Below are positions 1 through 64,000 of a DNA stretch of 64,000 nucleotides, one piece after another (position 1 is the first letter of the stretch; every line of letters begins with the position of its first letter). A program made the translations under genes and the position numbers. Where the stretch lies: IMG/VR virus record IMGVR_UViG_3300028024_000006, positions 8,238 through 72,237 of that record, one strand, 5' to 3'. The notes under the pieces are model-generated. The model was not told the origin of the DNA. It worked only from the letters and a program-made list of their open reading frames with translations, and searched no databases. This stretch comes from a virus.

Positions 1-3000
1 TTCGGTGAAAACCGGCTTCGGCATGCGCAGCAGTTCATAGTCCTTCTGCGTGGCCGGATCGTAGCCGTACAGCAGGCCCGTCGTGCCGCCGCGCTTGCTA
101 CCCTTCGTGACGACAAGCAGCTTGTTCTCGTGCTCGACAAACGAGCCGATAGCGACCAGCGCGCCCGTCACGATCTGCGCTTCGCCGCGCTTGAACGCTT
201 CGAGTGAATCCGCTGAATAGCCGTCTTCGGCAATCGTCAGGAACCCGCGTTCCGACTCTTCGCGCATCCGCGACTGGATATTGAAGTCCTTTTTCCAGTT
301 CGCAAAGGCGACCGTCTTGCGTTCGTCGTCGGTCAGCGGTGCCCACACGTTGCGCGGGGAGGGGACGCGCCCGTTCGTTGCGAGCCCGGCAATCACGCCG
401 AGGGCCGTATCGAATTGCGCGCTCAGTTCGCCGATCTGTTTGCCCAGGCGCGTGCGCATGAGATCCGATTCGGTTTCATCGCGGCGGCGGTTCAGTTCGG
501 CGATTTTCGCGGTCGTGATGTTGAGCGAGGAAATCTTCGTATTGACCCACTGGTTAAAGCCTTTACGCTCGTCGCCGTCGCTATCAATGCCGAACTTGCC
601 AAGCCATTGTGCGGCGGCTTCAATCGTGCGCACGTTCTGCAACTGGCGCACCTTCGCGGCGGCGACCTTCTCGCGCTTGTTGCGGTTTGCGATTTCGTCA
701 TTGATGCGATCCATCGCCCCGGCGTCGCCGACCGCGCTCGCGAGCAGTTCGTAATCGGCGGCGGTCATGTCGCCTTCGATCTTGATCTTGCTCGAATCGC
801 CCTTCATGAGCGCGCCGATCCAGTCGGCCTTGATGCCGACCAGCTTGCGCTTGTAGGCGTCGAACGTGCCGTCGGCGTCATAGTGGTATTCCATGACGCG
901 ATCAATCGGGTTGCCCTGACGCACGCCGCGCCCGTTGCGCTGATGGATCGAGTCCGGCGTCCATCCAATCGTCATATGGTGGATTGCCTGCGTGCCTTTT
1001 TGCAGGTTGATGCCGACTTCGGCCTTTTTGTTGGCGATGATGTATTCATACTTGTTGTCTTCGCCGTCGGCGTTAAAGCCGTCCTGCACGTCCTGCATAC
1101 CGGCCACGTCCACCGATACGGCATTCACGATCTTGATTTTCGACGGGGAGATACCGACGCCCTGCGCGATGGCCAGGCGGATTTTGTGATGCAGGCCCAG
1201 TTCGTCACAGAAAATGATCTGTTTCGCGTGCCCCATATGGCGCGGGTAGGCGGCTTCCTTCTTTACGTTGTCGAGCACCGCCGCGAGCTTCGGGCTCACA
1301 TTGATGCCCGGCGAAATGCCGTTCGCGTCGAGCAGCTTGAGCAGCACGTCCTGCGTCTCGAAGTCGGTAGAGAGCAGTTCAATCGCGCTACCGCTCGCGG
1401 CCCGGCGCGCGCGGATCGTGATGATGAACTTGCTGATCGCTTCGCCCGTTTCCGTGTCCTTGACGACCTTCACCGTCACGTCTTCCGGCGCAGCGTTCGG
1501 GTCTTCGTAGTCGCGCAGTTCCTTGATGTTCTTTTTGTTGAACACGTCGATAGCCTTGACCGCTGCGGCTTCGTCGGCGCGCTCGAACTTGAACGTCAAG
1601 ATGCCCGCATCGAGTTCCGGGTCGTTGATGACCTTCGTCATCTTGCGAATCAGGTTGAACGGGGAGGCCGCGAGCTTTTCTTCGGGGCTCGCACCGCCGC
1701 CCGCCTTCAGCACCGCCACCGCATCAAGGTACTGATCCTTGTAGTCGATGATTTTGGCGTAGGAGTCCGCGCCGATATCGACGCCGGTCGCAATCAGTTC
1801 GCTTTCCGGCACGCTGATATTGATGCCATCCGCCTTGACGTCTTCGGCGGTCTTGATGACGGCGGACGTTTGCAGCAGGCGGCGCAGGAGCCCGGCATTT
1901 TGCAGACCGGTAAAGACGCGTACCGGGCGCAGGATGCCAACGATGTTTTCCTCTTCGCGCTCGTCAATATCGCAGGCAGCGGCCATGAATGAGTCCGCGC
2001 CGGTCACGCCGTACATGGCATTCACTTCGGCTTCGCCCAGCGCCAGCGTGAGCATCGAATAGACTTCGAGCGGCGAATTGGTGACAGGCGTCGCGGTCAG
2101 CGAAATCACGCCGTCATTGCGCGCGGTCAGGCCCCGGACGTACCAGGCTTTCGCCTGCATATCCATGCCGCGCTGCGACTTGGCCGGATCGGCGAGGTAC
2201 TTCGCGCCCTTGAATTCCGAAGACGTGAGCTTCGAATTCTTGTAGTTGTGCGCTTCGTCAAGCACGAGCGAATCGACGCCGAGGTCTTCAAAGAAGGGCA
2301 GCGCGCCCGACTTCACACCCAAATCCTTGACCTTGCCCGCCTGCGCGTCGGCGGCGATGTTCGCGCGCTTGCTCTGCGCTTCCTCTTCGGCGAGTGCGTA
2401 GGCGTCGTCGTTTTCCGTCAGGTACGCAATATACGACTCCATCGTTTCATCGCGCAGCGGAATCAGCTTGAACGCTTCGAGCGTCATGAAAATCTTGCTA
2501 TGACGGTTCTCGCGGATCACATTCAGGTCGATCTTGACCTGCGCGTTATCCACCTTGTCCTTGCCGTTTTTTCCCGCCACCACGCCCACGAACAGGCAGT
2601 CGGACGTGTCGAGGTACGCCTTGCCCGCTTCTTTCTTCCAGTTCGTGAGGGTCGCATTCGGGACCACGAAAAACGTTTTCTTTTTCGCACCGATGGACTG
2701 GACATAGGCGGTCGTGGCGAGGGCCGTCAGGGTCTTGCCGAGCCCGACGTCAAAACCGAGCACGCCGCCGAACGAGCGCCCGTAGCGGCGCGCCGCCGCG
2801 TACTGGTACGCATGCGGCTTGAACGTTTCCGTATTCAGGTTCGGGATATCGAGCGGCGTGCCGTCCGGCTCTTCGATAAAGCGAAGCGCGTTCGGGTCAT
2901 TGAGCTTCTGATGTAGTGCCGCCTGCACTTCCTCATTGGCGCGCGCCCACGAATCGAATTGCGCCTTGGCCTTGTCGGCAATTTCCTTGATACGGCGCAG

Positions 3001-5421
3001 CAGGGCGGCTTCGGCGGCCGGATCGGATTCGACGTCCGCCGACTTGCTCATGGTCGTGATGTTCTGGTTCTTCAGGTAGCCCTTGACAAACCGTTGCATC
3101 GCCTTGTGCGCGGCGCGGTCTTCCGCGCTCGCATACTTCGGAACCGACCCCTGCTTGATATCGAATTCGTCGCCCGAAATGATGATATCCGGCGATACAT
3201 AGGTGCGCAGGAATTCGAGCTTCTGAAGCATCGAGACGTGCGGCGTGAAGAGGTTGAACGTCATGGTGGAGACGTCCACCACGTTGATACGCTCTTTCGC
3301 GCGGTCCATCTGGCGCACGATCTTTGCCCGGACGTCCGGGTCCGTCGCCGCTTCGAGGTCGGCTTGCGACTGCTTCAGGAACCCGCCATATGTGCCCATG
3401 TAATAGTCGTTCGCGTGAATGACGCTCTGCCCATCCGCACCGATACACCACTCTTCCGATTCGAGCGGGTCGAAGTCCGTCAGCGCTTCGCGCAGCTTCG
3501 AGACCGGCACATAGCCGGTTTCGTCTTCGCTCTCGTAGCGGATCTTTTCGTAGAGTTGCGTCGGCGTGAGGGCCTTCGTCTCGACGTTGGCGCGGATTTC
3601 GCCGAGCCAGAAGGGCGTGAATTCGCCCTTGATGCGCGCGTTGCGGATCGACAGCAGCGCGTCCTTGACGAGTCGAGAGCCTTTCGCGATGGTCTTGTTG
3701 CCGTATGCCTGGCACTTGGCGAGTTGCGTCGAGAGCAGCGGGTAGGCGGACTTGTAGTCAAACGGTTCCGACGAATCCGCCGCCTGCATCAAGTCCATTG
3801 CGGCCATGCCCGCCGTGATGGCTTCCCACCACGGTTGCATGTCGCCTTCGCCGAGCGTTTTGACGGCCTTGCTTGTCGCGGTGAGCCACGGCTGAACGTC
3901 GGCATACTTGCCCATTTTCAGGGTGTAGTCGATATACGCATCGGCCTGCGCCCACGTCACACCCGCATTGACGGCATCGAGCGGGCTATTGACCTTCTGC
4001 CCAAGGTCGAGCATGGCGCGGTCGTCGGCGACCTGCGAATCGAGCGCGTGCCACTCGCCATCGCGGTATTCGAGCGTCTGGCCGCCCTGATGGATCACGT
4101 CGCCATCGGCGTAGACAATCGGCGCGGTTTCGGTCGCGTTCAGCAGTTCCCAGTCGATATGCGAGTGCGGGAAGCGCTTGAGCAGCTTCGCGATGTTGCC
4201 GATGGAGTCGTCATTGATGACCTTCTCGACTTCGCCGAACTTGCTCATGCCCATCGCGGTTTCGCCGAGCACGTACTTGCGGCCTTCGCCCTTGAAGTAC
4301 TGGCCGTCGAGGAATTCCGGCCACAGCACACGCGCTTCAGTGAGCACAGCGGGGTTCTGTTCCTGCAATTCGGTGATGCGCTGCGCGGTCGCGCGCGAGA
4401 ACTTGCGGAACACGATCACGTCGGTAATCGTGTCGGCGGCAGCGGACTCGGTAAAAATCTTGTTCGGCAGGCGGTACGCGCCGACGAATTCGGCCATGAG
4501 TGACGCTTCGAGCCGCAGCTTGCACGACTTCGCGCCCTTGCCGCCCACGATGGACGGCGGCACGATGAACGCGGCGAGCCCGTTAGGCTTGAGCTTTTGC
4601 AGCGAGCGCAGGATGAAATATTCCTGAAGGTTCCGCTTCTGGAAACGCTTGTCTTTCTGCGCGTTATCACCCCGCATGGCGAGGTCGCCGAACGGGACGT
4701 TGGTGACGACCGCATCATAGATTTCGTCCGGCGTCGCGGCGGCAATGGCTTCGAACGGCGAGACGGTTGTATTGACGGTCGGGCCGTCATTGATGGCCGC
4801 GTTGATCGCGCCGCTCGTTTCGTCCAGTTCGATCTGCGTCATAACCGCGGTCTTCGGGCGCGTGGCTGTAAAGATTCCGCTACCCGCCGACGGGTCGAGC
4901 ACAGAGCCGCCCGCAAAGCCCAGTTCGCCGAGCAGCCCCCACACGCCTTCGGCGATAGGCTTCGGGGTGTAGTACTCATGCGGGGAGCCCGTGAGGCCGT
5001 CAGCGCCCGTAAGACCCCCGCCGTTGCCGCTGTACTTCGCGAGGATGGCGCGCTCTTCGTCGGTCACTTCGACGTCGCCCGCCTGAATCCGGCGCAGCAG
5101 GGCAATCGCGGCGTTGTTGTCTTTCTGCCGTTGCGTGACAGTCTTGCGGCCTTCGTCCGGGTAAAACTCTGCGGTTGGTTCCGCGCGCACGGCAGGCGCG
5201 GCAGCGGGGGCGGCGACAGATTGAGCGGGAGGGCGATTGCCCAGTTCGATGGCGATTTCGCGGATGCGCTTGCCGATCTTCAACGCGCGGATCATGTCCG
5301 CCGTGTCGGCAGTGAGCGATGCACGCTCTTTGACGAGCATCTTGCCTTCGCGCGCGAGACGCATACGCGCGAGGTCGGACGCCATCATATTCGTGGCGTC
5401 ATCAAGGATTAGAGTGGTCAT
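1..5421 (-). CDS. darB: DarB-like defence-against-restriction protein: N6-adenine methyltransferase + SNF2-type helicase; C-terminus runs off the window
   Basis: Missing from the ORF track (no stop in window). Spot-translated from ATG 5421: MTTLILDDA...HEYYTPKPIA...VLDPSAGSGIF...VVTNVPFG (MTase motifs), then GGVLGFDVGLGKT and DEAHNYKN (helicase motifs I and II). Adjacent to DarA. Confidence 0.88.
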   Translation of the reverse strand, partial: MTTLILDDATNMMASDLARMRLAREGKMLVKERASLTADTADMIRALKIGKRIREIAIELGNRPPAQSVAAPAAAPAVRAEPTAEFYPDEGRKTVTQRQKDNNAAIALLRRIQAGDVEVTDEERAILAKYSGNGGGLTGADGLTGSPHEYYTPKPIAEGVWGLLGELGFAGGSVLDPSAGSGIFTATRPKTAVMTQIELDETSGAINAAINDGPTVNTTVSPFEAIAAATPDEIYDAVVTNVPFGDLAMRGDNAQKDKRFQKRNLQEYFILRSLQKLKPNGLAAFIVPPSIVGGKGAKSCKLRLEASLMAEFVGAYRLPNKIFTESAAADTITDVIVFRKFSRATAQRITELQEQNPAVLTEARVLWPEFLDGQYFKGEGRKYVLGETAMGMSKFGEVEKVINDDSIGNIAKLLKRFPHSHIDWELLNATETAPIVYADGDVIHQGGQTLEYRDGEWHALDSQVADDRAMLDLGQKVNSPLDAVNAGVTWAQADAYIDYTLKMGKYADVQPWLTATSKAVKTLGEGDMQPWWEAITAGMAAMDLMQAADSSEPFDYKSAYPLLSTQLAKCQAYGNKTIAKGSRLVKDALLSIRNARIKGEFTPFWLGEIRANVETKALTPTQLYEKIRYESEDETGYVPVSKLREALTDFDPLESEEWCIGADGQSVIHANDYYMGTYGGFLKQSQADLEAATDPDVRAKIVRQMDRAKERINVVDVSTMTFNLFTPHVSMLQKLEFLRTYVSPDIIISGDEFDIKQGSVPKYASAEDRAAHKAMQRFVKGYLKNQNITTMSKSADVESDPAAEAALLRRIKEIADKAKAQFDSWARANEEVQAALHQKLNDPNALRFIEEPDGTPLDIPNLNTETFKPHAYQYAAARRYGRSFGGVLGFDVGLGKTLTALATTAYVQSIGAKKKTFFVVPNATLTNWKKEAGKAYLDTSDCLFVGVVAGKNGKDKVDNAQVKIDLNVIRENRHSKIFMTLEAFKLIPLRDETMESYIAYLTENDDAYALAEEEAQSKRANIAADAQAGKVKDLGVKSGALPFFEDLGVDSLVLDEAHNYKNSKLTSSEFKGAKYLADPAKSQRGMDMQAKAWYVRGLTARNDGVISLTATPVTNSPLEVYSMLTLALGEAEVNAMYGVTGADSFMAAACDIDEREEENIVGILRPVRVFTGLQNAGLLRRLLQTSAVIKTAEDVKADGINISVPESELIATGVDIGADSYAKIIDYKDQYLDAVAVLKAGGGASPEEKLAASPFNLIRKMTKVINDPELDAGILTFKFERADEAAAVKAIDVFNKKNIKELRDYEDPNAAPEDVTVKVVKDTETGEAISKFIITIRARRAASGSAIELLSTDFETQDVLLKLLDANGISPGINVSPKLAAVLDNVKKEAAYPRHMGHAKQIIFCDELGLHHKIRLAIAQGVGISPSKIKIVNAVSVDVAGMQDVQDGFNADGEDNKYEYIIANKKAEVGINLQKGTQAIHHMTIGWTPDSIHQRNGRGVRQGNPIDRVMEYHYDADGTFDAYKRKLVGIKADWIGALMKGDSSKIKIEGDMTAADYELLASAVGDAGAMDRINDEIANRNKREKVAAAKVRQLQNVRTIEAAAQWLGKFGIDSDGDERKGFNQWVNTKISSLNITTAKIAELNRRRDETESDLMRTRLGKQIGELSAQFDTALGVIAGLATNGRVPSPRNVWAPLTDDERKTVAFANWKKDFNIQSRMREESERGFLTIAEDGYSADSLEAFKRGEAQIVTGALVAIGSFVEHENKLLVVTKGSKRGGTTGLLYGYDPATQKDYELLRMPKPVFTE

Positions 5422-5454
5422 TTATCGCCGGGGAAAGAGTTAGGCCGCACTCTG

Positions 5455-5496
5455 ATTTTCGAGTGCGGTTTTGCTCTTCTTGCCCGGCGTTTTCCT
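5455..5496 (-). promoter_or_regulatory. Putative late promoter (AGGAAAA-N29-GAAAAT) upstream of darB
   Basis: Motif and exact 29-nt spacing shared by 8 sites. Confidence 0.7.
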
Positions 5497-5532
5497 AGCT
5501 CTGACGGGCCTTGCAGCCCGCATGGAGCCCGC

Positions 5533-8500
5533 TTAATTCAGCGACTTGGACATTTCATCAACGTAGGCATTGATCGCAGCACGGGCCGCGTCCACCACCG
5601 CCGCATCGTCGCCGTACTTCTGGACAATCGCTTCGATGCGTTCCGACGGGTCGTTCGTCCACATGTCGATACGGCCTTCGGTGACGTCGCTCAGGAACGC
5701 GAGGTCAGCGGCGCGCAGCGGGTCGTCACCTTCGCCAGCGGCGGCGGGCACTGCGTTCGTACCTTCCGGTAGCGGCTGATCGACTGGCACAACCGGATCG
5801 ACGGCGGTCGAATCGAGTTCACCGGGCCACTCTTCGGCCATGACCGAGGTCACTTCGGCGGTGAGGTCCGGACGGTTCGCGATGATCCAGTTCGCGAGGG
5901 CGGCGCGCGTCACGCCGTCGATGTTGTCGGCGGCGAGCGAGTTGAGCACGCGATAGACGTCCACGCGGCGAAGTTCCGCGATGCTATCGGCAGAGACCTT
6001 GATGTAGTTTTCCATATCGACAGGGGCGGCAGGTTGTGCGCTTGCAGGCGCGGGTTCAGGGATTGGCTCAGGTGCGGGTTCCGGCGCAGCAGCAGGCACG
6101 AGTGGGGCGGCTTCCGGCTCGTCGGTTTCGGGTTGCCAGTCCGGGTCTTTCAGATAGCCAATCGGTGCGGCTTCCCAGTACAGGTCGAGTTCGACACCGT
6201 TGCGCACGAGTTCATCAATGCTGATATAGCCAATTTCGGCATCGTCGCGGCGTCCATTCAGGACCGCGAGGCCAAAAGCCTGCTTAGTCCCGTTGCCGGT
6301 CTTGTCCTTTTCCGTGATGTAGAAGTCAGAGCCGCCACTGAAATAGTGCAGGTATGCGACAGCGGAGAGGCCCTTGCCGTCCTGTTCGTAGGTCTTCGGC
6401 ATCATGTCGATAACGCCCGCCCACTCAATGGCCTTGTCGATGAAATGCTGGCCTTCCTCGCCCGCCATCATTTGCCCGATCACGCGGCGTTGCGCGCTTG
6501 GCATGAATGCGGTGAGGCGTTCGAGTGCTTTCATGCCCTTGCCGCGCGATGCCTGGCTGACCGGCTCCGGCTTCGCGTTGATGGCCGCCTGCCAGCTTTC
6601 GGCGCGGTCTATGTATTCCTGCGGGCTCGCTTCGAAAGCACGCATGGCAATGCCGACAGCGCCCGCGTTGGTCGAGCGCTTCGCATTCTTGAACGCGATT
6701 ACGTCTTCGTCGGAATATAGCTTCCAGCCCTTTGCGAGCGGCTGATATCCATTGTTTTCCGTGACGACCTTTCCATCGTGAACAAAGCCGGTATAAGGCC
6801 CGAGTTGCGCGAATTGCAGCTTGGGCGGCGCGGCTTCCGGCGCGATGCGCGCGTTGGCGGCGTTGGCCGTGTGCCATGCCTTCGTGTAAGCCGTCAGTAT
6901 GTCGTTGGTGCCGCCGCCCACCGGCAGGCCCGCAATCAACGGCATAACAGCGGGGTTGAGGGCAGGGGCCGAGCCAAGGCCGTCGGCGAATGCCTGCGCG
7001 CCCATTTCGGCGGCGCGCGCGATGCGCTCTTCGACGCTCAGGCCCGGCGCGGCTTCGGGTTCCGGCGTCGGCGCTTGGTACGCCGTGCTTGCCGCCCATT
7101 CCATCGTGCGGGTATTGAACGCGAGCGCAAGGTCATGCGCCGTGCCGTCGCGCGTGTCGATATCGAACACCGTATCAAAGCCGGACATGAGCGCGAGGTA
7201 ACGCGCAGTGTCATCGAACTGCGCGAACACGTAGCGATTGCCTTCCGGGTTAAGTTCGCCAGACGTGTCGCCGCCGCCTACGTCCTTTTTCACAGTGCCG
7301 TGTTCGGTCTTGATCCAGCCCAGGTCAGCCAGCGCGTCGAGCACCTGTTCGGACTTATGGGGCGGCTCGACGTAGACCGGCGCGGCCCCTTCCGGCATAC
7401 CCTTGGCGGCGAGCGCTTTCAGTTCGCCGTAGGTCTTGCCCTTGTTCAAATCTGCGAGTTGCGAGCCAATGCTTTCGTCGCGTTCCTGCGCGGACATTTC
7501 GAGGTAGGCAGGCAGGTACTCTGCGTCGATAGTTTGCAGAGCCATCGCGATTTGAGTCGCCTTGTCGGCGGCGAACACAGCCACCGCGCCGTTACTGCGG
7601 TTTTCAGTGATCGCTTGCGCCGCGCCTGCGTCGGACAGGTCGATAAGTGCGTAGAAGCGGCCTTCGAGCATTGGGCCATTGTCGAGCACCGTATCGCCGA
7701 CGAGCGGGCGCGGGGCGTTCATTACGAGCCAGCGAGAGGTATCGGCTATGCCATCGAAGGGCACTTCGGCAGATACCACGCCGGGCAGCGAATCGATGTC
7801 TACGGCGGCGGGCGCAGCAGCTTCCGGCTCTGCGGCAACTGCGACGACGGCGGCTGCATCCGGCTCTGCAAGCGCGGCGAAAAGGTCGTCAGCGGACGCG
7901 GCCACGGGGGCAGGCGCTTCGGCGACCGTATAGCCTGCCTCGCGCAGTTGTTGAATCGTGCCTTCTACCTGCGCATGAAGCACCTTGCCGGTGCCGTCTG
8001 TCTGTTCCGCAATGCTCTTCCATGCTTCCTGACCGGCAGCGGTCTCCGGGTAGAACGCCGTGAACATGTCATCCACCGCGCGATAGGTGATATCCGGCGC
8101 TCCATCGGCAGCAGGTACGGCAGCGACCGCTTCCGGGTCGATACCGACAGGCGTTTCGATGACCGGCTCAGGTTGCGGCACGACGACGGCGACCGGTTCG
8201 AGCGGCAGTTCCGGTTGCGCGGCGGCGGCAGCGGCGCGGGCGGCTTCTTCGGCGGCAATGCTCTCGCGCAGTGTCGCGAGGTAGCCGAGGCTCGTCTGAA
8301 TGTCGTCCGGGTGCATCTGCTTGAGCTTCGCGCGCAGGTCGTATTCATCGAGCTTGTCGCCGCCAGCAATGGAGGTCGGCTCATAGATCGCCATCTGACG
8401 CAGGTCTTCGAGGGAGAGTGCGTCAATCTGCGCATCGAGCGCGGCCTGAATGGCGTCGAGCGTGGCGTTGTCCTGATTGTCGATAGCGGTTTGCGCGACG

Positions 8501-9801
8501 GTCTTCTCGTCCGGCTCCATCGCAGCGGCAACCTGCGTTGCCAGCGGCACTTCCGGCTCTGCGGCAGCTTGCGGTTCCGGGTCTGCGGCCTTCGGCGGCT
8601 TCGTGGCGACCTTCACTTCGAGGTCTGCGATTTCAGACAGCAAGCCATTAAGGGTTTCGGTCTTCGTCTCGAATTCGCCCTTCAGCGTATCAATGGCTTC
8701 CATGACGGCGGCGCGCTTGGCGTTGGCCGTCTGGAATCGAGCGCTGTTCTTCTTCGCCAGCATCATGACGCGCGCGGCGACGCTGCGAACGTTGAGGTCG
8801 CGCCCGCGTTCCGGCGCAACAACAATCGTCACGTCCTTTTTGTTGAGCATCCATTTCCACGATACAAGCTCGTCGCTGGGCATGATCTTGCCTGGCGTCA
8901 CGTCCGGGTTATGGAAAAAGATGGTCAGGGTTTGCCCGTCGGACAGCTCGAAAATCGCCGCGATGTTGGTCGTGCCGTTGCGCTTGAACGGGTCCGTCAC
9001 CTGCATCGCGAGTACGGACAGGTCGCCGCCCACGCGATTGAGCAGCTTTTGCAGGATCGCCATCTGACGTTCGAGCTTCCGGTAGGGCAGCACGAGCGCA
9101 TCGAGTTGGATCACGCCGTCCGAGTCTTCGAGAATATCGGCCATCGTCACGGCGTCAAAAATCAGCACGTCATCCTTGTCGTGCTCGCGAATGGCGTACA
9201 GCACTTGTGCGAGGGTTGCGCCCTTCGGTTGCGGTTGTTCCGCGCTATCCCAAAGTACCTTTTCCATAGCCTTGCGTTCCTCGTTGGGGAGTTGTTCCGG
9301 CGTGAGGGGCTTCGACAGGTCGCCGTTCGCCATCCACCACTTGAGTTGATCGACGGTGCAGGCCACGCAGCTATTGAGGCCCGGCCATCCCGGTTTGAAG
9401 TTGCTTAGATAGACCGATTCCGCCGTGCGCCGGTCTGGAAATCCGATCATGACCTTGTGCTCGTCCCACGCACCGCGCACGAACTGATTGATGACGAACA
9501 CCTGATCGATTTCAGGGTAGGGGCCGATGTAGCAATCCAGTTCGTCACCGTCCGCGCCGGTCACGCCCGCGAAGCCGCCGTAATGCGCGGTTTGCAGGTT
9601 CTCGCCGCTTGTGCCGTCGTCCGCCGACCATTTGCGCATCGAGCCGCGCGGGTTCTCGATCACGACCGGGATGCCCTGAAACGAGCCATGACCTTTCGTG
9701 TAGTCGTCCGTTTCGCGCTGCGCGCGCGAGGGTTCCGGCAGCGTGTTCATGCCGTATGCGCCCGCGTGGGCGGCTTCGAAAAGTCGCGTAAAGGAGTCCA
9801 T
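5533..9801 (-). CDS. darA: DarA-like polyvalent head protein: N-terminal inorganic-pyrophosphatase-like domain, DarA_N-like domain, Pro/Ala linkers, DarA_C-like domain
   Basis: IENPRGS..YG..GADGDELD (PPase-like); FELSDGQTLTIFFHNPD..WKWMLNKKDVTIVVAPERG (DarA_N-like); AYLHYFSGGSDFYITEKD..EIGYISIDEL (DarA_C-like). ATG 9801 chosen from the promoter position. Confidence 0.82.
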   Translation of the reverse strand: MDSFTRLFEAAHAGAYGMNTLPEPSRAQRETDDYTKGHGSFQGIPVVIENPRGSMRKWSADDGTSGENLQTAHYGGFAGVTGADGDELDCYIGPYPEIDQVFVINQFVRGAWDEHKVMIGFPDRRTAESVYLSNFKPGWPGLNSCVACTVDQLKWWMANGDLSKPLTPEQLPNEERKAMEKVLWDSAEQPQPKGATLAQVLYAIREHDKDDVLIFDAVTMADILEDSDGVIQLDALVLPYRKLERQMAILQKLLNRVGGDLSVLAMQVTDPFKRNGTTNIAAIFELSDGQTLTIFFHNPDVTPGKIMPSDELVSWKWMLNKKDVTIVVAPERGRDLNVRSVAARVMMLAKKNSARFQTANAKRAAVMEAIDTLKGEFETKTETLNGLLSEIADLEVKVATKPPKAADPEPQAAAEPEVPLATQVAAAMEPDEKTVAQTAIDNQDNATLDAIQAALDAQIDALSLEDLRQMAIYEPTSIAGGDKLDEYDLRAKLKQMHPDDIQTSLGYLATLRESIAAEEAARAAAAAAQPELPLEPVAVVVPQPEPVIETPVGIDPEAVAAVPAADGAPDITYRAVDDMFTAFYPETAAGQEAWKSIAEQTDGTGKVLHAQVEGTIQQLREAGYTVAEAPAPVAASADDLFAALAEPDAAAVVAVAAEPEAAAPAAVDIDSLPGVVSAEVPFDGIADTSRWLVMNAPRPLVGDTVLDNGPMLEGRFYALIDLSDAGAAQAITENRSNGAVAVFAADKATQIAMALQTIDAEYLPAYLEMSAQERDESIGSQLADLNKGKTYGELKALAAKGMPEGAAPVYVEPPHKSEQVLDALADLGWIKTEHGTVKKDVGGGDTSGELNPEGNRYVFAQFDDTARYLALMSGFDTVFDIDTRDGTAHDLALAFNTRTMEWAASTAYQAPTPEPEAAPGLSVEERIARAAEMGAQAFADGLGSAPALNPAVMPLIAGLPVGGGTNDILTAYTKAWHTANAANARIAPEAAPPKLQFAQLGPYTGFVHDGKVVTENNGYQPLAKGWKLYSDEDVIAFKNAKRSTNAGAVGIAMRAFEASPQEYIDRAESWQAAINAKPEPVSQASRGKGMKALERLTAFMPSAQRRVIGQMMAGEEGQHFIDKAIEWAGVIDMMPKTYEQDGKGLSAVAYLHYFSGGSDFYITEKDKTGNGTKQAFGLAVLNGRRDDAEIGYISIDELVRNGVELDLYWEAAPIGYLKDPDWQPETDEPEAAPLVPAAAPEPAPEPIPEPAPASAQPAAPVDMENYIKVSADSIAELRRVDVYRVLNSLAADNIDGVTRAALANWIIANRPDLTAEVTSVMAEEWPGELDSTAVDPVVPVDQPLPEGTNAVPAAAGEGDDPLRAADLAFLSDVTEGRIDMWTNDPSERIEAIVQKYGDDAAVVDAARAAINAYVDEMSKSLN

Positions 9802-9807
9802 ACGGCC

Positions 9808-9849
9808 ATTGTCGGGGGCGGGCCGCGCGCGCCGGTCACGCGTTTTCCT
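9808..9849 (-). promoter_or_regulatory. Putative late promoter (AGGAAAA-N29-GACAAT) upstream of darA
   Basis: Shared motif and spacing; -10 lies 6 nt before the ATG. Confidence 0.7.
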
Positions 9850-9865
9850 ATCGAATAAATATCGC

Positions 9866-9895
9866 TTGCGCACTCATTCGTGAGCGCATACTATT
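9866..9895 (+). promoter_or_regulatory. Early sigma70 promoter/operator copy 1 (TTGCGC-17-TACTAT containing GTGAGCGCATACTATT)
   Basis: Near-consensus -35/-10, exact 16-mer repeated 4 times, heads a + strand operon. Confidence 0.8.
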
Positions 9896-9929
9896 CATGT
9901 CAAGGCGATATCAACAACGGGGTAATGAC

Positions 9930-10298
9930 ATGGCAACCGCAAAAGCAGTGATCGACGCAATGACTATCGAGGGCAGTCTCGACTACTCGAATGCAAAGTT
10001 GCTCACACCCACCGAGCTTGAACAGTCCATCAAGTTCAAGGAACGCGGTTTCAAGGTCATGATCGCTATCCGGCTTGATGCCGGTATCGAGGGCGACCAG
10101 GAGCGTTGCTACAGCGATGCAATTGTTGGCGCAATCCAGATCACGCAGGCCGATGCGCTTGACTTTGCACGCCGCGCCCTGAGCGACACCCTCGTTGCGA
10201 AGGGCGCGCGCTTCCGCTGCTACGTGACCACGGGCAAGGGTTACGACCGCAAGACCATGACGGATTTCGTCCGGCGCACGCTCTGGATTTCGCAGTAA
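9930..10298 (+). CDS. Hypothetical early protein
   Basis: First ORF after promoter; protein-like composition. Confidence 0.65.
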   Translation: MATAKAVIDAMTIEGSLDYSNAKLLTPTELEQSIKFKERGFKVMIAIRLDAGIEGDQERCYSDAIVGAIQITQADALDFARRALSDTLVAKGARFRCYVTTGKGYDRKTMTDFVRRTLWISQ

Positions 10299-10344
10299 CA
10301 ACCGCGCCCGCTTCGGCGGGCAATCATGATGGAATGAGGAAACC

Positions 10345-10680
10345 ATGCCAGAAAGATTCATCGGCTATAAACGCCTGACGTTCAAGTACAGCGAGGGCTA
10401 TAAGCATCTGGACCGCAGCGAATACCTTGGCACGTTCAAGGTGTTAGGCGGTGAGCGGCTACGCTGGAGTGACGATGGTGAGTCGCGTGATCGCAGGCTT
10501 ACCGTGGTCGCGCCGCGTGGCGTTGCCCCGCGTGATGCCGTCGCAGCAATCGAAGACGCCATGAGCTACGGATGCCAGTGCGAGCACGACTGTTGCGGTC
10601 ACTGGCAATCGCGGGCGCGGGCACGCAGGACGAAGGGCCGTGATTACGCAGTCGAAATTCACGAGTATCCGAACGTATGA
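10345..10680 (+). CDS. Hypothetical protein with CxCxxDCCGH motif
   Basis: GAGG RBS; Cys cluster. Confidence 0.65.
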   Translation: MPERFIGYKRLTFKYSEGYKHLDRSEYLGTFKVLGGERLRWSDDGESRDRRLTVVAPRGVAPRDAVAAIEDAMSYGCQCEHDCCGHWQSRARARRTKGRDYAVEIHEYPNV

Positions 10681-10718
10681 CCATCGCCCGCGCAGGCGGG
10701 CACTTAAGCGAGGAAACC

Positions 10719-11060
10719 ATGAAACTGAAAATCAGCAAAAAGATGCAATCGATCATCATGCCGGGCGAGCAGGACGGTGCGCCCTATGCTGGCCTGTCAG
10801 GTTGCGACACGATCCGCGATACCCTGCGCACCGCGTGGGCCGCTGGCGGGCTCGCGAAAGACGGCTCGACCGTGATTGAAGTCACCGAGGCCGAGGCGCA
10901 TATCCTCACCGAGCACGGCAAGCTGGCTATCGCCGAGTGCGAACTGAAGCTCGCCGAGTGCCAGACCGACGAGGAAAAGAAGCCGTTTTTCGGGCGTAAT
11001 TCGGCGTGGTCCGCGCTTCTACGGAGCATCGAAAAAGAGCGCGCGCCGCTGGCCGCTTGA
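10719..11060 (+). CDS. Hypothetical protein
   Basis: GAGG RBS before ATG 10719. Confidence 0.6.
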   Translation: MKLKISKKMQSIIMPGEQDGAPYAGLSGCDTIRDTLRTAWAAGGLAKDGSTVIEVTEAEAHILTEHGKLAIAECELKLAECQTDEEKKPFFGRNSAWSALLRSIEKERAPLAA

Positions 11061-11066
11061 AGGGAC

Positions 11067-11096
11067 TTGCACAATAATTCGTGAGCGCATACTATT
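11067..11096 (+). promoter_or_regulatory. Early promoter/operator copy 2 (TTGCAC-17-TACTAT)
   Basis: Exact 16-mer at 11081-11096. Confidence 0.8.
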
Positions 11097-11101
11097 GAGT
11101 C

Positions 11102-11668
11102 ATGTTCAACGAACGCAGCGAGCGCGCTATGTACCTTAAATCGAACGCACCGGAAATCAAGTGGATCATCGCCCATTCGGCAACGAACGATTTCGCGCGC
11201 TCCTGCGACGAATACCTGTTGAAGACTGGCACGCTCACGCAGCCGATGTTTGACGCCGTACGGCGCGGCCTGAGCCCCGCTGCTGCGCCGGTTGACGTGT
11301 CCGGCGTGTCGCGCGTAGTCGAAGCGTTCGCGAACGCCACAGCGAGCGGCCTGAAAAAGCCGAAAATGTACCTGGGCGATTTCCTGTTCAAGCTCGCGCC
11401 GGCGACGGGCCGTAACAAGGGCGCGATTTACGTGACGGAAGAGGGCGCGTACCTTGGCAAGATCGCCGAGGGCAAGTTCCACGCCGCGCGCGAATGCACC
11501 GAAGCGCAGAGGGCCGCGATTGTGGCCGTGTGCGCCGCCCCGAAGAAAGCCGCCGAGGCATTCGGGCAGGAAACGGGCCGTTGCTCATGCTGCGGGCTCG
11601 AACTGACGGACCCGGTAAGCATCGCAAACAGCATCGGGCCGATTTGTGCGGGCCGATATGGCTTTTAG
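11102..11668 (+). CDS. DUF6011-like protein with C-terminal Zn finger
   Basis: GRCSCCGLELTDPVSIANSIGPICA. Confidence 0.7.
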   Translation: MFNERSERAMYLKSNAPEIKWIIAHSATNDFARSCDEYLLKTGTLTQPMFDAVRRGLSPAAAPVDVSGVSRVVEAFANATASGLKKPKMYLGDFLFKLAPATGRNKGAIYVTEEGAYLGKIAEGKFHAARECTEAQRAAIVAVCAAPKKAAEAFGQETGRCSCCGLELTDPVSIANSIGPICAGRYGF

Positions 11669-11685
11669 ACAGCAGGGGAGAATGA

Positions 11686-11853
11686 GTGGCAACACGAACC
11701 AAAGAGCCGCCGCTTTCCATCGTGAAGCGGCACAAGACAGTGCTCGCAGCAGCCAAGGCCGCGAAGAGCACGACGACCGCAACCCCGCGCACGAGCGCGC
11801 CGGAACCGAAGTTCCGCACTGTGCTCGCGCCTAATGCGAACTGGCCGACATGA
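11686..11853 (+). CDS. Small basic hypothetical protein (55 aa, not in track)
   Basis: GGGGAG RBS, GTG start MATRTKEPP..., ATGA overlap with next gene. Confidence 0.5.
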   Translation: MATRTKEPPLSIVKRHKTVLAAAKAAKSTTTATPRTSAPEPKFRTVLAPNANWPT

Positions 11854-12086
11854 GCGAAAAGAAACTGACTGTTGACGAAGTGATGGCGAAGACGTTTGCA
11901 CCGGAAACCGGTCGCGAGCCCCGCAGCAATGCTTACAGGGCGGGCGTTCGCGCCATGCTGGCGCTTCATATCGACGGCATTCAGCCGAGCATCCCCTACT
12001 GGGTCGGAAGTGCGGAGTTCGATGCGTACTTCGCTGGCCGCGAGGAAGGCAAGGCGATTGTGAAAACCTTGGAAGCCGACAAATGA
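11850..12086 (+). CDS. Hypothetical protein
   Basis: Start/stop-coupled in operon. Confidence 0.65.
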   Translation: MSEKKLTVDEVMAKTFAPETGREPRSNAYRAGVRAMLALHIDGIQPSIPYWVGSAEFDAYFAGREEGKAIVKTLEADK

Positions 12087-12316
12087 CACCGCAGGAACTA
12101 TTCGACTTCGCAAGCGGCTTTAGGCATCCGACCCGGAGCTATCCGACGGTGCGCGAAGCCGCGAAGCATTTCCGCACCACGCAGAGAGCCGTGATTGATG
12201 CGTGCGAAGACTGGCAGGGCGACGGCTACATGAAGCCCGCGACCGGCATCAAGGTCGGCAGCGGAATCGGCTCTTTTGATCGGCAAGGCGATTATCTTGT
12301 GGAGGCATACAAGTGA
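12083..12316 (+). CDS. Hypothetical protein, possible HTH (PTVREAAKHF)
   Basis: Coupled ORF. Confidence 0.6.
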   Translation: MTPQELFDFASGFRHPTRSYPTVREAAKHFRTTQRAVIDACEDWQGDGYMKPATGIKVGSGIGSFDRQGDYLVEAYK

Positions 12317-12636
12317 GTGATTCAGAGAGCGGCCTTGTCCTGCTGGACGACGGCGAATACTTCGTGCAGCACAACATCAACTATCCGCCGACGGCTGGCA
12401 ATGGCTTTCTCATGCGCCGCTGCGAACTTTCGCTGACCTCGCCAGAAGGCGCGGAGTGCGTCGGCGGCTATGAATTGAAGGTGGACGGAAAGTGGCTCTC
12501 GGATATTCACACGTACCACGACCCCCGCACCGATTCGGATTGCAGGGTTCTCGGTAGGTTTGACAGCCGCAATGACGCGATTCACTCGCTCTGGCAGCAC
12601 CGGCACGAGGCGCTAACCCGCCACCCGCGACACTGA
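12313..12636 (+). CDS. Hypothetical protein
   Basis: GTGA overlap. Confidence 0.6.
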   Translation: MSDSESGLVLLDDGEYFVQHNINYPPTAGNGFLMRRCELSLTSPEGAECVGGYELKVDGKWLSDIHTYHDPRTDSDCRVLGRFDSRNDAIHSLWQHRHEALTRHPRH

Positions 12637-12678
12637 CATAAGGCGGCCTGCCAGCGGGCCGTTCGCACGAGAACTGAC

Positions 12679-13035
12679 ATGCATGCACACTTCGACACCA
12701 TCGAGCGCGAGCTACGCGCCGCCATCGAGAGCGCCACGGACCAGGGCGAACTGATGGACCGGCTCGAACGCCTCATAAACGACGCCAAGGGCGCGCGGTT
12801 CATCGCGGGCATGGCCGTGTTCGGCAAGCAGTTCAAGCCGGGCGGCGAGCCCGCGCCCGTGCTCGAAGGCGTCGAGCCGCCGCCGCGCCGCTTCGAAGAG
12901 GGCGACAAGGTACGCACGAAAGAGGGGTATCTCGCGCACGTCGGATACTATGACGGCAAGGATAACGTCGTGGTAAATGTCGTGTTCCAGGCGGCAGAAT
13001 ACAAGGAGCAGGACTTGAGTCCGTCACCGCTATGA
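12679..13035 (+). CDS. Hypothetical protein, possible C-terminal KOW/SH3-like barrel
   Basis: FEEGDKVRTKEGYLAHV. Confidence 0.6.
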   Translation: MHAHFDTIERELRAAIESATDQGELMDRLERLINDAKGARFIAGMAVFGKQFKPGGEPAPVLEGVEPPPRRFEEGDKVRTKEGYLAHVGYYDGKDNVVVNVVFQAAEYKEQDLSPSPL

Positions 13036-13214
13036 GCTATCGCCTGAACAAGAATGCTCAACGGATGCTAGAAAAAGTCTGCGGCGCGGATGCCGTGGGC
13101 GAAGACTGGGTTTCGTTCGAGTGCATAACCATCCCCCTTTCTAGCCGCGCGTGCAAGGAATTGAACGAGCAGGCGAAGGAACATTACCCCGAGTTGAGCA
13201 ACAAAGAGGATTGA
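13032..13214 (+). CDS. Hypothetical protein
   Basis: ATGA overlap. Confidence 0.5.
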   Translation: MSYRLNKNAQRMLEKVCGADAVGEDWVSFECITIPLSSRACKELNEQAKEHYPELSNKED

Positions 13215-13217
13215 AGG

Positions 13218-13439
13218 ATGGTCAGGCTACGAATCAATGATGAACCGATGACGCCCGCCGAACGCCGCCGTCGCAGCGACGCCGAGCGCGCCGCGCGTGG
13301 CGAGCAGCGCGTAACGGCCTGGCTCACCGCCGAGGCATCCGCTGCACTCGACGCTATGGTCGGCCCGAAGAAAGCGCGCGCAGAACTGGCGAAGGTCTTG
13401 AGTGAGGCCGTCATCTACTACCAACGGAAGAAACGCTGA
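13218..13439 (+). CDS. Small DNA-binding protein, ribbon-helix-helix-like
   Basis: MTPAERRRRSDAERAARGEQRVTAWLTAEASAALDAM. Confidence 0.6.
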   Translation: MVRLRINDEPMTPAERRRRSDAERAARGEQRVTAWLTAEASAALDAMVGPKKARAELAKVLSEAVIYYQRKKR

Positions 13440-13771
13440 TGCTGCGCTATAACACCTTCGCCGGGGCAACGGCGACCGTCGGCCCCGCCGAGAATGTGAA
13501 AGTGCCCACGCTTGCGGAGTTCAAGCGCGCCATTGCGGCGGTATCCGGGCAGTTTTCATCGTGGGAAGCGCAGTTCCAGTCGTTTGCCGAGCAGCACGGC
13601 TGCGACCTTGAAGCGGGCAGCGTCATGATTCTGCCGACCGGCTTTGACGTGCGGGACATTCCGCCGCGCTACCGGAACAGGCAGGTGTTGATTGCCGAGC
13701 AGCCCACCGATGGCGTCATCTTTCTGCGCAATCCGCACGGCGAGCCGCCGACTATCCCGCCCACGGACTAA
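13439..13771 (+). CDS. Hypothetical protein
   Basis: TGATG coupling; converges on the structural genes. Confidence 0.55.
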   Translation: MLRYNTFAGATATVGPAENVKVPTLAEFKRAIAAVSGQFSSWEAQFQSFAEQHGCDLEAGSVMILPTGFDVRDIPPRYRNRQVLIAEQPTDGVIFLRNPHGEPPTIPPTD

Positions 13772-14249
13772 GGCTGTGCAGGTCGTCGCGCGGCGCGATG
13801 ACGTATTTCGTCGTGTACGGGAAAATCGAGACGGTCGTCGGCAGCTTCAGGATTTCGAACGCAATCACGACCCCGCCGCCCGGCATCGCGGCCACAAGGT
13901 CATACTTCTTGATTTCGACAGGCGGGGAGGCGACTGATGCAATCAGCGCTTCCTGCATGTCCGAGCCCGGCACGAACGAATCCTCGCGGTCGGTCGTATC
14001 AAGCTCCCCATCAAAGCGGCTCACAATCAGCAGCTTCACTTCGCCGACTTCCTGATACTCGTACTGGTCTTCGTCTTCCGGCGTGAGCACGCCCAGCCCG
14101 CCGAGCGTGGGCGCGCCGCCCATCATTTCGCCGGTCGTATTCGTGCGCTTGAATACCTTGCGATAGATCGTCGCATCCATTGACTGCGGATGCTTGAGCG
14201 CGACCGTGTTGGCCGCTTCCATGACCTTGCGCGGAATCTCGTTAATCAT
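13752..14249 (-). CDS. P1-like virion morphogenesis protein (unassigned)
   Basis: Last gene of the - strand structural operon. Confidence 0.55.
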   Translation of the reverse strand: MINEIPRKVMEAANTVALKHPQSMDATIYRKVFKRTNTTGEMMGGAPTLGGLGVLTPEDEDQYEYQEVGEVKLLIVSRFDGELDTTDREDSFVPGSDMQEALIASVASPPVEIKKYDLVAAMPGGGVVIAFEILKLPTTVSIFPYTTKYVIAPRDDLHSLSPWAG

Positions 14250-15322
14250 TTGACTTTACCCAGGTTGGCAATGGCTGTATCGAACATGGTCTGCGTGATC
14301 GCGCCCAGTTGCAGGGCCGCTTGCAGGCCCGCGATGGCCTTCTTTGTCGCCGCCGATACCTGTGCAGGCGTCGGGTTATTCGGCAGCTTCTCTGCGGCCT
14401 TCTTAGCCATCTTATTGCGCGCCTTGACCTTGGCTGTCTGTTCGGCCTTCACTGCCTTCGAGCTTCGCCGCAGGTTCGTGCTTTGGGTACTCTTCGCCGC
14501 CTGTTCGTCGGCATGTGCGCGCAGCTCTGCCGCCTTCACTCGCTCGACCTTCAGCAGCTTTTTGTCGAGCACGGCACGCGCTTTGACGACCTGATCGGCG
14601 ATGCGATTGTGTATTGCCGCGTCTCTCAGGATGACGTGCATCGTCCGCAGGACATGTTTGCACGCGACGCCCTGCAACTTGGGGTTCCTGATCTTCGGAT
14701 AGCCGGTTTCCGGTCGGGAATAATTGTAGTGTCCGATGGTGGCGATGTACCGGAACCAGTAGCGATGTCTGCCGCAGTCGCAATTGAACTTCAGTTTGCC
14801 TTTCGCGACGGCCTTGCCGATTTTCTTAGGGTCGAGCTTCGATGCTGCGACCTCACTCTCAAAGTCCATGAATTCGACGTGGACATGGTGCCGGGAAACG
14901 TCAGAATCCGGCCCACTGTTGGTGACGAAGTGGAACACATCGGCTTTGACCGCGACGGGGACTGACGTACGAATTTCCGCATTCGCGCGCTTACGGTCGG
15001 TATCAAGCGACAGGTCGATGACGTCCTGTGCCGTGATGCCGCCCGTAAAGCGGCGATCCTTTTTCAGCCGCGCTATGTTCTGCTGGAACGCGCGTATATC
15101 CGCATGCGTGATCGGGCGCAGAGTGCCGCGCCGAGTCGTCATGAGAAGCCGCCCGGCGTCGTATTCGCCCGAGACCTCGTTCGGCTTCAGGATCGTATTC
15201 GCCGCCTGCCGCTGTTCGAGGTCCGCGCTCTCGCGCTCGCGGGCTTCCTTTGCCGCCGAGGTCGGGCGGGCCGTAGCCCGCCTTCTCAGCATGTCATGCA
15301 GCAGATTCGAATCGATGGGCAT
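14246..15322 (-). CDS. P1 gp25-like tail protein with SWIM-type Zn finger
   Basis: FNCDCGRHRYWFRY...PKIRNPKLQGVACKHV. Confidence 0.7.
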   Translation of the reverse strand: MPIDSNLLHDMLRRRATARPTSAAKEARERESADLEQRQAANTILKPNEVSGEYDAGRLLMTTRRGTLRPITHADIRAFQQNIARLKKDRRFTGGITAQDVIDLSLDTDRKRANAEIRTSVPVAVKADVFHFVTNSGPDSDVSRHHVHVEFMDFESEVAASKLDPKKIGKAVAKGKLKFNCDCGRHRYWFRYIATIGHYNYSRPETGYPKIRNPKLQGVACKHVLRTMHVILRDAAIHNRIADQVVKARAVLDKKLLKVERVKAAELRAHADEQAAKSTQSTNLRRSSKAVKAEQTAKVKARNKMAKKAAEKLPNNPTPAQVSAATKKAIAGLQAALQLGAITQTMFDTAIANLGKVK

Positions 15323-15326
15323 TCGC

Positions 15327-15644
15327 TTAATCCAGTGACGCGTAAGCCGAGCTTTCTGCGTCGCTCAGATACCCGGTCTGCTTTTTTATGGTCGCCAGTT
15401 GCGCGGTCGTCGGCATAACGAGCAGTTGTTCGGGCAATACCTGTTCGAGCGTATCGAGCCCCGCCGCCGCGAAGGGCACGAGATAGAGCGAGCGGTCGCC
15501 ATATACCCGCTGCGCGACAAGCGTCAGGTCAAGACGCTCGTCAGGCTTCGAGTGATAGCGAACGGCATCCGACCAAACCGGCGTTTGCACGGCGAATTTG
15601 CGGATCGCGCGAACGAACGCGGCGGTAGCGGTTTCCGAAGGCAT
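15327..15644 (-). CDS. Small baseplate protein (P1 gp7/tail-X-like)
   Basis: PDERLDLTLVAQRVYG; position in operon. Confidence 0.55.
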   Translation of the reverse strand: MPSETATAAFVRAIRKFAVQTPVWSDAVRYHSKPDERLDLTLVAQRVYGDRSLYLVPFAAAGLDTLEQVLPEQLLVMPTTAQLATIKKQTGYLSDAESSAYASLD

Positions 15645-16387
15645 TACGCGCCCGGTTGTTCGTCAGCGGACGCCTCACCGCTACCGCCAGAGGCAGTGAG
15701 TGCGTCTTGCGCGCTCTGCGCCTGTGCGTCGATAGCAGCCTGTTGTTCGGCGGCGATGCGCGCCCGCTCTGCGTCGGCGACGCGCTGCGCCTCCTGTTCG
15801 GCTTCGACCTGCGCAGTCACGGCGGCTTCGTCCGGTTCCGTCGGCCATTCGCGCACGTTCGGGAAGTCCGGGCCTTGCGTGATGCGCACAAGCTCCAACT
15901 GATACGCGGCCCATGCCCTGAACAATCCAGCTTCGAGCGGAGTGAGCATTCCCATAGCGTGCGCGTCTGACTTGCCCCAGTTCTTTTCGCGCGCCGCGTT
16001 CATGCGCGTATCGAATTCGCTCATTGCCTCTTTGCGAACCCGTGCGGCGACCGCAGCCGGATCAATCTCCCACGCACCATTAACCCAGTGGTATTCATCC
16101 GATGGCCGGGGCTCTGCCGTGAGCCCGGCTTCTTCGAGGCCGATACCGGCAATCAGGATTTCCGCTGCATCGCCGTTGTCCGTGCGATAGAGCATCAAGC
16201 CCCGGAAATCCGGGCGCATGACCCACCCGCCATTGATGAAAAATGGCCACTCGCCGCGCTGGCGTTCGGGGACGGGAACCGGCGTGCTGAATGCCGGAAT
16301 CAGCCAGCCGTCGGTACGCGGGTCGGGGGTAGCGAGAACGCTGTTCGTGTACTGGCCCGTCAGGGAATCGTATTGGTGGATGAACAT
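15644..16387 (-). CDS. Tail fibre assembly chaperone (Tfa-like)
   Basis: Follows tail fibre; WLIPAFSTP, WAAYQLEL..WPTEP. Confidence 0.8.
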   Translation of the reverse strand: MFIHQYDSLTGQYTNSVLATPDPRTDGWLIPAFSTPVPVPERQRGEWPFFINGGWVMRPDFRGLMLYRTDNGDAAEILIAGIGLEEAGLTAEPRPSDEYHWVNGAWEIDPAAVAARVRKEAMSEFDTRMNAAREKNWGKSDAHAMGMLTPLEAGLFRAWAAYQLELVRITQGPDFPNVREWPTEPDEAAVTAQVEAEQEAQRVADAERARIAAEQQAAIDAQAQSAQDALTASGGSGEASADEQPGA

Positions 16388-16399
16388 GATGGTCGGTCC

Positions 16400-17911
16400 T
16401 TAGTAAGCCCGGATCATTGCTGAAAGGGCGATATTTCGCGGGCGTGATTCGTTGCCGCCGTCAGCGTTGATATAGATGGTGTGCGCATGATTACCCGCGC
16501 CGCCGATACCGACGTTATGGCCGTGCGACCCGGCACCATCGGTATCAAACGAGTGGGCGTGGTCGCCCACGCCCACAATGTCAGCCGAGTCGCCAGCGCC
16601 GACGGCCTGTTCACTGCCTGATCCGTTCTGATCGCTACCCGTCAGTGAGCCACCGTAGGGTGGACGGAACAGCCGGGAAAATATCCCGTTGTTATGGTTG
16701 TGCCCGCCCGCGCCATAGGTATTGCCGTGATGACCGTGCCAGCCCTGTGCATCGGTCCATGCGCTATGAACGTGGTCGCCGACGGCGGCAGACGATGCGA
16801 CGTGCGCATGCGAGAGGTTCTGCGTAGCCTGGAACGATCCGATACCGCGCCCGGAATCCACACCGCGACCGCCATCCCAGCAGCGCGGGAACTCGCCGCG
16901 CGCTTCGGGAATACGGAAAGTTGTCGATCCATCGCCCGTCGAGAAGCAGCCCCAGTTCCCCCCGGCCCATTGCGCCTCGGTCACGAGTGCGCTGCTTGTC
17001 TGCGCGTAGGCCCAGAGGTCGGGATAGGCGGCGCGGCTCAGTAGCGCACCGTTGAGCATGAGATAGCCTGCGCGCGGCGTGGTGCGAGGCTCGAACGCGA
17101 CCTGACCGACAAGCGCGGTCCTGATTGCAGCGGTCACGAATGCCGTATTCGAAAGGCGCAGATCATTTGCACCCAGCGGCGCAGTCGGCGCAGTCGGCGC
17201 ACCGCTAAAGCCGGGGCTATTCAGGAATGCGACTGCGCCCAGGTCAGTCGAATCGACCGTCACCTTTAACTGTCCGCCAGCGGACCATCCGACATAGACC
17301 TTGTTTGTTGCCTGCCCGATGCCGCCGCCTTGCTGGACTGGCGTGAAACCAAGGTTCGGCTGCTTGCCGTTGACGACGGTTTCGAGCGCCGCGACACGCG
17401 TCTTCGTTTCATACTGCGGATGCGGGTCGTTCTTCGCTTCGTGTTGCAGAATCAGCGCGGCCATACCTGCCGGATCGGGAGTCGTCACGACAGTGACAGA
17501 ACCAGCGGGCAGCACAGAGATATCGAGCGTGTACGCAAAAGGAACATCGAATGCTGCCGACTTGACGAATAGCGGCGTCGCGGGCTGGCTCCATACGGCA
17601 AAGAGCGTGCTTCCTGCATAGAAGCCGATTTCCCCGATAGCCAGACCATTTGGCGAGCGCCCCTGCGGGTCCGTGTCGGTGATCGTCGTGCCGATCTGAA
17701 GAGACGTGGGCGTCGGTGTCGTACCGCTGGAAATCGCGTAGCGCGCGACCTCACTGCGAAGCGAAAAGTCATCGTTCGTAGGGTTATAGAGGCCCGTCCC
17801 GATAGCGATATGGGTCAGCTTGACCGACAGGCCCGGAGTGCTTCCGCTAGGCACAAGCGCAAGCCCGGCCTTGGTGATTACTGGATTCAGGACAGGGGTA
17901 GCCACAGTCAT
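16400..17911 (-). CDS. Tail fibre protein with collar domain and HxH metal-binding tip
   Basis: GYLMLNGALLSRAAYPDLW..FRIPEARGEFPRCWDGGRGVD; seven HxH motifs; ESRPRNIA C-terminus. Confidence 0.9.
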   Translation of the reverse strand: MTVATPVLNPVITKAGLALVPSGSTPGLSVKLTHIAIGTGLYNPTNDDFSLRSEVARYAISSGTTPTPTSLQIGTTITDTDPQGRSPNGLAIGEIGFYAGSTLFAVWSQPATPLFVKSAAFDVPFAYTLDISVLPAGSVTVVTTPDPAGMAALILQHEAKNDPHPQYETKTRVAALETVVNGKQPNLGFTPVQQGGGIGQATNKVYVGWSAGGQLKVTVDSTDLGAVAFLNSPGFSGAPTAPTAPLGANDLRLSNTAFVTAAIRTALVGQVAFEPRTTPRAGYLMLNGALLSRAAYPDLWAYAQTSSALVTEAQWAGGNWGCFSTGDGSTTFRIPEARGEFPRCWDGGRGVDSGRGIGSFQATQNLSHAHVASSAAVGDHVHSAWTDAQGWHGHHGNTYGAGGHNHNNGIFSRLFRPPYGGSLTGSDQNGSGSEQAVGAGDSADIVGVGDHAHSFDTDGAGSHGHNVGIGGAGNHAHTIYINADGGNESRPRNIALSAMIRAY

Positions 17912-17932
17912 TCCTTGAATTCGATCCTCTGA

Positions 17933-17974
17933 ATTCTCGGTGTGGATTTACCCCGTCAGGCGGCGCGTTTTCCT
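17933..17974 (-). promoter_or_regulatory. Putative late promoter (AGGAAAA-N29-GAGAAT) upstream of tail fibre
   Basis: Shared motif and spacing, intergenic. Confidence 0.7.
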
Positions 17975-17977
17975 AGC

Positions 17978-18430
17978 CTAAATGGACAGGAACATGTCGC
18001 GCATTTCAGCGGCCATATCGGTTGCATCGCTCGCGTTGAGCGTGAGATTGGCCGCATTAACGAGCGCGAGCACGGCAACATTGCCATTCGTCGTCTCGGA
18101 CGAAAGCTCGTAGCGCGTGCCGTTTTCGGTCATGGTCGCGACCTGTAGCCGGTGCGTCGGATCATGCTTCGTGACAGCCGGGAGCAGTTCGAGCAGCTTG
18201 CCCGCCTGCGCGCGGTACAGTTGCCGGATCGCGTCGGAGAGGTCGTCTTCGGTAAAGAGCCGGTCACGCTCGCCGCGTGAGTTGTTGGTGACGACGAGCG
18301 CGCCGCCGATTCGCTCTCCTGGCGGCAGTTCCTTCGAGACGATCATGTAGCCGCTTGCCGGATCGAGCAGGGCGCGTAGGTTGATCGGAGGGCCGAAGTA
18401 GCCAGAGATTTCCGCCTGAATATGGATCAC
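17978..18430 (-). CDS. P1-like morphogenesis protein (gp5-like position)
   Basis: Coupled to upstream gene in structural operon; assignment by synteny. Confidence 0.5.
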   Translation of the reverse strand: MIHIQAEISGYFGPPINLRALLDPASGYMIVSKELPPGERIGGALVVTNNSRGERDRLFTEDDLSDAIRQLYRAQAGKLLELLPAVTKHDPTHRLQVATMTENGTRYELSSETTNGNVAVLALVNAANLTLNASDATDMAAEMRDMFLSI

Positions 18431-19215
18431 GAGCGCACCTGGGTGATGTTGCCGTCGGCGTCGATTTTCGTATTGATCGTCGTGCCGGGCTGTACGCCCA
18501 TCGCGCCCGCGAACGTCTCGACGGATTCGACTTCGATCACCACCGGGTAGCCAGCAGGTGCGGCCTTGCCGTCGTTCGCTTCGCCGTCAGCGGGAGCCCT
18601 GAAAATGGGCACGGTCGCGCGGATAGTCATGTCCACCACGAGAATCGTGAGGTTCGTCTGATCGAGGTTCGACGCCACGCCGCCATAGTCGATAGCTTCG
18701 AACACGGCGGGAAACTTCTGCTTGAACCCAGCAAACTCATATTCCGTAGCGAATCGCCGCCCGGCAGGCCCCTGCGTCGTCCAGTGGTTAAATTGGAGAA
18801 TCAGACTGTGCGCGGTCGCCGCTTCCGGCGCGATGAACACGAGCTGCGCCTTGTACTCATTGCAGGTAGTCGAGCAGCTATAGACGCGGCCTAGCTCGTC
18901 GTCGGGAAACACAATGGGCATGTCCGGCACGGCCACGCCGAATTCGGGCAGCACCGGCAGGAAGTTCTTGTCGAGCGCGAGGAACGCCACCGGCAGCATG
19001 GACGACAGACCCGGCCCGGCGTTGTTCTCGTTCTTGCGCCATTCGGCCAGCATCTTTTCCACATCGTCAATCATGCGGCCCGGCACCCACACGATGGACT
19101 TTGCCACCTCGCGCGCGGCGTATTCCTGCATGGCCTGCGTGTCGGCCACCAGCGAGCCGTGAAAGCCCACCATGTACTGTGCGAGGCCGAGTTCAATAGG
19201 GGTGCGCAGACTCAT
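18427..19215 (-). CDS. P1-like tail/baseplate protein (gp6-like, tail-terminator type)
   Basis: Position; WVPGRMIDD..LPVAFLA. Confidence 0.5.
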   Translation of the reverse strand: MSLRTPIELGLAQYMVGFHGSLVADTQAMQEYAAREVAKSIVWVPGRMIDDVEKMLAEWRKNENNAGPGLSSMLPVAFLALDKNFLPVLPEFGVAVPDMPIVFPDDELGRVYSCSTTCNEYKAQLVFIAPEAATAHSLILQFNHWTTQGPAGRRFATEYEFAGFKQKFPAVFEAIDYGGVASNLDQTNLTILVVDMTIRATVPIFRAPADGEANDGKAAPAGYPVVIEVESVETFAGAMGVQPGTTINTKIDADGNITQVRS

Positions 19216-20091
19216 TTAGACCCCGTACCGTTGCTTGGCCGCGTCGAGCACGGCATCGCCTTTCGTCTCTTCGGCGGGCAGCTTCTCGAAGCCGACGCAC
19301 TTCGCCGCGCTGAATGCGTTCGCGCGTGCCATAAAGGCGCGCGTGGCGGACTTGCTCACGACCATCGGGCGGGTCTGTTCGTCGCCGGTCGAGTCGAGCA
19401 CGATCACACCGTTTTCGTTGGCCGTGCCGCGCGAGGAAAGCATCGAGAGCATTTCCTCGTTCTCTTCGCGAAGCCGTGCCATCGTCGCGAGTGCGAGGTC
19501 GTGATCGCGCATGATCGAGTCGTACATCGTTTTCATCGCGGCCATGCCGTGCGTCCAGTCGGCCATGACCGCATCGAGCATCATGCCGTCGAAGCCCTCG
19601 CCGGTCGAGTCGAGCATATAGCCGCGATTGGTCGTGAAGTTCGGCTCAAACACGAAATCGAACCCGGCGAAGATGATCGGCACGTCCACCGGGCCATTGG
19701 GTTTGGCGAAAATCGCGCTAGAAAAGCCGCCCTTTCGGCTGTTGAAACAGCGTTCGGCAAGCTCGCCGGCAGCGGTATCCAGAAACTCTGCCTCATGCTC
19801 AATGTTGCCGTCGTCGTCCGCCTTCAGGTGCGTGGTGACGAGAGCCGGTTCGATGTACACCGGCTTGCCGGTTTCCTTGTCCACCACCATTTCGGGCGGC
19901 TGGATGCCGTACTTCATGCGCACGATATGCCCATAGAAGCCGTGCAGGTCGCGGTTTTTCACGCGCTCCTGTACTTCGTTGCCGTTCACGATGGAAGCAA
20001 GGGCGCGCGTATCAAGATTGCGGTCCTTGCCGATGAACTTACGCCCGCGCTCGCGCACGTTGTAAGTGATTTTGCCGGTCTTCTTGCCCAT
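19216..20091 (-). CDS. pro: P1 Pro-like prohead-processing protease
   Basis: GFYGH..HEAEFLDT..GGFSSAI..GFDFVFEPNF. Confidence 0.7.
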   Translation of the reverse strand: MGKKTGKITYNVRERGRKFIGKDRNLDTRALASIVNGNEVQERVKNRDLHGFYGHIVRMKYGIQPPEMVVDKETGKPVYIEPALVTTHLKADDDGNIEHEAEFLDTAAGELAERCFNSRKGGFSSAIFAKPNGPVDVPIIFAGFDFVFEPNFTTNRGYMLDSTGEGFDGMMLDAVMADWTHGMAAMKTMYDSIMRDHDLALATMARLREENEEMLSMLSSRGTANENGVIVLDSTGDEQTRPMVVSKSATRAFMARANAFSAAKCVGFEKLPAEETKGDAVLDAAKQRYGV

Positions 20092-20100
20092 GTGAATTCC

Positions 20101-21432
20101 TTACTTCGTGAGAGTGCCGATAGCCATGAAGGGCATGATGCCCGTAGCCGCGTTCGCGAGTGCCAGCCCGCCGTCGTTTCCCGTATTTTCGAAGACCGTC
20201 GAGAGTTGCAGTTCGAGCATCAGGCGTGCCGCGAGCGTCGGGCGAAACGCCTTGGCGATTTCCACCAGCCCAAGGCCGTTGTCAATCGAGGCGGGTAGTG
20301 TCACGCGCACGCGACCGGTACGGAAATAGGTCAGCGGCGTAGGTGCAGGAGCCCCGCCGCTGAAAGTCGCGAGGCCATTCGCATCGACGGTGTAGTCAGC
20401 CAGCGCAGATTCCGGCGTGTCAAGCGTTTCAATTTCGTAAGTTGCGAGCGGCCCCGGTTCCTCCTGCGCGATACAGGCGTAGAAGACGAATTGCTTGCGC
20501 GGCGTCTGACCGTTCGGATAGATGCGCAATTCGACCGAATCGCGATCTGCTGCGAGCGTGGCCGTGCTCGACACCCGCGTCCATTGATCGAGCGTGCTGT
20601 ACAGCAGGCCGTTGCCCGCCTCAACGTTGCCCCACGCGGCGGCAAAGCCATATTTCCAGACGTCCTGACCGGATGGCACATACACCCATAGCGAGGCAGT
20701 CCGCTTCCCGGCAGGGGCGCTGATGCCATCCTGCCGGGAAAACACATAGTGCGGTTTGTCGGTTGCCACGAACCGCGTGACGCCATCGATTCTCCCCTCT
20801 GATGCGTCAGGGGGCGAGACGTTGGTCGTTGTCCCGCTGGTCCAGAAGCCACCGATGTTTTGCGCCCAAGGGGCAATCGACAGGTTACGGCTTTGCCGCA
20901 GCGAATTGCTGCGTGGATCGGTCGTGAGTAACTGCTGGCCATGCCATGTAGTGCGGTAAAGGGTCGGCAGCTCGTCGCCGTTATCCGTGTCATAGACCGC
21001 CGTGACGTCATTGCCAAGGTCGAGCCGAATGAGGGGCGTGACGTGTGCTGGATACGCGTCGGCAGTCGCCACCGGATGCCAGAGTTGCTCGACCTTCCAC
21101 ATGCCGGGCCATACTGATTGCAGATACTGCCGCAGGAAAATCATTCCCCTGCGCGGGTTGCGCGCGCGCGCGGCCTTCAGCAGAAAGGCCGTGCGGGTCG
21201 CATCGCGCCGCACGATGGCGAGGCCGTAATCCTTCAGCGTGCGCTCAATGAGTTCCGTGTCGCCCAGGTGCGGCATACCGTGTAGGTTGACCTGCCGCTC
21301 TGCCGGGCGGATATACGCGTTGAACACGGCCATGAAAGCGTCCTTCAGGTCCGCTTCGAGTTGGTCATATTCGAACGAGTTGCGCAGCGGTTGCAAGTCC
21401 GGTGCGTCGATAGGTCGAAGGCTCGTCGTCAT
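20101..21432 (-). CDS. Baseplate wedge protein with inserted beta-sandwich/CBM-like domain
   Basis: Follows baseplate J-like gene; RNPRRGMIFLRQYLQSVWP; central Trp/Thr-rich insert. Confidence 0.6.
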   Translation of the reverse strand: MTTSLRPIDAPDLQPLRNSFEYDQLEADLKDAFMAVFNAYIRPAERQVNLHGMPHLGDTELIERTLKDYGLAIVRRDATRTAFLLKAARARNPRRGMIFLRQYLQSVWPGMWKVEQLWHPVATADAYPAHVTPLIRLDLGNDVTAVYDTDNGDELPTLYRTTWHGQQLLTTDPRSNSLRQSRNLSIAPWAQNIGGFWTSGTTTNVSPPDASEGRIDGVTRFVATDKPHYVFSRQDGISAPAGKRTASLWVYVPSGQDVWKYGFAAAWGNVEAGNGLLYSTLDQWTRVSSTATLAADRDSVELRIYPNGQTPRKQFVFYACIAQEEPGPLATYEIETLDTPESALADYTVDANGLATFSGGAPAPTPLTYFRTGRVRVTLPASIDNGLGLVEIAKAFRPTLAARLMLELQLSTVFENTGNDGGLALANAATGIMPFMAIGTLTK

Positions 21433-21435
21433 CGC

Positions 21436-22866
21436 TCAATGGCTCCACTGGCCATCGTTGTAGGTCGCCTGCGTCACATTCACAGTGAGCGAGTCCGCCG
21501 ACACGTAGCGGAACTGTTCAGGCTTGGGCGTCGATTGGTCGCCAATCGTGACCGTGTAGTCGCTCCCGTCGTCCTGAAGCGCGGGGATATTCGCTTTCAG
21601 GGCTTCGGAAATACGCTTGCTGTTCAGACGCAGCATGCCCTGCCGCACGGCGATGGCATCGCGCCCATATAGCTTCATGACCTGATCCTGAATCTGCGCC
21701 TTGACGTCACCCGGATCATGGACGACGGATACTTCGGCATTGATCGTGAGGCCGAGCGGTGTCTCCACTACCGGAACGAATTTGACCCCGTATGAATCAT
21801 CCGCAGCCGCAACAATGCGCCTGATTTCGTTCTGCATCCACGTCGTATCCACGCCATCTATGAGCGCCGCGATGAACTGCTTGTTGATGTTCGAGACGCT
21901 GGGGCCGCGCACCGCCTCTTCGAGTTGTTCGTTCCAGACCGACAGGAAACGGAAGGGAAAGAGGTTGCGGCGAATCAGGAAGTCGAAGTTGCCGAGATAC
22001 ACCGCCGATGAGTCATAACCGGACGGGTAGCGCGCCCACTCGCGCAGCGTCTCAATGTCAACCGGGTCCGCGCCAGGGTAAATCATCGAGGCGAGCTTCA
22101 TTGTCAGAAGCCGGTCGTTTTGCGAGGTCGTCGTCTCAAACGTGAAAGCAGCGTTGACAGTGAGGTCCGACGCGCCGAACGTCTCTTCAATAGTGAAGTC
22201 GATCTGCGTGCCATTGTCCGGCTGCGCGCCGAAGGTGGAGGCCCAGCCAAATTTCACTAGCAGTTGGCGAAGCTCGTTTGTCTCAATGGTGAAACCCGGT
22301 TGGTCGGCGGCGAGGTTCGCGAATTCGGTCGTGAAGGGATATTGCACCCCCGCGATGGAGACGTAAATTCCGCTGATGTTCTGTTCCGCGTCATCGTTCG
22401 GCGGAATCGGCACAGCATAGAACGGTTGCGAACCCGAGACCGTATGCGAGAACGTGCGCGCGGTCATCTGCTTGACCGTGATCGATCCGGTAGCGCCTGC
22501 GGCAATGGTCGTTCCCACTTCGGCGGTATAGACCCGTCCGAAGGCGTCGAGCACCCGCCGCCCGCTCTCGACCGGCACCGCCACACCTGACGCGTTCGCG
22601 ACGGCGAGCGTCATGCGCGGCGGGCGTGCAAACGGCAGGATGCCTTTCATGGTCGCGTCCGCCAGCACCGTCGTATCGCGCGTCTTCTGGAACGACTCGA
22701 CCCCCGCGACGTCCACCTGTGAGGAAATCATCGAGAGCATGGTCGCCTGCGCGGCGATCTGCGCGAGCAGGCGCGGGTCGCCCGCCTGATAGTAGAGCGC
22801 GGCAGTCGGGCGGCTCTGTACTTCAGCCTGAAGCGCGGCTAACAGGTCGTCGCGGGTATATGCCAT
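21436..22866 (-). CDS. bplA: Baseplate J-like protein (P1 BplA-like)
   Basis: YYQAGDPRLLA..RDTTVLADA..GADPVDIETLR..VYLGNFDFLIRR. Confidence 0.75.
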   Translation of the reverse strand: MAYTRDDLLAALQAEVQSRPTAALYYQAGDPRLLAQIAAQATMLSMISSQVDVAGVESFQKTRDTTVLADATMKGILPFARPPRMTLAVANASGVAVPVESGRRVLDAFGRVYTAEVGTTIAAGATGSITVKQMTARTFSHTVSGSQPFYAVPIPPNDDAEQNISGIYVSIAGVQYPFTTEFANLAADQPGFTIETNELRQLLVKFGWASTFGAQPDNGTQIDFTIEETFGASDLTVNAAFTFETTTSQNDRLLTMKLASMIYPGADPVDIETLREWARYPSGYDSSAVYLGNFDFLIRRNLFPFRFLSVWNEQLEEAVRGPSVSNINKQFIAALIDGVDTTWMQNEIRRIVAAADDSYGVKFVPVVETPLGLTINAEVSVVHDPGDVKAQIQDQVMKLYGRDAIAVRQGMLRLNSKRISEALKANIPALQDDGSDYTVTIGDQSTPKPEQFRYVSADSLTVNVTQATYNDGQWSH

Positions 22867-23159
22867 TACGAAGTCGTTCCTACGTCGATTTTCGAGCCGT
22901 TCACGTCGATATAAATACGCAGCTTGTCCACGCCGTCCGGTTCCGAGTACAGATTGATCGCACCGCGCGGAAGCGCGCCAAGGATCGGCACGTCGGCGCG
23001 CAACTTGGCAATGACAGCATCGGCCAGCCCCGCGCGCAGCGGCGTTTGCAGCAGGTCCGTCACGGTCTGCCCGTAGCCACTGCCGAGATAGCCATTCAGC
23101 GGCGTCGCAAGCCAGTGCGAAACCATGCTTTGAATGTCGGTGGACGAGATTTTTCCCAT
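22866..23159 (-). CDS. P1 gp26-like baseplate protein (gp25/W-like wedge initiator)
   Basis: MVSHWLATPLNGYLGSGYG..KLRADVP; ATG 23159 lies 6 nt after the -10. Confidence 0.7.
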   Translation of the reverse strand: MGKISSTDIQSMVSHWLATPLNGYLGSGYGQTVTDLLQTPLRAGLADAVIAKLRADVPILGALPRGAINLYSEPDGVDKLRIYIDVNGSKIDVGTTS

Positions 23160-23165
23160 GGCCTG

Positions 23166-23207
23166 ATGGTAAATGCGGATCAACGCCTATCAGCGCCGCG
23201 TTTTCCT
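23166..23207 (-). promoter_or_regulatory. Putative late promoter (AGGAAAA-N29-TACCAT) heading the baseplate operon
   Basis: Shared motif and spacing. Confidence 0.7.
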
Positions 23208-23231
23208 GATGCATATTTATTGCCCTGCCTA

Positions 23232-23260
23232 TTGTTTTTGTCGCATTATGCTATTACTAT
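23232..23260 (+). promoter_or_regulatory. Putative sigma70 promoter (TTGTTT-17-TACTAT) without the 16-mer
   Basis: AT-rich divergent intergenic region at the head of island 2. Confidence 0.45.
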
Positions 23261-23291
23261 CCCTATATTCCTTACGGATGGACGCCGGGCG

Positions 23292-23501
23292 ATGAAGAAA
23301 AAACGACCGCTCTTTTTGTGCTCGAAGTGCTCGACGCCGCACCCGCGCCGCAATCTCGCGGTCGAGTGCTGTTCGCAGGGCGAGACATTGACGCCCGCAG
23401 AACTGGAAGCCATCGGGCAGGCCCGGCTGTTTGACGAAGACGCGGCGGGGCAGCTTGTGCCGGAGGTCGATCCACTCACCAGGCAGTTGCGCATTTTCTG
23501 A
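23292..23501 (+). CDS. Small Zn-finger protein with QxxLF motif
   Basis: CSKC..CC..AELEAIGQARLF. Confidence 0.65.
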   Translation: MKKKRPLFLCSKCSTPHPRRNLAVECCSQGETLTPAELEAIGQARLFDEDAAGQLVPEVDPLTRQLRIF

Positions 23502-23508
23502 GGCCAGC

Positions 23509-23751
23509 ATGGCATTACCGGATAGTTGCTACAAGTGGCGTTGTGAGGAGTGCAAAGAGCTTCACGACGACGAAGACGACGCGCGCGATTGTTGTCGTCC
23601 GAGCATCAGGGAGGTCTTTGTGTGCCCGGTCTGCGCCAGCGTGTGCGATGACGAAGACGATGCGCTTGACTGTTGCCAGTTTGACGACAGCGAACCGCCG
23701 CGCGTCAGTGCAGCAGAGCTAGAGCGGCAAGGCCAGACACGTTTGTTTTGA
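23509..23751 (+). CDS. Tandem Zn-finger acidic protein ending QTRLF; paralogue of the previous ORF
   Basis: Two CxxC-x(3)-DDEDDA-x-DCC units; AAELERQGQTRLF. Confidence 0.7.
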   Translation: MALPDSCYKWRCEECKELHDDEDDARDCCRPSIREVFVCPVCASVCDDEDDALDCCQFDDSEPPRVSAAELERQGQTRLF

Positions 23752-23763
23752 AGGGAGAAGGGT

Positions 23764-23934
23764 ATGGGAGCACGTAAATCGTCGGAGGTCGCACGCGCCG
23801 TTGCGCTCGTCACGTCCGGCAGGTGCGGCGTCCACAAGGCAGCGCAGCAAGTGGGCGTGTCGCCGTCATCAATTTACCGCGATGCCGGATACAAGGCATG
23901 GATCGCAGCAAAGAGCGAGGAAAACAAGGCATGA
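23764..23934 (+). CDS. Small HTH DNA-binding protein (56 aa, not in track)
   Basis: GGAG RBS; VHKAAQQVGVSPSSIYR; ATGA overlap with next gene. Confidence 0.7.
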   Translation: MGARKSSEVARAVALVTSGRCGVHKAAQQVGVSPSSIYRDAGYKAWIAAKSEENKA

Positions 23935-24755
23935 CCATCAAGCAATCGACCGAACTGATTACGCCGCAGATGGCGGCGAAATACCTTGGCTTCAATATCC
24001 AGAACCGCAAGGCGAGCAACGGCACAATCAGCAAGTACGCGTCCGACATGATCGCGGGGCGCTGGACGGTCTGCCCGATGCCGATCTGCTTCTACGAAGA
24101 CGGCACGGTCGCCGACGGACAGCACCGCCTGATGGCGATTGTCGAGTCCGGCAAGCCGCAGACCTTCTTTGTGCTGCGCGGCCTGCCGAAAAGCGCGGGC
24201 CTGAATATCGACACGGGCAAGGGCCGTACGCTTGTCGATAACGCGACCCTGAGCGGGTCGGACCCGGAACTGAGCAACACGCTCATTAGCACCGCACGCG
24301 CCTATGAATACGGCGCGCGGGGTGACGGCAATATCTCGAACGCGCTGCGGCTCGCCATCATTGCGCAACACCGCATCGCCTGCGAATGGGCGGTCAAGCA
24401 CGGGCCGCACGGTCGCAGCATCCGCAATGCAATGGTGTTGGGGGCAATCGCACGGGCTTATAGCCACGAGAACGACGAAGAGCGGCTGAAGCGTTACTGC
24501 GAGGTCATCGGCACCGGGTTCGGTGAGGGCGCGGCGGATTCGGCGGCAATCGCGATGCGCAATTACCTTCTCGAAAAGGGCAGCGTTCTCGCAAGTAGCG
24601 GCCTGTGGCGCGATACGTTCCTGCGCGTGCAGCACTCGATTTCGATGTTCATGCGCTCGAAGCCCCTGAAGCTCGTGCGCGCGGTACAGGAAGAGGTCTA
24701 TCCGAACCCGTATGAACCGGTTGCCAAGCAATTGCTGGCGACTGCGGACGAGTAA
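23931..24755 (+). CDS. ParB/Srx-like (DGQHR motif) protein
   Basis: ITPQMAAKYL..NR..YASDM..W..DGQHRLMAIV. Confidence 0.7.
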   Translation: MTIKQSTELITPQMAAKYLGFNIQNRKASNGTISKYASDMIAGRWTVCPMPICFYEDGTVADGQHRLMAIVESGKPQTFFVLRGLPKSAGLNIDTGKGRTLVDNATLSGSDPELSNTLISTARAYEYGARGDGNISNALRLAIIAQHRIACEWAVKHGPHGRSIRNAMVLGAIARAYSHENDEERLKRYCEVIGTGFGEGAADSAAIAMRNYLLEKGSVLASSGLWRDTFLRVQHSISMFMRSKPLKLVRAVQEEVYPNPYEPVAKQLLATADE

Positions 24756-24758
24756 GCC

Positions 24759-25127
24759 ATGAATTTCGACCTGTGCGCGCCGTGCGCGAACTGTCCCTTT
24801 CGGACTGATATCACGTTCTATCTCGACACGTCGCGCGTGGTCGAAATCTGCGACGCAATCACGCGCAAGCAGCAGACCTTCGCCTGCCACAAGACGACGC
24901 ACCACGACGACGACACCAGCCAGTATGTGCCGAGTCGCAAAGAGCAGCACTGCGCGGGCGCGATGATCCTGCTTGAGAAGCAGGGCGAGGGCGGCAGTCC
25001 GAACCAGATGATGCGCATAGCTGAACGCCTGCGCTATTACGACCGGACCAAGCTGCGCATGGATTCACCGGTCTTCGAAACCCCCGCCGCGATGATCGCG
25101 CACTACCGGAAACTGAACCATGACTAA
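24759..25127 (+). CDS. Cys-rich Zn-binding phage protein (DUF6283-like)
   Basis: PCANCPFR..FACHKT..HCAGA. Confidence 0.55.
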   Translation: MNFDLCAPCANCPFRTDITFYLDTSRVVEICDAITRKQQTFACHKTTHHDDDTSQYVPSRKEQHCAGAMILLEKQGEGGSPNQMMRIAERLRYYDRTKLRMDSPVFETPAAMIAHYRKLNHD

Positions 25128-25752
25128 GCCCCTGAAGGCGTATCAGGTTGACCATTGGGAAGGCCCCTGCGAGGGCTCTGTGATCGTGTTTGCCGTGTCG
25201 AACGCGCCCGCTCGTCGGGAGGGGGCGTCAGAGCTTGGCCTTGACTGGGATAGCGTTGAAGGTTGCCGCCGTGCGCCCCAGTTCGACGCCTACGCGCCCG
25301 GCCCGGTCCCGGTCGATGTGCTGATCGAGAGCGGCTGGCACTTCACCTGCGACCGCTGGGAGTGTCAGCAGGTGATCGACCGCGCCCACATTGACGACGA
25401 CGGGGAGGAAGTCGACACGGCAGGCACCTATGTCGTGCGCGCCAGGAAGGTGTTCTGTTCGCCGGAATGCATTGCGCGCCACGACGCATCAAAGCGCGCT
25501 AAGGTCGCCGCCGAGGCCGCGCTGATGGAACTGATGGATACGCGCTTTCCGGGTTGCACAGTCACGCGCATCCACATTTACCACGACCGACTCGAACGCA
25601 GCGAACCGGGCGAAGGCATCAAGACGTCGGCATGCTTCACGTTCCCCGGTGCGAAGTACGGCGGAACCTATCACTTCGGCGACGAGGGGCACGCCTACGT
25701 GTCCGCTATCGATGTGCCCGCGTTCGAATCCCTGTATCGCTGCAAGATCTGA
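25120..25752 (+). CDS. Hypothetical protein
   Basis: Coupled ORF with Cys pairs. Confidence 0.65.
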   Translation: MTKPLKAYQVDHWEGPCEGSVIVFAVSNAPARREGASELGLDWDSVEGCRRAPQFDAYAPGPVPVDVLIESGWHFTCDRWECQQVIDRAHIDDDGEEVDTAGTYVVRARKVFCSPECIARHDASKRAKVAAEAALMELMDTRFPGCTVTRIHIYHDRLERSEPGEGIKTSACFTFPGAKYGGTYHFGDEGHAYVSAIDVPAFESLYRCKI

Positions 25753-25763
25753 AGTTTTCCTCA

Positions 25764-25793
25764 TTTACTTTTCAATTGTGAGCGCATACTATT
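25764..25793 (+). promoter_or_regulatory. Early promoter/operator copy 3 (TTTACT-17-TACTAT)
   Basis: Exact 16-mer at 25778-25793. Confidence 0.78.
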
Positions 25794-25826
25794 GATGCTC
25801 ACCGACGAACCACGCCCGGAGCCCGC

Positions 25827-26912
25827 ATGCACCCGACCAAAGTAGAGCCGCCCATCGCCGTCGCCACCATCATTTGCCATAACAGCAGGACAAGCCGCCC
25901 CGTGACGTGGTTGATCCCATCGTTTCAGGAACGCGTCACACCGTGGATGGACGAGTGTTTTGGCCCGCGCATTTCCGCTGACACGAGCGAGCGCAATCAC
26001 CGTTTCATTGAAGAGGCGCTGGAGCTTGTGCAGGCGGGCGGAATGGATCGCAGCGAAGCACACCAGCTTGTCGATTACGTCTATGACCGCCCGAAAGGTG
26101 AGCTTAAACAGGAGGTCGGCGGTGTAATGGTGACGCTTGCCGCCTTGTGTCTGGCGCAAGGCGTGGACATGCACGACTGCGGCGAAACCGAACTGGCGCG
26201 CGTGTGGACGAAGGTCGAAGCCATCCGCGCCAAGCAGGCTGCAAAGCCGAAGCATTCTCCGTTGCCCGCGCGCATCCCGTTCCGCGAGGCCGTAGAGAAC
26301 ATGGTCATCATGCTCGAAGAGCGCGAGTGGGCCGAGCACGTCTCGACGTTCAAAGCGCCCGGCGACCCGCTCGCGGCACGGCTCGAATCGGCTATCACCG
26401 ACCTGCATAACGAAGCACGCCGCGAAGGATCGCGCGCCGCCGACTACCTGCGCCGTGCGCTCGACTGGATTGACGCCATCCCGTCAGACGTCGTAAGCAC
26501 ACTCCCCGCGATGCCAGGATTTAACCGGGATGAAGCCGAGCAGGCTATCGAGGCTGAATCGGATAGTGGCTCGAAGTTCCGCCATAACCTTGAAGGGGTT
26601 GCCGATGCGTTGCTCGCGCCGCGCGTGATGAAGCGCAACGAAGATGGCGCGCTCTACCACCCGGATTTCCCGATTTTTGACGAGGGTGTGCGAGCCGATC
26701 TATTCCTCACCGCACTTGGACTCGAATCGGCGTTCGTCAGCATGGAACAGGATGCGCCGCACCTTTGGAACGACGAAAACGAATACGACCTGAATGCCTG
26801 GACGCCGACGCCCCCGGCCAGTGACTGGGTTTTGCTCGAAGTCTACGACACAGAGAACGGGCCTTATGCCATGTTTGCGCGCCAGGCCAAGCCAGAAAAG
26901 GCGAGCGCGTGA
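25827..26912 (+). CDS. Multidomain protein with MazG-like (all-alpha NTP pyrophosphatase) domain
   Basis: RFIEEALELVQA..KQEVGGVMVTLAALC. Confidence 0.7.
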   Translation: MHPTKVEPPIAVATIICHNSRTSRPVTWLIPSFQERVTPWMDECFGPRISADTSERNHRFIEEALELVQAGGMDRSEAHQLVDYVYDRPKGELKQEVGGVMVTLAALCLAQGVDMHDCGETELARVWTKVEAIRAKQAAKPKHSPLPARIPFREAVENMVIMLEEREWAEHVSTFKAPGDPLAARLESAITDLHNEARREGSRAADYLRRALDWIDAIPSDVVSTLPAMPGFNRDEAEQAIEAESDSGSKFRHNLEGVADALLAPRVMKRNEDGALYHPDFPIFDEGVRADLFLTALGLESAFVSMEQDAPHLWNDENEYDLNAWTPTPPASDWVLLEVYDTENGPYAMFARQAKPEKASA

Positions 26913-27205
26913 TGCGATCGACGCATCCCGACTACGCCCGCTATAACGCGACGCATGACTACCGCTGGATGCGGCGTGGCGCGGACGGGAATCTGAATTA
27001 CGACGACCGTCTGACGTGGAAAGAAACGCTCGCGGCTATGTGTGCGTCCTACGGCAAACATGCAGGCCGATGGCACGAAAACGACTTCTGGAAGGCGACC
27101 GCAGCCGAGGTTGATGGCATGACGGAAACCGAGTGCGAAACCAAGGTCCGCAAGATCGAGCGCGATGCAGACGCCGCGCTCGCCTTGTGGGACAGCTACC
27201 AGTAA
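26909..27205 (+). CDS. Hypothetical protein
   Basis: GTGA overlap. Confidence 0.6.
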   Translation: MMRSTHPDYARYNATHDYRWMRRGADGNLNYDDRLTWKETLAAMCASYGKHAGRWHENDFWKATAAEVDGMTETECETKVRKIERDADAALALWDSYQ

Positions 27206-27227
27206 CCATTAACCCAAGGGGAACGAA

Positions 27228-27761
27228 ATGGGATGGAAAGCGGTGAAAGAGAAGTTCTGTATCAAACACAATGTTCAGGTGACGGACGGACTGGTGTGCA
27301 TCGGCTCAGGGTATGTCCACAACCTGTTGACCATCAACGCACAGACGGGCGTCGTTCACGAGAACCCAACGTTCCGCAATTTCGGTCGCGAAAAGTATCC
27401 CGAACTGATGGACGCCAAGCCGGATGACATAGCCGCGCTTATCGCCGCACCGGACACCTTCGAACGCTCGATTACGGTCTATACCTACGAAGGCAGCGAA
27501 ATCATCGAGAAGCTGTGCGAAGAACCGGGTTGGCCGAATGCCACCCATGACGGCCTGATGATGTTCGAGAACACGTTTTCCACTGATCTGGCTACAACCG
27601 TCCGACGGGCCAAGCGCAATGCTGCATGCGCCATCGAAATCACGCGTGAAAGCATCGAGAGAACCGAGAAAGGATTAGCGCAGGAGCGCGTGCGGCTTGC
27701 TACCTTCGAGGCGGAACAAGCCAAGCTTGACGCGGCCTATCCGGCCATTGTTGCGGAATAG
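27228..27761 (+). CDS. Hypothetical protein with C-terminal coiled coil
   Basis: GGGG RBS; operon position. Confidence 0.65.
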   Translation: MGWKAVKEKFCIKHNVQVTDGLVCIGSGYVHNLLTINAQTGVVHENPTFRNFGREKYPELMDAKPDDIAALIAAPDTFERSITVYTYEGSEIIEKLCEEPGWPNATHDGLMMFENTFSTDLATTVRRAKRNAACAIEITRESIERTEKGLAQERVRLATFEAEQAKLDAAYPAIVAE

Positions 27762-27763
27762 TC

Positions 27764-28051
27764 ATGGCAATCATCCACGAACACGACACCGGTAAGGGCT
27801 TCAAAATCCGGCGCGGCGGCGCGTATCGCGGCAGCACGGGCGAGGTCAGGTACGTCCACATGATCCACAAGCCCGGCAGCGGCTACGGCGTGACGTGGGA
27901 TAGCGTGAGCTATGAAGCCTACTACGCGCAAGGCAATGGGGCCGCATTCTACAGCGAGCGCGACAAGCGCCGACACGGTTACATGACGATGAAGGATTTC
28001 AAGGATTGGGCCGTACGCGACGTGACACAACGGGTAGCAGTCGACAAATGA
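27764..28051 (+). CDS. Hypothetical protein
   Basis: Operon position. Confidence 0.6.
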   Translation: MAIIHEHDTGKGFKIRRGGAYRGSTGEVRYVHMIHKPGSGYGVTWDSVSYEAYYAQGNGAAFYSERDKRRHGYMTMKDFKDWAVRDVTQRVAVDK

Positions 28052-28458
28052 GTGAGGACACCATGACCAATAATGTAGACGCAGTGCCAAGCGACGAACG
28101 CAAACTTGAGGTCCAACGTCTGATGAACCGCTTCGGCAAGCGCCGCGTATGGGGTTGGGAAGTTGCCAACACCGAAGCCGCGCAACTCGCCGATGTGATC
28201 GCGAATTCAAGCGTATTCGACGCGAAGACGCTTTGCGTCCGCGCGCCGGACGCGGCGCAAGACTTCAAGTCAAACGAACGCGAGTTTGCATCGATATTGA
28301 TCGAGCAACTTTGCGAACTGACCGACCGTAACAATCCTGCATGCAAGCCTGACGAGATGGTCGCGACCCCGGCAGAATTGCGCTGTTGCGTCGAGAGAGC
28401 GCTCGACAAATACTGCTTTGTCATTGCAGGCGCGGGCGATTGCGAGGTGCAATCGTGA
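28048..28458 (+). CDS. Hypothetical protein
   Basis: ATGA overlap. Confidence 0.6.
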   Translation: MSEDTMTNNVDAVPSDERKLEVQRLMNRFGKRRVWGWEVANTEAAQLADVIANSSVFDAKTLCVRAPDAAQDFKSNEREFASILIEQLCELTDRNNPACKPDEMVATPAELRCCVERALDKYCFVIAGAGDCEVQS

Positions 28459-29384
28459 GCGCGAAACTGCAACTGACCGCACAAGACATTATCGAATCCT
28501 GCGAGGTTCACGGCTTTCCCTTGGATCCAGACCAACTGGACGTAGTGGCCGCTGTTGTCAACCAGGTGCTGCTATCTGCAAGCAAGCCTGCCGCGCCCGA
28601 TGGGTGGAAGCTGGTGCCGGTTGAGCCGGTCAGCGGCATGGCGGGGGCTGGTGGGCTTCTGCCGCGTGGCGAGCGGCTCTTTTCATCGCCATCCAACGAT
28701 GCAGATCGAGTCGAGGTGATCGGCTTCGCCAAAGCGTGCGAAGTGTGGAGAGCCATGCTCGCCGCATCCCCTGCCGCGCCAGCGCAATCGGTGGAACTGG
28801 TTGGCATCGCTATGACGGATGAAGACGTATTCGCGCTGCAAGACACCCTGAAGACTCTTGAGCTAATTGCCAAGGGCGAAACATACAGCAAGGATCACGA
28901 CTTGGACGGGGCGATGCAGAAAGCCACGATCAGGCATGCGATGCAGCATGCCAGCTACGTTCTCAAGCGGTTCAAGCCCGCGTATTTCCGCCTAACCGAC
29001 GCCTTTCACGGACGGTCGCGCGCACCGCAGCCCTCTCCGACTGCCGTGGTGCAGGACGATGAGCGGGCGGCGTTTGATGAATGGTGCAATAGCATCCCGG
29101 CCAATCGATCAATGGGGCCGTGGGAGATTTGGCAAGCCGCCCGCGCCGCATCCCCACAACCAGTCGCGCAACCAGTGGAGCAGACTGCGCGCACGTACAC
29201 CACGAAAGCGGGGGAGGCCGTCGCGGGTATCGCGCTGCGTCAGTGCGGCAACGAAAAGGAATGGCGGCACATCCTCGCGTGCAATCCGCAATTCGCAGAC
29301 CTGTTGCCGAGCGACTATTTTCCAGTCGGCACGGTATTGACATTGCCACCCGTTGCTGCGGTTGAGCGCTTGCTGAAGAATTGA
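28455..29384 (+). CDS. Mosaic early protein (Ead/Ea22-type segments) with C-terminal LysM domain
   Basis: PDGWKLVPVEP; TYTTKAGEAVAGIALRQCG..WRHILACNP..PVGTVLTLP. Confidence 0.7.
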   Translation: MSAKLQLTAQDIIESCEVHGFPLDPDQLDVVAAVVNQVLLSASKPAAPDGWKLVPVEPVSGMAGAGGLLPRGERLFSSPSNDADRVEVIGFAKACEVWRAMLAASPAAPAQSVELVGIAMTDEDVFALQDTLKTLELIAKGETYSKDHDLDGAMQKATIRHAMQHASYVLKRFKPAYFRLTDAFHGRSRAPQPSPTAVVQDDERAAFDEWCNSIPANRSMGPWEIWQAARAASPQPVAQPVEQTARTYTTKAGEAVAGIALRQCGNEKEWRHILACNPQFADLLPSDYFPVGTVLTLPPVAAVERLLKN

Positions 29385-46544: not shown

Positions 46545-47113
46545 GATTCCCCCGCCTGCCGACTGACACGGATTGCATGCTCGACTTCCTCGCTCAGGAT
46601 CGAGAACGCCAGAAACGTGCTTTCGCCGGTCCATAAACCATTTCTCAGCGGCGCACGCGCACGCGTTATGCAGGCTTCGAGTTCATTCGTGCGGTAACGC
46701 TTGCTCACGCTATCGTTCGCGATCATGTGCTCGACCTGATCGGCCAGCACACCGAAGAAGAAGCGCACGAGTGCGCGTTCGCCGTTCCCGGATGCGACCA
46801 GAAAGCCGCCGTAGCGGATCGCTTCCTGAAGCGTCGGCACGGTGTTCACGAGAACCCGGCGCTTGAGTGCGTGCTGAAACTCCGTATCGCGTATCCGGCG
46901 CATGGCATCGCGCAGGCGAGACGAGTCATATGCCGTGCCATTGCGGTCGCCCGCGAACGTCTGCATGTTTTCGAGCAGCAGGCACACGTCAGCAAATTCA
47001 GCCAGCCAGCGATTGGCATCAGCCATTTGCAGGCGGTACGATTCGAGCGCGCAGGCGTCGGCGCGCTTCTTCTCGCGTCGGTCGCCCCATGCCTTCAGGG
47101 CGCGGCGGATCAT
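46541..47113 (-). CDS. Hypothetical protein
   Basis: Coupled ORF. Confidence 0.55.
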   Translation of the reverse strand: MIRRALKAWGDRREKKRADACALESYRLQMADANRWLAEFADVCLLLENMQTFAGDRNGTAYDSSRLRDAMRRIRDTEFQHALKRRVLVNTVPTLQEAIRYGGFLVASGNGERALVRFFFGVLADQVEHMIANDSVSKRYRTNELEACITRARAPLRNGLWTGESTFLAFSILSEEVEHAIRVSRQAGES

Positions 47114-47556
47114 GCCGGACCCCCGACCTTCGCGAGCGCCGCCGCGATCACGCGCCGCCCGTAGGCTTCGAGAATCGCATTGCCGTGGTCGCCGGGCTCG
47201 ACATTCGCGAGCACGTCTTCGCTCTTCATCGCGTCATAGATCGCGATCATTTCCGGGCCGGTCATGGCGTTGGCCGCGTCGCGAATATGACGATCGGTCT
47301 GCAATGAGCGAATCACGAACAGCGCGAGCGCATCGGCGTCGGGGAATCCCTCGCTCACGTTGAGCGTCACCCCGCTTTGATCGATGCTCAGGCGCAGCAC
47401 AACGCCGGGCGCGCCGCCATCGCTATAGTTCAGCGTCATTACCACGTCCGGCAGGTCCATCATGGCCGCGTACTTCGCGAGGCTATCGGTCAGTTCCGTT
47501 GCGAAGCTGATCGGCGCGGGCTCAGGCGCGGGCGGCTCGCCCGATACGAATTCCAT
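47110..47556 (-). CDS. Hypothetical protein
   Basis: Coupled ORF; start uncertain. Confidence 0.5.
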   Translation of the reverse strand: MEFVSGEPPAPEPAPISFATELTDSLAKYAAMMDLPDVVMTLNYSDGGAPGVVLRLSIDQSGVTLNVSEGFPDADALALFVIRSLQTDRHIRDAANAMTGPEMIAIYDAMKSEDVLANVEPGDHGNAILEAYGRRVIAAALAKVGGPA

Positions 47557-47983
47557 CGGGCACGGACCACGGCTGCACTCGATAGCTTCGCCCCCCGGTG
47601 CACGTCTTCCCGCAGCGCTTGCAGGCGTAATGCCCGACAGGCGACGGCGGGAAGTCGCCCGGCTCGCTTGCGGCCCGGATCATGGAGATGAGGGCAGGCT
47701 CCGAGGGGAACAGTACTTCGGGCGCGATGACCGGCTGAACCTTGCCCTCAACAATACGCAGCTTGCCGTTAGCCCACGAGTCTTCCATGTCGAGCGAGTC
47801 AGGCTTGCCGGTCATAACAGCATGGTCTTTGACGTCCGCCCAGTTCATGTCGTTACGCGCCCAGTCAACGAGAGCATCGTCGTCCGCCTCTTCGCCGTAG
47901 TGCGCCTGATAGGACATGGCGACAGCTAAAATCGGAATGGCCCACGTCGAGCCGTCCAGTGCTTCGAGTTCGAGATATCTCAT
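47522..47983 (-). CDS. Hypothetical protein
   Basis: ATGA overlap. Confidence 0.55.
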   Translation of the reverse strand: MRYLELEALDGSTWAIPILAVAMSYQAHYGEEADDDALVDWARNDMNWADVKDHAVMTGKPDSLDMEDSWANGKLRIVEGKVQPVIAPEVLFPSEPALISMIRAASEPGDFPPSPVGHYACKRCGKTCTGGRSYRVQPWSVPDGIRIGRAARA

Positions 47984-48237
47984 TGCTTCGGCTCCTGAAG
48001 TGCGAGGGTCTGTTCAACGGCGCGGCGGATGCCTTCGAGCAGCATCCGGCGTTCGGGAGTGGTTTCCACGCTCAGGCCGTCTTCGGCAATCGCCTGGATG
48101 ACGAGCAGGTGATCGGCATCCGCGCCGAGCACGATGGACGTTTCAATGCCTTTCACAAGGCCCGCGCGCTTGAACAGTCCGCCGAGCGCGTCAGAGGGCG
48201 TAGCGTTGCGCGTGATCGGGATAGCCTTCGTGTTCAT
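47980..48237 (-). CDS. Hypothetical protein
   Basis: ATGA overlap. Confidence 0.55.
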   Translation of the reverse strand: MNTKAIPITRNATPSDALGGLFKRAGLVKGIETSIVLGADADHLLVIQAIAEDGLSVETTPERRMLLEGIRRAVEQTLALQEPKQ

Positions 48238-48614
48238 GCTGCGAGCCCCTTGGCAGCGTCCTGCACGGCCTGCTGGGCGGCGGCAGCAGTTACGGCATTA
48301 CGCACGACTTCGAGGCCCACGCCGGGCGGCAGGAGCACCACGCGCGGCATGGCGACGCCATTCGCAGCCGTATCCTTCGCGAACACGTCGCGCAGGACAT
48401 CGGAGTACTTCTTGAAAATGTCATACGACGTGTCCGGTGAAGAGATGAACGCGACCGTATTGCCGTCAGCGGCATGCACCTTCACGGCGGCGAGCACCTG
48501 TTCAAGCGTGGTGGCGACCGTATCGACGGTTTCGACTGCGACTTCGGCCTTCTTCTGGCCGGTGATCGCGAGCGCGGCCTTGACGGCAGCGAGGATGGCG
48601 TGGATGGCTTTCAT
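48234..48614 (-). CDS. Ala/Val-rich hypothetical protein
   Basis: AGGA RBS; may be late/virion-associated. Confidence 0.6.
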   Translation of the reverse strand: MKAIHAILAAVKAALAITGQKKAEVAVETVDTVATTLEQVLAAVKVHAADGNTVAFISSPDTSYDIFKKYSDVLRDVFAKDTAANGVAMPRVVLLPPGVGLEVVRNAVTAAAAQQAVQDAAKGLAA

Positions 48615-48623
48615 GGGTTCCTG

Positions 48624-48995
48624 TTACGGTTGACTTGCGGTGGCCTTCGCTTCGGCCTTCTTTGCCTCACGGCGAGCCCTGCTTTTCGCTTTGAGCTTTT
48701 CCTGATTGCGCATGTAGTACTCGCGCTTCTTTTCGAGAATCGCGGCCCGGTTGCGCTTGTAATGCCGCCGTACTGCTTCACTCACGACGGCCCGATATCC
48801 AGCCGGGTCGCGCTCCTGCGCCTTGGCGGCGTGCTTCTCCTTGTAGGCCGGTGCGCACTCGACGCATGTCCCATTCAGGTGACGCTTTGCTACATGGCCG
48901 CGCTTGCACGCCCGGCCCGTGAAATAGAACTTCAGGTCGCGCGCTTTTGCGTCAGCACGGCTGATTATTTCGTGTGTTTCTTCAGGGAGTGACAT
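48624..48995 (-). CDS. Zn-binding basic protein resembling the N-terminal module of phage HNH nucleases, no nuclease domain
   Basis: FYFTGRACKRGHVAKRHLNGTCVEC. Confidence 0.6.
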   Translation of the reverse strand: MSLPEETHEIISRADAKARDLKFYFTGRACKRGHVAKRHLNGTCVECAPAYKEKHAAKAQERDPAGYRAVVSEAVRRHYKRNRAAILEKKREYYMRNQEKLKAKSRARREAKKAEAKATASQP

Positions 48996-49005
48996 GCGTT
49001 TTCCT
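48964..49005 (-). promoter_or_regulatory. Putative late promoter (AGGAAAA-N29-AATAAT) overlapping the start of the previous ORF
   Basis: Shared motif and spacing, but -10 lies in coding sequence. Confidence 0.45.
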
Positions 49006-50539
49006 AAGCGTTTTCGCCCAATTCTTCGAGCATCTTCCGGCGCGTCTCGTCCATATCGGAGCCGCCGACGACGGGCGCGGATGCATCGCCCGATACCGAG
49101 TAGTGCGCGCTTTCGAGGAACGGGAACGAGCACGAATCCCATATGTCCGGCGACGGGATGCCCTCTGTTTTCATGTCCTCTTTTTTCATAATCACGCGAC
49201 GGCCTTTCTCGTCGTAGTGGTAGGGGATTCGCGAACCTTGTAGAACCAGACGCTTGAGAAAACCGGGCTCAATGTCGGCGTCAATGCCGAAGCGGCCCGT
49301 CTCGACCGCACGGGCGATGCCGCACATGGCCTGCGCACGCTGGTTTAGATAACGCTCCTTGTATTCACGGGCGAAGTTGGGCGCACCCCACTTGACCTTG
49401 ATGTAGTTAGAAAAGCCGTCGAGATCGAGTTGCTTGCACACGACGAGGCCCAAGCCCAGCGCGTCGATGATCGGCGTGCTGTTGTCGTGCTCGCCCCACT
49501 GGTGCAGGACGTGCCCGTGTACCTGCGCGGGGTCGATGCCGCCCGACGCGAGAATGACTTTCTTCAGTTGCACGCGGCGCGGGTCTTCGCCGTACTCGCC
49601 CATGCCGGTGACCTGCATACCGACCATGACCGTTTCATCGCGCCAGCCACCGCCGCCGATATCGAGCGGCAGCATCCAGCCCCATGCGTCTTCCGGTGCG
49701 ATAACGGTCTTGCCGATGCACCTGCGGATCGCTTCGGGGCCAAGCAGGTACTTCGAACTGTTCTCAGGGAACCGGCCCTGCACCTTGATCGCGTACTCTT
49801 CAGCGGTGTACTGCGCGCGCTTTTCCGCGATGAACGCCGCCGAGACAATCGGGGAGAACTCGCTGTTGAATACCAGGGCGTTCCACGCGCCGCCCTCTTC
49901 CGCCGACAACGCATGGTGCGTATCGAAGAAAAAGCCCGTGTTGCGGGTCGGCTGTGACGCGAGCGCCATGCGGTTGCGCGAGTCGGTCAGCGAGCCCGTG
50001 ATAACGGCGAAGTTCGGGTCAGGGATGCCGCTTGCCTCGTCGGCGAGCCATAGCAGCCAGTCGCGGTGGGTGCCTGCGAGGTTTTCCGGGGAGCCGCGCG
50101 GGGCCGACTTCGCCACGCAGAACCAGTTCAGCTTGAATCCCTTGACGAATACCTTCTCGGATTCAATCTCGAAGTACTGGCGAATCCAGCCCTGCGGCCC
50201 GTCGGCGACCTTCTGCGAGAGGTCGGCGAATTCCTTCCATATGCCGTCATGCACCGTCTTGAGCTTCGGCGCAGTAATGAACGTGTTCGAGAGCTTGAAA
50301 CAGAGTAGATGCCAAAACGCGATGATCGCGAAGCCTGACGTCTTACCCGTACCGTGGCCGGACGATGCCGACGTGCGCGAGCCGGGCGGCGAGACACTAT
50401 CGAATAGCTCGATCTGCTGATGCGTGGGCGACTCCAGTCCGCACACTTCAATAGCGAAGCGCGTAATGTCGAACGCATACCGTTGGACGAATCCAAGGTA
50501 GCGCCCGTCATCAACCAGCGTGCGGACCTTGTTCGCCAT
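49004..50539 (-). CDS. pacB: Terminase large subunit, P1 PacB-like
   Basis: SGHGTGKT Walker A, LADEASG Walker B, LDIGGG and SPDIWDS nuclease motifs. Confidence 0.92.
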   Translation of the reverse strand: MANKVRTLVDDGRYLGFVQRYAFDITRFAIEVCGLESPTHQQIELFDSVSPPGSRTSASSGHGTGKTSGFAIIAFWHLLCFKLSNTFITAPKLKTVHDGIWKEFADLSQKVADGPQGWIRQYFEIESEKVFVKGFKLNWFCVAKSAPRGSPENLAGTHRDWLLWLADEASGIPDPNFAVITGSLTDSRNRMALASQPTRNTGFFFDTHHALSAEEGGAWNALVFNSEFSPIVSAAFIAEKRAQYTAEEYAIKVQGRFPENSSKYLLGPEAIRRCIGKTVIAPEDAWGWMLPLDIGGGGWRDETVMVGMQVTGMGEYGEDPRRVQLKKVILASGGIDPAQVHGHVLHQWGEHDNSTPIIDALGLGLVVCKQLDLDGFSNYIKVKWGAPNFAREYKERYLNQRAQAMCGIARAVETGRFGIDADIEPGFLKRLVLQGSRIPYHYDEKGRRVIMKKEDMKTEGIPSPDIWDSCSFPFLESAHYSVSGDASAPVVGGSDMDETRRKMLEELGENA

Positions 50540-51387
50540 TACTCAGCGTCGTCCGGCTTCACCTGCCCTGCCGTGCCCGGAACAATGCCGGTGAGCTTGC
50601 GCGTGAGTGCCGCCTGTTTCGCCGCCGCCGCCGCACGAATACCTTGCTCGTAAATGTCATCGAGCTTGGCGTTATCGGTGGTTGTGATATCCGCCACAAC
50701 GGTCTGTTCGATCTGATCCTTCCACCCGGCGATATTCTTCAGCGCAAAGTTGACGACACGCGGCTCGTAAGTGCCTTCCAGTCCACCCTCCGTTAGGAGA
50801 GCAGTCTGAAGGTCTTTCGCGCGCGTATACGTGTATAAAAATTCGGGGTGTACCGGGGTGCCGTCTTCATTCTTTTCCTCTGCCCAGTTGCTCAGGGTGA
50901 GGCGCGTTACCCCGATCTTCGAGGCGAAACGTTCGAGCGTCGGGAACTTGTTCTTCACGACGATGGTTTCGAGGATCGGCTGGCCGTCCTTGTCCACGAT
51001 GGTATTGCCGTCCTTGTCCTTACGGGCGGTCTGTTCAGTGCGTTCGGTTTCGATGTTGAAGTAGGCGATCATCTGCGGGATGAAGTCGTCCGAGTACTTG
51101 GTCGGGCGTCCTACTGCGCGCTTGGCTTCCCCTACGAGGTCCGTAACAGACTGGCCTGCGGATGCAGTGGCCTTTGCCTTGTCCTGTGCGGTCGTCTTGC
51201 CTTTCCCCTTGGGCGCGGCCTTCTTTGCTGGTACAGGCGTCTTTGCCGCGACCTTGCGCGCCGCCGTTTTCTTCACGGCGGGTTGCTTGGGTGCGGCTTT
51301 CTTCGCGGCATGCTTCGGCACAGGTTTGCGTGCGGGCTTGGGCGCGGTCTTCCGGGCGGGCTTCTTCGGCGGTTGCTTGTCGGTCAT
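50539..51387 (-). CDS. Terminase small subunit with histone-H1-like N-terminal extension
   Basis: Directly upstream of TerL; GRPTKY..FPTLERFASKIGV..NFALKN. Confidence 0.75.
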   Translation of the reverse strand: MTDKQPPKKPARKTAPKPARKPVPKHAAKKAAPKQPAVKKTAARKVAAKTPVPAKKAAPKGKGKTTAQDKAKATASAGQSVTDLVGEAKRAVGRPTKYSDDFIPQMIAYFNIETERTEQTARKDKDGNTIVDKDGQPILETIVVKNKFPTLERFASKIGVTRLTLSNWAEEKNEDGTPVHPEFLYTYTRAKDLQTALLTEGGLEGTYEPRVVNFALKNIAGWKDQIEQTVVADITTTDNAKLDDIYEQGIRAAAAAKQAALTRKLTGIVPGTAGQVKPDDAE

Positions 51388-51411
51388 GGCGTGTGTTCCC
51401 TCTCCCTACCG

Positions 51412-51453
51412 ATGGTGAATGACACCGGCAGGGGTTCGAGCTTCGGTTTTCCT
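51412..51453 (-). promoter_or_regulatory. Putative late promoter (AGGAAAA-N29-CACCAT) upstream of terminase
   Basis: Shared motif and spacing, intergenic. Confidence 0.68.
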
Positions 51454-51464
51454 AGTGGGATGGG

Positions 51465-51617
51465 TTACAGCGGGGCGTGGCTTGCGAGCAATCCGCCGAC
51501 GGTGAACGTCATTGCGATGGTGGCGAGGGTCCACCATGCGCGGTGGGGAATGTAGGCTGGCACGGTCACGAGCAGCATGCCGAGCCCGATTCCCAAGAAC
51601 AGGAATAACGCGGTCAT
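51465..51617 (-). CDS. 50-aa two-TM membrane protein (not in track)
   Basis: MTALFLFLGIGLGMLLVTV..WWTLATIAMTFTVGGLLA. Confidence 0.55.
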   Translation of the reverse strand: MTALFLFLGIGLGMLLVTVPAYIPHRAWWTLATIAMTFTVGGLLASHAPL

Positions 51618-51730
51618 AGCCCTGCCCTGATTGCGAACACACAGAGCGAGATAGCCAGCACGGCAGACATGCCGCCCATGATCGACGCCGACGCCACGAG
51701 AATGAACGGATCATCGAGCCAGTGATTCAT
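51614..51730 (-). CDS. 38-aa single-TM protein (not in track)
   Basis: MNHWLDDPFILVASASIMGGMSAVLAISLCVFAIRAGL; ATGA overlap. Confidence 0.5.
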   Translation of the reverse strand: MNHWLDDPFILVASASIMGGMSAVLAISLCVFAIRAGL

Positions 51731-51759
51731 GCGCGCGAGTACACGCCGGGATATAGCGA

Positions 51760-52554
51760 TCACAGGTCGAGCCCCAGTTCGCGTTGCGAATAGCGGTCGG
51801 TCAGGTAGTCAATCGGCGGGAGCGTGCCGCGCTTGACTTCATCCATGTACGATTCGATGCCCCGGAACTTCTTCAGCTTCAGGCGCAGCGGTGCGACGTC
51901 GGTCGCGAGGCGTTGCAGCGCAGCGAGAACAGGCGCGCCGCCCGGCACGTCTTCGAACGCTGCGTGCGCGGAGAACTTCTCGAAGCGCGCCGCCGCGTTG
52001 TCTACCGACGTGAGCACGCGCTCCAGTTCATCGGCCACCGGTTGCGTTTCATGTGCGGTGCGGATCAATGCCGTCGTGATCTGCGCGACGAGCCCGCCGA
52101 CGATGCCCTCAGTCGTGCGCAGCAGCGCGTATTCGTGGACGACCTTCGAATCCGGCTCCATGTTCGGCGACAGACCGAGCAGCCAGTCCACCGAAACGCC
52201 ATAGACTTCGGCGGCCTGCTTGAGAAAGCGCCAGTCGTTCGGCGTCTTGCGCTCGCCGGACTCGATCTGACTGAGTTGCGAGCTATTCGAGTAGCCGAAT
52301 TTTTCCGCCGCTTCGACTGCGAGCATCCCCTGCATGACGCGGGCCTGAATCAGCTTGTAGCGCAGGTCTTCCAGTTCGCCGGGCAGGTTGCGATTACGCT
52401 TGAAGCGCGTGAGCGCCTGTTTAACGAACAGGTCGCGCTGTGTGTCGGTCATGGCCGCGCGCGTCTCCTTACCCGTGAGGGGCGGCTCCTTGCGCTGGCG
52501 GGTCGTGCCGAAGGTCTTCGACAGAGAACGGGCTTTTCTTGATGTTTTGGTCAC
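51760..52554 (-). CDS. XRE-family HTH transcriptional regulator
   Basis: EAAEKFGYSNSSQLSQIESGER..YGVSVDWLLG. Confidence 0.8.
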   Translation of the reverse strand: MTKTSRKARSLSKTFGTTRQRKEPPLTGKETRAAMTDTQRDLFVKQALTRFKRNRNLPGELEDLRYKLIQARVMQGMLAVEAAEKFGYSNSSQLSQIESGERKTPNDWRFLKQAAEVYGVSVDWLLGLSPNMEPDSKVVHEYALLRTTEGIVGGLVAQITTALIRTAHETQPVADELERVLTSVDNAAARFEKFSAHAAFEDVPGGAPVLAALQRLATDVAPLRLKLKKFRGIESYMDEVKRGTLPPIDYLTDRYSQRELGLDL

Positions 52555-53007
52555 TCAGAACCCCACGATACGATTGACTACAGCGTCGAGGTCCGCCCGC
52601 GTGTAGCGCGTGAGAACCTTTTGCAGCAGCACGTTCGCCACTGCGTTGTAAAGCGATTCAAATTCGTCTTGGTCCATGCTGGCGAAGCTGATCGACTTCG
52701 GGCGCAGGCGTGCCGTGCCGTCGAGACGCATGGTCGCGATGAAGTACCCAGCCATGATCGTGACGTCATCGCGGAACGCGTCGAAGTTCTTTTCAATGGC
52801 ATGACCCTTGTATTCGGCGACGGGTTCGAACGCCTGAAAGCCCACGGTCACGAGCGCGAAGAATTTGCGGTGAAAGCGTGGCGAGCGCACGCGGGACAGC
52901 TTGCAGCGCACCACCGTATCCGTCGGCCAGTGCTTCAGCATGTCCGCCTGACCTTCGTCCATTGCGCAGAGCGCGCCGCCCGGCAGTTTCGTAAGCAGAA
53001 TTTCCAT
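52555..53007 (-). CDS. DUF1367 family (NinB-like) protein
   Basis: RSPRFHRKFFAL..PKSISFASMDQDEFESLYNAV. Confidence 0.8.
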   Translation of the reverse strand: MEILLTKLPGGALCAMDEGQADMLKHWPTDTVVRCKLSRVRSPRFHRKFFALVTVGFQAFEPVAEYKGHAIEKNFDAFRDDVTIMAGYFIATMRLDGTARLRPKSISFASMDQDEFESLYNAVANVLLQKVLTRYTRADLDAVVNRIVGF

Positions 53008-53717
53008 CAGAGCAAAAACCCCTTTTCCTGCATGAACTTCAGTGGGTCTTTCGTCGCCTTTTTCATGTTGCAGGGGAAGCACAGCAGTTGCAGGTTCGTC
53101 CGGTGATTGCTTCCACCGTTCTTCAATGCGATGACGTGATCGACGTTGTATCTGCGCCGGATACAAACGCGACAGGCGGCGCACTTTCCGCGTTGCAGAA
53201 GAAACAGGCGACGCACGTCTTCCGCCGTGTATCGACCGCCTGCCTGGCGCTTGCGAGCACGGCGCGCGGCTGCATGGGCGCGGGCTGCTTCCGGGTTGGC
53301 TTCGTGCCAGCGCTTGATCGCGGCGCGCATGCGTTCAGGGTTTCGGCGATTCCACTCGACCCACCTGGCGATTTCCTTGTCACGGTTCCGCGCGCTGTGT
53401 ACGCGGTTCAATTCGCGAACCTTTTCCGGGTTCCTAGCCTTGTAAGTGGCCACGCATGCGCGGATTTCGTCGCCCTTTTCGGCATAGCGCTGAGCGTCAT
53501 ACGCCGTCTTCTTTTCGGTGAATTCCGGGCGCGCACGGTATTCCAACTGTTGCGCCTTGATTGCTTCCTTGTTCTTCGCGCGATACGCGGCTTGATAGAC
53601 CCGCTCACATTCTTTGCAGCGCGAGCTCAAGCCGTCCTTATAGGTTTTCTTCTTTGAGAAGCATTCGAGCCGCAGGTCGAGCTTGCACGCGGTGCATTGT
53701 TTCGTGTTCATACTCAC
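53007..53717 (-). CDS. HNH endonuclease with N-terminal Zn finger
   Basis: CAAC..VDHVIAL..GGSN..NLQLLCFPCNMKK. Confidence 0.88.
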   Translation of the reverse strand: MSMNTKQCTACKLDLRLECFSKKKTYKDGLSSRCKECERVYQAAYRAKNKEAIKAQQLEYRARPEFTEKKTAYDAQRYAEKGDEIRACVATYKARNPEKVRELNRVHSARNRDKEIARWVEWNRRNPERMRAAIKRWHEANPEAARAHAAARRARKRQAGGRYTAEDVRRLFLLQRGKCAACRVCIRRRYNVDHVIALKNGGSNHRTNLQLLCFPCNMKKATKDPLKFMQEKGFLL

Positions 53718-53908
53718 GCCCCGTTGCCATCAGGTTGCGCCAGGCGCGCCGCCGCTTTGGCCTTGCGCGCCTGGTAACGGTTGCACTGGCAGAACTTGCA
53801 TTCCGGTTGCAGGCCGTCCTTACGCGTGCGGTGTTTCGAAAAGAACTTGCGTTTGCGCTCGATCCCGCACTTCGGGCAGAGCTTCATTTCGTCCGGGATC
53901 ACGTTCAT
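53714..53908 (-). CDS. Small Zn-finger protein
   Basis: CPKC..DGLQPECKFC. Confidence 0.6.
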   Translation of the reverse strand: MNVIPDEMKLCPKCGIERKRKFFSKHRTRKDGLQPECKFCQCNRYQARKAKAAARLAQPDGNGA

Positions 53909-54387
53909 ACCTCGCGAATTACGATGCCGTGAACGCTTGCCATCAAGTGCTTGCGGTCGCGGTACTGCGGAGTCTGGAAACCTTTCGCGTCTTCAACGAT
54001 GGTTTCGCCTGTCTCGACGTCCACATAGACGAAGTCAGCCACGTATCGCATGGCAGGCTTCTTACGCTTCTCGCCGAGGTCTACCTTGGGAGCCAGCTCG
54101 AACGGAACCTGCCGTTGCAGGTCACGAATCAGCCCCAGTTGTTGACGCTGCACGAGCTTCAGCCAGTGACGAAGCTCACGCTTCGAGTCGAACTTCATGC
54201 CGTCGTGATAGACCTTCTCGTTGCCGAACTTGCCCTTTCCCTTCACCGGCATATTCGTCACCGCGCTGCCCTCGCGTTTCGCAACGTGAATGGCGTACTC
54301 GATTTCGGTCATGCGCCGATGGGCGCGCTTGCGGGACTTTTGGGCGTAACTGCGCATCGAGTGGCCCTTAACAGAGGTTTTCTTCAC
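53905..54387 (-). CDS. DUF1064 family PD-(D/E)xK nuclease
   Basis: KFGN..FDSKRE..YVADFVY..VEDAKG. Confidence 0.85.
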   Translation of the reverse strand: MKKTSVKGHSMRSYAQKSRKRAHRRMTEIEYAIHVAKREGSAVTNMPVKGKGKFGNEKVYHDGMKFDSKRELRHWLKLVQRQQLGLIRDLQRQVPFELAPKVDLGEKRKKPAMRYVADFVYVDVETGETIVEDAKGFQTPQYRDRKHLMASVHGIVIREV

Positions 54388-54399
54388 CGACGTAAGAAT

Positions 54400-54414
54400 A
54401 TCAGTTTCCCTTTA
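54400..54414 (-). promoter_or_regulatory. Operator candidate AGGGAAACTGAT in AT-rich intergenic region
   Basis: Exact 12-mer also at 59065 and 60348. Confidence 0.6.
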
Positions 54415-54458
54415 TTTTAGGAAAACAAACCCCGCTATTTAATTACTTTTCCTATATC

Positions 54459-54683
54459 TCAGGGCAAAAAAAGGGAGGCTCGGTATTCTTTCCAGCGGGC
54501 GTGCTCTTCTTTCACCAGTTCATGCAGTCGGTCACGGGCAGCATCGCCGCGCTTCTCGCGCACCGCTGCGAACGCCTGCGCCTGACGATGCAGCGGCATG
54601 AGCGCGATAAGCCGGACCTGACAGCAGCGCCGGGTTGAGTTGTAGACGCCTGCGTACGTCAGGCAGTGTTCGCAGAGGGTCAT
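54459..54683 (-). CDS. Small Cys-containing hypothetical protein
   Basis: CEHC..CC; operon position. Confidence 0.6.
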   Translation of the reverse strand: MTLCEHCLTYAGVYNSTRRCCQVRLIALMPLHRQAQAFAAVREKRGDAARDRLHELVKEEHARWKEYRASLFLP

Positions 54684-54804
54684 TGGAGGCTACGCCGCCG
54701 CGATGCAAACGCCGCTGCGATGCCCGGCACGATCACTTCGAACAGGATTGCCGCTGCGCAGAAGCCGCCCACAGCCCCGATTACCATGTTCCCAATGAAT
54801 CCCA

Positions 54805-55227
54805 TTACGCAGCCTCCTGCATCGGTTGTGCGACGGCTTGCGATGGCGTCACGACGAAGCCCGCGCGCGACACGAACACTTCGCAGTCGGTTCGCGTGAG
54901 TCCACGGTCGGCGAGCACAGACAGCACCGGCACGCCGTCATGCGCGGCCATGAACGCGTCATAGCGGCCTTGCTCTTCGACCGGCACACCGATCACATGC
55001 ACGTCGCCATGCAGGCGGTACAGTTCGGCCTTGCAGGGGCTTGCGGCGACCGCGGGCATATCGAGCCAGCCGAGGGCGGCTTCGAGATAGGCCGTATCGA
55101 TCCTCTTGTCGACCACCACCACGAGCGGCAGCGGGTCAGCTTCGCACCTGTTCTCACGAATCGCGAGCTTGGTTGCAGCGAGGGAAGCCGGGTCTTGCGT
55201 AAGCCAACATACGATACGACGGGTCAC
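54805..55227 (-). CDS. Degenerate PAPS-reductase-like (PP-loop) protein
   Basis: RIVCW..ASLAATKLAI..EEQGRY..DRGLTRTDC; PP-loop altered. Confidence 0.55.
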   Translation of the reverse strand: MTRRIVCWLTQDPASLAATKLAIRENRCEADPLPLVVVVDKRIDTAYLEAALGWLDMPAVAASPCKAELYRLHGDVHVIGVPVEEQGRYDAFMAAHDGVPVLSVLADRGLTRTDCEVFVSRAGFVVTPSQAVAQPMQEAA

Positions 55228-55237
55228 GGTCGTTCTC

Positions 55238-55582
55238 CTAGTTGTGACTGATACGGGTCATTTCGCCGCAGTGCTGGCACTTCGTGCGGCTACGTTCGGC
55301 GAGGCGCTTCATTTCCCCCTGGTAGCGCGCGAAGTGCGCGAACCAGCGGCTTTCCTTCTGCACGAGTTGCTTGAGCACCCACATTGGGTTGAGCTTCTGC
55401 TTGCACTGCCCGCAAGTGACTTCCGCAAGCGTGTCGTCCACGAGAAACGGCCCATTGAAGTGCAGGCACTCAGCCACCGGCACGACGAGAAAGCGTTCTT
55501 CGGGAACAGGGGCCTTGAACGTCGCATTGAGCTTCACGACCTTATCGGCATCGGGGTCAACGTCAATCGGCGGCAGCATCAT
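55238..55582 (-). CDS. Zn-finger protein
   Basis: CGQC..LNPMWVL..CQHC. Confidence 0.65.
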   Translation of the reverse strand: MMLPPIDVDPDADKVVKLNATFKAPVPEERFLVVPVAECLHFNGPFLVDDTLAEVTCGQCKQKLNPMWVLKQLVQKESRWFAHFARYQGEMKRLAERSRTKCQHCGEMTRISHN

Positions 55583-56544
55583 GGTTGGTCTCCAAGGTGA
55601 CGGGTAGCGCCTGCCTTCTTTGCGGCATCGAGCAGCGCGGCGCGGTTGGCTTCCGACACGGCAGCACGGGGCTCGATCTTCGCCGGGCCTGCCGTGGGCG
55701 TGGGGGTGTGCTGGCGCGGCGCGGGCGGCTTGCCGCCGTTGTCGATAGCGGCCCGGATGCGGGCGTGCCATGTGTCTTTCGTATCGCCCGCGAGCGCGGG
55801 GCCGACGCCGACCTCGCGGGCCTTCGCGAGTGCCGCCTCTTCCGAGTGCCACCACTGCGCGCCCATGCCGCCCTTCTCAACACGCATAGCGCCAGCGCTC
55901 CGCACCCAGTTGCGCCAGGTCGCAAGCCAGTCGCGTTTGCAGGCGTCGCGCCCGGCCTTTGCGTGCCAGTGATCCCGGAATTTATCGGCTTCGAACCGGC
56001 AGTGATCCGGCGTCCAGTTCGGCCATATCTCAAACGCGACTTTCGCCCATGACTTGAGCAAAACCCAGTCGTCTGGAAGGCGCGCGCCGCGCCTACTATC
56101 TGCGTTTACATGTGCGTTTACATCTGCCCTTATTAGAGAGTTGGCGTTTTTGCCACTTCCATTCGGCGATTTCGCCACATGAGATTGAGCGGTTTTACCG
56201 TCTCGATTCGGCGATTCCGCCAAATGGGAAAGTGTCGGCAAAAATGTGTCTTCGTCAGCAAATGCGTACCAAAGTGTTCTGTTCGTCGCGCGCTCGTTGA
56301 AGTTTCCTGAAACGATGACGCCTTGCTTGAGCAAGCTCTTGATCGTGCGGCGAATACAGTCCTTCGACATGTAGGTGAACTGTTCGCTGAACGCTTCTAC
56401 CGTGTTGTATGACCAGGTACGCCCCTCCCGAAAGTTCTCACCGTTCGCACGGTTGTGGACAACCCAATGCAGCAGATTCCAAAGGAACACAGCCTCTTCG
56501 AGCCCGTACTGGCGCGCGTGTTCTGTATCGAACATGTGTTGCAC
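55579..56544 (-). CDS. Phage replication initiator/replisome organiser (winged HTH + DnaT-like C-domain)
   Basis: AESPN/AKSPN repeats; RLPDDW..FRDHW..DWLATWRNWVR. Confidence 0.75.
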   Translation of the reverse strand: MQHMFDTEHARQYGLEEAVFLWNLLHWVVHNRANGENFREGRTWSYNTVEAFSEQFTYMSKDCIRRTIKSLLKQGVIVSGNFNERATNRTLWYAFADEDTFLPTLSHLAESPNRDGKTAQSHVAKSPNGSGKNANSLIRADVNAHVNADSRRGARLPDDWVLLKSWAKVAFEIWPNWTPDHCRFEADKFRDHWHAKAGRDACKRDWLATWRNWVRSAGAMRVEKGGMGAQWWHSEEAALAKAREVGVGPALAGDTKDTWHARIRAAIDNGGKPPAPRQHTPTPTAGPAKIEPRAAVSEANRAALLDAAKKAGATRHLGDQP

Positions 56545-57150
56545 TTACTGCCCTCCGCGAGAGGCATAGATGCTCGCGGGCCGTACAGCAGATTGCGCTA
56601 TACGGGCGAGCGAAGCGGCACGCAGGGCGTGAGGGCTCCCACCGTTGCGGCACTTCGGGTTATCGCCGTGCGCTTTCATGTGTGCGGACTCACTCGCCCG
56701 AGCTTGCGCGTCAGTCTCGAAGACTTCGAGAATTGTCTTGCAGAGGGATGCCCCCTGCGCCTTCATCGCCTTGATCCAAGCCCCGCTTCCCCGATATGGG
56801 TCAAGCGCCGGATCACCGCAGAACTCGCGCTTTCCGATATAGAATTCGCCCGTCTCAGGGTTCGTCGTCCGATACGTGTAGAAGCACTTCACCGGGCTTA
56901 CCCCGGCGATTCTGTACACGCCGTTTCCAGCAACACGCCTGCGCGTGTCCACGAGCCACCCGGCGTGAACCAGCCGGGCAATCGCTTCAATCACCACCTG
57001 ACGACCGAGACCCGTATCGAGCACTAAGCACGGCACATTGGTATTCGTTGCGCCCCGCTCGTCGGCATAGTTCGCCAAACACACCAACACAAACTTATCG
57101 AGCGGCGGTACAGCCGCTCTCAACACTAGGGTCATTGCTTCTGCGCTCAT
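56545..57150 (-). CDS. HTH (replication-protein type) fused to Seg-like GIY-YIG nuclease
   Basis: KFVLVCLANYADERG; YTYRTTN..FYIGKR..YRGSG. Confidence 0.7.
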   Translation of the reverse strand: MSAEAMTLVLRAAVPPLDKFVLVCLANYADERGATNTNVPCLVLDTGLGRQVVIEAIARLVHAGWLVDTRRRVAGNGVYRIAGVSPVKCFYTYRTTNPETGEFYIGKREFCGDPALDPYRGSGAWIKAMKAQGASLCKTILEVFETDAQARASESAHMKAHGDNPKCRNGGSPHALRAASLARIAQSAVRPASIYASRGGQ

Positions 57151-57731
57151 TTACCTACTCCAAAAGAACGCGATTGCAGCCGGTTAGCGGATACCAGTTT
57201 GCGGCCCTTAGGCCACTTCGACGGCTTACCGTTTTCCTTAGCCGATGGGCCTGCTACAATGCGTGCGCTACCTACGTTGTTAGCCGTCTTTCTGGACGGG
57301 AAGCCGCGACCTGCGCGAACAGGCTCGCGGCTTTTTTCTTTGGCGGCGCGCTCTTCCGGCGTGCGTACCGTCTTCGTGATCTTCTGCACCGTCACCGGCT
57401 TGGCCGCGATTTCCTCGTCAGACGGCCACAGTCGTTTCGCCTTCAGCTTTTCCGCGCACGCTTCGACCGCGCGCGCCATCGTCTGCTTGACGAAATCGAG
57501 CGTCAGGCCGTCCGGGCGCTTCGCCTGGCCATCGAGCACCATGTGGCACGCGTAACAGGCGTATGCGCCCAAATGGTCGGCGCGAGCCAGCTTCTTTCCC
57601 TTCGCCTTACCGCCCGGTATCTCATTCCAGTGCGCCCATACGGTCGTTTCCGGGTCGGCATTACAGACCCCCGAAAATTTCAGGGCGCACGACTCCCCGC
57701 GCGCAGAATCAGTGATTCGCGACACTCGCAT
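57147..57731 (-). CDS. DUF1364 family protein with basic tail
   Basis: SARGESC..CN.DPETTVWAH..YACYACH. Confidence 0.8.
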   Translation of the reverse strand: MRVSRITDSARGESCALKFSGVCNADPETTVWAHWNEIPGGKAKGKKLARADHLGAYACYACHMVLDGQAKRPDGLTLDFVKQTMARAVEACAEKLKAKRLWPSDEEIAAKPVTVQKITKTVRTPEERAAKEKSREPVRAGRGFPSRKTANNVGSARIVAGPSAKENGKPSKWPKGRKLVSANRLQSRSFGVGK

Positions 57732-57802
57732 TCTCCTAACGGATTTAGGACTACTAAGAGGGTGAGACACAAAGGGCGGCGGATTTCGCCGCCGCCCCCT
57801 GT

Positions 57803-58132
57803 TTAGTGACGCCCCTTGCCGCAGCGCTTGCCGAACCACGACAAGCCCAAGGGGGTAAGCAGGATTTCAGCGCCCTCGCCGAGCACGAAATAACCCCATT
57901 CGAGATAGTGAAGATACGGCAGGCCATTCGGCGCGATGATGTTTTCTTCCATCAAGCGCTGAACGACGTTTTCGACGCCCTGGATTTCTGCTGCGCGAGC
58001 GAGCGGCAGACACCCCGCAACATCCACAATCCGCTCTTCAATCAGGACCGTTTTCGGTTGTGTCCGCACGACCCGCCGCAACATCGCCCCACTCACCACC
58101 CCCGCCTCACCACCATCGTTCTGTTCATTCAC
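57803..58132 (-). CDS. Stand-alone antirepressor KilAC-like domain
   Basis: NGLPY..YLEWGYF..LLTPLGLSW. Confidence 0.55.
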   Translation of the reverse strand: MNEQNDGGEAGVVSGAMLRRVVRTQPKTVLIEERIVDVAGCLPLARAAEIQGVENVVQRLMEENIIAPNGLPYLHYLEWGYFVLGEGAEILLTPLGLSWFGKRCGKGRH

Positions 58133-58244
58133 GTTAAAAATCCCTCTGCAAAAGCACCGGTCATGTTGAGTTTTTTACTGCACCGTACTACCGGGCCGTT
58201 GGTGCGGCCCGTCGTTCTCTCCGACGATTGCTACGGCAGCGTAC

Positions 58245-58766
58245 TTACGCCGCCACCTTCATGACGTCCCCGACTGTCTGCCGTCGGGTGACTTCCTTTC
58301 CTGCCGCGAGCAGGTGCCCGCGTCCTGCAATTTCACACTGCGCCATATGCAACTGATAAGCCCGGCGAACCAGTGCCAACTGGTCGCCAGTTACGCCCAT
58401 CGTCCGGCCTTTCATACCGTGCGCCATCGCAGCGATGACCGCCCGCTGCGCGACACGCACTTCATCCAGATACTCAGCACCGAAATCGCGCTCACAGAGC
58501 ACCATCGAGACATTGCACATGAAGCCGAGGTTGCCGAGGTCTTCGGCGGTCGCCTTGCCGTGCGCGAGGCGATCCACCGAAATAACGTAGGACAGTTCCA
58601 TGTCGGCCCGGTCCTTCTCGTTCAGCGGAACTGAAAACTCCTGAATGACGGATTTCGTTACACTCAGCCGGTTGAGCGTTTCGAACGCGGCGAGATAGTT
58701 CGGTGCGACTTTCGGGCGATAGCCCTTTTTCGCCCGCTTTGGCTTGCTCTTGATAGTTGCGCCCAC
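58245..58766 (-). CDS. Hypothetical protein at lambdoid CII position
   Basis: Directly downstream of Cro-like gene. Confidence 0.65.
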   Translation of the reverse strand: MGATIKSKPKRAKKGYRPKVAPNYLAAFETLNRLSVTKSVIQEFSVPLNEKDRADMELSYVISVDRLAHGKATAEDLGNLGFMCNVSMVLCERDFGAEYLDEVRVAQRAVIAAMAHGMKGRTMGVTGDQLALVRRAYQLHMAQCEIAGRGHLLAAGKEVTRRQTVGDVMKVAA

Positions 58767-58775
58767 AACACTCCC

Positions 58776-59009
58776 CTACGACTTGAGTGCGCGGCGGTAT
58801 TTCGTTTCGAGGCGACGAAGCCCATCGACAACATTCGCCGACGGGCGCAGCTTCTTTTCAGGGGGTGGGGGCTTGGCTAGTGCGCAGACGTGCGGTTGCG
58901 AACAGCCCATCTCTACAGCGAGGTCGGTCTGCGTCAGACCGAGGGCGAGAAGCGCCTGCACACGTTCATGCAGAGGCTTTGAAGCACTATTGGATGAGGG
59001 ACCAAGCAT
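58776..59009 (-). CDS. cro: Cro-like HTH repressor
   Basis: LTQTDLAVEMGCSQPHVC; divergent from CI. Confidence 0.75.
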   Translation of the reverse strand: MLGPSSNSASKPLHERVQALLALGLTQTDLAVEMGCSQPHVCALAKPPPPEKKLRPSANVVDGLRRLETKYRRALKS

Positions 59010-59059
59010 CTTTTACCTGCAATTTTTACCGTCTGTTGGCACAGTTACTACCTGAAAGA

Positions 59060-59088
59060 AGTATAGGGAAACTGATTCAAAACCGCAA
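59060..59088 (-). promoter_or_regulatory. pR-like promoter TTGCGG-17-TATACT overlapped by the operator 12-mer
   Basis: Read directly on - strand; AGGGAAACTGAT at 59065-59076. Confidence 0.75.
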
Positions 59089-59257
59089 CAAAATATCGTC
59101 TTAACATTCAAAACGTCCGGCAGGCCACGTAAACCACACCAGCGGTTATGCAGGTAGCTATACAGGCATATCTATGTTAGATTGGCCCGGAACATCAATA
59201 TCGGTATAGTGATATTTAAAAAGTCTCTAACTAACAGAGGTAAAGGAGCATCTTGCA

Positions 59258-59971
59258 ATGAGCGAAACGACAGTCGGCGACCGCATAAAAGAAAAACGCC
59301 TGGCGCTAGGCATGTCGCAGGCAGAACTGGCAAAGCGGTCCGGCCTGAAGCAGCCAACGATATCGAGCCTTGAGCTAAATCAGGCATCGAATACGCGCGC
59401 AATAGCCAGCATCGCCCATGCGCTACAGGTCAATGCTCTATGGCTTGAGAAAGGTGAAGGCGACCCCAGGGAAATGATGAAGGGCACCGTCAAGCAGCCC
59501 GCCCTTGAGGTCATGGAGTTTGAGCAGATGCTGGACTCGTTCTTTATCGAGATAGTCGAGTCGCGCGGCTCGTGCGGCGGCGGCGATCCGACGAAACAGC
59601 GAGACGTGGACGACATAATTCGTTCCCTGTCCCCCATTCGCAAGGATCAGGCATTCTTTGCCAGCGCAGGCGTCGAGCCCACCGATGTCAAGGCGATTGT
59701 GGCGGACGGGGATGGGATGGCTAATTTCATCGTTCATGGCGATACCGTGCTTGTTACAACTTCTCACTGCGAAAAACTACTGCCAGGGGTGATTTACGCC
59801 ATTTCAACGCCGGACGGAATCGCCATAAAGCGGGTTTTACGCCGCTCAGATGGCCGAATAATCCTAGCCTGCGACAACCCGGACAAGAACCGCTACCCCG
59901 ACGAAGAATTCTCCGCGAAGGAAGCCGAAAACCTACAGATATTCGGCCGTTTCCTGCGACGGGAAGGGTAA
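59258..59971 (+). CDS. cI: CI-like repressor (XRE HTH + S24 peptidase domain)
   Basis: SQAELAKRSGLKQPTISSLE; GDGMANFIVHGDTVLV..IKR. The usual catalytic Ser (GDSM) reads GDGM. Confidence 0.88.
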   Translation: MSETTVGDRIKEKRLALGMSQAELAKRSGLKQPTISSLELNQASNTRAIASIAHALQVNALWLEKGEGDPREMMKGTVKQPALEVMEFEQMLDSFFIEIVESRGSCGGGDPTKQRDVDDIIRSLSPIRKDQAFFASAGVEPTDVKAIVADGDGMANFIVHGDTVLVTTSHCEKLLPGVIYAISTPDGIAIKRVLRRSDGRIILACDNPDKNRYPDEEFSAKEAENLQIFGRFLRREG

Positions 59972-60018
59972 CAATACCCAAACACACCCTTCTTAACCGC
60001 TTTCAAGTATTTCATAAC

Positions 60019-60044
60019 AAGCCCGCTTGCGCGGGCTTTTTTTT
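60019..60044 (+). terminator. Intrinsic terminator after cI
   Basis: AAGCCCGC-TTGC-GCGGGCTT followed by T-run. Confidence 0.85.
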
Positions 60045-60344
60045 CGCCACCATGTCCTTTATGGGAAAGGATTTGGCGGAATTTGACCAACACATTAACT
60101 ACCCGTTATTTTTGTAAATGTGTAAGCAAATGAAACGTAGTGTAACCGTGAAGCTACACGTTCCCCAGCAAACGCTTACTAGATATGGGATGCAATCTTC
60201 ATACAAATATGCGGCACGCGACGTCGCCCGGAACCTATGGCGACCCATTCCACAATGAAATTTTTGCTCTTATCGTTTGCCACCTGTCTCGCTTGCGCAA
60301 CAATCTGCGGCCCTGCCTCAGCCTACAAAAACCGGGTTTTCGAT

Positions 60345-60421
60345 AATAGGGAAACTGATTGACGCGGCTTTACTACTCTGCCTATACTTCGGGTATTGGT
60401 TTTCCAATATAGGGAACCAGT
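60345..60421 (+). promoter_or_regulatory. pL-like promoter TTGACG-18-TATACT flanked by operator copies
   Basis: 12-mer at 60348-60359; variant TATAGGGAACCAGT at 60408-60421. Confidence 0.75.
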
Positions 60422-60465
60422 AAAACCCGGTTTCGCGACCGGCCCCGAACAACGTAGGAGTAGCC

Positions 60466-60606
60466 ATGAATACGTATCTCGTCACCATTCGCCTGAGCAA
60501 GACGGAAAGATTTTCCTATTCGGCCATCGGCGCACATCCGTGCGATCTGGTCTTTGCCGCGCACCGGACGTTCGGTATCTGCGGCGTCACGGTCAAGCCC
60601 CTCTAA
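60466..60606 (+). CDS. 46-aa hypothetical protein (not in track)
   Basis: AGGAG RBS; MNTYLVTIRLSKTERFSYSAIG. Confidence 0.65.
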   Translation: MNTYLVTIRLSKTERFSYSAIGAHPCDLVFAAHRTFGICGVTVKPL

Positions 60607-60681
60607 GCCCCTCACCCTACACACGAAGCGCCTACTGCATGTGCGGTTGGCAAGCCCTAAGCACGCCTAAAGAGGCCCACC

Positions 60682-62103
60682 ATGAACGCTCGCACTGATA
60701 AGAATGTGCTGTCCACCGCCGTTGATCCACTCGACGTCACCGACGTCGCAGTGAAAGAGACGACTGCCCTCACCGTCGTCACGCCCGGCGACAAGCTCGA
60801 AATCACCGAAGTACTTGACGCACTGCCCAAGGATGCTGAAGGCAAAGCGATAACGACCATCGTTCCACTCAAATATGACCTGACCGACGCGATGCTTGCC
60901 GGGATCAAGGCCGAATACGCGGGCGCAGTTTTCGCCGTCGATACGCCTGACGGGAAGAAGGCTGCAAAGGAGGTTGTCGGCAAGCTCTCGAAGCTCTCGA
61001 CCGGTATGGATGCAGCCTACAAGGAATGGAACGCGCCGATCATGGCGATGACGAAAGCCGCGCGCGAACAGAAGGACTACGCGCAGGGCGTGATCGGTGA
61101 AATCATGAAGCCGATCAAGCAGCAGCTTGACGACCAGAAGGCGAAGGATGAAGCCGAAGAAGTAGCGCGTGCCGCTGCCGAAAGCCGCCGCGTGGATGCG
61201 CACACCGCCGCCCTGATCGCGCTGCAAAAACTGCCTGACAGCTACGTCTCTGCTTCGAGTACCGACATTGATGCAGTCATCCGCGAAGTGTCGTCGTTCG
61301 ATTACCTGACGAAGCGCGACTGGGAAGAGTTCGCCCTGCCCGCACAGGATGCGCAGCGCACCGCCATCGAGAAGCTGAACGCACACCTTCAGAACGCCAA
61401 GGATCGCGACGAGCTTGCCCGCCTGCGCGCCGAACAGGCGAAGAAAGACGAGGAAGCCGCTGCCGAGCAGGCAAAACGCGACGCCGACGAGCGTGCGGCC
61501 ACCGAAGCACGCGAGCGCGCCGAAGCCCTGAAGGAACGCATTCGCAACATCGAGACGGCCCCGATGGGCGCGTTCGGCACGACCGTCGCGCACATGCAGC
61601 GGCTTATCACCCGGCTGGACGCGACCGACGTGAGCGAGTTCGGTGACATGCAGGCGGATGCCGAGAAGGCCATCGCGACCGCCCGCGCCATGATCGTCTC
61701 CATGCAGACGCAACAGAAGGCAGTTGAAGACGCTGCCGTACTGGCGCAGCAGAACGCCGCCGAGTTGCAGCGCTTGCAGGATGAAAAGGCCACTCAGGAA
61801 CGCGAAGCCGCCGAGCGCATCGCCGCTGAAGCGCGCGCCGAGCAGGCCCGCAAGGATGCTGAAGCTGAAGCCGAGCGCGAGGCCGAAGCACAGCGCGAGC
61901 GTGACGCACAGGCTGCGCGCGAGCGTGAAGCCGCCGCAGCAGCGGAAGCCAAGGCACGCGCCGAGGCTGTCGCTGAAACCTTGCTCACGCTGCTGATCGA
62001 AGCCCGTCCGCACGTCATCGGCTCAACCGACCCGGTTCGCCCTGGCCTGATCGCCGAAATCGACGCGGCCATTATCGCCGCCACACCCGCACAAGGGGAG
62101 TAA
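60682..62103 (+). CDS. Long coiled-coil protein of the recombination operon (DUF1351-like)
   Basis: Heptad Ala/Glu-rich; precedes ERF and exonuclease. Confidence 0.65.
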   Translation: MNARTDKNVLSTAVDPLDVTDVAVKETTALTVVTPGDKLEITEVLDALPKDAEGKAITTIVPLKYDLTDAMLAGIKAEYAGAVFAVDTPDGKKAAKEVVGKLSKLSTGMDAAYKEWNAPIMAMTKAAREQKDYAQGVIGEIMKPIKQQLDDQKAKDEAEEVARAAAESRRVDAHTAALIALQKLPDSYVSASSTDIDAVIREVSSFDYLTKRDWEEFALPAQDAQRTAIEKLNAHLQNAKDRDELARLRAEQAKKDEEAAAEQAKRDADERAATEARERAEALKERIRNIETAPMGAFGTTVAHMQRLITRLDATDVSEFGDMQADAEKAIATARAMIVSMQTQQKAVEDAAVLAQQNAAELQRLQDEKATQEREAAERIAAEARAEQARKDAEAEAEREAEAQRERDAQAAREREAAAAAEAKARAEAVAETLLTLLIEARPHVIGSTDPVRPGLIAEIDAAIIAATPAQGE

Positions 62104-62109
62104 GCCGCC

Positions 62110-62811
62110 ATGAATGCACCCCTGACACTGACGCCTGAACAGGTCGCGCCGGAATGCGACGTCAATCTGTACGGCGATATCGCCGCGCTGTTCGAAGCCC
62201 TCGCCAAGGCGCAAGGCGAGTTCCTGCCGATTGAGAAGAATAAGACCGGTCGCGTCACACCGCGCGATCAATCCAAACAGGGCTATACGTTCGACTATGC
62301 CGACATGGGCGAGATTCGCGCGAAGACGACCCCTGCCCTCTCGAAAAACGGAATGGGTATCACGTCGATCCCAGCAATGGCCGATGCGAAGCGCGGCGGC
62401 TACACCCTGCGCACGATTCTCTTTCACAAGAGTGGCGCGCGCATGGAATCGTCCCTGCATATCGACCCGCAGGCCGATGTAAAGAATTTTGGCGGCTTTG
62501 TCACCTACCTGCGCCGCTATCAGGTGAGCGCCATGCTCAACATCGCAGCGGATTCGGACATTGATAGTGGAGCCGATGACGATGACGACGGCGCGCCGCG
62601 TGTCGGGCCGGTCGCGAGCAGCGCACCGAGCGCCCATGCGCAGCATCCAGGCCTGACGAAGGCGCAAAGCGTGGCCGAACTGAACAAGGCATGGATGGCG
62701 ATTACCCCGGAGAACCGCCCAAAGTTTCAGGCCCAGTACGACGCGCGCATGGATGAACTTGATCCGCCGCCGCCCAAGGGCAAGGGCGCAGCCGACGGCG
62801 GCGGATTCTAG
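62110..62811 (+). CDS. erf: ERF-family single-strand annealing protein
   Basis: ALAKAQGEF..YADM..GGFVTYLRRYQVSAMLNIA.D.DID. Confidence 0.85.
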   Translation: MNAPLTLTPEQVAPECDVNLYGDIAALFEALAKAQGEFLPIEKNKTGRVTPRDQSKQGYTFDYADMGEIRAKTTPALSKNGMGITSIPAMADAKRGGYTLRTILFHKSGARMESSLHIDPQADVKNFGGFVTYLRRYQVSAMLNIAADSDIDSGADDDDDGAPRVGPVASSAPSAHAQHPGLTKAQSVAELNKAWMAITPENRPKFQAQYDARMDELDPPPPKGKGAADGGGF

Positions 62812-62813
62812 CC

Positions 62814-63542
62814 GTGGAAATCGTCCAGTGTAGCCAGGGCACGGTCGAATGGTTGCAGGCCCGTTGTGGCGTGATAACCGCCAGCATGTTCCGGGTTGCC
62901 CGTGCGCGGCTTAAATCCAAGGACCATGAGCTTTCCAAGGCTGCCGATGATTACGCGTTCAAGCTCGCATCCGAGCGCTTCATCGGCACGCTGATGGAAG
63001 ACGCGACCTATGAGACGTGGGCCATGAAGCGCGGCCAGCGTCTTGAGGCCGATGCGCGCGCGTGCCATATGGCTGAAATCGGCGTTCGCGTGCGCCCGGT
63101 CGGCATGGTGTTGAGCGATGACCATGCATTCGGCGCGAGCGCGGACGGCTGGATCGGTGACGAAGGGGGCGCGGAATACAAGTGCCTGATCGGGCCGGGC
63201 TCGCTGAAAGATATCTACCTGCACGACGACATGAGTTTCTACATGGACCAGGTGCAGGGAAACCTTTGGCTATCCGGTCGCAAGTGGTGGGACTTCTGCG
63301 TGTACTGCCCGGACTTTGCCCCGCGCGGCCTGCACTTCTACCGCCAGCGCGTGCATCGCGACGAGGACTATATCGAGCAGATGGTCTACGAACTGAACGA
63401 CTTTAACAACGTCGTCAACCGCTATGTCGAAAAGCTCGAACTGCGTGCCGCACGCCGCGAGGGCCGTGTCGATATCGAGGACGTACCGCAAGACCTTGCG
63501 CGCGACATAGCCGACGCCGCGAGTGACCCGTCACCCTACTAA
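62814..63542 (+). CDS. YqaJ/lambda-exonuclease family protein
   Basis: QGTVEWLQARCGVITAS..GASADG..EYKC..QVQGNLW. Confidence 0.9.
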   Translation: MEIVQCSQGTVEWLQARCGVITASMFRVARARLKSKDHELSKAADDYAFKLASERFIGTLMEDATYETWAMKRGQRLEADARACHMAEIGVRVRPVGMVLSDDHAFGASADGWIGDEGGAEYKCLIGPGSLKDIYLHDDMSFYMDQVQGNLWLSGRKWWDFCVYCPDFAPRGLHFYRQRVHRDEDYIEQMVYELNDFNNVVNRYVEKLELRAARREGRVDIEDVPQDLARDIADAASDPSPY

Positions 63543-63549
63543 CGAAGCC

Positions 63550-63669
63550 ATGCCCCTTTCTAACGTTATCGCCGTGACTGTTCTATCCCTTGTCGTGCTC
63601 GCCGCATTCGTCACCGTTGAGGCGCGCTACCAGCGCCTGCGACGGGCGCGGCGCGCGCAGTCCTGATCT
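63550..63669 (+). CDS. Small single-TM protein (not in track)
   Basis: MPLSNVIAVTVLSLVVLAAFVTVEARYQRLRR. Confidence 0.45.
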
Positions 63670-63697
63670 GCCTACCCATTCATTTTTCGGAGCCCCT

Positions 63698-64000
63698 ATG
63701 TTCCTGCCTGACCTGCACAAAGTTGTGTCTGACCAGTTCGCCGCCATCGTGGAGTCCGGCACGATCCAGACCATGATCGAAAAGCACCTGAGCGAGTCGA
63801 TCAATGAAATCCTGAAAGAGCAGTTGCGCTCGTATGGCGCGTTCGGCAAGACCATCAAGCCGTTGGTCGAGCAGGCGTTGCAGATTGACGACCTGCGCGA
63901 GTTACCGAGCTACGGCCAGTTCATGTGCAACATCATCCGCAAGAACGTCGATCAACAATTGCATGGCGAGTATGCAAAGAAACTCGCCGACGATATTGCC
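63698..64000 (+). CDS. Hypothetical protein, partial (runs off the right edge)
   Basis: GGAG RBS; MFLPDLHKVV..EQLRSYGAFGK. Confidence 0.6.
   Translation, partial: MFLPDLHKVVSDQFAAIVESGTIQTMIEKHLSESINEILKEQLRSYGAFGKTIKPLVEQALQIDDLRELPSYGQFMCNIIRKNVDQQLHGEYAKKLADDIA

Follow-up and report, generated by a model that had tools for sequence, protein, structure and literature searches.

A box at -44 with fixed spacing to a -10 hexamer marks putative activator-type late promoters in a temperate Paraburkholderia-type phage

Late-gene control is known in detail for few model phages, namely lambda (Q), P2 (Ogr), Mu (Mor and C), P1 (Lpa) and T4 (gp55 and gp33). The Ogr site of P2 is a dyad (TGT-N12-ACA) near -55, and P4 carries delta in the sid operon, i.e., a transactivator gene behind a late-type promoter in a second element. 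In P1, the lpa gene lies directly upstream of pacA, and the late promoters use a 9-bp box (AAGTGACTT) located 4 nt upstream of the -10 (the ‘-22 box’). XRE-family activators (lambda CI at PRM, the controller C proteins of R-M systems, and ClgR) act from sites adjoining or overlapping the -35 and bind palindromic operators as dimers. Mor and C of Mu bind a 16-bp element that is centred at -43.5 and overlaps the -35 (PMC4390567, PMC2582627), which corrects the preliminary description of the present locus, where Mu C was placed upstream of the -35.

In the phage analyzed here, virion and Dar genes of P1-like type stand beside a lambdoid early module. The preliminary description covered the window (the whole 64,000-nt stretch of DNA analyzed) and listed eight pairs of an [A/C]GGAAAA box and a -10-like hexamer, always 29 nt apart. 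All eight were recovered on the minus strand, each at its listed position, with its listed hexamer and with exactly 29 nt between box and hexamer (Table 1). None of the AGGAAAA copies that had served as negative controls (at 25755, 48697, 23917, and ~53015) has a NANNNT hexamer at 29 nt.

Table 1. Promoter copies and candidate activator gene in the window (positions are those of the window; the predicted +1 and the regulator role are putative).
Feature	Span	Strand	Box	-10 hexamer	Further positions
darB late promoter	5455..5497	-	TAGGAAAACGC, 5487-5497	GAAAAT, 5455-5460	26 further spacer nt; predicted +1 near 5448; darB ATG at 5421
darA-like late promoter	9799..9850	-	9840-9850	GACAAT, 9808-9813	ATG 9799-9801
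Tail-fibre operon late promoter	17933..17975	-	17965-17975	GAGAAT, 17933-17938	
Baseplate (bplA-like) operon late promoter	23157..23208	-	CAGGAAAACGC, 23198-23208	TACCAT, 23166-23171	ATG 23157-23159
Same-class promoter	30726..30768	-	TCGGAAAACGC	TAAAGT	box first described at 30761-30767
Esterase cassette promoter	43795..43837	-	TAGGAAAAGCC	GAGAAT	
Doubtful copy	48964..49006	-	TAGGAAAACGC	AATAAT	box first described at 48999-49005
Terminase (pacA-like/pacB) promoter	51412..51454	-	TAGGAAAACCG	CACCAT	pacA ATG 51387
Candidate activator gene (P0001)	51760..52452	-			230-aa XRE-type HTH protein with helical C-terminal domain

A motif search on the whole genome and its relatives had been proposed along with the eight pairs, and it found the pattern enriched in the former and kept in the latter. 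In the whole 94,463-bp genome, [AC]GGAAAA-N29-NANNNT has 14 matches, all on the minus strand, which is the late-gene strand, and none on the plus strand; chance expectation from 100 first-order Markov simulations is 0.86 ± 0.88, with a maximum of 3. When spacings from 10 to 44 nt were scanned, 29 nt was the sole enriched distance, with 14 matches against four or fewer at every other spacing (mean ~1.4). All 11 copies of GGAAAACGC in the whole genome lie on the minus strand. Three further good copies are located outside the window, upstream of the portal gene, the major capsid gene, and a bplB-like tail operon.

In principle, chance, ribosome-binding sites, or coding constraint could have produced the pattern. 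Three copies of AGGAAAACGC directly precede start codons, so that the same 10-mer doubles as ribosome-binding site context for three genes, a point that counts against the promoter reading. The copy at 48999 is a similar case: the TAG in it is the stop codon of pacB, the AGGA serves the following gene, which starts with the ATG at 48995, as ribosome-binding site, and the hexamer falls within conserved Ile-Ile codons. Coding constraint could explain why this copy is kept in G001, G003, and G004, and as a promoter it is doubtful. For the set as a whole we rejected this explanation as extremely improbable, given the excess of matches over expectation, the confinement to one strand with a single sharp spacing peak, the intergenic position of most copies with no start codon near the box, and the persistence of the pattern across diverged spacers in five to six relatives. 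It applies at most to the copy at 48999 and to an internal g5-like copy.

Alignment of 33 sites refined the elements. The core of the 7-nt box stood, its length did not: the conserved box is 11 nt long (T-AGGAAAA-CGC; consensus TAGGAAAACGC), as the T at box position -1 and the CGC at +8 to +10 are conserved too. It is asymmetric, without an inverted half-site, and its flanking columns carry little information. The hexamer follows the consensus G/T-A-n-A-A-T at a distance of 29 nt, rarely 30, and the A and T that the preliminary description had regarded as the retained sigma70 positions (A-11 and T-7) are invariant. If the hexamer occupies -12 to -7, the box spans -49 to -39 with its centre at -44. 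The spacer had been called unconserved, which is right in so far as it has diverged among relatives; the G at -32, the C residues at -19 and -16, and A-richness at -24 to -21 are weakly conserved. A shared -35 is indeed missing, the best TTGACA match averaging 2.1 of 6 positions in the 33 sites vs. 2.3 in random sequence, and these sites also have no TG extended -10. A generic sigma70 consensus scan recovered none of them, as expected for promoters without a -35.

Box, fixed spacing, and -10 are kept at the orthologous late operons of five relatives (G001, G003, G005, G006, and G007; terminases 62-81% identical), while the spacer diverges. Sites on the late-gene strand and on the other strand number 16 and 0 in G001 (control: 2 and 0), 7 and 2 in G003, 15 and 2 in G006, and 5 and 0 in G007, and a prophage of Paraburkholderia sp. 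J10-1, located at about 205-275 kb of contig NZ_CAJMYW010000003.1, has six sites. The distant relative G002 has a different box in the same place, with ~11 sites of CGGTAA(C/G) followed by 28 nt and a -10. In a 9.1-Mb Paraburkholderia host genome, the strict pattern was matched twice, one match lying within its prophage; the motif is not a host regulon. A loose pattern was uninformative, with 115 matches vs. 73 in the control.

These comparisons bear on two explanations that need no phage activator of the proposed kind. The first starts from AAAA at -45 to -42, which lies within the range of the proximal UP subsite, reportedly -46 to -38 according to Estrem and colleagues in 1999. The A-tract would then be bound by the alpha C-terminal domain of the host polymerase at constitutive, -10-only promoters (for background on UP elements see PMC4390567). 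We consider this improbable, as the G+C flanks (T-AGG and CGC) are as invariant as the A-tract, the box that takes its place in G002 lacks an A-tract, the motif is confined to late operons, and the host genome contains no such regulon.

The second is suggested by the likeness of GGAAAAC to the GGAAC-like -35 elements that are typical of ECF sigma factors. Such an alternative (ECF-like) sigma factor would use an A-rich element 16-17 nt downstream as its -10, and the hexamer at +29 would be incidental. Spacer positions 18-22 do form a weak A-rich block. This block is missing in several promoters, in contrast to the invariant A-11 and T-7 of the hexamer, and the distance of 6-7 nt between hexamer and ATG is conserved (see below). 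In addition, four genomes (G000, G001, G002, and G003) yielded no match to sigma region 2 (Sigma70_r2) and only sub-threshold, HTH-like matches to region 4 (Sigma70_r4_2), and we hold this explanation to be very improbable.

The sites are located directly upstream of operons that have late promoters in P1, namely prt, capsid gene 23, dar, tail fibre S, bplA/baseplate, and pac. The darB and tail-fibre promoters have orthologous sites in G001, G003, and G005, and darB is homologous to its P1 counterpart. The darA-like gene, which has DarA homology, starts with an ATG 6 nt past the hexamer; its N-terminus (MD..F...AAHAGAYG) and the 6-7 nt gap between hexamer and ATG are kept in G001 and G003. The small conserved first gene of the baseplate operon likewise starts 6 nt past the hexamer, and the ATG at 6-7 nt as well as the N-terminus (M.KI...D.Q.MVS.WL) are kept in G001, G003, and G005. 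Leaderless mRNAs are thereby implied for these two operons. The conserved ATGs fix the hexamer as the -10 and thus the box at -49 to -39, and they fit the transcription start that had been predicted ~6-7 nt after each hexamer. A search of sequencing runs for the phage DNA gave the source soil metagenome as the sole match, and no RNA run.

The terminase promoter precedes a pacA-like gene with small-terminase PHROG matches; it is present in G001, whereas no such promoter was seen in G003, in which pacA directly adjoins the HTH gene discussed below. The esterase cassette is missing from the relatives. The promoter at 30761 heads ~250 nt with conserved sequence blocks and no conserved reading frame, and Rfam and tRNA scans gave nothing meaningful in this region or elsewhere in the window.

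Among the known systems, Mu already provides the layout of an activator site at -44 together with a -10. Since the Mor/C sites are centred at -43.5, the box does not occupy a new position, and the part of the preliminary description that saw a new class in a box near -45 has to be narrowed: the novelty lies in the asymmetric sequence and probably in the regulator family. Mu shares with this phage the sigma70-type -10 without a -35 and the use of one common site at several dispersed late promoters. In contrast, its sites are imperfect dyads bound by a dimer, and the box here is an asymmetric 11-mer; the Mor/C family (PF08765) had no match at E ≤ 10 in the genomes of G000, G001, G002, and G003.

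The resemblance to P1 lies in the kinds of virion, packaging, and Dar operons that are headed by promoters with a -10 only, and in a candidate regulator gene directly upstream of pacA. The distinctness from P1 Lpa that had been claimed was borne out: the 9-bp box of P1 is absent, positions -26 to -17 of the 33 aligned sites showing only weak A-richness and the C at -19 and -16, and Lpa (gp10), which matches phrog_1704 in P1, has no counterpart in the genome by phrog_1704 search (E ≤ 10) or tblastn. Distinctness from P2 Ogr was confirmed as well. Here too one activator would serve dispersed late operons without a -35, yet the box differs from the Ogr site in sequence and position, and the Ogr/Delta zinc-finger domain (PF04606) was not matched at E ≤ 10 in the same four genomes. 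Literature searches returned no description of the box.

Taken with the conservation of the sites, their confinement to the late strand, and their scarcity in the host, the absence of Lpa, Ogr, and Mor/C supports the claim of a distinct, activator-dependent promoter class. We propose, with a probability of about 0.7 for the full explanation, that the sites are activator-type late promoters of a temperate Paraburkholderia-type phage. Host sigma70-type RNA polymerase would use the hexamer as -10, and the asymmetric 11-bp box would stand in for the -35. A phage-encoded activator would read this box and, like Mor and C in Mu, recruit or position the polymerase. In this way, ten to eleven promoters would turn on one accessory cassette as well as the operons for portal, capsid, tail, baseplate, tail fibre, terminase, DarA, and DarB; for two of them, the A of the ATG is the predicted first transcribed nucleotide. 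The signal most probably points to a type of phage activator that has no description so far.

Our candidate for this activator is the 230-aa XRE-type HTH protein, the last regulator encoded in a nin-like delayed-early operon. Its gene lies directly upstream of the terminase promoter, in the place next to pacA that lpa holds in P1, and this position is conserved. The protein matches Pfam HTH_3 at 23.4 bits, just above the cut-off, and the 434 repressor at E = 1e-5 (phmmer). Foldseek returned 434 cI, TP901-1 CI, SinR, and C proteins as top matches to its HTH, so that it shares the 434-cI-like fold with XRE-family activators; it differs from these in a long helical C-terminal domain that has no structural match. 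Besides the CI-like repressor, it is the only DNA-binding-type regulator in all motif-bearing genomes. In G002, which has the altered box, the recognition helix of the orthologue reads AAVHLS instead of NS(S/T)Q(L/I)S. A homologue with 75% identity is encoded on a 92-kb contig of a Paraburkholderia sediminicola strain. Moreover, HTH homologues occur in four unrelated island contexts (L175-L178), each time in an operon headed by a promoter of this type, which is reminiscent of delta in P4. These islands hold defence cargo and pieces of virion genes. The co-occurrence of motif and HTH gene is statistically weak because the relatives are phylogenetically related. In the Acinetobacter and Psychrobacter relatives (terminase 35-40% identical), a search up to 10 kb from the terminase gene gave no Lpa and no counterpart of the HTH protein. 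We consider the HTH protein the most likely late activator, at roughly even odds.

Several observations count against it and would favour another, unrecognized phage protein as activator of a real promoter class, for example a small unannotated early protein or a conserved protein of 109 or 173 aa, with the HTH protein serving e.g. in early-gene shut-off or packaging. Proteins of the XRE type usually bind palindromes as dimers, and the box is asymmetric. The homologues in islands L175 and L176 have a quite different recognition helix although they lie near the same box. In some elements, late virion genes surround the HTH gene and a late-type promoter precedes it, an unusual arrangement for an activator made early. 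Many early proteins also have no family match. When ~60 proteins, most of them early or functionally unassigned, were compared with PHROG and Pfam, a Cro-like 77-aa protein was the only other regulator candidate. On the other hand, the only further non-structural families common to all motif-bearing genomes are YbcO, the CI-like repressor, and a weakly conserved 109-aa protein, and all three are missing from the promoter-carrying island loci. On balance, we regard a different activator as less likely.

Two specific candidates were rejected. ANT/KilAC proteins, which adjoin the HTH homologues in the islands and might have been the shared factor, are absent from G000 and G001. CI or Cro as binder of the box was dismissed as well, as the HTH candidate shows no relationship to the CI-like protein and the 12-mer TAGGGAAACTGAT occurs in no other relative save for one copy in G001, while the relatives keep the late box.

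If the HTH protein is the activator, it may represent an undescribed family of phage late activators of ~230-290 aa, composed of an XRE-type HTH and a long helical domain and reading an asymmetric 11-bp box at -44 as a -35 replacement. In the same reading, the family would be widespread in prophages of Paraburkholderia, Caballeronia, Cupriavidus, and Pseudoduganella, and the protein-promoter pair would also occur in chromosomal islands. We put this forward tentatively, as possible rather than probable.

The sites described here offer a testable late regulon for a clade of large temperate Burkholderiaceae phages with P1-like virion genes, with a precise consensus, a predicted start for each promoter, natural variants including the changed box of the distant relative, and a named candidate activator. 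With the consensus, late operons and accessory ‘moron’ cassettes could be annotated in related prophages, and inducible expression tools could be built for Burkholderia-type hosts. It also lets one ask whether islands with the same promoter and regulator exploit helper phages. If phages and islands truly share the protein-promoter pair, they could cross-activate each other, as P2 and P4 do.

The preliminary description had placed eight copies of a late-type promoter on the minus strand of the window, each with a box, [AC]GGAAAA, a fixed gap of 29 nt and a -10 hexamer. Direct inspection of the sequence found all eight pairs as described, and the AGGAAAA copies named as lacking a -10 at 29 nt do lack it. 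In the proposed two-block search of the whole genome, the pattern [AC]GGAAAA-N29-NANNNT gave 14 matches, every one on the minus strand; simulated sequences gave 0.86 +/- 0.88 (maximum 3). Among spacings from 10 to 44 nt, enrichment was confined to 29 nt (14 matches), with at most four matches elsewhere and about 1.4 on average. The 7-mer core is present, but the box is longer than first described (T-AGGAAAA-CGC). Counting three additional strong copies outside the window (table), these promoters stand before operons of the kinds that in P1 have annotated late promoters (LPpro, LP23, LPdar, LPs, LPsit and LPpac). We estimate the probability that the promoter class is real at about 85%. Of the set, the terminase promoter is weakest in both box and -10; it is missing in the relative G003, in which pacA directly follows the gene for an XRE-type HTH protein.

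The motif search in relatives, likewise proposed beforehand, recovered the same signal in terminase-related virus records and in a prophage of Paraburkholderia sp. J10-1 (G005), the nearest relative from an isolate. Counted on the late-gene strand/other strand, G001 (terminase 81% identical) has 16/0 matches (reversed-pattern control 2/0) and G003 (about 62%) has 7/2, both with a spacing peak at 29 nt and a minor shoulder at 30. In the prophage, orthologous operons have six such sites, of which two are spaced at 30 nt, and two further relatives reached via the HTH protein (G006 and G007) have 15/2 and 5/0. We aligned 33 orthologous or analogous sites; the conserved columns given here played no part in site selection. 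Box flanks are kept (T-49 in 27/33, A-48 in 31/33, C-41, G-40 and C-39 in 24-27/33 each), as are hexamer columns (-12 as G in 24/33 or T in 8/33, A-9 in 26/33, A-8 in 24/33). The spacer, described as unconserved, has indeed diverged across these sites, but G-32 (25/33), C-19 (23/33) and C-16 (26/33) are kept. A shared -35 is absent, as claimed (mean best match 2.1/6 versus 2.3 in random sequence), and no TG was found at -15/-14 in the alignment.

Two promoters, those of the darA-like gene and of the baseplate operon, have an ATG 6-7 nt past the hexamer in all genomes that carry them, and the encoded N-termini are conserved. This leaves no space for a ribosome-binding site, and transcription should therefore start at or beside the ATG. 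Judged from this geometry, the hexamer is the -10, since the implied start falls exactly where a sigma70-type -10 sets +1; the box consequently spans -49 to -39, centered at -44. AGGAAAA is absent from a more distant relative, G002 (IMGVR_UViG_3300015615_001207; terminase 42% identical, 69% G+C). Instead, about 11 sites there have CGGTAA(C/G) separated by a constant 28 nt from a -10-like hexamer, most with an ATG 5-7 nt past the hexamer (e.g., 60809, 57372, 42996, 25848, 18709). As the layout is shared while the box differs, the layout appears old and the box sequence evolving. The ATG positions in G002 would imply widespread leaderless late mRNAs.

The Mor and C sites of phage Mu consist of a 16-bp dyad centered at -43.5 and a -10, without a -35 (PMC4390567, PMC2582627). 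The activator site thus has the same position as the box here but differs from it in sequence and symmetry. By analogy, the mechanism is most likely Mu-like, with an activator replacing the -35 contact. Mor/C, Lpa and Ogr/Delta were sought among the phage-encoded proteins and not found, which places the system outside these three families; sigma region 2 was not found there either. The P1 box AAGTGACTT, located 4 nt upstream of the -10 in P1, is not present here.

A host regulon was rejected, as the strict pattern matches only twice in the 9.1-Mb Paraburkholderia genome, once inside the prophage. CI/Cro was rejected as box reader because the 12-mer assigned to pR and pL is not found in other relatives except for one copy in G001, whereas the late box is retained. 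Besides the HTH protein, all complete motif-bearing genomes share these non-structural proteins: YbcO, a CI-like repressor, an unannotated protein of 142 aa whose gene adjoins darB, and a 109-aa protein of weak conservation. The HTH protein combines a 434-cI-like HTH with long helices without structural match, and its recognition helix reads NS(S/T)Q(L/I)S in AGGAAAA genomes versus AAVHLS in G002. Its gene is the last regulator in a delayed-early operon, directly upstream of the terminase genes, a position occupied by lpa in P1. Homologues occur in Paraburkholderia, Caballeronia, Cupriavidus and Pseudoduganella; outside P1-like phages, they reside in chromosomal islands that also contain genes for AlpA, a primase or a relaxase, together with defence cargo and virion gene copies or fragments. 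In four of six island loci, the same promoter type precedes the homologue's operon: T(T/A)GGAAA(A/G)C, 29 nt, GAGCAT, CATTAT or GATCAT, and a shared leader. Given its conservation in motif genomes, terminase-side position, fold, helix and these island promoters, the HTH protein is the best candidate for the activator reading the box, at what we regard as roughly even odds. Against it stand the asymmetry of the box, divergent recognition helices in two island copies with an unchanged adjacent box, and a gene position among late genes in some elements.

The islands L175-L178 (Paraburkholderia, Pseudoduganella and one metagenome contig) harbour HTH homologues beside AlpA, a Toprim/DUF927 primase or a Mob_Pre relaxase, ANT-domain genes and defence-like cargo, which in L175 and L176 includes type I restriction-modification. 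Near-complete pmgG-like copies are present in L176 and L177 (identity to the phage gene 86% and 61%), and sit-like fragments in L175 and L176. Such islands could be satellite-like elements, or prophages that have decayed.

The window covers bases 8238-72237 of one 94,463-bp virus record with 60% G+C; a sequencing-run search found DNA of this phage in the source soil metagenome only. Remote homologues of the P1 proteins portal, DarB, DarA, gp25, pro, BplA, PacB, PmgG, gp21, sheath, major capsid, Hdf, gp5 and BplB were identified by tblastn, at 20-41% identity. By contrast, the early module is of lambdoid type (CI-like and Cro-like genes, replication O-like genes, YbcO, RusA-like resolvase, NinB, HNH). 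The record is circularly permuted relative to the genome, since one tail gene (sit-like, about 870 aa) continues across its ends. Between the DarB and portal regions, the genome carries a BrnT/BrnA type II toxin-antitoxin pair.

Coordinates of the features discussed
Feature	Position	Numbering	Strand
HTH protein, candidate activator (230 aa)	51760-52452	window	minus
Additional strong copy, portal operon	3712-3718	genome, outside window	
Additional strong copy, major capsid	88993-88999	genome, outside window	
Additional strong copy, bplB-like tail operon	92334-92340	genome, outside window	
Start-codon copies of AGGAAAACGC	48995-49006	window	
	89867; 5453	genome	
darB inverted repeat	5442-5471	window	
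30761 promoter	30726-30768	window	
Conserved stretch behind it	30470-30725	window	minus
Its terminator-like hairpin	30473-30511	window	
Major capsid leader with hairpin (L212)	88,900-88,960	genome, outside window	
Inverted AGGAAAA pair	54419-54425	window	plus
	54447-54453	window	minus
Stretch with the pair, in an AT-rich gap	54400-54453	window	
Near-palindrome	9870-9900; 30780-30830	window	
sit-like gene	92929-94463 joined to 1-1171	genome	
BrnT/BrnA pair (L213)	5569-6121	genome, outside window	

Some single copies call for caution. Copy 48999 shares sequence with the pacB stop codon as well as with the next gene's ribosome-binding site and start, with its hexamer within conserved Ile-Ile codons; a comparable copy outside the window lies at the start of a g5-like gene. 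The 10-mer AGGAAAACGC occurs as ribosome-binding context 0-3 nt ahead of three start codons; two of these copies are also followed, at 29 nt, by a NANNNT hexamer. The darB -10 hexamer is flanked by an 8-bp inverted repeat (CCGCACTC / GAGTGCGG) that is kept with compensating changes in G001, G003 and G005. The plus-strand score of this repeat is that of a terminator-like hairpin, and it may serve as an operator or control read-through. The 30761 copy heads about 250 nt that are conserved and, here, non-coding, with no conserved reading frame and no Rfam match found. Blocks ACCGCAGCGCGAAGTC, GGATTCGCGCACC and GGTGGATAAC..TTATGT are conserved in G001 and G003, where the same leader precedes a gene absent from this phage, and the stretch closes with a terminator-like hairpin. 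The major capsid leader hairpin GGACGGGGTTCCGTCC is kept in G001 and G005, and G001 has similar hairpins behind two further promoter-like sites (76221 and 79168). The sub-operon ending with the HTH gene may have an internal promoter or a control site before the RusA-like gene, where an inverted AGGAAAA pair is adjoined by the 12-mer TAGGGAAACTGAT, which G001 keeps at this place only. A near-palindrome, ATGCGCTCACGA(A/T)TGAG(T/A)GCGCAAGCG, immediately precedes the late promoters of the darA-like gene and of copy 30761, and it also occurs in G001; it is probably an operator of divergent early promoters.

A literature search gave no earlier account of this box. The proposal of an activator-dependent promoter class finds support: as far as sequence comparison can tell, this is a real conserved late-promoter regulon with a new box, but its kind, activator-dependent -10-only phage late promoters, is already known. 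We infer late timing, start sites and activator identity from the sequences. What is new would be the box and probably also the activator family.
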